Position numbers and translations under genes: made by a program. Of a stretch of 64,000 bases of DNA, positions 1-64,000 are shown piece after piece. The first letter of the stretch is position 1; each line of letters begins with the position of its first letter. Below the pieces are notes generated by a model. That model was given only the letters and a program-made list of their open reading frames with translations, ran no database searches and had not been told where the DNA came from. This DNA comes from Marsupella aquatica (taxonomy: Eukaryota; Plantae; Marchantiophyta): assembly GCA_973895155.1 (NCBI GenBank), contig OZ316896.1, positions 7,114,580-7,178,579 of the forward strand, in the 5' to 3' direction.

Positions 1-1236
1 GTCAAGAAGTTCCACGAGGAGATGGAGCGGAGAAGGAAGATTTGTACCTTGGTGGGAGGGCGTACTTCGCTAGCCACGTCGAAATCATCCTCGAGTGGTA
101 CACTCGTTTTGACCGCTGGAGTCTCCCGCGTCTCAATGAGCCCAAGCTGACCCCGCCAAAATGGGTGTTCCCAGCCCCTGGCGACCGCAGCCCGAGGCCC
201 AAAGTCTGGCAGTTGCAAGTCCTGCTATCCCGGCCCCGCAACCCGCCGCTGCCGCCCCGCCAGGCATACCCATTGACGTTATTGCGACCTTAGACGCGAT
301 CAATCGGGACAATGCCATCGAAGCCGGGCCGGATGAAGCCGTACCCGAAGAAGATACCACGGTGGCCGGGGAGACTCCGTCACCCCCCGCAATGGTGCAG
401 GAGAACCACCCACCTCCAGTGGAACCCGCCCCTTCGACCGACTTACCTCAAGGGCTGGATGTGTCCACTCCTACTCCCGCACGGGTTGGAGTATGCCCGT
501 GCCCAAATCCAGAGGGACACAGTCTAGACCATCCGGAACTCTTTGCGTCGGGCACTTTTTTGAACAGGTTGTTGGGAGATTTCTTGCAACAGATCTCTCG
601 GGACACCGGGGAATACATGGCCCAGAGGGTGGCCTACTTCTTCAACCAGGAGTTGGTTGCGGCAGTAAGGGCAGGACATGCGCAGGCAGAGACCGCACAG
701 AGAATAGAGCGATATCGGGTTGACTCTGCCTACCTGAAGGACAAAGTGGCAACCCTGGAGGCTGAACTCCAGCAACTACGGCCTCAGGTAACGGCCACGG
801 AGGACCAGGTCGCCGAGGCTAGAGCCCAAGCAGCGTTGGCAGTACAGGCCGGGATTGGAAAGGACGCCAAGATTGCGCGGCTCCAAACCAAGATTGACGG
901 TGTGTAGGGGCAAGCCGTCAGTTGGCAAAAGGATTTGGAGGAAGCTGACTCCAGGTCTCAGCGGGAATAGCCGAGATTGACGCCCTGAAGGCAGAGGTGG
1001 CACGGCTTCAAGGAGAAGCCACTATACAGGCCCAGTTGGTGGACAAGCTGACGAGCGACACCCAGCAACTGGAGGAGGCATGCCAGGAAGCCGCGGAAGA
1101 GGCAGACACGGCAAAGCGGGAAAACGAATCTCTGCTGGACCAGGTCCAGCTACTCAAGCAGGACGCCGACAGGCTCAGAAGGCAGCGGGATAGCCGCTCC
1201 CACTCAGGCGGCTCTGGCAAGCGTGCCAGACATTAG
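1..1236 (+). pseudogene. Family A intra-LTR ORF, C-terminal part (Pro-rich linker + coiled coil), disrupted
   Basis: ORFs 42-293, 161-907 and 997-1236. LGGRAYFASHVEIILEWY matches IGGKAYFASHINIVLKWY (36241-36717) and IGGKTYLGSHIAIILAWY (53660). The motif CPCPNPEGHSLDHPELF is shared with 35752-36228. Confidence 0.75.
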
Positions 1237-2108
1237 TGGCAGAGTAGGATTAGAGTAGAGTTAGGAATAGCTCAATTAAGCTATAGGGACAAGCACCTGC
1301 CCTGGTTAGGGCAGCACTGCCATGTTGTACAACCTGCGTAGATTAGGATCTTCTAATAAGACAAGCCGTTTTCCGGCCTGACAGCCAGCTTAGTTAGGAC
1401 CTTAGTTAGCAAATCTTCGGGCGTGAGGGCACTCCGTTCCTCAGCCCTTAGTATTTAGTGCGCCCCTCGGTAGAAGCAAGGGGGGGTTTTTAGGCTCAGT
1501 GTGGGGCATCCGCGGTATGTGCAGGGAGTCCCGACCTCTGGGAGTGAAAGAGTACCGAGGGGAGGGTGTGGGACTAAGCTCGCTGGGCGAGTGCGGAGCC
1601 GGGCTCTGTTGTAGTGTACACCCTCGGCCTTGGACCTGTTCATTCCGGAGCTTTCGGGTCAACTAAGTGTACGCATATGTCTCCTTTGTAGTAAAATCCT
1701 TCCCCATTATTTCCTTCGTGTAAATCGAGATTGTATGCTTGCACGTATGTGTATGTGTGAATCTCGTGTATAGGTGCCAACGCTTGGCCGAACGCACTAC
1801 CCAAGTCGGGCACGGGGTGCAGCTTGCGGGTAGTGGTTGCGAGCCCGGGTTGAGTACCCATATCATCGAATCCGGATCAAAGGCGGACGACACGAAGGCT
1901 TAGAGGCTAAGCCGGGGTCGATCCTGCTATCGACTGAGGAACACAAACCATACCTAGGAGGTGTCTGTATGTGACAATAGGCGCACTTAGCGCTAGTTTA
2001 CGTGAGTTAGGTGCATTCCATGTATCCCTCCCTGCCCGAACCCTCATTTTGACGAAGGATGTGCCTATCTAAGCCGAAGCCCGGGTTAAGGCCTAGGTTG
2101 ACGTGACA
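1..2108 (+). mobile_element. Right part of an ORF-containing LTR-like unit (family A, copy 1), ending ...ACGTGACA
   Basis: Colinear homology with the reverse complement of 34288-36430 through both coding and non-coding parts. Both copies stop at the same point (GACGTGACA at 2108; TATCACGTC at 34288). Gypsy integrase sequence begins immediately after 2108. Confidence 0.7.
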
Positions 2109-2775
2109 CTCTCCATGCATGGAACTCAGTTCCTTGATTAGTCAACACCTCAGCTAGTGCTCCAAAATGACTGAGTACACAATCCAAAAATGTGGCAGCA
2201 ACTCCTCCACTAGCTTTATCTAGCAATGCCACTAGCTCAATCCACTTGGAGAAATGCTCAACCATAACCAAAACATAACGGTTATGTCGTTGGGTGAGAG
2301 ACAATGGACCAACAAAGTCCAAACTCCATCTATACCCCAAACCCATGATCGGCAATGGATGCAACTGGGGAGTGGGAGCATTAAATGATGCCCTCACTCG
2401 ATCACATACCACACACTTAGCTATCAGTTGCTGGACATGAGTGTGCATACCACGTCACCAATACTGTGTCTGCAGCAAATTGTAAGTGCGTTTCACACCA
2501 AAGTGACCCAACTCCTCGTGCGCATGTTGCACCAAATGTACTTGTTGTGATGATTTTGGTACCACCAATACCTTACCATCACGTAGTACTCTCAAAAGAT
2601 GGTTTCCTTCCCATCAAAACCTCTTGGCTCTTTGCAGAACCCTGTCACCAATAGAACCAGTGCGCAAGTATTCCAACACTCTCTCATCATTGTGAATATC
2701 CCGCTGTCCAATCACAACCTCACCAACATCCATATATATAGACTCATAATCTACTAGACAGATCCATTGCATGCT
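2109..2775 (-). pseudogene. Ty3/Gypsy integrase fragment
   Basis: CVVCDRVR..LHPLPIMGLGYRWSLDFVGPL..RYVLVMVEHFSKWIELVAL..VLTNQGTEF is the end of the zinc finger plus the DDE core. The upstream segment is frameshifted. Confidence 0.85.
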
Positions 2776-2784
2776 GGAACCCAA

Positions 2785-2808
2785 CCCTAAACCCTAAACC
2801 CTAAACCC
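2785..2808 (-). repeat. Interstitial plant telomeric repeat (TTTAGGG)3+
   Basis: CCCTAAA x3 + CCC, exactly at the junction between the integrase fragment and the LINE fragment. Confidence 0.85.
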
Positions 2809-2809
2809 A

Positions 2810-3600
2810 TCTTTAGCTCCGTCACCTCCTTGCTGAGTGTGGTAATCTCAATTGCGGAGTTTTCAGCCACAACTAAGATTTTCTCAAGCAAAGCCTTGAG
2901 ATGGGCAATCTCCTCCGTTGCCATCACAAAGCTTTTCCAGTGATACACTCTCGCTGTTTCCAATGCTCTGGCAAAGTCTGAGCTTAAACCGCAGCCAATT
3001 TCCCTTCCAACTCGAAGTGAAATTTCGCCCCAAGCTCAGAATTGCGAAACTGGAGACGTAACAGATCGTGCATGCTAAAGTGCATATCAAACGATGTCGG
3101 TTGCAGCTCTAACTTTGCCAGTGATACATTCTTGCTGTTTCCAATGCTCTGGCAAAATCTGAGCTCAAACTGCAGCCGATTGCCCTTCCAACTCGAAGTG
3201 AAATTTCGCCCCGAGCTCAGAATCGCGAAACTGGAGACGTAACAGATCGTGCATGCTAAAGTGCATACCAAACGATGTCAGTTGCAGCTCTAACTTTGCC
3301 AGTGATACATTCTCGCTGTTTCCAATGCTCTGGCAAAGTCTGAGCTTAAACTGCAGCCGATTGCCTTTTCAACTCGAAGTGAAATTTCGCCCCGAGCTCA
3401 GAATCGCAAAACTGGAGACGTAACAGATCGCACATGCTAAAGTGCATACCAAACGATGTCGGTTGCAGCTCTAACTTTGCCAGTGATACATTCTCGCTGT
3501 TTCCAATGCTCTGGCAAAGTCTGAGCTTAAACCGCAGCCGATTGCCCTTCCAACTCGAAGTGAAATTTCGCCCCGAGCTCAGAATCGCGAAACTGGAGAC
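2810..3600 (-). mobile_element. 5' fragment of the RTEX-like LINE (about 3.7 monomers + start of ORF1), lacking the 78-nt intron, 3'-truncated
   Basis: Its reverse complement aligns to about 5977-6838 but lacks 6639-6716. Confidence 0.9.
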
Positions 3601-3779
3601 GTCTGTAGTTTCTGAAGTTGGTCCACCATATCTGATCAATCCTGACCTCATGGAGAGTATCATATAGGCTAAGCTTCTCCATCTGCAAAACTGAAGCACC
3701 TCATTCTCAAAATCAAGAATTCAACAGTTTGAATCAAACAAACTAACCAAAGACTCTTGCACTTTCTCACTCCACAGAC

Positions 3780-4060
3780 TTTTGCAAGGATTTCCCAAGG
3801 ACTTCAAGTCCTTCCTCACTCCAAGTCCTTGGTAAATCCTTAGAGTCCTTACCAAAGGACTTAGCCAAGGACTCAGTGTTCTTGTCGACGGACTAATTGT
3901 CCTTGCCCAAGGACTTCTGTCCTTTCCCAAGGACTCCGGTCATTTCCCAAGGATTGTGTGTCCTTGCCCAAGGACTCCGTGTTCTTTCCCAAGGACTCTG
4001 CCCAAGGACTCCAAGTCCTAGACATGGCCGAAGGACTCCCAGTCCTTGCCCCACGTCTCC
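3780..4060 (+). repeat. Cluster of short CCAAGGACT / GTCCTT motifs in a degraded repeat fragment
   Basis: Roughly ten CCAAGGA(C/T)T-like units within 280 bp. The segment may end at ...GTGTGACA near 4174. Confidence 0.45.
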
Positions 4061-4374
4061 AATAAGTACTTCAAGTGCTTATGAAGGACTTCAAGTGCTC
4101 AAGCGAGAACTGAAACTCCTTAAGAAGGACTTGAACTTCTTGGCCCTTGTTGTCCGAGTCCTGCTAGTGTGACAAACCATAATGACAACCAAAGGCAAAC
4201 AAATAAAGGACAAAATAACATCACAAGGTAGGAAACCCATAGTTACCTGCTTGATCTCTACAACTAGTTCACAGTAGTGGCTCTTGTTTTCCGCCCTGAT
4301 TTAGTTTGCTGCACATAAAACAATTTTCTATATTATTCAGTTTACAGCACCCAAAGAAAAACATTCTTCCTTTG

Positions 4375-5800
4375 CTACGGGTCTCTCACAAGAAGTTGCA
4401 ATCTTTTCCTGGAGTTTGATGACTTGGGAGGAACAACTTGGGATTGGGTTGCACTCCTGGACTGTGGAGGAGATGTTTCTCCTGCTTCAGTTTGAACGAG
4501 GCTCAACAGTTGCCTGAATGAAACATGAGAGAGAGACTCACTGGGAGTGAAGGGCAAGGTGCCAAGCTCAAGAGGTGTTAATGGGGTACTGGTCACCTTG
4601 CTAGCTACTTCACTCTCCTGCTTCTGTTTCTTCCTCACATGCAGTCCGATGGCTGCTGTGGAATTGAACACTGGCATTTTAGGAGACTCATCCTCAGGGG
4701 CACCCTGTTCATGCACCACACTAGTGTGGTCCACATTGTTCAACAACACAGTTGCTTGGACCTCGGCTTGTTCCTGCACACACAATGACAACATTCACTT
4801 AATGGCCCAACTAAAAAGTAACTCAAACTGTCCAACTACCTAAACATGACCTGCAGGCCTAGTCTGGTTATACACATACCACTGCTTGCGTGGACTGCAT
4901 CTGTTGCAAAAGGTGACGACGTGTGCCCAATTGGACACTGTTAGCCCCATATGTTGCCTTCATCTCCTAAATATAGGAGCCTTCACCTGACGGCAGCTTG
5001 TCTACCGCTCTCTTTGGAAGACCCCAACTTCGAATCCAATCTTCACAAAAGGGTTCCCCACAAGCAAAGCAACAGCTTGTCCTTGTTTTATCCCCCAACA
5101 AGGTAAATAAACAATGCGGATGATAGGCGTGGCCACAACTTGTTGGAACCCAATTGAAACAATGATACCCGTGGCAACAAACTGGACAATTACTCACGAA
5201 CACTTCAGTTCCCACTATCACAATTGATGTGGGAACAAATCAAGGCTGCAATGTTGGACATGGATTGGATACCACAGGCTCCAAAATGGCCAATTCAGCC
5301 TTTTGAGCTGCTGCAGCCAACTCCAAACGCTTCACATGTCCTTCCAACTGTGATTCCACAACTTTCAAACGAGCCACCTTGTATGGTAACTGTTCAAAGC
5401 GCTTCTTCCTGGTCTCAATGAGCTTCTCAAATGTAGCCATCCCCTTTACGATAAATGACTCAGATTCCTTCAAAGCCTCCATGGCCCTGTTACCCTCCTC
5501 CAACTTCTGTTGCAGGATAACAACTTAGCTTTCCTGCCCACCCCAAAAAAGATATGCACACGACAACATTATTTGCAGCTCATCGTCAATGCATCAATGC
5601 CTCGTCCTGCTAAATTGAATCCAACATCTCAACTAAACATATATATCCAGCCTACAGATAGTTTGATGGACACAGGGACAGGTATATATATGGTCTGACA
5701 TTGTACCTCCTCATCTTGCTCTCCCTTGAGCTCCTCAAGCTCTATTTCCATTGACATGTCATCATACAAGGTGTCTGTGGCCTTCACTTTGATTCTCACA
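4375..5800 (-). pseudogene. Degenerate multi-exon gene with coiled coil + RING-H2 finger; probably continues right of the LINE (10812 to about 11900)
   Basis: CPVC..(TS)CGHAYHPHCL..CFAC has C3H2C3 spacing (4967-5221), and 5240-5503 is a coiled-coil ORF. Joining 10812 to 5800 reads in frame as TKMSFSVRIKVKATD. Confidence 0.6.
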
Positions 5801-5961
5801 TGGTAATGGTAATGGTAATGTATTATAAGCTCCGGGACCATGAAAGTCAAAGGAGCTGCCACAAAAAGTAAAGTACAATGCAATCAAAGAAAAGAGCAAC
5901 CAAAAGAGATTGCTCAGAAGAGGACAACTATGTCCTCAAAGAAACTATGGACCTAGAGAGC
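5801..5961 (-). mobile_element. Short 3'-end copy of the LINE with (TTACCA)n tail, inverted
   Basis: Reverse complement of about 10645-10805, starting TGGTAATGGTAATGGTAATGTATTATAAGCTCCGGGACC. Confidence 0.9.
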
Positions 5962-5976
5962 CCTCCACATTTGCAA

Positions 5977-6655
5977 GTTTCGCGATTCTGAGCTCGGGGC
6001 AAAATTTCACTTCGAGTTGGAAGGGCAATCGGCTGCGGTTTAAGCTCAGATTTTGCCAGAGCATTGGAAACAGCAAGAATGTATCACTGGCAAAGTTAGA
6101 GCTACAACCGACATCGTTTGGAATGCTCTTTAGCATGCGCGATCTGCTACGTCTCCAGTTTCGCGATTCTGAGCTCGGGGCAAAATTTCACTTCGAGTTG
6201 GAAGGGCAATCGGCTGCGGTTTGAGCTTAGATTTTGCCAGAGCATTGGAAACAGCAAGAATGTATCACTGACAAAGTTAGAGCTGCAACCGACATCGTTT
6301 GATATGCACTTTAGCATGCACGATCTGTTACGTCTCCAGTTTCGCAATTCTGAGCTTGGGGCGAAATTTCACTTCGAGTTGGAAGGGAAATCGGCTGCGG
6401 TTTAAGCTCAGACTTTGCTAGAGCATTGGAAACAGCGAGAATGTATCACTGGCAAAGTTAGAGCTGCAACCGACATCGTTTGGTATGCACTTTAGCATGC
6501 ACGATCTGCTACGTGTCCAGTTTTGGGATTTTGAGCTTGGGGCAAAATTTCACTTCGAGTTGGAAGGGCAATCGGCTGCGGTTTGAGCTCAGACTTTGCC
6601 AGAGTGTTGCAAACAGTGAGAGTGTATCACTGGCAAAGGTAGAGCTGCAATTGAC
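5977..6655 (+). repeat. 181-bp tandem monomers (about 3.7 units) forming the LINE 5' UTR
   Basis: A CGCGATTCTGAGC-type anchor recurs at 5981, 6162, 6343 and 6524. Confidence 0.9.
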
Positions 6656-6716
6656 ATCCTCTACTGCTCCCAATTTCTATTTGTCGTCTAAGAGTACATT
6701 CTAACAACAGTTTCAG
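6639..6716 (+). other. 78-nt spliceosomal intron in the LINE 5' UTR
   Basis: AAG|GTAGAG ... CTAAC (6701) ... TTTCAG|CTTTG, precisely absent from the copy at 2810-3600. Confidence 0.75.
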
Positions 6717-6723
6717 CTTTGTG

Positions 6724-7494
6724 ATGGCAACGGAGGAGATTGCCCATCTCAAAGCTTTGCTTGAGAAAATCTTAGTTGTGGTTGAAAACTCCGCAATTGA
6801 GATTACCACACTCAGCAAGGAGGTGACGAAGCTAAAGAATGAGAATGTCAAGCAAAAGAGGTTGATTAGTGATCTTCGATCTCAAACTCAGGAGAATGGT
6901 AAGCAACTCTCATTGCTTGCATCGTGTTTTGGAGACATGGAGAAGAGTATGTGCCCAGAGAAATCAGTGATACATGAGGCTGTAGGGGAGATTGAGGAGA
7001 AGCTCAAAACCTTTGCACAGGCTGCAAAACAATCACATATGGAATTTGTCCAAGCCAAGGAGGAGGAGAGGAGAGCACTAGAGGAAGAACACAAGAACCA
7101 GCATGCAAGAGTCAGCAACTGCAAAATATCAGGCCTTGTTGAGGAGGAGAAGGAAGACACCAAGAAGGTAGCAATTTCATTCTTCCAATCTCAGATGAAA
7201 GTGCATGACCCTATCATTTTGCAAGCATATAGGATTGGGCAAAAGAAGGGGGACCTTCCACGTCCAATCTTGGTGAAGTTTGCAGCTGAATCCGAGAAAG
7301 CTAGAGTGATGGCTAACAGGAGCATGCTTAAAGGGCTAAGGATTTGGTTGGATGATGATCTGACTCCCACACAAGTCCAAGCAAGGAAAATTGAGCTTGA
7401 GAAGGTGAGGGTAGCCAAAGACCAAGGATTGGTAGCCTACTTGCGCAATGGACAAGCTGTTGTTACCAATAAGAAGAGAGTTGTTTCTAAATGA
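6724..7494 (+). CDS. LINE ORF1 (coiled coil + RRM-like/CTD nucleic-acid chaperone)
   Basis: Intact 256-codon ORF with a coiled-coil N-half, then NCKISGL, AYRIG, PRPILVKF and IWLDDDLT motifs typical of LINE ORF1. Confidence 0.85.
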   Translation: MATEEIAHLKALLEKILVVVENSAIEITTLSKEVTKLKNENVKQKRLISDLRSQTQENGKQLSLLASCFGDMEKSMCPEKSVIHEAVGEIEEKLKTFAQAAKQSHMEFVQAKEEERRALEEEHKNQHARVSNCKISGLVEEEKEDTKKVAISFFQSQMKVHDPIILQAYRIGQKKGDLPRPILVKFAAESEKARVMANRSMLKGLRIWLDDDLTPTQVQARKIELEKVRVAKDQGLVAYLRNGQAVVTNKKRVVSK

Positions 7495-7506
7495 TGGATC
7501 GGGACC

Positions 7507-10500
7507 TTGAGAGTCATGGCATGGAATGTTTCAGGACTTTCCATAGAAACAGCAATTGGAGGGGAACCTTTGTTTGAGAATTTTGACATCTTGCTTTTCA
7601 CGGAGACTTGGGAATATGAGGGAAATGCTCTACCTAGCATTAAAGGCTTTACTTGCATACAATCCATCTTCAATGAGAAGAAGACCACACGGGGAAGAGG
7701 GTTTGGAGGCATTGCTGTCTACACCAAGAATCAACTTCAACACATCACCTCTATTGAGCATGAAGATCCCAGCAAGCAGTTCATGGTGGTGAGACTTCAT
7801 ACCAGAGGTACTCCATCATTTCTGATTGTCACCTACTTTGCTCCCCTTAATATGAATGTCTATAAGATGGGAATTGCTGATGCACATTATCCATTTCATA
7901 GGTTAATCCAAGTCATTCATGATATATCACCACTAGGGGAGACATGGATAGTGGGGGACTTTAATGCCAGGGTATCTAATGAACAATTTATTGAAAGTGA
8001 GGACTTAGGAACTTTACCTTGGTCATCATGTAGTGAAGAGCTACCTTGGGTGAGAGAGGCTCTTGACACCAGAACAAATGACATGACACGTCACTTTTTG
8101 CATTTGGGAGCTTCTTGTAATCTAAGAATATTGAATGGGCTTGAGAGATTTCCCCAATCATCTGGTTACACTTTTAGATCTAAACAAGGATGTAGTACCA
8201 TTGATTACCTTCTTGCCACACCTACCTCTGCCACTAGAGTGGTTGACTTTCAAATACTTGATCAACAACCAGAGTCTTCACACTTGCCTTTGTTGTTCCA
8301 TCTTGACCTGACCACAATCCCAAACAAAGTGCATAGAAAGCCAGTACCCAAACCTCTGTTTCTAGACCCTGATAGAGAAGTCATCTTCAAAGCCAACTTT
8401 GAACATCTTCTCCATACCCTGGATGATCAGATTGAGCTCTCAGAAGTCATAGTACAAGCAGCAGCCTCTACTTTCTCCACCAAACCCCCTAGAAAGCAAA
8501 ACATGAAGGCTTGGTTTGACGAGGATTGTGCTAGAGCAAGGATGCAAGCAAGATCACATTCAGGGGAAAAGAGACTTTTGGCATTCACTATGTACAAGAA
8601 CTTCATCAAACACAAGAAGAGGTGCTTCTTGAAGAGTCATCAACAATCACTATGTGAGGAGAATGCAATCAGGCAAGACTACTCCCCCCTTGGATCACCA
8701 GGACCTGGTAACCTATGTCACATCCTTGTATTTCTTTCCAGATGCTAGTGGCATGCCTTTGCCCCTTGGGGACACCATTCAGTTTATAGAGAGGGAGGTG
8801 AAGGTGCATCTTTCCCACATGCAACATGGGAAAGCTAAAGATCTATTGGGCCTGAACTTGGAGCTTCTTTTGTGGGGAGGACCCTCTTTATTAACAAACT
8901 TGGTGCATGAGCTGAATCAAGCAATGGCTTTAGGTTTACCTAAAGCTTGGATGACCAGAAGAGTGGTGCCTATCTTCAAGGCAGGCAACAAGGACGATGT
9001 GTACAACTACAGAACCATCATGGTAGGCAATACTTTTGCTAAAGTTTTGGGAGGACTACTTGAAGCCAGATTAAGCTCTTGGTTGGAGAGTGAGATGAAA
9101 AGGGCACCTTCACAAGCAGGTTTTAGGAGAGAATTCAGCACTATGGATCACATTCTCTGCTTGAGGGTGTTGTGTGAAAAGGCCAAATCTCCACATAAAC
9201 CATTATTTTGCTTGTTTGTGGACTTCTCCAAGGCCTTTGACAAAGTTTCCCGATCCAAGCTTTGGGATAGGATGGTGGAGTTGGAAGTGCCTGAAGAGCT
9301 CAGGTTGGCTGTTTCTAAATTGTACCAAGAAGTGCGCATCAAACTTTCAAAGGAAACCTCTGAAGAAATCTGGAGCACTCTTGGGGTGATCCAAGGTTGT
9401 CCTCTCTCACCAACTCTATTTGGCATCTTCATTGATCAGCTACACAACATTTTGGAGGAGCATGGTGGAGTTGGCACTCAATTGGGTAGGTTTGTCCTCC
9501 AACTTCTTATATTTGCAGATGATGTGGTCCTACTTGCTCATGCTCAAGAAGCTTTGCAAAGACATCTCAATGCCTTGGAGGAGTTTTGTCAAGCAACAGG
9601 GATGGTAGTCAACCTCAAGAAGACCAAGTGTTTGGGCATTGGCACACGACAAAATCCAGAGCTCTACTTCCAAGGGAATCTGGTGGAATTTGTGAGGACC
9701 TACAAATACCTTGGGGTGGAGTTCTCTCAAAACTTGAGTTGGGCCTCATGTGTAAAATCTAGGGCTGCCAATGGGTACAGAGCTTTTTATGCATTCATGA
9801 ACAAATGCAAAAGAGCTGGTCTACACACTTGGAGGTTAAGGAAACATCTCTTTGGAGCTTTGGTGAAACCAGTCATTCTTTATGGAGCACCAATTTGGGG
9901 AGCAGGTGGGTCTAAATCTGGGTGGCAACAGATTGAGGGGCTGCAAAAGCTATTTCTTGAGATGGAGTTTGGGATCAAGTCACAAACCCCATATACACTT
10001 ACACTTGCAGAGGCAGGCTTGTTTCCTTTGGAGGTGGAGGCACTCTTCCACACACTCAAATACATCATGCGTGTAAGAGAGTTGGAGGAAAACAGATTTC
10101 CTTTTCATGCCTTGCGCTCATCTTCAGCTAAAGGGTGGTATGCAGATGTGTGCAGGTGGGCCCATGCTTGGGATTTTCCTGAACATGAATGGCCAACACA
10201 CCCAACCAAGCTAAGAGCAAAACTTGAGCAAAAGGCTTTGCACAAACTTTGGCATGAACCTAGCCCACGGCAGCAATACTACATGAGAGATGTGAACCCC
10301 ATGAAGAAATATCGAGAACAAGAATACTTATCTAGCACTATCTCAGTACAACTTAGACAACTTATTGCTCAGTATAGACTAAGCTCACACCACCTTGAAG
10401 TAGAACAAGGGAGATGGAAGGATATTGACAGGAAAAAGAGGATTTGTCAACTATGTGATAGCTCTAGTATAGAGAATGAATATCATGTATTCATTGCTTG

Positions 10501-10678
10501 CAAGTTTTATGAGAGGGTTAGGATGACATCTCAAATCTTGGTGAAAGATTTGTATGCATTGTTTGGTCTGCCCCCTCAGCAACTTGGAAGATATATCTTT
10601 GCGGTGGATAGGGAAAGGAGAATAGGTTTGGAAAATCTTTCAGGCCTCTCTAGGTCCATAGTTTCTTTGAGGACATAG
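7507..10678 (+). pseudogene. LINE ORF2: APE endonuclease + reverse transcriptase + CCHC, one frameshift near 8655
   Basis: EN motifs: AWNVSG, LFTETW, VGDFNAR, STIDY, SSHLPL. RT motifs: YRTI, QAGFR, FVDFSKAFD, QGCPLSP, FADD, YKYLG. Confidence 0.92.
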
Positions 10679-10785
10679 TTGTCCTCTTCTGAGCAATCTC
10701 TTTTGGTTGCTCTTTTCTTTGATTGCATTGTACTTTACTTTTTGTGGCAGCTCCTTTGACTTTCATGGTCCCGGAGCTTATAATA

Positions 10786-10811
10786 CATTACCATTACCAT
10801 TACCATTACCA
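10786..10811 (+). repeat. (CATTAC/TTACCA)n LINE 3' tail
   Basis: CATTACCATTACCATTACCATTACCA; the same tail occurs at 16133-16152 and inverted at 5801-5820. Confidence 0.9.
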
Positions 10812-12861
10812 GAAAAAGACATCTTAGTAGCAGAAAATTCAGATTAGGATTCAAAATAGAGCTTGCAAGCGGGCTTGCAAGAGTGAATGAGCAGGAGTGT
10901 AGGCGTCTACTGGCATGAAACTCCAGCCAGCAGACTTCAACAAAGCTCCATATGCAGATAAACTAAGGAAGAATATTAAGGAGAGCTCGAACAGCAGAAG
11001 GCCTACGTACCAATGTAGCTGCAAACAATGGTTGCAGCTGGTCAGCTCTCTCTCCAGCCACTACTAAACAATGATGGAGTAGAGCTGGCAAGTCAAGCTG
11101 CAAAAGTAGCTCACGTTGTCTCCAACGCACTACCCCAATCTCTGCACCTGTTGTCTTGCTGCCCCAATCGTGCTCCTGGACAGCAGCACCGTAGTCGTTA
11201 CATCTCCAGCTCCCAATTGCAGTAAGAAAAATGTTGAGAAAGGGCAGACACACTATACAGACATGATCTTTAAAGTAGGCTATCAATCACAATAGAACTA
11301 AACGTTCACAACTTTTGGGGCAACTCATTCTCTCACCAGTAACAAATGAAGGTCGAGGTTGAGATGAGGTGAAGCGTTGGCTTGCCTCCACATGAAGGCG
11401 CCAAAGGAGCTCAACAATGGAGTTGACAATGTCTTCCTCACAGCTTAGCTGGCAAAGCAATATACAGCTCAATTAGCAATTCCTCCACATGCTAGGTTTG
11501 TCAATGGGAAAGCAATAACTCAACTGACAGGCAAACTACTCAAAACATGCTGCTGAGAAGGAGCACTTTTTGAATCTCAAACTATGTAATAGTGCCATGA
11601 TCGTACTCCTACGTGGAGCAAGGAGGGCTGGCCCGAAAGGGAGAAGCAACAACGTGGAGTCTATTCTCAAAATCAATAGAACTGGATGAAATTCAGACAG
11701 GAGTTCAAAACTTGCCAATTGAATCCCAGTCTGGACTTGTACAAGAAAGACCAAATTAATCCAGAGGACATGTAATTCATTCCAATTCGAAAACCAGCTT
11801 CCCCAGTAGGCCAAATCCACTTACATGACTTCCTGCAGCTACAACTTATTCCCCACTTGAAACCACTCTTTTGCAAATGGACTCATTGCCATTGAAGACA
11901 GAACACCTTTGGCGGGACACCAGATTGGATCTGGCTACCACATTGGATCTGGCTACCACATTGGACATGAGGGATGATCGGTAGCAGCAAGAATTGTGAT
12001 TCATGGGTGATGAATGTTGTGAGCCATAGCACATGATCCTGGCACAATCTTGATCACACCCCTCTCGATCCCATCAGGTTATGAGTAGTCCTAAGATTTT
12101 GCGCTTGTCACGGAACACTGGAACACACTCAAAACAGGTTTTGCACGGACGGCTCCCTGTGCATGGAGAATCAGGCAGGCAAGCGTGGTGTGCTTAGAGC
12201 CTTAGACAAAATCTCTGGATTAGAATCTGAATCCGAACGCGAGTCTACACTTTCCATTGCTGGTCATAGCGATGGGCAATCAGGATGATGCCATGCCAAG
12301 TAGAAGAACGAGAAAGCATTCTATAAAAGGCACTGAGGTTGGTGGTATAGTAAAAGTGGTAGTACTTCCAGGAGCGCGACCAACTCGATCGCTATGTGAC
12401 AGTCCAGAAAAGCACAAAGGCTGAAGGGCGATAGATTCCGTGCTCAATGAGACAGGTTTTTTCAAATGATCAAGCCAAGGTGCAAAGGAAAACTGATTGA
12501 AGGTGACATGGGAAAGTTGTCGGTTCAAGTGCAGGAGAAACTCTTGCCTTAGAGTGCTTGACACTCCTTGAGCTGGATAGGGGCAGCTCCAACTACACGG
12601 TCTGGTGCAATCGCCGCCTGCTCTGTTACAAAAATTATGGCTGGAAGTGGAAGGCCAAAGTTGCACTTGTGAACTCGCTCCCGCGTCCAGCCCTCAGTCC
12701 CCACCTTGTGGTAGCAGCAAGCTTACCTCCGAGAAGAAAGCCATAGCAAAGGGTTTAGCAGAAATCCCTGAGAAAATCCCCACTCTGAAGTCCATTGCTT
12801 ATGGTCACAAATGATGACAGCGGAACATTCGGGCACCCAACAGCTGAACTGACCTCAATCA

Positions 12862-13176
12862 CACTTGCTTGGGGCAACAAAAAAATGTTCTGATCGCCCT
12901 TTCAGCTCAACGATCCCCCTTGCACAACTATTGGGTTAGATTTCCCACCACAAATGCAATGAAGTCTATGCCCGACACACTCCAGCGGTACATGAGAGCA
13001 AGACTGGGAGCTATATATACTTTGTATGCAGAGAAAGATTCTACCAATGCAGCACAATGACATAGAAGAGAGAACAGATTACTTGCTCGGGGCAGCAAAA
13101 AAATGTTCTGATTGCCCTTTCAGCTCAACAATCCCCCTTGTACAACTACTAGGTTAGATTTCCCACCGCAAATGCA
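12862..13176 (+). repeat. Direct repeat pair of about 96 bp
   Basis: ACTTGCT(T/C)GGGGCA..GATTTCCCACC(A/G)CAAATGCA at 12862 and 13081. Confidence 0.7.
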
Positions 13177-13631
13177 CAAGTGCTATGTTCGGGTTGATCA
13201 CTCTTTAGCGATGGCGGTAAAAGGCAAGGGGTTTGTTTCAATCGTCACAGGACAGCGCTAGACCAACACAGGGACAAAGCATTAACATTGAAGCTGTACC
13301 ATGGAGCTGGAGAAAAACACAGAGTAATTCCCGGAGTAATTGAAGCCTAACAATACCCTTCTCAGCTCCCGACTCTAAACTCTCAGCTCCCAGTTTGCAA
13401 GAGCAAGCACTATGAAAATATGGATTCTCACACTGTGCAAAGCAAGGAACTTGTGTGGAAAGATTCCGCAGCTACCGCAGCTAATCCAAGTCCAGAACTG
13501 AAAAGCCTAGCCACTAATCAATCAACCAAACACCAATTGCCTACAGCAGCAGCCCAACTTACATGAAGTCCGCAAGCACTTACATGAAGTCAATCACGTT
13601 GATCAGCCTATTGATCCACGTGATTGCTGAG

Positions 13632-13943
13632 GATCTTTATTTGGAATTGGATAGAGATGATCCCTGTCCAATTCCTAATAAAGATCGTCAGTATCCTCTG
13701 ATCGAACAAAGATGATCTTTATTAGGAATTGGACAGGGATCATCTCTATCCAAGTAGAGGATAGAGATCATCCCTATCCAAGTAGAGGATAGAGATGATC
13801 CCTGTCCAATTCCTAATAAAGATTGTCAGTATCCTTTTATCAAACAAAGATTATCTTTGTTAGGAATTGGACAGATATCATCCCTATCCAAGTAGAGGAT
13901 AGAGATCATCCCTGTCCAATTGGATAGGGATCATCTCTGTCCA
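13632..13943. repeat. Array of seven palindromes of about 25 bp, (TT)GGAYAGRGATSATCYCTRTCCAA, upstream of the ParB-MTase gene
   Basis: Copies start near 13647, 13729, 13759, 13787, 13867, 13897 and 13920. The first sits in a longer hairpin (GATCTTTATTTGGAA...TTCCTAATAAAGATC). Confidence 0.88.
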
Positions 13944-14002
13944 AACTGTGAGAGAACCTCATCTTTGTCGATTACAAATTAAGATTTTCCAAACTAATAT
14001 GC

Positions 14003-17000
14003 ATGGATGGGACTATTGCAGGGAGCGAACTACATGGATTGAAACCAGCAATTTCAGAATCATATTGCTCCGAGGGAGTCTTGTTGGAGCAGAGCAAACC
14101 AGATTTTTGTTGGGGCCTTGAGTTCTCTAGAGTTGATTTTGATTTCCTTAGCACGTCAGAGAGACGGGATCCCATTTTGTGCATAAAGGTCAGAACAGAA
14201 GATCAAGAGACTCTTGTACTCGGACCTGTAGTCTTCATTGGAATTGAAGGAAGAGGGTTTGTTTCCGTCATTCTTGAGCTCCATGAAAGGATACGATGGG
14301 TTAAGCTACATCTACCATCAAAGGCATATTCTTCAGAGTTCAATGTTGAGTGGTCTGCTGCTGGAGAACTTGGCATGATGGCAATGGGTTTTTTCCCTAA
14401 GTCGTATTCAACTCAAAAGGTGATTGTTGGAGTGAAGGGGATTCTTCCACTTGACATCATGTATGGGTTTCAATATGTGAAGCTGAATATCCATAAACAC
14501 CAAGGGAATTATACATTTCCGGTGACATGGATTTTAAATAATTTGCTCGACAAGGCAGGATTCTTATCTTCGGAATCAAGTGTTTGCCTTGACAAGCAAA
14601 TTGCATTTGCAGAGGAGTTTGCGATGGATAATGCAAAAAAGTGGGTAGAATCATTACCCCAAGCCTACAAATGTTGCACCAGTAGCGGTGAACGAGCTTC
14701 CAATAGTTTTTAACAACGAAGTTCCCAAAGAAGTTCCCAAACCTAGAAAAAGATCTCAGGAGACAACAACAGGGACTGCAGGAACAACGGCTGGGACAAG
14801 CACCAAACAAGTGGTAGGGAAGCGAAGACTAAGAGAGAGGAAGGGTCGTGAGAAAATTGAGACATTGCCGAAGGAACCCGAGAAGAAGCCTACTCGAAGA
14901 AACAGAAAACTGACAAGTCTCTTTTGCGATCAACCCCTACGGACGTACAGGTGCTCCCAGAAGATGAGGGAGACAAACTTGATGCCCCTGAGGAGAAGAA
15001 GGTCTTAGAAGGAAATGATGTTCTCCAGAGAATAGAGCAGTTCTATACTTTTGGGATAAATGAACTATTTTCTATTCCAGTGGAGAAAATTGTGCCTGCA
15101 CCTGCAAGATTGTGTTACAGGATGCTCAGTAGTACCCATGTGAAGCACATAGCCGAATCCATGGTCAAAAACCCTGGACATGAACCTCACGTCGCGGACC
15201 TGCTTCCTTATAGTCTGAAGCTTAGAAAGTTGCTCCATTTTGACAACACAAAGAACGACCGCAAAGACTTTCTTGCAGGAGTTAAGAAAGCCGAGATTGG
15301 TTTCTTTGCCATCAGTGGGCAACATTCGGCTAGGGCGGCCAAGTGGGTTCTTGAATGGGCCAAAACTGATGCCAAGCTCACAATGTTGGCAAAAAAGTTA
15401 AAATACAGGAAGTCTAGATTATTGTCAGACCTTACACCATTGGCTATATTGGTTGAGCACTCAATGAGATCAAATGCCATCAATTTGACAATGGTGTTTC
15501 AATCGTGCCCATGCTTGGGATTTTCCTGAACATGAATGGCCAACACACCCAACCAAGCTAAGAGCAAAACTTGAGCAAAAGGCTTTGCACAAACTTTGGC
15601 ATGAACCTAGCCCACGGCAGCAATACTACATGAGAGATGTGAACCCCATGAAGAAATATCGAGAACAAGAATACTTATCTAGCACTATCTCAGTACAACT
15701 TAGACAACTTATTGCTCAGTATAGACTAAGCTCACACCACCTTGAAGTAGAACAAGGGAGATGGAAGGATATTGACAGGAAAAATAGGGTTTGTCAACTA
15801 TGTGATAGCTCTAGTATAGAGAATGAATATCATGTATTCATTGCTTGCAAGTTTTATGAGGGGGTTAGGATGGCATCTCAAATCTTGGTGAAAGATTTGT
15901 ATGCATTGTTTGGTCTGCCCCCTCAGCAACTTGGAAGATATATCTTTGCGGTGGATAGGGAAAGGAGAATAGGTTTGGAAAATCTTTCAGGCCTCTCTAG
16001 GTCCATAGTTTCTTTGAGGACATAGTTGTCCTCTTCTGAGCAATCTCTTTTGGTTGCTCTTTTCTTTGATTGCATTGTACTTTACTTTTTGTGGCAGCTC
16101 CTTTGACTTTCATGGTCCCGGAGCTTATAATACATTACCATTACCATTACCAAAGATACAATTGTTCATGCAAGGAAACAATTCCTTGAATGCAGAGGAC
16201 CAAGAAAGCCAAAGCACGGGGACAACAAGTCAAATGCCTAAGAGAATCAAAAATTTCAGGTGAGAAACATTTTTCTTGTTTGGACAGAGATGGTCTCTGT
16301 CCAAGAGTGTGACCTTCCGTTACATTGATTTTAGTTCAATATATTTCTGGTTATGACTTGGATGGAGATGGTCTCTATCCAACAAGCAAGTGATAGTTTG
16401 TTGTCAAATCTCATTGATTGTAGATAACTTATTTTCCCCTAATTTTGACTGTAGGATTATTTGGCATTGGCAAGGATGACCATGGGGAGAAAAGACTTGA
16501 AAAATGTATATTGGTTGCTCTTTGCTGAGAATGATCTTTTCGAGCTCTGGCAATTAGTGTGCCAGATGTGGATTGGTGGACATCTTCCTGATGGAGCTGG
16601 TACACAGGGAAACAAAAGGTCCGAAAAGGGTATAACGGTCGCAATGTTTTGTTGTTTTGATGGTGAAATCTCAAGTAGAGATTTGACCAGAATTTTGAAC
16701 AAGGTGAAGTCAGGTCAGGTTTTATTGAAGAAGGATCCGACAAATAAGTCAGATGTTCTAGCAATGGAGGACTTTGCAAAGGAGGTGAAGATATTGATCA
16801 AACTGAAGTCTCTTATTGGAGATTACTACTTCAAGAAGGATCCGAAAAACTTCCCAGCAGATAGTGATTGGGTTAAAATAATTGAGGTCCTCCCATTGTT
16901 AGGTGCCGAGTCGGAGTTGAACAGGTGCCGAAGAGCAGCTGGTGAAGTATGGTTGACAAATTTATTGAAGTCTAATCATACAAAGGAGAGTGAGATATTG

Positions 17001-18827
17001 CCAATGACATTGGTGATGCGTCTAGATGATATTTACTGTCAGAAGTTTGGCGGTGGGACAAGTTCTTGGACCCAACCGTGGGTCACATTTTTTAGTAACA
17101 ACCTAATGAAGACAGTGGATCCGGAGTCGTTGGAAGAACAATCTCCAACATGGCCTCTTGCAATTGTTGATTTAAGCCGACTTCAACAGAAGGAGTGGAC
17201 CAAAGTAGAGATTTTGGTACTCTTCCAATACATAGTAGAGCTATCACGGAATCCCACCATTGTTGTGATGATAACTGTCCATCCAGGTTACCTTGTACTG
17301 AATGTCCTAAGCGCTCTTCGTAAATTAGGACATTCAAAAACTCTCACTATTCACATTGAATATGGGAGTTATTATCGAGATGATCAACCTCACCCTCATG
17401 ACTCATGTTGGAAGGGAGGAATAGAAGAAGTTATCTTTGCGAGAATTTCTCGCGAAGAGAACGTCAGCTGGGATGAAGTGTTCAAGCCCAACCAGATGAA
17501 GCCAAAATGGGTGTATGGTGAAAAGGATACTGATTTCGTGGTTGAGAAGGTCAAGGGAAAGGGAAAGGCAAAGGACGCGGACAAGGAGTCATTACATGTA
17601 GATCTAAGAAATATGATGACCCCAGAAGAGGCGGCAATACTTCTGCACATGGCACCTCGATTTGAGACGGTCAGTGCTCGGGGTGGGTGGGTGAATCCTC
17701 ACGCCAAACCCACACGGATGATCCAAAAGATCATCCAAACACTGTCCGAGCCGGGGGATTTGATTCTTGACTTTTTCTCTGGCGGTCAAGTGATGAAGGC
17801 ATCCCTTTTTTCTCAACGTGAATGTTTTGTTTATTGTGACTCTCAACATGAGAGACATTTTGTGGAAGCATAAGCTTCGTTCCTTTGTGAGAAGGTTCCC
17901 ACCATCAAAGATCGTTATGATTGCTATGTCGGTGGAAGTTCTAGACATTGGGAACCCTCTTCTGCCGCTGTTGCTATTGACGATGAATCAGATGGTGATC
18001 AAGAAGATGGAGCTGACCAATCAGTCAAAGACGATGGGCCATTGGAGGGGGCATACGTGAAGAATTTGGATGACCGAGTTGGCGAGGGTGAAAATATTGA
18101 CCTTGTGGAAGACGATATGATTGTTGGATCTGCACCTTGCAGTTCACCAATTACAGATGTTGCCCCCATGGGCCCCAACGAGGGCCAGTATGATGATAAC
18201 TTGGATAGAGATGGTCTCCATCCACAATTGCCTGGACAAGAGATGGAAGTTGATACGTTTGAAAAACTGTCTTCAAACAACCTTCTCAATCAAGGTGCGG
18301 AGAGGCATGGTGAGTCCAATGAACTCGACACATTGGGATTGAGACCACAACCCATCCAAATAGCTGACATTCCCGTGAATGAAGCAAGTGCATCCATGAC
18401 TGCTGACAACCAGGCAGGTGCTTCAATTTGTCCCGATACACTCTTTTCCACTTCTGATGACAAATTGGTGTTTGTTCGATCACAATCAAGAAGTCCCGTT
18501 ATCCTTCCACTCTCAAAAAAGAAAGGGAAGAGAGTAGGATCAACTGGATATAAGTCACTTGAATATGATTGTCGATGTTACGTGTGGAAAAGTGGACCCG
18601 ATGTAGGAACTGAAGTTGCTTTGGATGCTGTTCAATCAATTTTGAACAATGACTCGTACAAAAAGCACAAGAAAGATCCAACTTATAGAAGTGGAGAATT
18701 GGGATTGATAACTCCGGTTTGGTCTGCACCTTATTGGATAGAGGAGAGTACCTCCGATGTCAATTATGAGATCCAACAAGAGCTTGGTGATGATATCTTG
18801 ATTGATGAATATGGATCTCATTGTTAG
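14003..18827 (+). pseudogene. Large gene: unknown N-terminus + basic linker + ParB/Srx (DGQHR-like) domain + helical region + beta-class N6A/N4C DNA methyltransferase-like fold + acidic tail
   Basis: ParB-like segment FSIPVEKIVPAP..HVKHIAESMVKNPG..FAISGQHSARAA (15068-15340). MTase motif X-I NPHAKPTRMIQKIIQTLSEPGDLILDFFSGG (17694-17786). Phase-0 GT-AG intron at 16260-16454. ORFs 16461-17873 and 18042-18827 are in the same frame across one TAA. Two frameshifts, an in-frame TAA near 16240 and a LINE insertion disrupt this copy. Confidence 0.72.
15507..16152 (+). mobile_element. 5'-truncated copy of the same LINE inserted in the ParB-MTase gene
   Basis: Near-identical to about 10160-10805 (the ORF differs only at KKRI/KNRV and ERVRMT/EGVRMA) and ends in the TTACCA tail. 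Confidence 0.93.
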
Positions 18828-18973
18828 CCAAGATCTAGATTGAGCCATGTGACCTTATCAATTTGATATAATATAGTCTGTATAATTATACTTCAAGTTT
18901 AACAATTAGAGCATCAGTATCAATATCCATCTCCTCTTTACGGTTTCTCAATGAATACGGTCAGTATGCAGGA

Positions 18974-20087
18974 TTGACAGAGATGATCTCTATCCAAACT
19001 TCAAATGTGGTTTTTTCTCCAAGATTGGTATTTGTTGCACTTGCGGAACCAAGACCTTGTTCCATCAAGCGCAAATTGCTGATTTTGGATCTTAACAAAA
19101 TACTTTGGGATTTAGTTGAATTCCAAAGCAAGGGAAAATCCAGAAATGTTGTGACCCCAAGTGGAGTGCATTGGGATAGAAAAAATGGAATTAGTTGCAT
19201 GTATACAGAAAGGCCAGGGCTCCATGAGTTTCTAAAGTTGGTTTTTGACCGATTTGACGTTGCAATTTGGACATGTGCTGGGGTACAACAAACAGTGAAA
19301 ATGCTGAACATGATGTTCACTATTGAGGAGAGATTGAAACTTAAGTTTGTATTCACACAGGTGGAAGCCTTTGACACAGGCATTCAAAGGTGTGACATTA
19401 CAAATGGAAAGGCAAATCTGCTAGTGAAGGATTTTTGGGTGGTATGGAGTGGATTTGGAAATCTATATGATGAAACCAACACCCTCCTTGTGGATGACTC
19501 CCCCCTTAAGGCATTTGCCAACCCAAGCATGACCGGACTATTTCCAGTGCCCTACACGCATGCCAATCGTGGAGATAATTTTCTTCTTACAATTCTTTGG
19601 CCTTGTCTTGAGAAACTATCGATCACATGCAAGTGACATTAGATGTTATCTTCTTCTTAACTCTCCACTGTGGTCTCTATTGCACATAAAGAGAGACAAG
19701 GTAAAAAATGAAATTACTTATGATCAACTTAGTAAGAGATGCGCAACAAAAATTTGGAAGTCACAGTTTACGCATAGTGTGTTGGACCTCAATAGCAATG
19801 AGATTCCTTGGAACGTGAAGCATTGTATATGTAGTTTACGTCCTGAGGCAGAACTTGACGATGCACTTGTCACCTCACTTGCTAAAGCATTTGTAGGACG
19901 GGACTATTCAGGTCCGTATAGAGAAAATCCCAGACACTTTTTGCGGGAGATTATAGCCATTAGGAACAACACCACCAAGTTTCAGCTCCCTGAAGATAAA
20001 GGGACTTGCAACCGTGACACTAGGGTAGATAGTAAAGGAGACAGGGGCACGTGCTCAAATACACATTGTAAGGAGCACTTTGTTTAG
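18974..20087 (+). pseudogene. FCP1/SCP (NIF) family HAD phosphatase-like gene with C-terminal extension, frameshift near 19625
   Basis: KLLILDLNKIL, RPGLHEFL, FDVAIWT, LVKDF and NTLLVDDSPLKAFANP are the NIF-domain motifs. The true start is uncertain. Confidence 0.8.
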
Positions 20088-21599
20088 AGATCTGACTCAT
20101 GTTAAGCCCCTTAGATAGAATAAATACATTTTAAATTTGGAGATAATTGTATTAATATTATTTTATAATCTATATGGAGTTATGTCATTTTGTTCACACA
20201 TATTCAAGGGCTTCTTTGTGCTGAAATGTTTTTATAAGTATGATCTCTATCCTACTATTCTTTGTGAATTAATAAATAATGATCTCTATTCTATTATTCT
20301 TTGTGAATCAATAAATGATATAATATGTATTATTTATTAATATAATACTAATATGATTTGGCCTATAAAGTGTACATTTAGAGACCAAAAAGTGTACATT
20401 TGGGGACATGAAAGTGTACATTTCAAGATTGATTTGTGAACAAAAGAAAATACACTTTTAATGAATAGGCTGATGTTGGGACACTCGACCTCCGTATAGC
20501 AATGCAAACAACCCACATAGTGAGCACACATGCGGACTCTACAAATCCTATGAGTTCTATTGTAATTCCTTGTTGGAAACATGTATCACAGTGTCTATAC
20601 AATCAGTCATAGGTCTTAGCCGCAATGAAAAGGCTTAGCCGTAGTCACAAGTCTTACCTGCAATGGATCACAGGTCCACAAACAAGCTCCAATCTGCTCC
20701 CTTCAGCTATGGTAGTTGAAACAATATCAATTGTTGCTCCTGCACGAGTAGCCTGCAGAACAGATGCAATCGCGTTAGGAGGTACAATGAATACTGCCAT
20801 AGTTAAAGTCCTCCGTGCTTTTGGAAGTTTTGGGATGGAAAAGAGTGGTTCCAAATGCAAGTGCTTTGATCACTAGCCAGAAAAATCTATCCGCGAGCTG
20901 TCACCGCCGTTCCACAAAAACCATTCGCTTCCGCAGCCAACAATGGTAGGCACTCAACTTGATGACCTATCGACAACTGAAGGACATCCCGACAATCCTC
21001 ACGGCCTCCCGATGCTCGGTATGGGTGCAGCAAAAGGGAAAAGACCACAACTGTCACCAAGACTGTCATCCGTCACCTTCAAGAAACCCCAACCTCCGAC
21101 TCCTCAAACTCCAACTAGCTCCTCACGAAGGTTTCAACAGCCACGCCCTTCTTCGCCCTACCAGCCAAAACCTAAATGTCCTTAAACAGATCGAGCAGGA
21201 GCTTCACAATGTAGACTGCAAGCCCAAGGAGCATCACCGCAACTGCCTGAACTCTGCTCCTCGAGAGAAAAAAGAAGCACATTACGCGCGGGAAGGGAAG
21301 TGGGCAACACAAAAAAGGAAAACCCTACGTAAAACCCCAAACCTTGGACCCCTCACGTTCTAAGTTGATGGCAAACACTCCAAAGTCACTCCCAAAGTGA
21401 AGTTTAGTGCCACTTAAATACCAAATTTGGGGACTTAAGTCATAAAGGGGAGCCACTCAGCCTTACCGTTTGAGTGAGCCGTTGAGTGTCACCCAAAGTG
21501 GGACAAAGCTACAAAGTGTCACTGCATGGCCATCTTGGGTATGTAACTACAGATTTTGGATGGTGGGGATGGACTCCATCCAATGGTGCTTTAGTGAAG

Positions 21600-21880
21600 C
21601 ATAAGCCCCTCACCCCCTGAAGTTGTAACCGGCCCCCACCCCCCCCCCCCCGCCCTTGATATTTAAACCCCCCTAAACCCCTTTTAGTGACCCCCCCCCA
21701 CACCCTTGACATATAACCAGCACACACTTGAGATATAAACCCCCTTTACTGACCCCCACCCCCTTGAGACCTAACCGGCCCACCCTTGACATATAAACCC
21801 TCATAAACCCCCTTTAGTGGTGACCCCCCACACCATAGATCTGCCCACCCATAGATCCTAAACCCCCCTAAACCCACTAT
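21600..21880 (+). repeat. C-rich subterminal repeats (CCCTTGAYATATAAACCCC..TTTAGTGACCCCCC)
   Basis: Several imperfect copies a few hundred bp inside the CACTA-type end. Confidence 0.55.
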
Positions 21881-22221
21881 GGAGTATATGAGACATTAGG
21901 GCATCTCATCGTGTACTGAGTTTGTAAGTGTTCAATATAGCGGGATGTTGGTAAAGAGGTCGCCAAATGAGTAGTGCAACCCCCCTATATGCCCATTATC
22001 AAATTAAAGCCCACAACACAATGCAAGTACAACCATCATGTGCTAGAGTGTGCACAATAGGTCACAAAGTAGGGTGGAAACTTTTCCTAGTCTTATCCTA
22101 AACCAAAAAGCACTCGCAGTCGTTTGTAGTGTTCATGTGAACCGGTGCAATGGTTCCGAGTCATTTAAAGTTGCAAAAAAGGACTTAGTGGCCTTAGTCC
22201 TATAAGGTTTGGTCTAAAATG

Positions 22222-22239
22222 CCCCGGTTTCTACTAGTG
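22222..22239 (-). mobile_element. CACTA (En/Spm) terminal inverted repeat, right end of a large element
   Basis: The reverse complement reads CACTAGTAGAAACCGGGG. Copia RT starts abruptly at the next base (TAT TTACAAGGCA). No matching left end is seen in the window. Confidence 0.65.
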
Positions 22240-23625
22240 TATTTACAAGGCACACCTTGTGGCCAAAGGGTACACCTAGAAGGAAGGCTTTGACTACACA
22301 GAGATTTTCTCACCAATTGTCAAACTCGCTACTATTTGTGTTTTACTTGCAATTGTGACATTCTATGATCTTGAGTTAAATTAGATGGATGTAATTATTG
22401 CTCTTTTGCATGGATTGCTTGATGTGGAGATTTGTATGACTCAGCCTCCAGGTTTTATTGACAAGAAGACCAGACACTTGGTATGTAAGCTCTTGCACTC
22501 GTTATACGGATTGAAGCTGAGTCCCAAAAATTGAATAAGTGTTTTGATTCTTTCATGTTGTCTCAGGGGTTCATGCAAAGTGAACATGATTGTTGTATTT
22601 ACATGAAGGAGGTGGAGAACTACTCACACTTTGGTTACATTGTGGTGACATTGTACGTGGATGACATGTTGATCCTAGCTGAGAATAAGTTTGATATTGC
22701 CCATCTGAAAGCAATGTTGAGTAAGGAGTGTCAATGAAGGACTTGGGTCAGGCCAAAAAGATTCTAGGGATGGAGATTCATCATGACAAGGAGCAAAGGC
22801 AATTATGGTTGTCTTAGAGTCAGTATTTGGAGAAGGTACTTGCAAAGTGTGGAATGAAGAATGCAAAACCAGTTGGTACTCCATTGGTTTCACACTTCAA
22901 ACTCTCAAAGAATGACTGCCCTTCTAGTGAGAGTGATATATTGGAGATGAAATAGGTGGGTAGTTTGATGTATGCGATGACATGCACTAAACCTGACATT
23001 GCCCCTTGTTGTGAGCATTTTAAGTAGAGTTATGGCAAATCTTGGCAAGCTTCACTAGGAAGCAGTGAAGTGGGTTTTGCGGTATCTGAAAGGTAGGTCC
23101 TTAGATTATGGGATTCTATTTGACAATAAAGCAAACCCTACATTAGAGTTGGAAGGTTTTGTAGATTCAGATTATGCTGGTAACTTGGATAACAAGAAGT
23201 CTACTATAGGCTATGTGTTTACATTGGATGGAGGTTGTATCAGCTGGAAGTCGGCAACTCAATCCCGTGCTGCATTGTCTACTATTGAGGCTGAGTACAT
23301 GGTTGCCTGTGAGGCAACCAAGGAGCTGATCTAGCTACGGAGGTTGGTGAGTGATCTGGGTCTTTCACAAGAAAGACCAATGCTATTGTGTGATAGTCAA
23401 AGTGCTTTGCATTTGGCTAAGAACCCTGTGTTCCATGGCAGGACAAAGCACATTGATATTCGTTACCACTTCATCTATGAGGTGATTGAGACAAAGAAAA
23501 TGTTTCCGGAGAAGGTGGCTTCAGAGGAGAACGTGATAGACATGCTTACCAATGTTTTACTTACAAGTAGCTTTAGTCATTGTGTGGATATAATTAATTT
23601 TAGAGCCAAACCAGAGACTATGTAG
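22240..23625 (+). pseudogene. Ty1/Copia RT-RNase H remnant
   Basis: [55 protein letters not shown] and [11 protein letters not shown] motifs; many stops. Confidence 0.93.
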
Positions 23626-23693
23626 ATATGTTCTTTAGTTATATATTGTGATTCACCTAAGCCATTGTGTGAATTGGAATAAAGGGTGGAGAT

Positions 23694-23838
23694 TGTTAGG
23701 AATTGACGTTCAGTTCCCATCTTCTAGTTAGTTTGTCCTTACTAGGGTTAGTTGACCCTTGATTAGTCTAGGATAAGATCCACTTATTTAGGCTCTCACA
23801 TCTTAGTCCCCCTTGGGAGGTATAGGTTGGAGGGAGAA

Positions 23839-23925
<87 letters not shown>

Positions 23926-24167
23926 CACATGTAGACTCATATGCTATGGATCCTTCAGGGTTTCTCCACTTGGAGTGTCTCATCGGTGTAGCATCTAATT
24001 GAGTCAGTGTCTCTCATGTTTTGCATTGCTGTCTAGTCCAGAGCTAACAGTTTCTTACACCTAGTGCAATGTATTGTTGTTTACTAGTCTTCCCATACTT
24101 AGTCCCCACCGGATGGCCGTTCCAAGGGCTTGAACCATAGAGGAGCTTGGCGTCAAAGTCAGCAACA
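23694..24167 (+). mobile_element. Probable Copia 3' LTR
   Basis: PPT AAAGGGTGGAGAT (23681-23693) is followed by TGTTAGG. Candidate end ...GCAACA at 24167; the right boundary is uncertain. Confidence 0.55.
23842..23919 (+). repeat. (CT)n microsatellite
   Basis: Uninterrupted TC dinucleotide run of about 78 bp. Confidence 0.97.
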
Positions 24168-27100
24168 CTGGACCTGAGTGTTAAGGTAGTTGAGTTCCAC
24201 AACTACATGGCATTAATGGGAGGAGGGGCAGATAAAGCATTGTGCATAGGTGCATCAAGAATATGGGAAAGATCTGGTGAAAGAGGGCAACCACAGGGGT
24301 GATTGCGAGGGGGGATAGTGGGGAGAAGAGTCTGGCAGAGCTAGGCGCTTGCCATGCACCAACATTCTGAATGCATACATGGAAGACCACAACCAGAGAC
24401 AAGCAAAAGCGCATGAGAAAGCGACCAAAAGGCCAACCAAGGCATGTGAAATGAAATGAAAGGCAATGGAAGAAGCCCACCACATCACTCCAAGAAATCA
24501 CTGCCTCCAACTTGGGGTTGTAGATGATAAGAACAAAGCAAGAGCACATGTCAATGTGGCCGCCAAGTGGTAGAGTGAAGATCCTTCCACTAGTGGAGAC
24601 CTAGCCGCTACAACTCCCAAAGATGCCGGAATGTAAAATGCATAGGCCTCCCAAAGCACGCAGAAACAAAGGGCCACCAAAACTGAAAAGAATACACAGG
24701 AACGCTCCAAAGTTGATCAAGGGAAATTGCCACCAAAAATTGATGAGGATATCTAAATTGTAATCGGAGCAAAACGATGGTGATACTTCACCAAATGAAC
24801 CGTGCTATGGATTAATGTTGCACTCCCGGACAAGAGCTGGCCAAATTACCTGAGAATGCCTTATTTTGTGAATGAATAAGTGAGATAGGACCCCAAAGTT
24901 AATAAAAAAAGAGTAAGGTTAAAATTGAAGAAAAAATCACAAAATCTAATCAAGGTGTAATTGTGGCAATATGAGACCGTTAGGACCACGCTTGGGATCA
25001 ATCTGATTCTCCCTGAGAAGAGCTTTCCAAATCACTTGAGAAATCCGGAGTCCGTGGATTGACTAAGATATGACTGTCGGGATGAAGTCAAAAATCGCAG
25101 GAAAAAAACCAAAAAATGTCAAAAACAAATGTGACCATAAGTATGTAAATATGGAACCGTTTGTGATGTGTTATATCAATTTGATGCGATTCGACAAGAA
25201 CAATGTAATGCAATTGAGAAAAAGTGGATTTTGTGGAGAATTGAGTGCGGGAGGGTAATTGAATGAGGCAAAACTGTCACCAGGGTTTGAACACCATACC
25301 CAAGAGGAGCAAGAGGAGCAAGCTTTTGGGTTCAAATAATATAAACACGCCTTATTTTATTTAAAGTCAACATAAATGTTACTTCTCAAGATGAAATAAG
25401 ACTTTTTTTTTAATTAGGATAAATTGAAATCTGCCTGTCATAGAATGGTGAAACTTACTATGTCTGATGAAGCTTTGAGGCACCTTAGTAATATGTATGC
25501 TTACAAATACATAAAACTTTGGGACTCACTATGAATATATACACAATTTTTACTTGGAGGTGAATGCTCTAAAACCCGACAGAGTCCGTCAATCCGAGCT
25601 CGTAAATCAAATTATTCGCTTGGTGGATAACTGGAACTGTGCAATATGGCCACGACACCAGTCAAACCAAGAACAGCGCCCTCCAGCTGTCAGGTGGGAA
25701 TTACTGTCCACGTACGGATCAGCACCATTGACGAAATCTTTTGCCCGATGACATCGAGGAACGAGGATCCATTGCGTAAATGAAACTCGAGTAAATAAGA
25801 AGCTACTCATTTTCTTGTGGTATATAAATTGTAGAAACCATACTAACAGACACGAGTCATGTTTGAGGTTTGCAAGGACGGCCAACACAGTGGAAACACG
25901 TGACCGTGGCTCACTCAGCCAGACAAGGACCCAAATGGCGGAAAGATCTGTGCTAACCCAGTCCTGTGCTATGGGAGCGTACACCACTCCGGAAAGCGAA
26001 TGGTCACACAACTACTTTCCTAACCGATAAAAATAATTGTGGCCAAGGCCTTCTCTCCTTCCCTTCTAGAATATTGGCTTATTCATTGTGATCAAGACTT
26101 GGCAATGACCATAGAACCAACAACTCTAGATTGTATGGTGTTCCGATCATTCGAACCATTTTGGTGCCAAACAGAGTTTCCACTAAGTCCGTTCGAGTCA
26201 GCAGGAAGGTCCAAAAGAAGAACACATATACAAGCGATACAGCCAGCGCCTTGAGAAGATGCTCCACAAATGAAGACACAAATGAAGTAGATTGCGACTA
26301 TTATTTTCAATTTTGTGTAAAGTTCCGTTCGAAAAAATTATTTACAATTTCCGGCTGTGAATTGATATCGAGGTCTTCCGGGAGCAACTGGTCCTAAAAG
26401 GTTCTCCAAGAGGTTGCCTGGCTAGGGTCCACCATGACATAAAAGAACGGGTTCAGTCAAAGTACGCCGCAAAAGGAACTGAGAGGCAATCCAGACACCA
26501 GCAGGACATTACTTTTTCAGACTATATCGGTCTTGTGTATGTGCCACCATCGCAAACGACAAAGGTCTACCGTAGTGACCGGGAGAGATCAACCATGAAC
26601 CTCTTGATTCGATACCCCAACCGTCAAAGCCGAAACAAGTACATTGGCCGGAACATCAACTGCTCGCTCTGCCGCATCCAATCCATGGCTTAAACCAAGC
26701 GAGCGGTAACACGATATGATCCAAATGACGATACGATTCGTCACTTTCAATACCACGTCCTCACACAAATTTGTTCACGGAGGACTTCCCGTGATCGAGC
26801 AAGATTCTGTACTCAGGACTAGTTTACGACTAGCTTCAGTAGTGTGAGCTCCCGCGGTAGCGATGAACACTGTAGGTGAGTGTCTGCCTGGGCCTATCGT
26901 AGGAAATTGAGCGAACTGCAGCTTTTGAACAAGGCAATTGTATCCTCTGCTGCACCTGGAGAGCGGCGCGTTGTGCTGTCCCTGCTTTGTTAAAACGGTT
27001 TCTGTAAGCCTGGTTGTTCGAAGACGGCTCGGCCACAGAGGGGCAGAAGCGCACCACCTTCTTCGGCTTACCAGCTGCCTTTCCGCTTCCTGCGAGGAAA

Positions 27101-28310
27101 AATTAGGAAGTTGGAGCTAGAATGTTACCAAACACATGTAAGAAGATGCCGATGAAAACAAGACACACTATACCCTCCGTCCGCGACTGGCGGTCGGCAA
27201 AGCGGACAAGTCATAACTGTAAGAAACCAGGAGATTTGACAAAAAAAATTGAAACAATCGAAAATTATCTTTCAAAACGACTCACTATTATTAGGCCAGC
27301 CTTAGCTCGAGTCTTGATCAGGTGGACGTCCTGATCATTCCCGCAACAGGATGTCTGCCTTGTGCACGATCTGGATAACGCACATGCCACAACTAAGATG
27401 CTAGAGTTCCTGGTGTTGACCCAGAAGAGAACAACGATCGTATGCTAACGAACAAAACCAGCCCGACGCACGTCGCTTCAGTTCGTTAGAGTGGCGTTCC
27501 TTCAAAGAAAAAATAGTGTAAGAATACATAGAATCGTGTCTTGATGCGAGAGTCCGTCCTTACGTCAGGTCGAAGGCCATGCAACCACAAACGGCATGAC
27601 CAAAATTGAAATTCACATGGCACAACCACCTTCCAACACGGGATCGATCGATAATTCTAATGTTTTCTGACTGTGAGACCATTCTGAAAGGCAAATGAAC
27701 TGAGATTCTACCAAAGTATGAATCGAAGATGAACTGCAAGGATGCAAGGCTTCCGCCGGAGAGGCAAATGCTAGGAACTCTGCCATTCCTGGCGGAGTGG
27801 GCGAAAGTGTCCATGTAAGGAACTGACATTGATCCAGCTTGGTATGGCCCGCAATTAAGGGTTGTCCGAACGAAACGATGAATTGTCGAAAACACAATGG
27901 CTCCAGGTTTGAAATAATTCGATGAGGTCCTCCCCAGTCACACATGACTTCTAAGTTGGCGAATACGATAACTTTGAATGTGCCGAAGGACAAGTTCGAA
28001 ACCCGTCCCTGGAGTATTTTTCTAGAAGACGAGCGGATCGGATCAAATTGACCATCGCACAACGTCAGCCAACGACCGTGAGGTAGTTGGACATTCGCAT
28101 GTCACCCCAGACACTAACTCAAGCTCAGAAATTCCACTCGTTGGCAGAACGTCATCGCTTTAGGAGCGTAAGTTGCTTTCGTTGAAAGAATGCGGTACCC
28201 GTTACAACTACTAATTTCCAGTACATTCAAATACTTCGCTGAAAGTCCTAATGTTGACGAGCGGACAATTCAAAACTTGCAAACGGTGCAAAACTTCAAT
28301 CCAATAGATG

Positions 28311-28452
28311 GAACTACTCATCTATTCCTGCTAACTGCCCGCCTCGATTGCGAGGTAATAGCCGAGACTAGATAGCCGAAAAATAGAACTACTCATCTAT
28401 TCCTGCTAGCTGCCCGCCTCGATTGCGAAGTAATAGCCGAGACTAGATAGCG
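28311..28452 (+). repeat. Tandem duplication of about 75 bp
   Basis: GAACTACTCATCTATTCCTGCTA..GAGACTAGATAGC occurs twice. Confidence 0.8.
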
Positions 28453-28536
28453 AAAAATGGCAACAGATTCGATAACGTAGCAAAGTTTCAGTACAGCAAA
28501 TATTCGAGAGAAAAGCACAAGTCCACTAACGGAATA

Positions 28537-29361
28537 CTAACCTGGACTTATACGACATCCCACCAGGGAGTTCAATTTCTGGAACGAAGGAGACGACGCT
28601 GCGCTCGATAATGACGCCTCTCCAGTTACATCGTCTTCACTACAAGTATCCGTCAAGAGCCTTTCCTGTATTCTACAATTGTTTGATGAGGAAGACAGCA
28701 ACACCGCCAAGTTGCTGTCGGAAGTCTCCTGTCTTCCATGGAACTCTGACGGGCAAACATTACGAGTCGACGTGACCACAATCGAAAAATTGGTCACATG
28801 TTCGCTTCGCTGCTGATGATCATCATTTCCGGTGTCCTGCGCCTCGTCCACTTCGCGATTCGCCAGCCTGTCCTTCAAAGTTTCCTCCGTATCTAGACTT
28901 TCATTCCCGCTATCAGGCGATACCAGGTCAGCCTTAGTAAGAGTGGCAGGAAGAGTCGGAGGCAGCCGCCGTACGGCTTTCCGAAGCCACTGCAGTTGGC
29001 GCCATTGAACTTGCTCTAGTCCACTATGATTTCCTTCAATCAGCTCCGCACATTCTCCCGACTCCTTTACGACTGGCTGTTGCTTCTGAGGATTATCGCT
29101 GCCGCCATCGAGATACTCCAGTCTCCACGACCCCTTCCCTCTCTGAATGTTCACGAAGGCCTTCTTCTTATTATACTCGTAAACGAGATACATCGTCGTC
29201 CCAGACACCGCCAACGCCACCACGAGCCCCAGGCTATGAGGGACAACAGCCATCGTCAACCCAGCCACCATTTCCCTATCGACTGGTTTCTGTCTAACAA
29301 TCAAATACTGCTCTTTCTCATCGTTGGAGTCTCGCACTTTCTCGATCGAAACACCGTGCAT
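28537..29361 (-). CDS. Probable single-exon host gene: N-terminal membrane anchor + low-complexity C-terminus (likely start at MVAGL or MAVVP)
   Basis: Intact 274-codon ORF in non-repetitive DNA. Hydrophobic SLGLVVALAVSGTTMYLVY followed by KKK resembles plant N-anchored uncharacterised proteins. TATA-like AT run near 29405-29415. Confidence 0.55.
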   Translation of the reverse strand: MHGVSIEKVRDSNDEKEQYLIVRQKPVDREMVAGLTMAVVPHSLGLVVALAVSGTTMYLVYEYNKKKAFVNIQRGKGSWRLEYLDGGSDNPQKQQPVVKESGECAELIEGNHSGLEQVQWRQLQWLRKAVRRLPPTLPATLTKADLVSPDSGNESLDTEETLKDRLANREVDEAQDTGNDDHQQRSEHVTNFSIVVTSTRNVCPSEFHGRQETSDSNLAVLLSSSSNNCRIQERLLTDTCSEDDVTGEASLSSAASSPSFQKLNSLVGCRISPG

Positions 29362-31699
29362 CGGCCCTCCTCCTCACCCTGCTCATTTGTCTCGTTGCTC
29401 TCAATATATATAAATAATGCACCTTTCGAGCGTATTGGTCACGCATGTTCGATCACTCCGAGTCCGCCGCAGCCACTCCTGCTCTGAGAGGTCCTCCACA
29501 ACGTTCGGTACATTGGTTACTCCCGTAATAGATTGATTGGTCCAATCTATCTAACTACTGATTATTATCGAAGGTACATTGTAAAGGAGGAGTTGCTTCT
29601 CGACTCGTAGGTGAATAGTATGATGAAAACATGATTGCTCTGTATAGGAAGACAAGAAAGGACCAAACTTCGCGGCAGGCTGTTTCTCGACTAGTACAAC
29701 ACTAGAATAGAAAGCGCGGGTGTCAGATTCATGATTTTGTTTGAAGATGCAAAGTGCTTCCCTCACTTTCCGGGACAAGACGCTCTGTCACCTCCGGGAT
29801 TGGTTCCAGGCGGACCAGGCGGACCTGGCCCCTAATTCCAATGCCGTAGCCACCGCGTGCCTACTACTGGATCACGGCTAGTAACGGGTCGCAGAGTCGC
29901 AGACACTCCCGATTCGCAAAAATAATAATGCTGAAGTCCACTTCGCGGCCGGAGCCAGATTAATTCCTATCATACAGAGTTGCGTCACTTTTTGAAGTGG
30001 TCGTCATTCAAAATTTATAATGTTTAGTGCCAAGTAAAATAAATCAAATATGCAAAGTTAAAAGAACAAATAAAAATTAAGCCACCACAAAACATGAAGG
30101 GAGCAAAATCTTTCTTGATATTACTAATCATTTTAGGGAGTACAAAATATAATATTGTACTTGCAAATACACTCTTTATCTAATCACTCCCAGCCATTGT
30201 CTTATTTACAATGACCCTGCCCCAATGTACACCTCATGGGCATGCAATGCAAGGAGAGTATATACACCCAGTCCCCTTGTTACTCATATGAATGAAATCA
30301 TTTTATAAAAATAAATATACATGGCAAAATTCAATATATATTTGGATGAGATAACAAGGGGTTGGGGGCCAAACCACTCTTGGCTGGGGTGACAAGGTTA
30401 AGGAATACATATACAAAGGCGTAACCACATTTGACAACATCAAAAACTCTAATAAGGTGTTGCACCTTTTTTTTGCCATGGTTGTCATTTGAATTTACAG
30501 GGCCATTTTGGGTGAAAGAAACCCGGGGTCCTCACTTCTTTTCTTCCGACCCATCACGCGCGAATAAGTATAGGGTTTTTTTATTGGGTTTAATGAAATA
30601 CTTTTAAATTTTTGTTGAAGAACATTAGTGTTATTTTAATCCAATTTTGAGAATTATAAGAATCATAGGGTTTTTTAAAATCAAATATGGGAACATTCTT
30701 GGAATATTCTATTAAGTTAGGGGTTAAAAAATTCCTAAAAAAAACTTTATTGACTTAACTTTTAGGGTGTTTATTCTCCCAAAACTTCGAGCGTGATATG
30801 GGACACCCCTTGGATTGAGGCCCCCGAGGAAAGAAATTCAATATGGAAAAAAACCAAAGCAATAGTGACCAAAAATGGCCTCACACCAGCTCCTGAGGTC
30901 AACTGCCATCTGATTGCGGCGACAGCACCGAGCCAAGGCAAGTATAATGTTGTGCGGCCAGCCTCTACTACGAGTGGGGCAACCACCCTGCTGCCTTGCC
31001 CCGTGCGCCAACCGACGACTGCCACACTCTTGCGGTCAACTTCCCACCACCTTCCTTCCCGGACCCAATGACCCAGGCCGGCCCTGTCTCGCCCCACTCC
31101 CTCCCTTCTCCCCCGCCCGACTCTTTTTAATAACATCGTTTTACTTGACATATTTTTAACATCTTTTTACTTGACAACGTCTTTCACATACCAACTTCTT
31201 TGGTGACCCAACTTCTTTGTTTTAATGACATCTTTTTACTTGATGATATCGTTTACATAATGACTTCTTTGGCGACACAACTTCTGTTTTTAATGACATC
31301 TTTTACATAACAACATCATTGGCAACACATCCCCGGACACAACCTCTATTTTCTTAATGACATCTTGGCTACACGACATTTTTTTTCTCAACGACATCTT
31401 GGCCAATAGGATATCTTTTTTTCTCAACAACATCTTGGCCAACACGGCATCTTTTGTGCAACGCATGGGTATTGAGCTAGTCTACCATAATATGTTGGTT
31501 TCCAGTCCATGTTACCGTCTGTGAAAGAATCTGGAGGATCTCACCATTTGCATAAAGTTGCTTGCTGACACAACCGTTTTCTGTAATTTTACTGCCTAAT
31601 AACACCATAAGTTTGTTGTTTGACACAGTGAGTTTGCTTCCTGACACTGTAATTTTTCATCTTTCCTGGAATGGATTTTTTATAAATTTTAATACCGTG

Positions 31700-32940
31700 A
31701 AACCCCACGGATAGGGGGGAACAACAAAGGCCAATGCAGCCAGTACCAAACAACACAACAAGGGCAGCACCCCGGGGCCAACACACCCCAGCAGCCCAAC
31801 AAACCACCCACAGGGCAGACCACCGCAACATGAGCAGCCTACCCCAAGGAGCCCAAGAAAACCAATGAGCCACTATCAAGCACACTACCAAATCTAAAGA
31901 CCTCCCACCACGCCACCACCAAAGCGAAGCCGACCAGCCCGAAACCAATCCTGACGATGAAAAGCAAGCCATTCACCAGCCCGGCTAACCCGGGCATGTC
32001 GCCTGCCAAGCAGAAAATGGCAGCCACAGCAAACAGGTGATCTGCAGTCTCAGTGAGCACCAAACCAAAATTGAATTTCCTACAACCACCGGCCTGGAAC
32101 ATATGATCATTGCGTGCCCGCCAAAGCATCCACAACATTTGATAAAGCACAAACTGCTTCACAGAATGAGTAACTTCCTTCCCCAGGGAGTCATCCAACA
32201 GGGGCAACAGACCCACACCGCAAGGCACCCGAAGAGCCCCAAGCACATCCCTATACATCTGCCAGCACCTGATAGCAAACCTGCATTGAACAAACAGATG
32301 TGGCATCGACTCCAGCAGCCCGCTGCAATACTTGCATTCGCCGTTACTAGCTTTAATTCTAAGAGCCCTCTCACCCGTGAACAGACCCCCAACAATCACC
32401 CTCCATATGAAGGTCTTGGCTCTGCAAGAGAGATCTGACCCCCACAGCCGACTCCATCTCTCATTCCACTCCATCTCAGTCCCATTCGATGACCAGATAC
32501 AGTTCAGACGCTCATAGAATGACACAGATGGTCTAAGAAACTCATACACCCTGCAATTGACAATACCAAAGTAATTTTTCATCTTTACACTGGCTTTCCG
32601 TAAGTTGCATCCTGACACAATATCTTTCAATTTTGAAATCTGCAGCCAGCGCATGGAAGTAGGTGCCATCATTCAACACTATCTTTTTGCCTAAAAAAAC
32701 CCAAGAATTTCCATTCAAAAAGTCAGCATACAGAAAGGCAGGGCCGAAAGGACAACCACCCGGGGGGACCAAAGGTCTACGTGTCCGGACCGGTGAAGCC
32801 AGAACCAGGTAAGAAGCTGAGCCTAAAAAAAGGCAGCCAAACAAGAAATTTGGAAACTACTGCAGGAGCAACACACTCCCAAAGACCAGCCAGTGAACAG
32901 ACCAACTAGGTCCTAAACAATGGGTCTGCAAAAGAAAACC
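31700..32940 (-). mobile_element. L1-type LINE 3' remnant (zf-RVT)
   Basis: WSRLW..RAKTFIWR..CKYCSGLLESMPHLFVQC..LWMLWRARNDHMF in ORF 31839-32672. Confidence 0.85.
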
Positions 32941-32949
32941 TATTCGTCT

Positions 32950-34287
32950 ACTTGTAGTGCAGCCTCAAAACCCCAGGCGACATTAACTCATGGCTGAACT
33001 TGAAGTGTGTCTTCATGAATTTGCCATAGGCCATCCCATGTACCATATTCCCGGAACAAGTCTTGGCTTGCATCCGCAAAGGTGGTCTTCCCAATCCGAA
33101 TCTTGGCCCAGTGTCTGGCCCAATCACTTTTGAGATAAATGCCAAGGCGATGCCAAGCCTTCCTGATGCCCCTGTGGGGATTTGGTTGTGTATGCTCAAT
33201 GAAATGTGTGCACCGATCCTTCCAAATGTCAACATATAATGGCCCTGAAAAGTTGCTAGAGCTTTGCTGTTATGTCCCACGCATCTGGAAGTTTCGCTTC
33301 AACGAAAATGTGAACAGGTTGAAGGAGGATCCGGCTCCCATGAGAGAATGTGCATTGTTGAAGGATGGATTGTACTCAGGTCAGATGACCTGTGACACAA
33401 CACACTCCCATATGCAATGAACCATATCTTCATGTTGATTCAATCCACATCTAGTGCACCAGGTAATTGGGTCAGTGGGTGGTAAACGGGGAAACCTCTA
33501 GTGCTGTGTTGCAGGGATGCAATAAATCAATTGCCACATGTAGCAGCTCTCCCAAGCAGCACGGAAGGGGAGCCAGGTGCGGGTCCATAGAGTTCCGGGA
33601 TCAGGAGTCCAATTCAACCAGATTGCCCATTTGTGTAAGGCCTCATGGAGGATTTTGGGGGGGCGCCCCTGGATTTCCCTTATGTGAGTAGTGGACATAT
33701 CCAAGAAAGGAAGGCCATCATTCCACTCATATTGGAGCAAAGGTGCCAGAGGGCGATGGGCCTCCCAATGCAATGTTGGTGGACAGTAGCAGCGCCCTGC
33801 TTCCTGACCAAAACCCTGTGCAGGGCGCCTCAGTTGGTGGAGCACAGGTGTCCATTTTGTGTACACAATTGTTAATCACCTGGAAGGCCAGGCCCGCTTT
33901 GGTGTTGAGGAATCCTGGGCGAATTGCCATTGGGTCGTAATGATTCACCTCATATTTGAGAACTCCCAGATGTACAGGTTGCAGTCTGATAGCCATGCTT
34001 CCATGAAAATAGGGAGTAATTTGCCACGGTCATTGTGTAGCTCTAGAACACTCTTGAGATCGGCTAACATCTTTTGGTAAGAGCAGGCACAATTTCGTGG
34101 TAGTACCACAATAGGCCCATCCTCTCACCTTAGGAAGTTTCCTTGTGCATCCAAGACATCTTGCATCAATTGAAAACCTGCCATCTTCATTTTACAGTGT
34201 GGATTGCTATGGCACTTCCCCCCAATGGAGTGATATGGTTGAGATGAGGTCTCCAAAGGGGGAGGTGTCTCCAGCCTACAAAGTGTC
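32950..34287 (-). mobile_element. Second, more decayed L1-type LINE remnant
   Basis: Minus-strand CTRCGLNQHEDMVHCIWEC near 33400-33460 (zf-RVT); many stops. Confidence 0.65.
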
Positions 34288-37200
34288 TATCACGTCATCG
34301 GCCTAGTCCTTAGGCCGATCTACGTCTAAGACAAACACTTCCCTTGTTAGTATTCGGGTTCGGGCAGGGAGGGACGTGCGGAGTGCGTATAATTCTCCCA
34401 AACTAGCGCTAAGTGCGCATACATTTACTTACGAGCATGCTTAGGTATGCTTTGTGTTCCGCCGTCGGAACGTACCTTAGTCGACACGGGGTCCACCCTG
34501 GCTTACGGACTTCTAAGCCTTCGTGTTACCGCCTTTGATCCGGATCCATTAGTACAAGTGCTCAACCCCGGCTTGCAACCCCGTACCCGTAACCTGCACC
34601 CCGTGCACACTCGGCATAACGCGTTCGGCCCAACATTGATACTTGCACACAAGACTCATACATGCATTCATACATAAACATAAATCTTGATTTACACAAA
34701 GGAATTGAGGGGAAAGGATTTCATTCATATATGATCATACACTTGCGATTGGGTGACCCGACACCTCGTGAATGAACGGGCCCAAGGCCGAGGAGTATAC
34801 ACTACAACGGAGCCCGGCTCCGCACTCGCCCGACGAGCTTAGTCTATACCCTCCCCTTGGCACTCCGACACTTCATTGAGTTTGGGACTCCACGCGCGTA
34901 CCGCGAATGGCCAACTTCTGAGTCTAAAATCCCCCCCGTGCCTCTACCGGGGGGCTGCTAAATACTAAGGGCTGAGGACCAGCCTGGCCTCGTGCCCGAA
35001 TCTACGCTAACTTATATCCTTGCTAAGCTGGTTACGGCTTGTCCTATTAGTCTAACCTATTCTACACAGGTTGGCTAATGTGTCAGCGCCGCTATCTTTT
35101 GGTCGGCACTTGTCCTAACAGCCTATTTTAGCTACTCCTAGTTCTATTCTAAGCCTAACCCTCCGCTAATGCCTGGTGCGCTTGCCAAATCCGGCCGAGT
35201 GGGAGCGGTCATCCCGCTGCCTACGGAGTCTATCATTGTCCATCTTGAGGAGCTGGACTTGGTCTAGCAGAGATTCGTTCTCTTGCTTTGCCGCGTCTGT
35301 CTCCTCAGCTACCTCCTGGCATGCCTATTCTAGTTGTTGAGCATCGCTTGTCAGCTTGTCCACCATCTGGGTTTGCTTATCGGCTTCGGTTTGAAGCCGC
35401 GCTACTTCGGCCTTTAGGGCGGCAATCTCTGCAGTGTCATGCTGGTCCTGCTTGTTGGCCTCCTCCAGGTCTTTCTACCAGATGACAGTGTGATTCTTCA
35501 AACTGTCAATCTGGGTCCGGAGCCATGCAATCTCGGCCTCCTTCCCAGCTTTGGCCTGTTCGGCTAAGGCGGTAAGGGCGTGCGCATTTGCTAACAACTC
35601 ATCGGCGACTGCAACCTTGGGTTGTAGTTGCAGAAGCTTAGCCTCTTGAGTCTCAATTTGCCCTTTAGGTACACGGACTCAACCTGGTACCGCTCTATCC
35701 TCTGAAGGGCCTCCAATTGGGCCCGCCTACCTTTATTGCGGTAACCAACTCCTAGTTGAAGAAGTAGGCTACCTTTCGGGCCATGAACTCCCCGGTATCC
35801 CGGGCAGTCTGTTGGGAGAAATCTCCCAAAAGCCTGTTCAAAAATATACCCGGTACGAAGAGTTTTGGGTGGTCCAGGTTGTGCCCGTCCGGAGTTGGGC
35901 ACGGGCAGACGTCAACTCGCGCGGGAGCTGGGGTAGTGACATCCAGCCCTGGGGATGTAGTGTTGGAAGGGGATGGAGTGTCCTCCTCCATCATCGTGCT
36001 GTCCTCTGGAATAGCCACCGGTGGGTCTTCTGGACCCTCGGGCTCGGGCAAGGCCTCCACCGCCCCGATTTCTGCACTCGGCTCGGCCTGGTTGATCGCG
36101 TCTAAGGTTGCGATCACTGCCTCATCCGGTACCTCTTTGGCCACGATTACGGCTACTTGTGGAGGTGGGGTGGGTGAGGCCTGCGTGGCCGCAAGACTTT
36201 GGGCCTCGGGTCGAGGCCGTCTCTCCAAGGCCGGGAAGACCTACCTAGTCGAGACCAACTTAGTTCCGTTGGCTCGGGGAAGGGTTCGTTGATCGAACCG
36301 GGCATACCACTTGAGAACAATGTTGATGTGGCTTGCAAAATACGCCTTCCCGCCGATGTACAACGCCTTCCTTTGTCGTTCCATCTCTTCATGGAACTTC
36401 TTAGCAAAGTATGACGCCCACTTCCTAGGCCGATAGTTCTCGACCTGGATAACCTGGGCAGCGGAGATCTTGCCCCGGGGTTCCATCATGTGGAGGGCGT
36501 ACCTTTGGAACTCCAGCTGATCGGCTATCTCGGGGATGAGGCAGGTCCTCATCACGAACCCGTTGTCCGCTGACCCTTGGAGGGGAAACTCGAGGATTGG
36601 TACTTGGCTCCTTTGCCCCCGGGAGCCCGTGATTTGACTCGTTGATCTCCCTTGGGTAGCCCGAAGATCATCATGGGCCGCTCCTCTGTGAGGGACATAT
36701 TCCTCCCCTGTAGTCAAGTATGCTGATGAACATCGTCATAATTCTTGACGAACTCCATCATGTCCTCCCCATAGTACCTGCAGGTGTTCCAAGGGAGAGA
36801 GGCGAGGTGCTTGAACCCCTGAGTCTTCAAGTACATCGCATGTTTGGGGTGGAGCATGTTCTTATGCACGTTCTCCCCCATGCGGTGCATTGTCACCTTT
36901 GCCGCGGCTACCGTGGCCATGGTTAACCCGGATACAGCTGTGGGTTCCTTCCTCTTCTTTCCCCAAGACTGGCTCCCGTGATGGCTCGGAGAGGGTGACA
37001 TCTCCCCATCCTCCCGATCGGGTATGGGTAGTGCCACCACCGTTAGTATTGGGGCCGGGGTGGCTACGGTCACCGTGTTGTCCACCGGAGCTGCTACTCG
37101 GGTCCGGGTCTGGGGAGGGGGTGATGTAGTGTTGGCTCCCTGGGTGCTCACTCCTCTAGGTCGCCTGAGCAAGGGTGGGGTAGCCTCGTCGTCGTTGCTA

Positions 37201-37290
37201 AGGTCCACAGCGTTGACGACGGATCGCACTTGTATGGGCTGGGTGACCGGTGGTGGGGATTGGCTAGGCGGGGTATCGCGACCGAGACAG
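34288..37290 (-). mobile_element. Family A ORF-containing LTR-like unit, copy 2 (5'-truncated)
   Basis: Homologous to 1-2108. ORF pieces 36714-37301, 36241-36717 and 35752-36228 continue to about 35167. Confidence 0.75.
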
Positions 37291-37850
37291 GGAACAGGCA
37301 AACAAGAAACTGTATGTTGTTACCAGGAAAAAAAAGCTTGTACCAGGGGAAAGAACACACTATGAGGAGTTTAGAATTGTAAAATTTGGAGTTAGTCCAT
37401 TGCGGTTAGGAAGGATACCTTGTCATGAATAGCTGAACCACATAATAATTGAACCTCATATCCCAACATAGACAAGGGGGTGCATACCTAAAAATGTGAA
37501 GGAATGCGCACAAAAATGGTCACCACAATTGGCAACAAAATATATGAAAATAATACAAAAGGAATGCAACACAAAACTTTATGGTATTATATGGTCCAAA
37601 ATAAAAGTGAACAACGTCTTGACTAGTGCCTGGCGCTAGTTTACCGGTATTTAAGGAAACAAATAGTTGACGTTGACAACATCAAGCACAACACGATGAT
37701 ATTTCACGGTGTAGCCTAAACAACAAAATTATCAGCGCCTGGCGCTAACAAAAACATGCCGCGACATAAATAACACTATACCGTTGACATACGACAAAAT
37801 CAATATAATCGTTTGGACCGATAGGGCAACCTAGATCATCATGATTCATG

Positions 37851-39982
37851 CTATAAACCATGAGCATTTTGCCTCTCTAATATGAGCCAAACCTCTCCAA
37901 GAGTGAGAATTGGTTGGTTGGTCAATGTAGATTCCTCAACGTCTAGTTTGAAAACGGTAAGGAAAATCCAATACAAATGTTTGCAAGGCATATATGGATG
38001 TTTCCGAGAATGTCGCCAGTAGAAATCCTCACAAGAGCAAGTGGGGAAAATGCAAATTTGAACAAAGTAACAATTTGGCGTCCGCATATTTTTGTGCGTT
38101 TGCACCTTAAACTACTTTCCCCATGCATTCCCAATCGCGACATCCCACTCTCCCTGAATGGACATCGTCTCTTTTTTTGCAGACGCAATTCTGTTCATGT
38201 GACCATGGGTAAGAGTTGACCGAGGAACCATATTCCTCCCATTCCGGCTTCAGAGACGAACATTGGGTTTGAGAAGATTCACATTTTCTGGAAAGATATT
38301 GACATTGATTCAAAGATCAAAATCTGATGGGGGTCTAGTTGTACGTTCACTTCCACGGACTAGGGAGATTCTGTTCTCAAGAAGATATTGCATCTTGTCT
38401 TCCTTTTAAAATGGGAAGAACATCAGGGAAAGGGGGCAGGTTCAATACACCTTGACGCGGGCGGCTTCTATAACATGTATTGTTTGGGCAAAACCAAATC
38501 ATTTCGGTTATGGGTTCCCCCTTGAAAATGCGTTGTCCTTTGACAACAATGCCGATAACACCATGTGGTGAGGGAAATCCAACTTTTTTTACACGATTGC
38601 GACACTCGTCTCTTTCAGAATTACGGGAAAACGATCCGTTGCACTGAGGACCAACGCCAAATTTTGAAGTTCGACATAATTGCCATGCAGCTGGAGCGAC
38701 CTCGGTTTCACGGACAGGACACTCTTGTAACGGTTGCTGAAGCACAAAGGGAGCAGTCTGGGGAAGCCTTGTTGAACGCGTTTGGTCTCGAGCAAGAGGG
38801 ATATTGAAATTGACATCTTCTCCACCGCCCAAAATGTCACTTCTAGATAGATTAACAACAAGAATAACTTGAGGCGTGGGGCCAGGGATAGCATCAAACA
38901 TCGTGCGATTAAGATTCTTCCTTTTCATCGATCTAGTATTGGGCGAGGTGACAAGGATTTTATCATGCCTATGGGAGTCTTGTGGCGAGATATTCCCAGA
39001 TGCATGTCCTTTCCTCTTCAAAGATTTGGTGACAACGTCTCCATTGAGAGGTGCCCGTCTCTCCAAGTCAAACTCGGCAGCGTTGGACAGTAGCATATTC
39101 ATTGCATCTTCAAACAACTTGGGGGAGCCTGCCTGGTCCGCTGATCGGAAAGCGAGTTCCCAAATCGTGGGACCTTTACCTCTATGCAACCCTTTCTGAT
39201 ACGCAGTGTAAGCAGCAACCTGAGAAATAGCTTGATTTGGTCCATTTCACATGCCTCAAAGAGCCCAACCTTTTTCTTCATTACCCATGCTTTCATACTT
39301 GCGTGCACGGACTCTGATCCTGTACAATTAGGAATCTTAGCCCCTTCTTCGACACTCTTGTTCTGCAATTACATAGAATAAATTGCCTGTTACGCAACCA
39401 AAAACACTAGCGTCGGGCGCTAGAGAAGTGGAGTCGGTACCTAGAAGTAAAAACTGGCAATGTAGATTAAGGGACAACTTATTGTGTCCTATTGTGTCAT
39501 CTGACAGTTCGTGTAAATAATAGCGCCAAGCGCTAGTATTAAAGGATGCTAGATAGTATTGTAATATTTGAAGTTTACACTATCGATACAATCATTATGT
39601 AATGAGAATATAGCAGAGCAATACCTAAAGAGCGGAAAGGAAAGTAAAACAACTTACCAAACGAATAAAATTTCCCCATTGCCTCCACCTGACGACCCAC
39701 CATGAAATCCAACTCTGAAGCATCCGGAGCTTCCCGAGGACACAATTACCCGACTGCCACCACAAATCAATCTCCCTTGAAAGTCTGTAAGCCTCTACAA
39801 ACATGGGGGCATTTCACATCTTATATATCCCAAAGCACGCAATGCTCTGCTTGACTCTCTTCAATCACTCCTTCAACTGAATGGCAATGGAAGGCTTGGT
39901 AGAAATGGAATGCGTCAGTTCACTCACGCTCTGGGTTTGGATGCCCTCCAAAAAAGATGTTTCGGACTGCCAGCCATCCAGC
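37851..39982 (-). pseudogene. MULE-like transposase, 3' half with SWIM zinc finger
   Basis: AGWLAVRNIFFG..DAFHFYQ, SWISWWVVRWRQWG, an intron at about 39365-39657, GSESVHASMK, and C-terminal TCSCEDF..PCKHLYWIF (SWIM CxC..CxH). Confidence 0.65.
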
Positions 39983-40185
39983 GGGGTAGCGAGGATCATC
40001 AGTTATAAGCCACTGATAACTGATATCAACGGCTGTTATCAGTTTTTCCGCTAATTTTTTTTTGTATCTCAGCTGAACAGCTGAGATGATGACTTTGCAT
40101 TTCCACGCATCTCAGCTGACCTTGCCGAGATCAGCGAGCGGACAAAAAAAACGGGAAAAAAAATTTTAAAAATTATTTTCTCGAA
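39983..40185 (+). mobile_element. One arm of a foldback/MITE-like element (starts GGGGTAGCGAGGATCATCAG)
   Basis: About 200-bp inverted match to 51540-51765; both ends are flanked by GC. Confidence 0.75.
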
Positions 40186-40189
40186 TTAC

Positions 40190-42366
40190 CTCCACAAATG
40201 CAGTTGGTGCATTTGCCAAAGTGTAAGGTCGAGCTTCCAAAACTTGAATTGGCCATTCTTCAGATGTATCCATAAGGAATGCTTGTTTCTGTAATTTCTC
40301 AACCAATTCAATTCTGAATTTTGGCATCCACTACCTGCATATCATATTACCTCTTCTCCAAGAGATAAATTAAGTCATGAGAAAGATGTCCTTTCTATAA
40401 GAGGAATGGCCTTCCCTCCCATATCAATTCACCTTTCTCCCATGGTCATAAAAGAGTTAAAATCAGAGTAGAGATAACTTACTCCTAAATGGAATTGGCC
40501 AAACTCCACTTACAATGGTTCCTCTCTTTCTCCCTTGAAAGTCTCTCTTAAAATCCAAGGTTTCTAATTTGGTCATTCACTGCCTGAAGGAAAAATCATT
40601 CCTGAATCTGTTCCCCGGCAGCGGCGCCAAAAATTGTATGTAGTATCACACTAGGGACATAAATAAACATTTAAGATCCAAAACTCGGTATTCGTTCCCA
40701 TGGAAGAACATGTAAGGAATAATTTTCTATGATTTAGCACTTATGAATGAATAAGGTGACAAAAACACAAAGGTGGGCCTTTTACTATGATTGCTTAGCA
40801 AGGCATAGTTTTGAATGTTTGATTAACATTGTAAATCAAATTAACAAATGGAAACAATTAATAAAACATAATAAAAATCTTGAGGTATGGTGAGGGAGTC
40901 TGGAAAATACCAAGGTAACTTCTCAACAACACTTAATTTGAGATGATTTAAGGTGAGGAATCCGCAAGGACATTTCTGGAATGGAATGTTTTACTAGGAT
41001 GGTTTATTAAAGTGCCGTCAACACATCTCAACCTTTCCTTCCAAGGTACTAAGTTAGGATTAACAACCAATCACTTCAGCATCCAATCGATACTTTGAGT
41101 CACGAATATCAAGCACCATCATCAACAACTTAAAGTCACAGGTAATTGGGTGATAACATTCTTTGCACCTCGTGCACAAGCAATGTTATGCCAAAAACAT
41201 ATGCATCAAGAACTCAAGAATGTATAGCCTTCACCAATTAAGGAATCTCTCTCCACACATTCAAAAGATTCATTAATCACAAAGTTTTACTTCTCTGGTA
41301 TGAAATCTCAACATTCAAACACAAGGAAGGGGAAGAAATTATTTGTATTAAGTACTCATCAACAACATAGAGTACTTGTTACAAATGGAGGTAACAAAGT
41401 TGCAATCTTGCAACTAAGCGATCACACAAAAAGTGACAGAAATTCAACTACATATAGGCTAGCACGAACTAAAGGAAAAAGAGATAATGAAAGGACATGC
41501 CCTTTCATATCTTAAGGGTCATAAACTAAAGTTTAAAAGTATGAAAATATGTTACAGGAGTACTCAACGTTCACTAGAATGTTGTTGGAATGAAAAACTA
41601 ATCAAAAATGATCTTTAGTGTAAACTGGAGTGAAAGTGTTTTTGCACTTTTGCTGTAAAACTAACAAATAACAATGTTGTCTGAATTTTAATTTCTAACA
41701 TAAAGTTCAAAATGAGGTGAAACTTTTCTAGGTGGAAGATTTACATACATGCTACATGCTGGAAAACTGTCAGACTTTTCTGAGGTGTCTAAGTGCCTTA
41801 ATAAAATCGGTGAGAAGTGCTGTCGGATTAAAAATACACTTTTCCGGAAAATTTTCCAAGTGTCGGAAGCGCCGTTGCGCAATCACGCCACTGCAAAACT
41901 AAAAATTATATAACTTCTAAACGACATGTCGGTTTTGGCTGATACTTTCAGAGGAGTGTCTGTTAGATAAGAGCTACCTCCTGAAAAAGTATGAGACTTT
42001 TCTAACTATGAGAACTATTTAACAAAAATGGTGGAGATTGACTAATCCTGACTCGAAGGATGGAGTAGGTCAATCCTCCTGAAGTAATGCTAACTGGTCC
42101 GGTTGTTGAAAACTCCTGTGTGGAAACTCTCTTGCATAGCTTCTTGAATTACATCCATGTCTTGAGTGTGATGCCAATAGAAAGGTAAAGACTTCCGCTG
42201 TCGTTCAATATCCAGAACAAGAAGTAGTCTTTGGTGTAGCATGACATTAGGTAAAGTGTTCAGTTGATCTAAATTGCTACAAAAAGTAACTATACTGCAC
42301 CATTGACTTAGAAAAAGTTCAAAATTTATAATTTTCTATCATTTCTAACTAATGTATTGTATTACA
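40190..42366 (-). mobile_element. Truncated Athila-like element: 1.7-kb 5' LTR (40639-42366) + PBS + short internal stub
   Basis: On the minus strand the LTR reads TGTAAT...GTGATACTACA and is an inverted match to the solo LTR at 45925-50454. The PBS follows after 9 nt. Confidence 0.8.
40612..40629 (-). promoter_or_regulatory. Primer-binding site, Athila tRNA-Asp type
   Basis: TGGCGCCGCTGCCGGGGA, one substitution from the canonical TGGCGCCGTTGCCGGGGA. Confidence 0.85.
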
Positions 42367-43501
42367 GTAGCCCCAGCGATCGACAGCATGCGCCCTGAAA
42401 ATTCACTCTCCAGATCTTCTAGTAATCTTTTGATACTGTATTAGCGTTCGGTTGTACCACTTATTTCCCTTCTAAACCTCCATCACGCCTCAACCTTCAC
42501 TTGAAATTTCAAAATCTCATCTCTGCAACAATCATCATTCTTCGTTGAATATCATCCATTTACCACAAACTTCATAGCGCCCTCATCTCCTCCTCGTTTT
42601 ACTTCCAAACTCTTTCTTCCTTCGCGAATACATTCCCCACTTTCAGTTCATTGATTTCCTTGCTCCCTAACTCTCTCAAAATTGCTTATTATTCCCTGAT
42701 TGTCTCCTCGTTCCAAATCAAATCCCCTCTTGATCATCCCATCTGTTCCGTCTTGTTCCTTACTCCCCTTCGGCTGATCGCCTTGCCATCTTCGCTTCTT
42801 CTTCCCACTCCACTGATTCTCCCAAACTCAGCCTCTGCTCAACTCTCCATCGGATCCTTTCAGTCTTCTATTTCTTACAATTTTTGCTCCCCGAACTCAG
42901 CTTTAAAGATGTCGCATCCGGAATTCTCCTTCAATCTTTAGCTTTTCCCTCCTTTCACTTGGAGAAAGATTCTTCACAACGACCATGATCTACCTGTTAT
43001 CCCTTTCTCAGACCTTAGCATCACCTCTCCCTCACCTCAATCATTCGAAAAGTCCTTATCCCACAGCAATCACCATTCGCAGCTTCACTCTGTTCACTCT
43101 AATTTCAATCACACGCCTCAGCCTTCCTCCGAAAATCCAAAACCTCAACATTCAACGACCATCATCCTCGGCTGAATTTCACCCAATCCCCCTGAGCTCT
43201 CTCGCGCGCCCCACTCCACAAGAATTTTTCTAACTGCCCTTTATTCTTTCGGCCATTTCTCCTTCCTCCTGTTCCTCCTTGTAGCGCGCTCCACTTCAAA
43301 CTGACCCTTATGATCTACGTGCTCACGGGATGCCACGTGTCTCAACCACAATAATTGCCCTATTAACTTTTAGTCTAAAGCTTCATTCTCCACTCTTTAT
43401 TCCTCTTTTGTCTCACTAACCTTCAACTCAAGTTCAGTTTCCTCTTTGTTCCTTTCCTTCGCAATCAGAGTACTACTACATTCTGAGCCGAACAAAGCAA
43501 G

Positions 43502-45605
43502 TTGACTAGATCCAACACACTCCACTTCAATTGTCAAACATTTTTCCCGACGACACCGGACAAGGAAGACTACACACTCAAGAATCAAAAGCGAGCGAAA
43601 CAATATGTCTATCGTTTCTTCATGCACATGGAGATTGTGAAGCTTGACTATTTTTGGGCTTACCCAGCTGCTTTCCATAATTGGGTCATCTGCGCAGACG
43701 GAGATATTTTGGCCAAACTATATTCGATGTATCCCGTTGAGGGAATCCTTCCGTCGAGGAAATTGTTAGAGTGGGAGAGAATTCACTGCCCCTGGTATCT
43801 TGACACCGACAGATGGGATTCTCCTTTTGATGACACTGAGAAGGACGCCTTCCATAAACTGTCCAAATCCCAAGTTCCGAGACAATTTGTCTCCGACATG
43901 AAGCAAGGAATTGAGGGAGACATCAACGCGTCGACAACTTAGTTGCCAAAAAAATTCAAAACCACTGTGGTTCATGTTGATCAAAGCTGAAAACCAAGAG
44001 CCAAAGCCAAGGCGGTTGCCCCTGTGGCAAGTGCTAGTGCCAAGTCTGGGAAAAAACGTAAGCTACACCTCCTTCTTCCGACTTCCTTCTTTGGTAGCGC
44101 CTGGCGCTATTATGTGTCGTGAGTTTAATATGTTTTATTTCCCAAAATTAATGTGGGTGTTTGGCCAGCGCCTGGCACTAACACTCTTTATGTGCTTGAC
44201 ACTATTTTTGGTAGGTGGGCAAAAATCTGATGCCGCCACGGATGACACAAAAGTAGATGCAACACCAGAAGTCTCTGAGGCCAACACTGGTGCCAATCCA
44301 GATCGACCCCATCACCCCCGTTGAGAAGGGGAAGGTTATAGTTCATGTGGATGCTACAAGCACAAAGAAGAAGAAGAAAAGGACCATCGATGTCTGGGAA
44401 TCATCACGAGATAATGCTTCTGGGGCCGGTATCCAATGGGATGTGGGGAATTTCAAGACCAAACTCGGAAGACACTATATGGTCAAATCAAGCTTGGCAC
44501 AATTCATTGATAGTGCATTTAGTAAGGAAGAGAAGCCAGATTGGGTTGCAGACGCTGAGAAGTGGGGTAAGGATTTGATCAAGTTGGGGTGTAGAGATAA
44601 AGGAGTCATTAGAGGTGGGAAGGAAGGATCATTTGGGGTGAATGCGGGTTTCATCTATCCCCCAACTGGTTTGAAACCCACAATTGTTGACCGGTGGGTC
44701 CCGAAATGGAATGTAACAGATCACACAGCAGCCGAATCATTTTTTTGGGCGATGGATCCTTTCCTTTTGGATGATGGCATGCTCGCCATCTTATACTCGG
44801 ATGACCACGATCAGATTTTCCAGGTCATTTCTGCATGTTAGCAATCCAAGAAGTTCATGTGCATCAATACGCACAATGTTTTCATGTCTGTCCCAATGTA
44901 CAGATCCAAGACAGATGTCCAGGTAAATGTTCTCTCTGCATATAGCTATACTAGCGCCCGACGCTAATCTTTATTTATTAGGAGGTCTTCTCGCATGACT
45001 AAGAGATTTTTAAAATCCAGTTGGTTTGTCTACTTTTGCAGGTCTTCACTCTAGACTGGATTATTTTGTCGAGTTTCTTTTAAGGGAAAGGTCCCAAAGG
45101 ATCCAAGGTTCAAGCCGCTGTCTAGCGCTGAAGATCCTTCAATCTCAAACAATTGGGCTACAATCTTTGAAGGAAGATCATTGTCCTAAACTCCATTTTA
45201 CTGGGAATGCCCGACTACCGGTTGGTTTTATGCAAACTGTCCTTGAACACTTTACGATACCTAAGGATATTGTAATTGATTGGACCGTCGGCTCAGGTAG
45301 TACGTTCATTGCTGGGGATTACTCGGGCCATTTTGTCATTGGGTTAGAAAATCGTTGGGAGTTTGTTGAGACCGCTTCAAGGATTTTTTTGGACCTCATT
45401 TCTCCCAAACCTTTGGAGACACACCTCCCCCTCCTCAAATAACTGGATGAAAAAAGAAAGATAGACTTAGATCTGTCCTCAACTTTGATTCGGACGAAGA
45501 TGATGGGACGCCAGAAGATGATGTTCCTGAGGATGTCAATAACGGTGGGAAAGAGGAAACCCGACATGAAGGGTCAACGAAGGATAGCGAAGAGTCTTCC
45601 AAGTA
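43502..45605 (+). pseudogene. Multi-exon gene with beta-class DNA amino-methyltransferase-like fold and acidic tail
   Basis: Motif IV position GFIYPPTGL (44647-44673), FLLDDGMLAILY, and motif X-I RLPVGFMQTVLEHFTIPKDIVIDWTVGSGSTFIAG..VIGLE (about 45210-45350). GT-AG introns at about 44058-44214 and 44923-45041. Confidence 0.72.
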
Positions 45606-45924
45606 ATTTTTGTCTCTTGTAAGCTCCTTTATCCTTTCAATTGTTGGCTAACCTTCAATTCCACCCGTTCTATTGGTTAAGTACTTACTTCCTCTTTCTC
45701 TTCCGTTTCTCTTTTGAGCAGGTCATAATGGAACCAAAGAAAACGGTTTCAACTCCGAAGGAAAGTGGCTCGAAATGTAATCATTACTCCCAAGAAGCCG
45801 TTTGTGTTGCCATCATACACTGAGAATGTCACGAGGAAGGCAGAGAAATTTAGGATGCTCTGCTGGGAAACAAAAGGACTTAGGCTTCTTAGGGGAGTAG
45901 ACAGAAAGTTCATGAGGAACCCCT

Positions 45925-48900
45925 TGTAATAGCTGTCTAAATTAGAAACTTAGAAATAATGAAAACTTTTAAAATTTTTGTAGTTAGAAATAGATTAAAC
46001 ATAGCCAATTAATCTACTTTTAGATATAAGTAAGGTTAAGACTTAAGTTAGGCGGATTAATGGATAATACCCTGAGTAATTAGGTAGGGGTGAGACGAGC
46101 CAGAAGAAACTACTATCGATGTTCTCGAAGCACGAAAGGAAGATTGGTGCTGCCACGTTTGACCGTGGGCGCAACGAGCATTTTGGCGTAAAATCGCAAC
46201 GGCGCTTTGGAGCAAAAGCGCAACGGCGTATCGGCGGAAAAGCGCAACGGAGCAAAGGCGCAACAGAGCGAAAGCGCAACGGCGGATCACTTGGCATTGC
46301 TCTCTTTGGATCGATAATTGGTGACAACGCCTTGCATCTTGTTACTATGGCAGACGAAGGGGGAGAGATGACTGCAAGAGGAGTTCCTCTACCTAAGGCC
46401 GTCCCTGTGACATACCCTACGATGAAAAGAAGCTTGCACGTTTTGAAGGAAGCACTGGCGGTCATGCACCTGAGTAAATTACTCACTCTGCCTTGGTCTG
46501 CAACTTCATTGAGTTTTCTGAAGGATTTCAGTGATGGGGCACGAATCGAAGTCGGTATGGTGGGAACTGCTAGGGCGAATCCAGAATTTTGGACTCTGCA
46601 ATTTGTTGCTGATGCTTTCGACTGTCCCGCCGAAGGCGATAGCTTACACTCACGACAAGGGGAGATTGCGAGGCCTTATTTTTCTGGAACTCGAAACGTT
46701 CGCCATGGATGGAAAATGGACCAGTGCACCGATTATACTCTCAAAATCATTTTAGAGTTTTTGATTCCAATTCTCCATCCCATCCGGCCACATATGATAC
46801 CTGTGTCACTTGCCAATACTATTGTGGCAAGTTGGAAGGGAGTTGCTCAGATAAATTGGGCCTTGTTGCTAAGACAGGTTATTTTATCTCAAGTAAAGAA
46901 GGTGAAAATGGACGAGTTCACTACTCTCCCTTCTTATCTTTGCCAATTGTACTTTCATGGGAATTGCTTACTTCCAGGCGAACAGGAGGAGCGGATCAAA
47001 CTGCTTGATGAATTTGATCTTAGTGAATCAGGAAACGAGGATACTGAAGGAGAAGATGCTGATGAAGTCCAACCGGAGGTTCCCCCACCTATCTGTTCAG
47101 AGGTTACCCCTCTTACCCATAGAGAACCACTTGTGGAACCCAGAAGAACCTCTTCACCAATTCCTGATAACCCACTATCCCCTTTCGAAGATCTCAATCA
47201 GGATAGAAGACTTTACACCCCCCTCAATTCCAATCTTGATGAGTATACATCCGAGCCAGAACCAGTAGGAACGTCCCCACCTTCTGTACCTGTAGTTGAG
47301 ATATCTATCCCTAATACTCTTCGATCACCCATAGTCCCAACTCAGAATTTATCTATAGACAGCTTGACCCCTTCTATGAGATCCCGTAAGAGACCCTTCA
47401 TGTTCAGCAAACCAACGGCTGATGAACTGAGAGCAGAATCTAATCAGCAAATTATCAATAAGTTAAGCAACTTATTGATCTGTGAACCTGAGGAGATAGT
47501 TGACTCTTTTGAGAGGTTAAGAGCAGCCTGTGTAACTCTGCCTGAACCTAGTAGTCCCGACTCTCCATACTCTCCCACCCAAGGTCCTACTCAGTTCTAT
47601 CCTAAGATGATGGAGCTATTTTGACCCACCTCCAATATTAGGGTTACAAATACTGCTGAAGCTGAACCAATGGAGGACAATGATGCATCACCCAGGTTAG
47701 AGCTCCAACAGACACTATCTGCTTCCCCAGGTCACTCTGCTGAACACTATTCTACTCTTGTTAATAAAATGACTGACATGCTGGAGTGTGATGAGAGACA
47801 CTTAATTGATGTCTTGGATGATCTTTTGCATAAGACATCAGTTTTACTTACTCGAGATCATCATCGAGAATATTGTGAGGATTTAGTCCACAGGCTTACA
47901 CAGATTTTCGGATGCAACCCAAAGCAAGTTTATTATGCCGTCCGTTATCATGCCTCAGCCTCTGGCTCTCCCATTTACTATTCTTCCCCTTCTTCCAGCC
48001 ATTCACCCACCTCTCCTTACAGTCCTTCGAATCAACCAGACCAGCTCTATCCTAGTTTTCCAGAACCTGAGATCACCCCTACAGGTGAACATCTTGCCAC
48101 TTCTTATCCTGACACCCTTCCACTAGGTCAAGATAAATCCTGCCAGGTCAGTTTCATCCATACATTGCATATTGACCCTAAGACCCCTCAGGAGAATATT
48201 ACACAATTTGCTGAGTTTGTTAGAGTTTCAGACCTTAGAACTCCTCCCATTTTTGAGTTTTGGCAGTACTATCATAAGAAGAGAGTTGAATGTCTCTATA
48301 TCCTGAAGCTTCATCTGAAGGATGTCACCCGCCTAGAGATAGCAGAGATGGATGAGATCTGGACAGAGGCTAAATATTTTCGCCCTATTCTTGGTGTCAT
48401 AATCCTGGTTGGACACATTGTATTGGAGAATGGAGATCTGGCCCTGGCATACTTCGGGAACTTACCTGCCTATATATGTCTTGGAATTCATCATCAACTT
48501 TTTGAGACAAACCAACAAACGATATCAGGTCGACCATGGTGTCCTACTAGAGAAACCTTTTATTGTTCAACAATTTATCTCACCAATTGCTGAGAGTCAG
48601 AGAATCTGGAACAACATCACTTCCCAATGGTTGACTGATTACACCTTGAAATGGCAAGAACTGTTACCTCGTGTCACCCCACTTCTATCACTTGCCAAGG
48701 ACTCTGACACCTTCATCAACAAGTTTCCACGCAACTACCATACTACTTGTTGTAGTTATGACTTGGTCGGCATCTATATGCAAGCTAGCAAGGTGAACAC
48801 TATGTTTCACAGGAGACTACTTCCCATTCTAAATGCTAAATGACAAATCAGGTCTCTTCCATTTGCTCGACATGATACACAGGCTATGGATTTCCCCCGA

Positions 48901-50454
48901 GAGGTGATTCAAACCGAGACATTCAGGAGTTTTCAACAACCAGACCAGTCAGCAATACTTCAGGAGGATTGACCTACTCCATCCTTCGAGTCAGGATTAG
49001 TCAATCTCCATCATTTTTGTTAAATAGTTATCATAGTTAGAAAAGTCTCATACTTTTTCAGGAGATAGCTCTTATGTAGCAGACCATACCCTGAAAGTAT
49101 CGGCCGAAACTGACATACAGTTTAGAAGATATGGCATTTTTAGTTTTGCAGTAGCGTGAGTGCGCAAAGGCGCAACGGCGCTAGTACTCCAAAGCGCAAA
49201 GGCGCAACGGCGCCTCCAACACTTAGAAAATTTTCCGGAACAGTATATTTTATATCCGGCAGCACTTTTCACCTATTTTATTAAGGCACTTAGACACCTC
49301 AGAAAAGTCTAAAATTTTGCCAGCATGTAGCATGTATGTAAATCTTCCACCTAGAAAAGTTTCACCCCATTTTGAATTTTATGTTAGAAATTAAAATTCT
49401 GATAAACTCACTATTTATTAGTTTTACCACAAAAGTGCAAAAAACACTTTTACTCCAGTTTACACTAAGGATAACTTTTGGTTAGTTTTTCATTCCAACA
49501 ACATTCTAGTGAACCTTGAGTACTCTTATAGCATATTTTCATACTTTTTGCTTTAGTTTATGACCCTTAAGATATGAAAGGGCATGTCCTTTCATTATCT
49601 CTTTTCCCCTTTAGTTTCTGCTAGCCTACATGTAGTAGAGTTTTTTACCACTTTTTGTGTGAAGAAATTTCATGAGCGCTCAGTTGCAAGATTGCAACTT
49701 TGTTACCTCCATTTGTAGCAAGCACTCCATTGCATATGAATACTTAATACAAAGGAATTCTTTCCCCTTCAAGTCTAAATGAATGAGAAGTTTGGATCCT
49801 TGAAGTAAAATCATTGTGATTGTTAAATCTTTTGAGTATGTGGAAATAGATTCCTTGTTGGTGATGTTTCACATATTCCTTAGTTCTTGATGCATAGTTT
49901 TTGGCGTGACATTGCTTGTGCACGGGATGCAAAGATTGTTACTTACCAATTACTTATGGCTTCAAAGATTATGATGGTGTCTCTTATTTGTGACACAAAG
50001 TACCGATTGGATACAGAAGTGATTGATTACTAGTCTCCACTCAGTACCTTGGAAGGAAAAGTTGAGACATGTTGACGGCATTTTAGTAATCATCCTAGTA
50101 CCGTAATCTTTTCCAGAAATGTTCTTGCGGATATACCACCTAAATCATATCAAATGAAGTTATGTTGAGGAGTCACCTTGGTTGTTTCCTAACTCCCTCA
50201 TCATACCTCAAGGTTTTTATTGTGTTTTATTAATTGTTTCCATTTGTTAATTTTATTTTTAATGTCAAGCAGACATTTAAAACTATGCCTTGCTGAGCAA
50301 CCATAGTAAAAGGTTCAACCTTTGTGTTTTTTTTTACCTTATTCATTCATAAGTGCTAAATAATAGAAAATCATTCCTTACATGTTCTTCCATGGGAACG
50401 AATACCGAGTTTTGGATCTTAAATGTTCATTTATGTCCCTAGTGTGATACTACA
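45925..50454 (+). mobile_element. 4.5-kb Athila-like solo LTR with 5-bp TSD CCCCT
   Basis: CCCCT|TGTAAT ... GATACTACA|CCCCT. Both termini match the PBS-flanked LTR at 40639-42366. Confidence 0.88.
46347..49000 (+). pseudogene. Long ORF inside the LTR (plant-mobile-domain-like N-terminus, Pro/Ser/acidic linker, helical C-terminus)
   Basis: ORFs 46119-47624 and 47670-48593 share a frame across one TGA, then frameshift to 48409-48843. Likely start MADEGG at 46347. Confidence 0.7.
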
Positions 50455-51254
50455 CCCCTACATAGATGATGTTTCTAGAAGCAAGTATATTGATGACAAG
50501 GCAGAGTCGACCGGCAGATCTCATAGCTCCCAGAATGATAGCTCAGAATCTGACACTGAAGGGTAGCAATTTTCTCCTCTATCAACTGTACCTCTCAACT
50601 GTATGCGTATGCCCTTGGTTTTTGTTAGCGCCTGGCGCTATTGAATTTATTAAATTGGAACTGAGTTTGAGGGAGATTGCCACTTCCATTCAATGGTTAA
50701 TGGGTTTGTCAAACCTGGTAATGGGGTCTTTCATAACGTCCTTTGTGTGGGTTCCTCTCCTTGTTTAACTAGCGCCCGATGCTCCCCAAAATGGTACCCC
50801 CTAAAAAAATACGTTGGAAGTTTCCGTTTGAAATTTGTCGTTTCCGTCCAACGGTCATTTGGCTTTCAGTCGGAGACTGGTACCGAGAAGAGGACCAATA
50901 ACGGGAAATTCAAGTGCCTTATAAACATACTATTGTGTCTGGGATATCAAAACATTATCAGTTTCGCACATTGCTTGCTTCTTTCAAAGTCCATTGCACT
51001 CATTTTTCTCCTTCTCGATTCCATGGAAGGCCATTTTGGAAGCTCCAATGTAGGGCCACATTCGGATCTTAATAACTCTGGTATTGTTAGAGATATGGGA
51101 ATGGAGATTGGCGCAGATAGGGTTATTGAAGGAGATCACGTTCTTCCCGTTTTGACTCACTTTACTTCTTTCGAGACAAGGACTGAATCTGTTGAGACAG
51201 AAACCACAGACTTTGTCAATCGCCTCCCATCTTGCGTCAGATGAGTAAAGTTAC

Positions 51255-51765
51255 ATCATCAGTTATTAGTCGTTTCCATCAGTCCACTTGATATCAGTCG
51301 CCACATCATCTTAGAGAGGCCGCCAAGATGCGGCGTCAAAAGAAAATGTAAAATTTTTTTTCTCAAAATTTGATGAAGAAAAAAAAAACTTTTTTTGAAA
51401 TTTTTTTCACTATGGGTGTCCGTACCGTACGGACATCGCTTCTCGGCGGGGTCACCCGAGATGGCTAGATGTCCGTATTGTACGGACACAGAATTTAGGC
51501 GATTTTTTTTTCAAATTTTGTTTTCATTTTGAAATTTTCAAGAAAATATTTTTTTTTCCATTTTTTTTGTCCGCACGCCGATCTCGGCGGGGTCAGCTGA
51601 GATTGAGTCAATCTCAGTTGCCTAGCTGAGATGCGTGGAAATGCAGAGTTGTCATCTCAGTTGCTTAGTTGAGATTCAAAAAATTTTCCATGGAAAAACT
51701 GAGAACTGATATCAGTCGCTGATATCAGTTATTAGCCACTAATAACTGATGATCCTCACTACCCC
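51255..51765 (-). mobile_element. Foldback/MITE-like element built from nested palindromes
   Basis: Right end ...GATCCTCACTACCCC; central TGTCCGTACCGTACGGACA..TGTCCGTATTGTACGGACA; left arm shares only ATCATCAGTTATTAG. Confidence 0.65.
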
Positions 51766-51884
51766 GCGCCGGATGAAGGTATCAGTCCCGGGGAGAGGAA
51801 CATCCCTTGGCAGTGTGATGTTTGGTCACCACTGTTTATGGAGAGGTTTTTTGTTCACCTGCCCAAACCCATGCAGGTGCCACT

Positions 51885-54023
51885 TGTGACACGGGCAACG
51901 TGTCACTTGACCGAACCCAGGTCGAAGATTAGGACTTATACGGTCATAAGGACCGTAGCCATAGCGTAGAATAGCACGTATAGCCGCCAAGTTGCCATTA
52001 TGATTAGATTAGGAGTAGGTTAAGATAACTGAATAATTACGAGTTCAGGAAAGGGATTATTACGCACGACCGAGGTACGGTGGCGGCAGCGGAGTAAAAA
52101 TCAGTTAGAAGAATCACGCTTGGACCGAGACGCCGACTTCAGCTCGTTATCAATGACCAAACGGCCTGACCTTCTCACGCTCGGGCTCGTCCTGGCACCC
52201 CCATAAGAGAGGAGCCGATGGCACTGCGGGCCATTCGCTCACGTTTACCTTTTTGGAATTCACGGATGCTGCCATCCGCTCGCCTTTTTGATTGAATCCA
52301 GTCGACCTTTACGAGGAAATTATCGAGGGAGAAGAGCGGAATGTGGCGAGATTTAGTCAGGACGAGCGAGGCCTCCGCGAAAAAGGACCAGCCAGGTGGG
52401 AACGTGGACGCAACGAACCGGACTACGAGGTTAGTATGACCCTCACAGCCTTGGGATTTTGGACCTTGTTTGGCGAGGTAGGTGCTAAGTTCTCCGAGAC
52501 TTACTGGTACTCTTGCCCCGAGAAAGCCGCTTACGAACGAAGGTACGCGAAGCTGGTAACCAAGGTAGCACTGGTTAATTGCGAAAGGACAGCCATCACC
52601 AGGGATTCTAGCTATAACGAGCTGCGAGACTACATCACCGAACTATATCTCAGCGAGGAAGGGCTTAGATCGGTAGCAGAGGCGATTCTTGAGGTTCCAG
52701 CTAAGTTCTTTAAGCTGAAGGGCAACCAGCGGCTTACTCAAGCGGAGTTCGACAAGATTCCGGGGTACCTAGACCAGCAGATCGCAGCCGAAAAGCGCCA
52801 AGAAGACATCAGCAGACAACGGGAAGCGGCACGTAATCTCACGTTCCTCGGGGAAAGCTCCAACGCCTTCAACTGGGATATGGCTACCCCAGCGCCTCAA
52901 CCGATGACCACCGGAGTACCGCCGAACCAGTCCCAAGTCCGTCCAGTAATCAACGCGGAGTGTTCTTCGGGTTCCGAGCGAGCTAGTCCGCAACTCGAAC
53001 AGCGTCCTCGTAAGCGGTCAAGGACTACGACGGCCCCCGAATCAACACGGACCGACGCCGCGCCTGCACCTGCCCCGGCAAACCCCTCGACCAACCAGAC
53101 CCGACGGCCCCCGGATAACCCGAAGTCCAACTTATTACAGGTAATCCGTGTCCCCGAGGTAGTCTGGATCGCGATCAAGAAACTCGAACATGCGGACTAT
53201 CTCAAGGAGCATCAGTTGGAGCGGTTCGCCCACTTACTATGGAGGCCGTGCGCCGCCGGGCCGAAGGAGATTTGTGAGTTCATCTCCAATTTCGACACTG
53301 ATGCGTCAACCACCAAGGTTTCGGGGCAGACCTTATCACTCACGGAGCATCGGTTAACGCAAATTTTTGGCCTACCAACCGGGCCGGTGCTGGTGGAAAT
53401 CCAAATTCGGGATAAGGAGTATATGCCGCGGCACTTCAAACCCGAGGGTAAGGCGGACAACGGATACAAGCAGGGGGCGTGCACCAACTTAACCTGTATG
53501 GAGCGGCTTAACTTCATACGGACTACCCTACACATGATTGAGCCACGATCCGAGATTTCCCTTTGCACGATCGTGCAGGTGGAACAGTACAAACGACAAA
53601 ACTGAGCCCAATTCTTCTACCGAAGATTCTCGGGGGAGCTGAAGCGGGCTTAGGGTGGTATGGCTATTGGAGGGAAGACTTACTTGGGAAGTCATATCGC
53701 CATTATCCTCGCCTGGTACAAGGCACGGCGGGAGGCCAGAGGAAAGAATACGGCCACCTCAGCCCTGGGTAATGTCACCCCCGCCCCAGAGGAGGCAACC
53801 CCGACTACGCGGACTACTGTCCCTCGGACAAACCCCGAGCCGGAAGCCCCGACTAATACTCCGCAACCACCCCCTATGGAAATTCCACCGCCTCCTTCCG
53901 TTGAGCCTCCGCTACCTGCAGTACAACCACCCCCAATCCCTCCACCACCTGAAGAAACCTTCCCCTCCCCAGCGCTGACTATAGAGGAGCTCATTGCCCC
54001 TGCCAAGGAACCACCGATACCCG
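51885..54023 (+). mobile_element. Left part of a family A-related ORF-containing LTR-like unit (copy 3), interrupted by the young Athila element
   Basis: Starts TGTGACACG (51885) or TGTCAC (51901). ORF 52292-54023 is in one frame with two stops and is homologous to copies 1 and 2 (ADNGY..CMERLNF..LHMIEPR vs ADNGF..LHMMEPR). Confidence 0.65.
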
Positions 54024-57000
54024 TGTCAAACACTTGCCAAGGAGCTTAAGCGGCTTTTCTCCCCAAAAGACTACCTAATACCTGCTCCATGTCATACCAG
54101 GGTCACAAAGGATTGACAAAACTTCTGAAGTGTGCTTACAATGTCCAATCACTCCATACATAAGTAGTTTCAACTCTCCACTTCTAGAGAGGTAGTCCCC
54201 TTGACTACTTTTGTACTCACCCCTTCCCCTCTCCTCTACTCCAAGGATCAGCAAGGGGGATCTCCGCTCCAAGCTGTCACCTTAGAGTAGATTCTCACAC
54301 AAACACCCAAGAACCCAAAGTACTTTCCTCTTCAAGCTTAAGTCTCCTCAAGACCCTCAAAGTAGTGTTACCCCTCAACCTTGCCCCCCTGGCCTTGGTT
54401 TGGGTCCACACATCCCCTTTGAGCCCTAGAGAAGGCTCCTCTATCTAAGGACTCTTCCTCTTGTTCTTACTTCTTGTTAACACCACACACCAAGCAAAGT
54501 ACTTTCCACCCTCAAGCTATAATCCTCTCTAAGTCTCAAAGTAATGCTATACCTTAACCTTGCCTCCTTGGCCTTGGTTTTGTACTAGCACATCCCCTTC
54601 AAGCTTAGACCAAGATTATACCATAGCATGGACTCTTCTCTTGCTCTCATATACTTCAAATGCACTCACACTTAATGGTCACAATGAAGATTGGTAAGTC
54701 TCCTTTTATTGCATCACCTTTACAACAAAAGTTCACTACACATTCTCCACACTAAGCATGGACCACCTCTCCTTTCTCAAGCTTAGCCCTACCTTGGCAA
54801 GGTAGAGATTTCACTTAAGAGATGAGACTCCCGGTCCCTAACAAATGAAAACTTCCTCCTTATATACTATCTCCTTCCACATCACACCAAGCTTGACCTG
54901 GGGTCCAACTATACCTCCCCCAAGTCCTCCTAACACACAAAGTCCAACTCTATAGTTCATAGCCCACCCTACTACTTGCTATTTTGCCTCCTTCCAAGCC
55001 CTGGAATATGCCACACATGAGTGGTATGCTTTGACTTCCAAACCTACTCCCACTTATGGTCCTCCTCACCAGCTTACCAACCCACTTGAAATCTCGCAAA
55101 AAGAGTGAGTGAGTCTCAAGTTGTGCCTAGTCAAAGTTGGCCTTATTTTACTTGTAACCCCTTTACTACCCTAAGTAAACTACCCCCTATATTTACTTTT
55201 CTTAACTTGATGGCCTTACACCTTTGGCCAAAGGTAAGTACCCTTCTCTAGAGCCTAACTCAAGTGGTATGGGTGCAAGAAAGGTCAGCCCCTAAATCTG
55301 GTATTCATTCCCCTATGCCGACTTTGGTTTGCAAGTTGTCGGGACTCCCTCGTGGCCTCGGTTAAAAATATATTTGAGTGATTACTTTTCTGGGGTTCCA
55401 CCTTCACCAGGGGGTGCCTTATCTTCCCCTAACTCAGCACAAAAAAATTTGGGCCCCAACGGATACCTCTAGCCAAAGTTATGCCCATTCTCCCAAGGCC
55501 TGTTTTTGGTGTAAAGCGGGTGTAAGCGGCGGCCCGATTACACTTACCTTACATGCCCCTTATGGGGATTCCACGTGTCATGAGGGGAGAGCACTCTCAT
55601 TATACTCATGTTTCTTATGAAGAAATTGTAAGGACAGCAATGTTTGCAGCCATTTCTCTCTCGTGAATTCAATCTAAAACCACAGCATTCTCTATTGGAT
55701 TCTTTCTTGTGCAGCAGTCCAGCTGATCAGCCGCCAGCCCCTCAATTTCACAGCCACCATAGCTCACAGCCAGCCTAGTCAATTTCGCAGCTAGCCCACC
55801 TCTTCAATTTTGCCGCTAGCAACACAGTCAATTTCGCAGCTAGCAGCACAGTCACATCAGCGCATTTACAGCACAACAACAGCAGATTTGAAGCACAGCA
55901 GCAGCAACCATAGCTTGATTCCTTCTCAGTCAAGCAGGTCTCTCTTCTCAATTTCGTAGCTGCCCACCTTTGCAATTTCGCAGCTAGCAGCAGCATCATT
56001 CAATTCAGCAGCATCAAGGCAGCAGCCAGCCAATTCTCATGAGCATCTCGTGCCTGATTAGTAGGAGCACCTCTAATCTAGTGTGCAGCTGTCATAGCAG
56101 CAAGCAGCCTTCCCAATTCAAAGCCAGCAGCGATCCTAATTTGCAGCCATAGCTCTTTTCCTTCTCAGCAGCCATAGCTTCTTCAATCAGCAACAGCCCT
56201 TGCTTCTTCAATCAGCAGCAGCCATTTCAATTCAGCCGCCCTTCCTTCAATTCAGCCGCCCTTCCTTCAATTCAGCCGCCCTTGTGCTCAATTGATTCCT
56301 CAAGTAATCATGCAGCACCTTTGGACAGCCTCCCGGTGCTTGACGTCCTCACCAGCCTCGTGCTTGCTCCTCCTTGCCTCGTGCTCGCTCCTCCTTGCCT
56401 CGTGCTCGCCGCGTGATCGTCGCCCACGCGGTTTACACTTAGAAAAAAATACATTTTTTTTTGGAAAAACAGCATTTTGGGGCGATTTTGGACCCCCCTC
56501 CAAAACTCACACATAAGTCCAAAAGGACTTCTGAGTAGCTCCACTGATTCTATGGACATAGGACTATGTCCGGGTTTACTAAGATATAAACAAAACCCTA
56601 TAACAACTTTTCTAAAATTAGGCAAAGAGGGTCAAGTCTTTATGTCTTCCAAAATTCTTCTCAACTTTGAGATGCTCCCAAAAAGTAACCAAGTGTGACA
56701 AAGTTGTCCCACAAGTTTCTAGGGATAGAGGGGACCATACTTAACCCACTTCCAAACTTGGAACCCCTACATTTACCCATCAGCTATTTTTCCCGGGACC
56801 CGCTATTTGGTAACTTTGATTTTTGCCAAAATACTTATAACTCCTAGGTTAAGACCCCACTTGACTTCATACTTTTTCAGGGTTCCCTAGGGACCTCCCA
56901 GCACCCATGGGAGAAATATCAGCCAAAAATAAGATGTCCGGTGTCGGGTCATTTTTCGGTCCCGACTTAGTCGCCTATTATAACTAAGGACGGACTAGTT

Positions 57001-57206
57001 TCCTGCCCCTCCTATAGTAACTTGCTTACCCCTAGATAACTTTGCATAACTAAATTCCCTCTTACCTCTACTAAGCTTCCCTTCTTACTTAAGTGCCCTA
57101 AACCTAGCTACTCTGATAGCACTAAAACTTTTTCCCTAACTATTTCCTCTTCTAAACGAAAGAATGTCATGTTTCTCTACACTAGCTGACACTGAGCCAT
57201 CCCACA
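54024..57206 (-). repeat. 3' LTR (about 3.18 kb)
   Basis: Minus strand TGTGGGATGG...TTTGACA. The left end is defined by the match to 63370, the right end by the adjacent PPT. Contains CAG-rich and 20/21-bp tandem repeats at about 55700-56410. Confidence 0.8.
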
Positions 57207-57219
57207 TAGCCCCCTACTT
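57207..57219 (-). promoter_or_regulatory. Polypurine tract
   Basis: AAGTAGGGGGCTA immediately before the TG of the LTR, about 30 bp after the pol stop. Confidence 0.7.
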
Positions 57220-57246
57220 AAGTGTGCAGCGTCCCCGCAAACACAC

Positions 57247-60200
57247 TTATTCCTGATTAAAGTACCTTTTCAACCTATCATGATGCACTCTAGTAGGGAA
57301 CACCTCTCCTTCAAGAGTAGCAAGCTGAATTGACCCATTAGCATAAACCTGGTGAACAACATAAGGACCCAACCACCGAGTATGCAACTTGCCTGGAAAA
57401 TGAGCATACCTACTGTCATAGAGTAATACCAGTTGTCCAGCAAGTAAAGAAGTTGGCTTCTTCAACTTCTTGTCATGATGTTGCTTCACTTGAGCTTGCT
57501 TCTTCTTCACTTGCTTGCTTGCCTCTTCCCGGATTTCCTCCAACTCCTCCAGCTGGTAAGCTCTCTCCATTAAACTCTGGTCAGCCTCCATTCTCTCCTC
57601 CACACTTACCCTCAAAGTAGGCACTTCAAACTCAACAGGTACAAGGGAGTGTTGTCCAAATACTAGGTAGAAAGGACTATGGCCGGTTGTGGTCTTGAAA
57701 GCAAGGTTGTAGGAGTACACAGCTGAGTATAATTTGTCATCCCAATCAGTCTTGTGTGCCGCCACGGTTTTGTTCAAGATCTTGCCAATGATGCCATTAG
57801 CTCTCTCCGTTAATCCATTGGCCTTGGGGTGATAGGGGGTGGTCTTCCTATGCTTAATCAAGTAATGGTTAGTGAGCTCCTCCACAACTTCATTCAAGAA
57901 GTGAGTCCCCCTATCACTAACCAGCTCTAGAGGTGGCCCAAATCTGGTAAAAATCTGTTGATACATGAACCTTGCTACTGTGAGAGCATTATCCTTGCTG
58001 GTTGGTCTTGCCTCTACCCACTTAGTAGCATAATCAGTTGCAAGAAGGATGTATCGATTCCTTCTAGACCTGGTCACAGGAGTGATGGGACCTATGAAAT
58101 CTATACCCCACTTCTCAAAAGGTGCAAGAGGTAAGATGGTGGTAAGAGGGTGATGCCTTGAGTGAGCTGGCTTACCTGTCCTTTGGCAAGGGTCACATCC
58201 CCTCACAAAAAGACTTACATCCTTATGAAGTGTTGGCCACCAATACCCTGCATCAAGAATTTTCCTTGCTGTTGTTGCACTTGCATAATGGCCACCAGCC
58301 TCCTCCTCATGCATAGCTCTCATCACAATGGAGATTTCCTTCTTCTCCAAACACCTCCTTAGTCTCCCATCAACTCCTTCCTTGTGAAGGACACCCTTCA
58401 CCAATAAGTAAGGTCTGATTTTTCTCAGGAAAACAGCAGCCTCCTCTTGGTTCAAATCTCTTGGTAGCCGGGTTGTGAGAAGAAATTGGATGATATCCAA
58501 ATACCATGTATCTCCTCCACTTCCCACATGAAAGAGGTCTTCATCTGGAAACTGATCATCCACCTCCTTCAAGTCCTCTTCTCCTTCAATCCTTGAGAAG
58601 AAGTCTGCATTCCCATGCTTCTTACCAGGCCTGACCCTCACCTCATAATCAAACTCTTGGAGCAACAAGATCCACCTTGCCACTCTACCAGTTACATCAG
58701 GTTTATTCACCATATACTTGAGAGCATTGTGATCAGTATGAAAGACCACCTTATAGCCCAACAAGTAGTGCCTAAACTTCTTACAAGAGTAGATGATTCC
58801 TAGAGCTTCTCTATCGGTTGGTGAGTAATTCTTTTCAGCTGGTGCCAATAGTCTACTTGCAAAGTAGATAGGGTGATCCCTATTCTGGTCATCAAGTTGA
58901 CTAAGCACCACACCAATACAAAAGCCAGACACATCCACATACACATGAAATTCTCTACTCCAATCTGGTGCTATCAAGATAGGGGCTTCAACCAACCTGT
59001 TCTTCAACTCCTGAAAACTTGCTAGCCTCTCAACTGAGGGTTCAACCTCAGCCCCCTTCTTAAGCATGCTGGTTAGGGGTAAAGCTACTTTAGCAAAGTC
59101 CTTAATGAACCTTCTATAGTAGTTTAAACATCCCAAGAATCCCCTCAACTCTGTCACTGAAGTTGGAAACTTGACAGCCATCCAAACAGCAACCTTCTCT
59201 TGGTCCACTTCTATGCCCTTCTTGGATACCTTGTGGCCAAGTAGTATCCCTTCTTCCACACCAAAGAAGCACTTCCCTGGGTGAAGCTTCAAACCAACTT
59301 CCCTACATCTTTGGAAGGTCATCCTCAAATGTTCAACATGGTCCTTCCCCCTTCCAAAAACAGCAAAGTCATCTATGAATACTTCCAAGAACTTTCTCAA
59401 GTAGTCATGAAAGATATTCATCATCAACCTTTGGAACATACCAGGGGCATTACAAAGACCAAAAGGCATCCTCCGAAAGGCATAAATCCCCCACTCAGTA
59501 GTAAAGGCTGTCTTCAACTGGTCCTCCTTCCTTATCCAAATCTGGTTGTAACCTGAGTACCCATCTAGGAAGCTATACACTTCCCAACCAGCTACTAAAT
59601 CAAGTACCATATCAGTAAATGGAATGGGATAGTGGTCCTTCTTAGTGGCCTCATTGAGTTTCCTAAAGTCTTGGCAAACTCGGATCTTAGGCTTACCATC
59701 CAAGCCTGGTTTCTTTGGTACTATGACAATTGGAGAAACCCACTCACTATTCAACACAGGATAGATGAAACCTGCTTCCAGCAATTTGTCTATCTCTTCC
59801 TTCACCATCAAGGAGTACTTGGGATTCATCCGATATTGCCTTTGTCTCACAGGTGAAGCTCCTAGCATCAAGTCGATTCTATGCTCACCAAGTTCAGGGT
59901 TTACACCAGTAAGATCCAAGTGACTCCAAGCAAACACATCCACATATTCACCTAGCAAATCTTGGATAGTTTTCTCTTCACCTGATCCCAGGGCATTTCC
60001 CAAGTTGAAGGTCTTGTCTTGCTGGACAGAGATGGTTCTGTACTGCTCAGCTCGAATCACCTCCATCTTGTTCCTCATTGTGGAGTCAAAAGTGCCCTCA
60101 AGTTGTGCCAACCTCATGCCTCCATAGACGGGTGCATTTTCAGCACTTAACTCCTCCTTCTCCTTGCTTGAATGCTGGTCTTCCTGAGTCTCATCCTCCT

Positions 60201-63200
60201 CTGAGTTTGCAGCCTTCAATTGGTCCTCTAGCTCCTTTATCTTGAGCTTTAACAAGGCTAAGTGCTTAGCCTTTAACCTCTGGTCATTACTCCTTGTCTT
60301 GATCTCAACTTGGGCAGCACCCTTGCTGGTCTGATCAACCTCCTGAGCCATTGTGATAGTGTCTTCTTGGTTGCTCTCCTTGGCTGAGGTCTCAGCCTGC
60401 TTCACCTCCTCGAGACTGGTCACTTCACTGAGACTGGGCAGAGGTGAATGGCTGGTAAGAGCCTCCTGCTCTTGCTCCTCTCCAAACACTTCTTCTTCAG
60501 TCCATTGGCTCACCATGTTCAACATGTATACCTCATCCTCATCAGATTCAGATTTGGTACTCAACTCATCGGAAAGTTCAGAATCATATTCATCCAACTC
60601 ATCAGTAGTCTCTCCTTGATGCTTGTCATGACCCCATGAAACTGAAGTGGCTGGTTTGCCAAACCTAAACTCCTTCTTGCCCCAATCAGACACTACTTTG
60701 GCTCCATATAGCCAAGGCCTCCCAATCAAGATTGGGTAAGTAGATGGCCTTGCTGGTCTCATCACCAAGTAATTCAACAAGAACTCCTGCCCCCCAATGA
60801 GAGTAGGTACTTGAGTAAGTGTCCCCACCGGTAGCACTCTTGCTCCATTTGCTAGCCTCATTGTCCTTGCTGTTGGCTGAAGTTTCTTGAAACCTAGTTG
60901 TTGGGCAGTAGCCTCAATCATGATATTCACACCTGAGCCTCCATCAACTGGTACATACGAGAGTACACACCCATTTACTTGAACATCAATCTCAGGTGCT
61001 CCAAGGTCTTCACAAACCATCATCACATCAGCTGGGGTACCAACCTTTGGAAGCTTCCTTCTTCTCCTTCCTACCAACATCTCCTTCAGTTGCCTCCTAT
61101 ACAAAGGGTTGTCTTTGATCAGCTGCCCCACTGTAGCAGTAACCAAACAATCTTTCACATCCTTCTTGATGTCATAAGAGGGTACCTTGCTGGTCTCTTT
61201 CTTCTCTTCCACCTCAGCTTTTTCCTTCAAAGCTTTAGCAACCTTCAGGTCTTTGTTGATGGCCTCTTGATGCTCCTTAGCCTCCATCTCCTCTAGTTGC
61301 CTCTTGACTTCCTCATTCACCTTGGGATAGAAGAGCTTCGGATGGTCTCTCTTGTAGTCACTATCTTCAGCTGGTGGGACTTGAACTTCTGCTCCAACTT
61401 CAACTTCGATTGGTGACTCCGTTGAGTGCTCCTTTCTCTCCTTCCTCTTCTTCCTCTCTTCCACTCTTTCCTTCTTTCTTGTGGACCTGGTAGACACCTT
61501 GTAACACACAGCTTCCTCCTCAGGTGTCTCCATTCCTGGTAGATCTGGCTGGTTCTCCCCACCAGCAACTTGTGTCACTCCATCTTTGGCCTCCTCTTGC
61601 CACTCCATACTCAAGAAGTTCACTGTGGCTTCACCGGGAGCCTTGGCAACCGCTGGTGGTGGTGCTTCTATCCTTCCTATCATCATCTTGGCAGCAGATC
61701 CAATAGGACAGTTGGCTGTGGTATGACCCTCCCTTTTGCACACAGCACAAAGAGGATAGGGAGCTCCTTGTCCCTGCCTCCTTGGTTCGGGGCAACTGTT
61801 GGAATAGTGCCCTGGTTTTTGACAGTTCCAGCAGATCACCACGGTAGTTCTTGCCACTCCCCCAGGTCCTTGAGGTCCCATTTGATCCACCATCCTTGGT
61901 TGAAGACCAGGCATCAGTTGAGGTGCCATGGGTGGAGCTGGTCTTCCTTGCAAAGTTCTTGGGCCTCCTGAAATCTGGTACACCATCTCCGGGGCTTCTT
62001 CATAGAAGTAGTCCACCACTTCACTTGCTTGATAAACATCGTTGGACTCTTCATTGACATACTGAACTTGATTCCTCCAACCTTGACACTCTTGAGGTGT
62101 ATGGCCAAAACTCTTGCACTTGACACACCATACATGGGCTCTATTCACCGGCACTTTTCTCCTATCAGGTTGCACACCAGCAAAGTGAACTGATAGGGCC
62201 TTGAGTTGGTTGGTGATCTCACTCATCTTGTTATCCATCACCTTCTTCTCCTTGGTTGCTGGTGTAGAACCTTCCACCAAGTTGAAGGTTGCAGATTTGT
62301 GGTGCTTACCACCTGGCTTCTTCTTGCTGGCTCTCCTCTTCTGGTCGCTTTTTCTCTTTGCCTTCTTCTTCTTCTTCTTCTTCTTCTTCTCGGAGTCCTC
62401 CTCAGAATCAGATTCTGAATCAGAACTGGAACTACTCTCCTCAGATTCCGACTCAGAAGTATCCTCAACTGAACTACTTGATTCACTTGAGCTAGAAGAA
62501 GAATCACTATAAGCAAATCGCTTCTTCTTTCTCCTACTCTTGGAACTAGAGATCTCAGCACTCCTATAAGACTGAGCCGCCTCAATGGCCTCATCCAACG
62601 TATTAGGGTGAGATTGCCTTACTGAGACACCCATCTTCTTGGGTAGGCTTGCCACAAACCAAGCCAACAACATGGAGTCTACTGGTCTGGGGTCAAGCTT
62701 GGTAGCTAACCTTTGAAACCTTTGCAGAAACCTCCTTACTGACTCCTTGGATCCCATTCTGATCTCTCCCATCTTGATCAGAGCTTCCGATTCTTCTCCC
62801 ACCTTCCTAAACTCCTGCAAGAATGCTAGCTTGAAGGCATCCCAATCATTCTTGATGGCATTTGATAGGCTATTGAACCAAGGTCTTGCTTCTCCTCTCA
62901 AGACCCCCGCCAAAGTGGTCAACTTAATATCAAACTCTCCATTGGCTTGGGCTGTCCCAATGAAGTCCTCCAACCAAGCATCAGGATCCTCCTTGGGCTT
63001 GCCATGGAATGTCTTGTACTGAAATCTTGCTCTTTGAGTCACCACCATGGCTGCTTCTTGATCTTCACTTGTGTTGGTAGTGGAAGAAGATGTATCACTC
63101 CACCCTACACCAGGTTCCGCTTCAGCTTGCAAATGAATGTCCACCCAATCTGGTTGCTCCAACTGGTCACCAAAGTTGAAACTAAGAGAGGCTTCTTTTA

Positions 63201-63225
63201 GTGCTTGACTCCTTGTAGTGGGCAT
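57247..63225 (-). CDS. Gag-Pol polyprotein (gag, 3 CCHC knuckles, protease, RT, RNase H, integrase)
   Basis: Uninterrupted ORF, likely start MPTTRSQ. Motifs: VDGGSGVNI, CQDFRKLN, LDGYSGYNQI, MPFGLCNAP, FIDDF, VDVSG..TDH, GGHY..CDPCQ, WGIDFIGP, SDRGTHF, NGLTER, WLGPY. Confidence 0.97.
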   Translation of the reverse strand: MPTTRSQALKEASLSFNFGDQLEQPDWVDIHLQAEAEPGVGWSDTSSSTTNTSEDQEAAMVVTQRARFQYKTFHGKPKEDPDAWLEDFIGTAQANGEFDIKLTTLAGVLRGEARPWFNSLSNAIKNDWDAFKLAFLQEFRKVGEESEALIKMGEIRMGSKESVRRFLQRFQRLATKLDPRPVDSMLLAWFVASLPKKMGVSVRQSHPNTLDEAIEAAQSYRSAEISSSKSRRKKKRFAYSDSSSSSSESSSSVEDTSESESEESSSSSDSESDSEEDSEKKKKKKKKKAKRKSDQKRRASKKKPGGKHHKSATFNLVEGSTPATKEKKVMDNKMSEITNQLKALSVHFAGVQPDRRKVPVNRAHVWCVKCKSFGHTPQECQGWRNQVQYVNEESNDVYQASEVVDYFYEEAPEMVYQISGGPRTLQGRPAPPMAPQLMPGLQPRMVDQMGPQGPGGVARTTVVICWNCQKPGHYSNSCPEPRRQGQGAPYPLCAVCKREGHTTANCPIGSAAKMMIGRIEAPPPAVAKAPGEATVNFLSMEWQEEAKDGVTQVAGGENQPDLPGMETPEEEAVCYKVSTRSTRKKERVEERKKRKERKEHSTESPIEVEVGAEVQVPPAEDSDYKRDHPKLFYPKVNEEVKRQLEEMEAKEHQEAINKDLKVAKALKEKAEVEEKKETSKVPSYDIKKDVKDCLVTATVGQLIKDNPLYRRQLKEMLVGRRRRKLPKVGTPADVMMVCEDLGAPEIDVQVNGCVLSYVPVDGGSGVNIMIEATAQQLGFKKLQPTARTMRLANGARVLPVGTLTQVPTLIGGQEFLLNYLVMRPARPSTYPILIGRPWLYGAKVVSDWGKKEFRFGKPATSVSWGHDKHQGETTDELDEYDSELSDELSTKSESDEDEVYMLNMVSQWTEEEVFGEEQEQEALTSHSPLPSLSEVTSLEEVKQAETSAKESNQEDTITMAQEVDQTSKGAAQVEIKTRSNDQRLKAKHLALLKLKIKELEDQLKAANSEEDETQEDQHSSKEKEELSAENAPVYGGMRLAQLEGTFDSTMRNKMEVIRAEQYRTISVQQDKTFNLGNALGSGEEKTIQDLLGEYVDVFAWSHLDLTGVNPELGEHRIDLMLGASPVRQRQYRMNPKYSLMVKEEIDKLLEAGFIYPVLNSEWVSPIVIVPKKPGLDGKPKIRVCQDFRKLNEATKKDHYPIPFTDMVLDLVAGWEVYSFLDGYSGYNQIWIRKEDQLKTAFTTEWGIYAFRRMPFGLCNAPGMFQRLMMNIFHDYLRKFLEVFIDDFAVFGRGKDHVEHLRMTFQRCREVGLKLHPGKCFFGVEEGILLGHKVSKKGIEVDQEKVAVWMAVKFPTSVTELRGFLGCLNYYRRFIKDFAKVALPLTSMLKKGAEVEPSVERLASFQELKNRLVEAPILIAPDWSREFHVYVDVSGFCIGVVLSQLDDQNRDHPIYFASRLLAPAEKNYSPTDREALGIIYSCKKFRHYLLGYKVVFHTDHNALKYMVNKPDVTGRVARWILLLQEFDYEVRVRPGKKHGNADFFSRIEGEEDLKEVDDQFPDEDLFHVGSGGDTWYLDIIQFLLTTRLPRDLNQEEAAVFLRKIRPYLLVKGVLHKEGVDGRLRRCLEKKEISIVMRAMHEEEAGGHYASATTARKILDAGYWWPTLHKDVSLFVRGCDPCQRTGKPAHSRHHPLTTILPLAPFEKWGIDFIGPITPVTRSRRNRYILLATDYATKWVEARPTSKDNALTVARFMYQQIFTRFGPPLELVSDRGTHFLNEVVEELTNHYLIKHRKTTPYHPKANGLTERANGIIGKILNKTVAAHKTDWDDKLYSAVYSYNLAFKTTTGHSPFYLVFGQHSLVPVEFEVPTLRVSVEERMEADQSLMERAYQLEELEEIREEASKQVKKKQAQVKQHHDKKLKKPTSLLAGQLVLLYDSRYAHFPGKLHTRWLGPYVVHQVYANGSIQLATLEGEVFPTRVHHDRLKRYFNQE

Positions 63226-63331
63226 GCCACTCACAATCACCTTCTTATCTCCCTTCTTCTCTTGAACAGCAAACCTGCAAACACACCTCCAAGTCTTGTG
63301 GCTCCACTCCAACAAAAACTGTAAAGAGTTG

Positions 63332-63349
63332 TCCCCGGCAGCGGCGCCA
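63332..63349 (-). promoter_or_regulatory. Primer-binding site, Athila tRNA-Asp type
   Basis: TGGCGCCGCTGCCGGGGA, identical to the PBS at 40612-40629. Confidence 0.88.
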
Positions 63350-63369
63350 AAAACAAGGGTGGGACTCTA

Positions 63370-64000
63370 TGTCAAACACTTGCCAAGGAGCTTAAGCGGC
63401 TTTTCTCCCCAAAAGACTACCTAATACCTGCTCCATGTCATACCAGGGTCACAAAGGATTGACAAAACTTCTGAAGTGTGCTTACAATGTCCAATCACTC
63501 CATACATAAGTAGTTTCAACTCTCCACTTCTAGAGAGGTAGTCCCCTTGACTACTTTTGTACTCACCCCTTCCCCTCTCCTCTACTCCAAGGATCAGCAA
63601 GGGGGATCTCCGCTCCAAGCTGTCACCTTAGAGTAGATTCTCACACAAACACCCAAGAACCCAAAGTACTTTCCTCTTCAAGCTTAAGTCTCCTCAAGAC
63701 CCTCAAAGTAGTGTTACCCCTCAACCTTGCCCCCCTGGCCTTGGTTTGGGTCCACACATCCCCTTTGAGCCCTAGAGAAGGCTCCTCTATCTAAGGACTC
63801 TTCCTCTTGTTCTTACTTCTTGTTAACACCACACACCAAGCAAAGTACTTTCCACCCTCAAGCTATAATCCTCTCTAAGTCTCAAAGTAATGCTATACCT
63901 TAACCTTGCCTCCTTGGCCTTGGTTTTGTACTAGCACATCCCCTTCAAGCTTAGACCAAGATTATACCATAGCATGGACTCTTCTCTTGCTCTCATATAC
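63370..64000 (-). repeat. 5' LTR (partial)
   Basis: Matches 54024-54654; the same 65-aa incidental ORF is found in both. Confidence 0.95.

Follow-up and report, generated by a model that had tools for sequence, protein, structure and literature searches.

Accessory genes that combine ParB-like and methyltransferase-like parts, and inverted-repeat arrays adjacent to ParB genes, have already been published for transposons of brown and red algae. In the brown alga Ectocarpus, the DNA transposon Sola1-1_Ec32 encodes a single protein with a ParB-like and an N4/N6 methyltransferase domain, for which binding to, and modification of, the transposon itself have been proposed (PMC12477816). The accessible part of a preprint on Bostrychia describes the Plavaka accessory proteins PAG2 (PF01555 plus SET) and PAG3 (ParB plus a 2OG oxygenase), a mobile cassette common to CACTA/EnSpm-lineage and Mutator elements, and tandem inverted-repeat arrays that adjoin the ParB gene and were proposed to be parS-like self sites (bioRxiv 2025.02.11.637652). 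In the VANDAL/VANC system, according to the sections of the report at hand, family-specific motifs lie in introns and intergenic DNA and were expanded by tandem duplication (PMC5735166). Phage proteins that fuse ParB_N to N6_N4_Mtase are also on record, in the part of the source that was accessible (PMC4738411). The beta-class fold, finally, occurs in eukaryotes in MpDN4MT1 of Marchantia, which has no extra domains, and in the bdelloid N4CMT, both of them active SPPY host enzymes. Green algal relatives are said to have been described by Iyer in 2011. A preliminary description of the DNA analysed here presented its arrangement as a candidate new system; that idea had already been published for the algal transposons, and the arrangement here is a land-plant version of this proposed design. 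The literature searched contained no such version, the Ectocarpus and Bostrychia supplements could list plant relatives, and the excerpt of the Apopellia genome paper held no relevant passage.

The window, a stretch of 64,000 nucleotides from the liverwort Marsupella aquatica, contains two regions of interest, A and B (Table 1). Contigs of other copies indicate that both are multi-copy, and each is a decayed copy of such a plant element, likely a DNA transposon. The scanned stretches of regions A and B gave no Pfam match to a transposase, and no TnpA was seen near A, so both are putative transposons. Region A has a single CACTA end, with no left end or pair of target site duplications found, and its link to that end, at 22,239, is plausible; what we take to be a Copia-like remnant abuts the same end. 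In region B, the SWIM finger scored E 0.031, below the cutoff, and the motifs of the transposase gene that presumably represent the MULE/DDE region had no Pfam match; the SWIM-MULE transposase of the preliminary description is a probable one. An inverted pair at 39,981–40,167 and 51,545–51,767 was considered as MULE TIRs and rejected, because the pair does not enclose the transposase half and 51,228–51,765 is skipped by contigs of 3 of 4 runs; an inversion between the two arms was ruled out on the same evidence.

Table 1. Features of regions A and B (positions within the window)
Feature	Position	Strand	Remarks
Palindrome A cluster, 7 copies	13647..13944		Upstream of ORF1; partly a tandem duplication of a 138-bp unit
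ORF1, 253 aa	13952..14713	+	ATG at 14,006; no family match
Gene A, ParB-like N-terminal part	14861..15508	+	SGQHS at P-motif position; upstream frameshift near 14,890
LINE 3' fragment inside gene A	15509..16150	+	99% identical to 10,160-10,805
Gene A GT-AG intron	16260..16454	+	2 copies of palindrome A
Gene A, helical and beta-class methyltransferase-like domains	16455..17873	+	Motif IV IVDLSR; motif I LDFFSGG
Gene A, acidic linker and conserved C-terminal domain with no assigned function	17874..18827	+	Palindrome A at 18,201
NIF/FCP1-like HAD phosphatase-fold ORF	18872..20087	+	DLNK motif; tail with frameshift; carries a copy of palindrome A (18,973)
CACTA-type end, CACTAGTAGAAA	21640..22239	-	Own subterminal TAAACCCC repeats
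Palindrome B, two copies	37624..37747		Downstream of SWIM gene
3' half of decayed, probably MULE-type transposase gene	37850..39976	-	Ends in SWIM finger
Gene B, 5'-truncated pseudogene	43487..45924	+	N-terminal exon; motif I IDWTVGSGST; acidic stretch
Gene B introns	44,058-44,214; 44,923-44,981; 45,603-45,721	+	By eye; 2 B sites in the first, 1 in the second
Inserted LTR-type element	45925..50454	+	TG...CA; 5-bp TSD CCCCT
Element B continuation after insertion	50455..51227		Carries palindrome B (50,626) and a decayed copy of it (50,770)

Gene A has a beta-order amino-methyltransferase fold, in which motif IV precedes motifs X-I, as the preliminary description had proposed. Its ORF matched PF01555 above the gathering score (E 3.7e-6) in the motif X-I part only, and the fold was recovered by Foldseek (E 2.6e-6 to M.RsrI) and VIA (Z 13.6, rmsd 4.8 over 193 residues, to M.MboIIA), which places it, like MpDN4MT1 and N4CMT, among eukaryotic representatives of the beta class. 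Gene A and its NIF neighbour comprise a ParB-like part, a helical domain, the beta-class fold, an acidic linker and a NIF-fold partner. Contrary to the preliminary description, the protein does not end in an acidic tail, since a conserved C-terminal domain follows the acidic linker. In the partner, DLNK stands in place of DxDxT, the canonical HAD phosphatase motif, and in some relatives the NIF/FCP1-like domain is fused to the methyltransferase-like domain. This copy of gene A is a pseudogene broken by a retroelement: the methyltransferase-like segment terminates at a premature stop, and the LINE fragment is skipped by contigs of 3 of 4 runs.

Family A, to which gene A belongs, is multi-copy (217 matches), its named members are from liverworts, with genes of the family in Riccia sorocarpa and Calypogeia fissa, and its layout is a ParB-like domain, a helical domain, a methyltransferase-like domain and an acidic linker. 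The ParB-like and methyltransferase-like pieces lie in one ORF in the intact relative P0157, which shares 33% identity (E 2e-24) with the ParB-like part of gene A, and an Atlas structure search with residues ~100–346 of the relative P0153 led to ParB_N and HTH_ParB clusters (TM 0.52–0.60). The ParB part of the family had no Pfam or PDB sequence match, and with the P0153 AF2 model, whose pLDDT was below 50 over most of this part, Foldseek and VIA gave no ParB chain. The ParB-methyltransferase cassette of the preliminary description is supported for family A, through P0157 and P0153, and not for region B, where no ParB part was seen in the window.

Both of the motifs expected of active proteins are altered across family A. 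The catalytic (D/N/S)PP(Y/F/W) form of motif IV was found in none of 49 sequences; the PP pair is missing from all of them, Asp is present in 45 and the pattern is D[FL][STG][RH], in agreement with the non-canonical motif IV described earlier. Most of the 70 sequences compared at motif I retain DFFSGG, which falls short of the usual glycine pattern. In a register set by eye, the ParB P motif GxxR reads GxHS or RxHS in all 8 covering sequences, with Ser replacing the Arg that is required for NTP binding. With the catalytic motif IV and the arginine of the ParB part both missing family-wide, the catalytic marking suggested in the preliminary description is unlikely for A; its broader suggestion of self-recognition fits the palindromes described below. 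Searches for homologues of gene A gave 3 matches of near-equal length and no longer homologue among 3,976 candidates. Locus scans of viral contigs yielded nothing for gene A or for the SWIM ORF; those of prokaryote genomes yielded none either, and those of metagenomes gave one locus from 280 pattern matches.

The ORF of gene B also matched PF01555 above the gathering score (E 4e-8), again in the motif X-I part only, so that retention of motifs X-I holds for both genes. The match covers the C-terminal half, with motif I DWTVGSGST aligned to DPFMGSGTT, and the N-terminal half had no match; a candidate motif IV, FIYPPTG, was located by eye. Gene B did not match the family A profile significantly (best E 0.048 over 15 helical-region columns), and by profile the two genes are unrelated. 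No longer homologue was found among 279 candidates, which is weak evidence. This copy too is a pseudogene broken by a retroelement, the LTR-type element, which is skipped by contigs of 3 of 4 runs.

Each region carries its own palindrome. The two palindromes are unrelated, and each is absent from the other region, from the inserted retroelements and from the rest of the window, confirming the exclusivity noted earlier; they are family-exclusive, internal and present well above chance. Palindrome A is a 25-bp sequence, TTGGAYAGRGAT-N-ATCYCTRTCCAA, with 11 copies at ≤3 mismatches, all within 13,647–18,997, compared with a mean of 0.0 copies at ≤4 mismatches under a Markov null and a best palindrome family of ≤1 copy across 30 shuffles. 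Palindrome B, TAGCGCC-W-GGCGCTA (15 bp), has 8 copies at ≤2 mismatches within 37,624–50,640 and a decayed ninth at 50,770, and shuffles gave a maximum of 2–4 copies. The earlier count of 9–11 copies per region therefore holds for A and is too high for B unless the decayed copy is included.

The placement of the palindromes mostly in introns and non-coding DNA was borne out. Nine of the 11 A copies are clearly non-coding, including those at 16,280 and 16,358 in the gene A intron; the copy at 18,201 lies in the coding acidic linker and that at 18,973 in the opening part of the NIF ORF that follows. Five of the 8 B copies lie in GT-AG introns, which occupy 10.7% of the core (P 6e-4; 0.01 by clusters) according to intron calls made by eye, without RNA. 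Two of them (39,408 and 39,521) are in a transposase-gene intron (39,657–39,363), and one asymmetric variant is common to this intron and a gene B intron, which ties the transposase gene and gene B to one family. Half-sites of palindrome A have five invariant or nearly invariant positions, with 22 of 22 halves agreeing at the G/A core. In palindrome B half-sites, all five C-to-T changes are at CG or CHG, consistent with host methylation of these sites. Contigs of other copies show palindrome A units gained or lost in the intron and the upstream cluster (joints 16301>16383, 16326>16280 and 13799>13897), resembling VANC target arrays as described in the available text. The only related locus found, L001 (1.8 kb), has an intron at the same position as that of gene A, without palindrome A, and has no array of its own.

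Both elements in this one window thus have family-specific internal non-coding motifs, as VANDAL/VANC elements do. VANC differs in its DUF1985/DUF287 domains, which were absent by Pfam from the ORFs scanned here, in its 8–9-bp motifs, and in that demethylation, a prediction here, has been demonstrated for it. Sola1-1_Ec32 shares with family A the presence of ParB-like and N4/N6 methyltransferase-like parts in one protein; however, it is predicted to methylate and is given no binding site in the text available, whereas family A has lost its catalytic motifs, has a NIF partner and is accompanied by defined palindromes. In Bostrychia, ParB and methylase are in separate genes rather than fused, and the arrays adjoin PAG3, whereas here sites are also dispersed in introns and no SET or 2OG domain was found. 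The phage fusions have the same two folds in the same order and are the nearest structural neighbours of family A, although they are intronless and prokaryotic. When language-model features were compared, the ParB-like part of a family A relative came closest (0.96) to DUF3723, a cargo of the large mobile elements of fungi known as Starships; this is a lead without an alignment, and the portions of the Starship literature consulted revealed no link of DUF3723 to palindromes.

The exclusive, internal and intron-enriched palindromes are compatible with self-recognition. Our preferred reading, to which we assign a probability of roughly 55%, is that a catalytically dead methyltransferase-like accessory protein binds its private palindrome to keep its own family expressed. 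In this model the protein would act as a dimer whose helical (HTH-like) domain, next after the ParB fold, contacts both half-sites, much as ParB recognises parS. The inactive methyltransferase domain, with its SAM loop kept, would provide binding to DNA or to a cofactor, and host factors able to reverse or prevent 5mC silencing would be drawn in by the acidic and NIF parts, in the manner of VANC. Extrapolating from layout alone, gene B would play the same role. The self-recognition role is likely anti-silencing, and binding to the palindrome is predicted.

Alternatively, the palindromes could be docking sites for a transposase or TnpA-like factor, with the methyltransferase-like genes as unrelated cargo. 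Maize TnpA sites are ~12 bp long, the same length as a palindrome A half-site, and 4 of the 8 B copies fall within the transposase gene or immediately 3' of it. The accessible part of a 2026 preprint also indicates that Mutator transposase and TnpA activate cognate copies via clustered motifs. However, TnpA binding is reported, in the text available, at element termini, whereas the sites here are internal; the CACTA end bears a different repeat, TAAACCCC; no TnpA or transposase domain was found near A; and three B sites are in introns of gene B. We consider docking unlikely on balance.

That the proteins are active non-canonical amino-methyltransferases, marking their own palindromes with 4mC or 6mA, is improbable. 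The motif IV Asp and the SAM loop are kept in family A, gene B keeps GSGST and a candidate PP, and eukaryotic beta-class 4mC enzymes are known; nevertheless, no family A sequence has the PP pair seen in the Marchantia TSPPY, and the ParB arginine was lost in parallel with the methylase motif. Gene B leaves this explanation more room than gene A does. It is very improbable that the palindromes are neutral by-products of local duplication or tiny insertion with no protein partner. A single cluster built by tandem duplication does hold 7 of the 11 A copies. The remaining A copies and those of B, however, are flanked by unrelated sequence, so that the motif itself appears kept; in addition, their core is conserved, they are enriched in introns and each type is strictly confined to its own region.

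Extending the preferred reading, a phage-derived ParB-methyltransferase fusion may constitute a second, VANC-independent anti-silencing system in early land-plant transposons of different superfamilies, a wider proposal that we regard as tentative and rather doubtful. As a multi-pseudo-enzyme, composed of a dead NTPase fold, a dead methylase and a degenerate CTD-phosphatase fold, it would read long family-private palindromes in introns, and its ParB-like module would be one component of a wider set of self-recognition tools that the algal PAG genes and Starship DUF3723 also share.

Binding of their own inverted repeats by ParB-like accessory proteins has been proposed for algae, in the parts of those reports available, and the window adds a precisely defined candidate site of 25 bp, together with an intact natural protein related to gene A and named liverwort relatives, which brings the question within reach of straightforward binding assays and methylome profiling. 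A gene annotated as a methylase in these plants can belong to a family made up of pseudo-enzymes, and such an annotation does not by itself indicate 4mC or 6mA. If the preferred reading is true, self-recognition here would work through a system that is related neither to VANC nor to TnpA, and sites as long and private as these might find use in targeting.

The fold attributed to gene A, the methyltransferase-like gene (PF01555) of region A, was borne out by structure searches. In the predicted model of its 472-aa piece (mean pLDDT, 58), a helical domain precedes a beta-class amino-methyltransferase fold. Foldseek matched the model to M.RsrI (E = 2.6e-6), with 38 matches at E ≤0.001, and VIA matched it to M.MboIIA (Z = 13.6), the best 20 rows all being beta-class, type III Mod or MT-A70 enzymes. 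A profile search with gene A detected 217 relatives at E ≤0.001; the named ones belong to two liverworts, Calypogeia fissa and Riccia sorocarpa, so that the source of the window is likely to be a liverwort-like plant. In family A (gene A and its relatives), motif I, DFFSGG, was kept in most of the 70 rows aligned there, whereas motif IV was D-F/L-S/T/G-R/H and PP occurred in none of the 49 rows aligned at that position. The non-canonical motif IV seen in the single copy thus extends across the family, indicating that its degeneracy is old and not a result of decay in this copy. Gene A itself is a pseudogene: a LINE fragment that other copies lack is inserted in it, its reading frame is shifted and it contains premature stops.

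The upstream exon of gene A aligns with the N-terminal end of relatives in which the methyltransferase part is present as well, and in one relative, P0157 (1,009 aa), a single ORF spans both gene A pieces. For another relative, P0153, the Atlas put residues 100–350 among ParB_N and HTH_ParB clusters (TM, 0.52–0.60); our own structure model of this ParB-like part was too poor to support the placement. With the register set by eye, all eight sequences covering the P-motif position carry Ser, where ParB has the Arg described as required for nucleotide binding. Comparison of Atlas language-model features between the same P0153 residues and fungal DUF3723, whose gene is conserved as cargo in fungal Starships, gave 0.96. 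This suggests that DUF3723 may itself be ParB-like; the word “ParB” is absent from the text of the Starship preprint. Downstream of gene A lies a NIF/FCP1-like ORF (E = 2e-13), a domain that some relatives carry in fusion with the methyltransferase-like one. Its motif is DLNK in the window and, in five relatives, DVEG or DTEE, which departs from the canonical DxDxT.

For gene B, the corresponding gene of region B, the methyltransferase-like assignment held for motifs X-I-II (PF01555, E = 4e-8; M1.HpyAVI, E = 0.0055), to which its support is limited, and not for the N-terminal half, which had no match. The family A profile did not detect gene B, and no relatives were found among 279 candidates, which is weak evidence. 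Gene B has lost its 5′ end and is interrupted by an LTR-type insertion, with a CCCCT duplication, that is missing in other copies; on these features it is also a pseudogene. The SWIM gene, divergent in orientation from gene B, resembles by its motifs a MULE transposase reduced to its 3′ half. A weak SWIM match was its only supporting domain match. The two genes are linked by their proximity, similar contig cover and palindrome B, which occurs with both and of which both carry one and the same asymmetric variant.

Palindrome A (25 bp, two 12-bp halves) occurs in 11 copies and palindrome B (15 bp) in eight plus one decayed, so that the 9–11 copies per region of the preliminary description apply to A and not to B. 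Each site is private, as first claimed: within the window, palindrome A was absent outside region A and palindrome B outside region B. In 30 Markov shuffles, no palindrome family exceeded one copy for A or four for B; the shuffle-tested statistic also equaled 7 in the first 13 kb of the window, most likely owing to the 181-bp tandem repeats there. The palindrome A cluster arose in part through tandem duplication. Among contigs of other copies, palindrome units were gained or lost in the gene A intron and upstream cluster, at joints that are short-sided and suggestive only. The sequences flanking palindrome B show essentially no relationship to one another (of 36 pairs, one reached 0.5), and five of its eight sites lie in GT-AG introns, called by eye, to which 10.7% of the core belongs (P = 6e-4, or 0.01 when clusters are counted). 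All seven changes in its half-sites are transitions, and the five that turn C into T are all at CG or CHG, a pattern that would be expected with host methylation of the sites.

One CACTA-type end, plausibly that of region A, has subterminal repeats that differ from palindrome A; no matching left end was found within the window and no transposase in the flanks scanned. Regions A and B are likely to be DNA transposons, and both are multi-copy. In two runs at 80% likeness, 2,996 and 7,824 contigs were obtained for the region A stretch and 4,712 and 7,635 for that of region B, many of them 90–99% identical in each case; the two stretches include retroelements, and depth does not equal copy number. 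The window is repeat-dense and eukaryotic, with LINE and LTR elements throughout.

Positions of features in the window
Feature	Position	Remarks
LINE 5′ region, two inverted copies	2,810–3,602; 5,976–6,838	with 181-bp tandem repeats
LINE	6,655–10,806	almost intact; tail (CCATTA)n; fragment 99% identical to it inside gene A
Palindrome A copies		7 clustered upstream of ORF1 (frame upstream of gene A); 2 in gene A intron; 1 in coding acidic linker; 1 at NIF ORF start
ParB-like part (counterpart of P0153 residues 100–350)	14,990–15,508	
Family A conserved C-terminal domain	18,309–18,827	ends IDEYGS; no credible Pfam name
3′ end of cassette A	20,230–20,460	two palindrome A half-sites (20,240; 20,279); separate AAAGTGTACATTT repeat
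CACTA-type end	22,239	
278-aa ORF, minus strand	28,537–29,373	hydrophobic segment; host-gene look among repeats; no Pfam match
MITE-like sequences, related, inverted	39,981–40,167; 51,545–51,767	left interrupts transposase gene; right skipped in other copies
LTR-type ends, inverted	40,639–42,118; 48,924–50,454	83% identical to each other
Short GCGCAACGGC repeats	41,870; 46,170–46,290; 49,154–49,212	
Palindrome B copies	50,626 (one copy)	others: 2 downstream of SWIM gene; 2 in SWIM-gene intron; 3 in gene B introns
Open plus frame, 196 codons	50,654–51,244	minus frame protein-like, stop-interrupted; no Pfam match for either
Ty3/gypsy-like element	54,024–64,000	2,039-aa open polyprotein; terminal repeat 631 bp at 100% identity; apparently young, nested in older one

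We propose, with a probability of roughly 0.55, that the accessory protein binds the palindrome of its own family through the helical domain behind the ParB-like fold, the predicted reader of the site, and that it would protect or activate its own copies non-catalytically. The main rival, in which a transposase or TnpA-like factor reads the palindromes, is stronger for palindrome B and is unlikely overall. TnpA sites are terminal according to the controlling-elements preprint, whereas the palindromes here are internal and intronic and grow through duplication; this layout is closer to that described for VANC targets (PMC5735166). That the proteins are active non-canonical methyltransferases is improbable, PP being missing from motif IV in family A. 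Least probable is that the palindromes are neutral repeats, duplication within cluster A notwithstanding.

Binding by the accessory protein would fit a design already in print. The Ectocarpus TE paper (PMC12477816) describes a 1,104-aa protein on a Sola element that joins ParB-like and N4/N6 methyltransferase parts, as in family A, and suggests that proteins of this type may constitute a new class of self-modifying accessory proteins. The Bostrychia preprint (bioRxiv 2025.02.11.637652) describes Plavaka elements in which a PF01555 gene occurs together with a gene for ParB, the latter adjoined by inverted-repeat arrays, and homologues on Mutator and other elements. Related literature includes PMC4738411, PMC8885841, a Marchantia 4mC preprint and a retrotransposon DAM preprint. 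Given the Ectocarpus and Bostrychia descriptions, the design was already known as a hypothesis, and the claim of a new system was abandoned. Our literature search found no land-plant form of the ParB and methylase transposon accessory design, no family-wide catalytic loss reported for such proteins, and no report of a genome with two families that differ in their intronic palindromes. The feature is real and belongs to a known, itself still hypothetical, kind; on this search, what would be new here is its land-plant form, the family-wide catalytic loss, and the presence in one genome of two families with different intronic palindromes.
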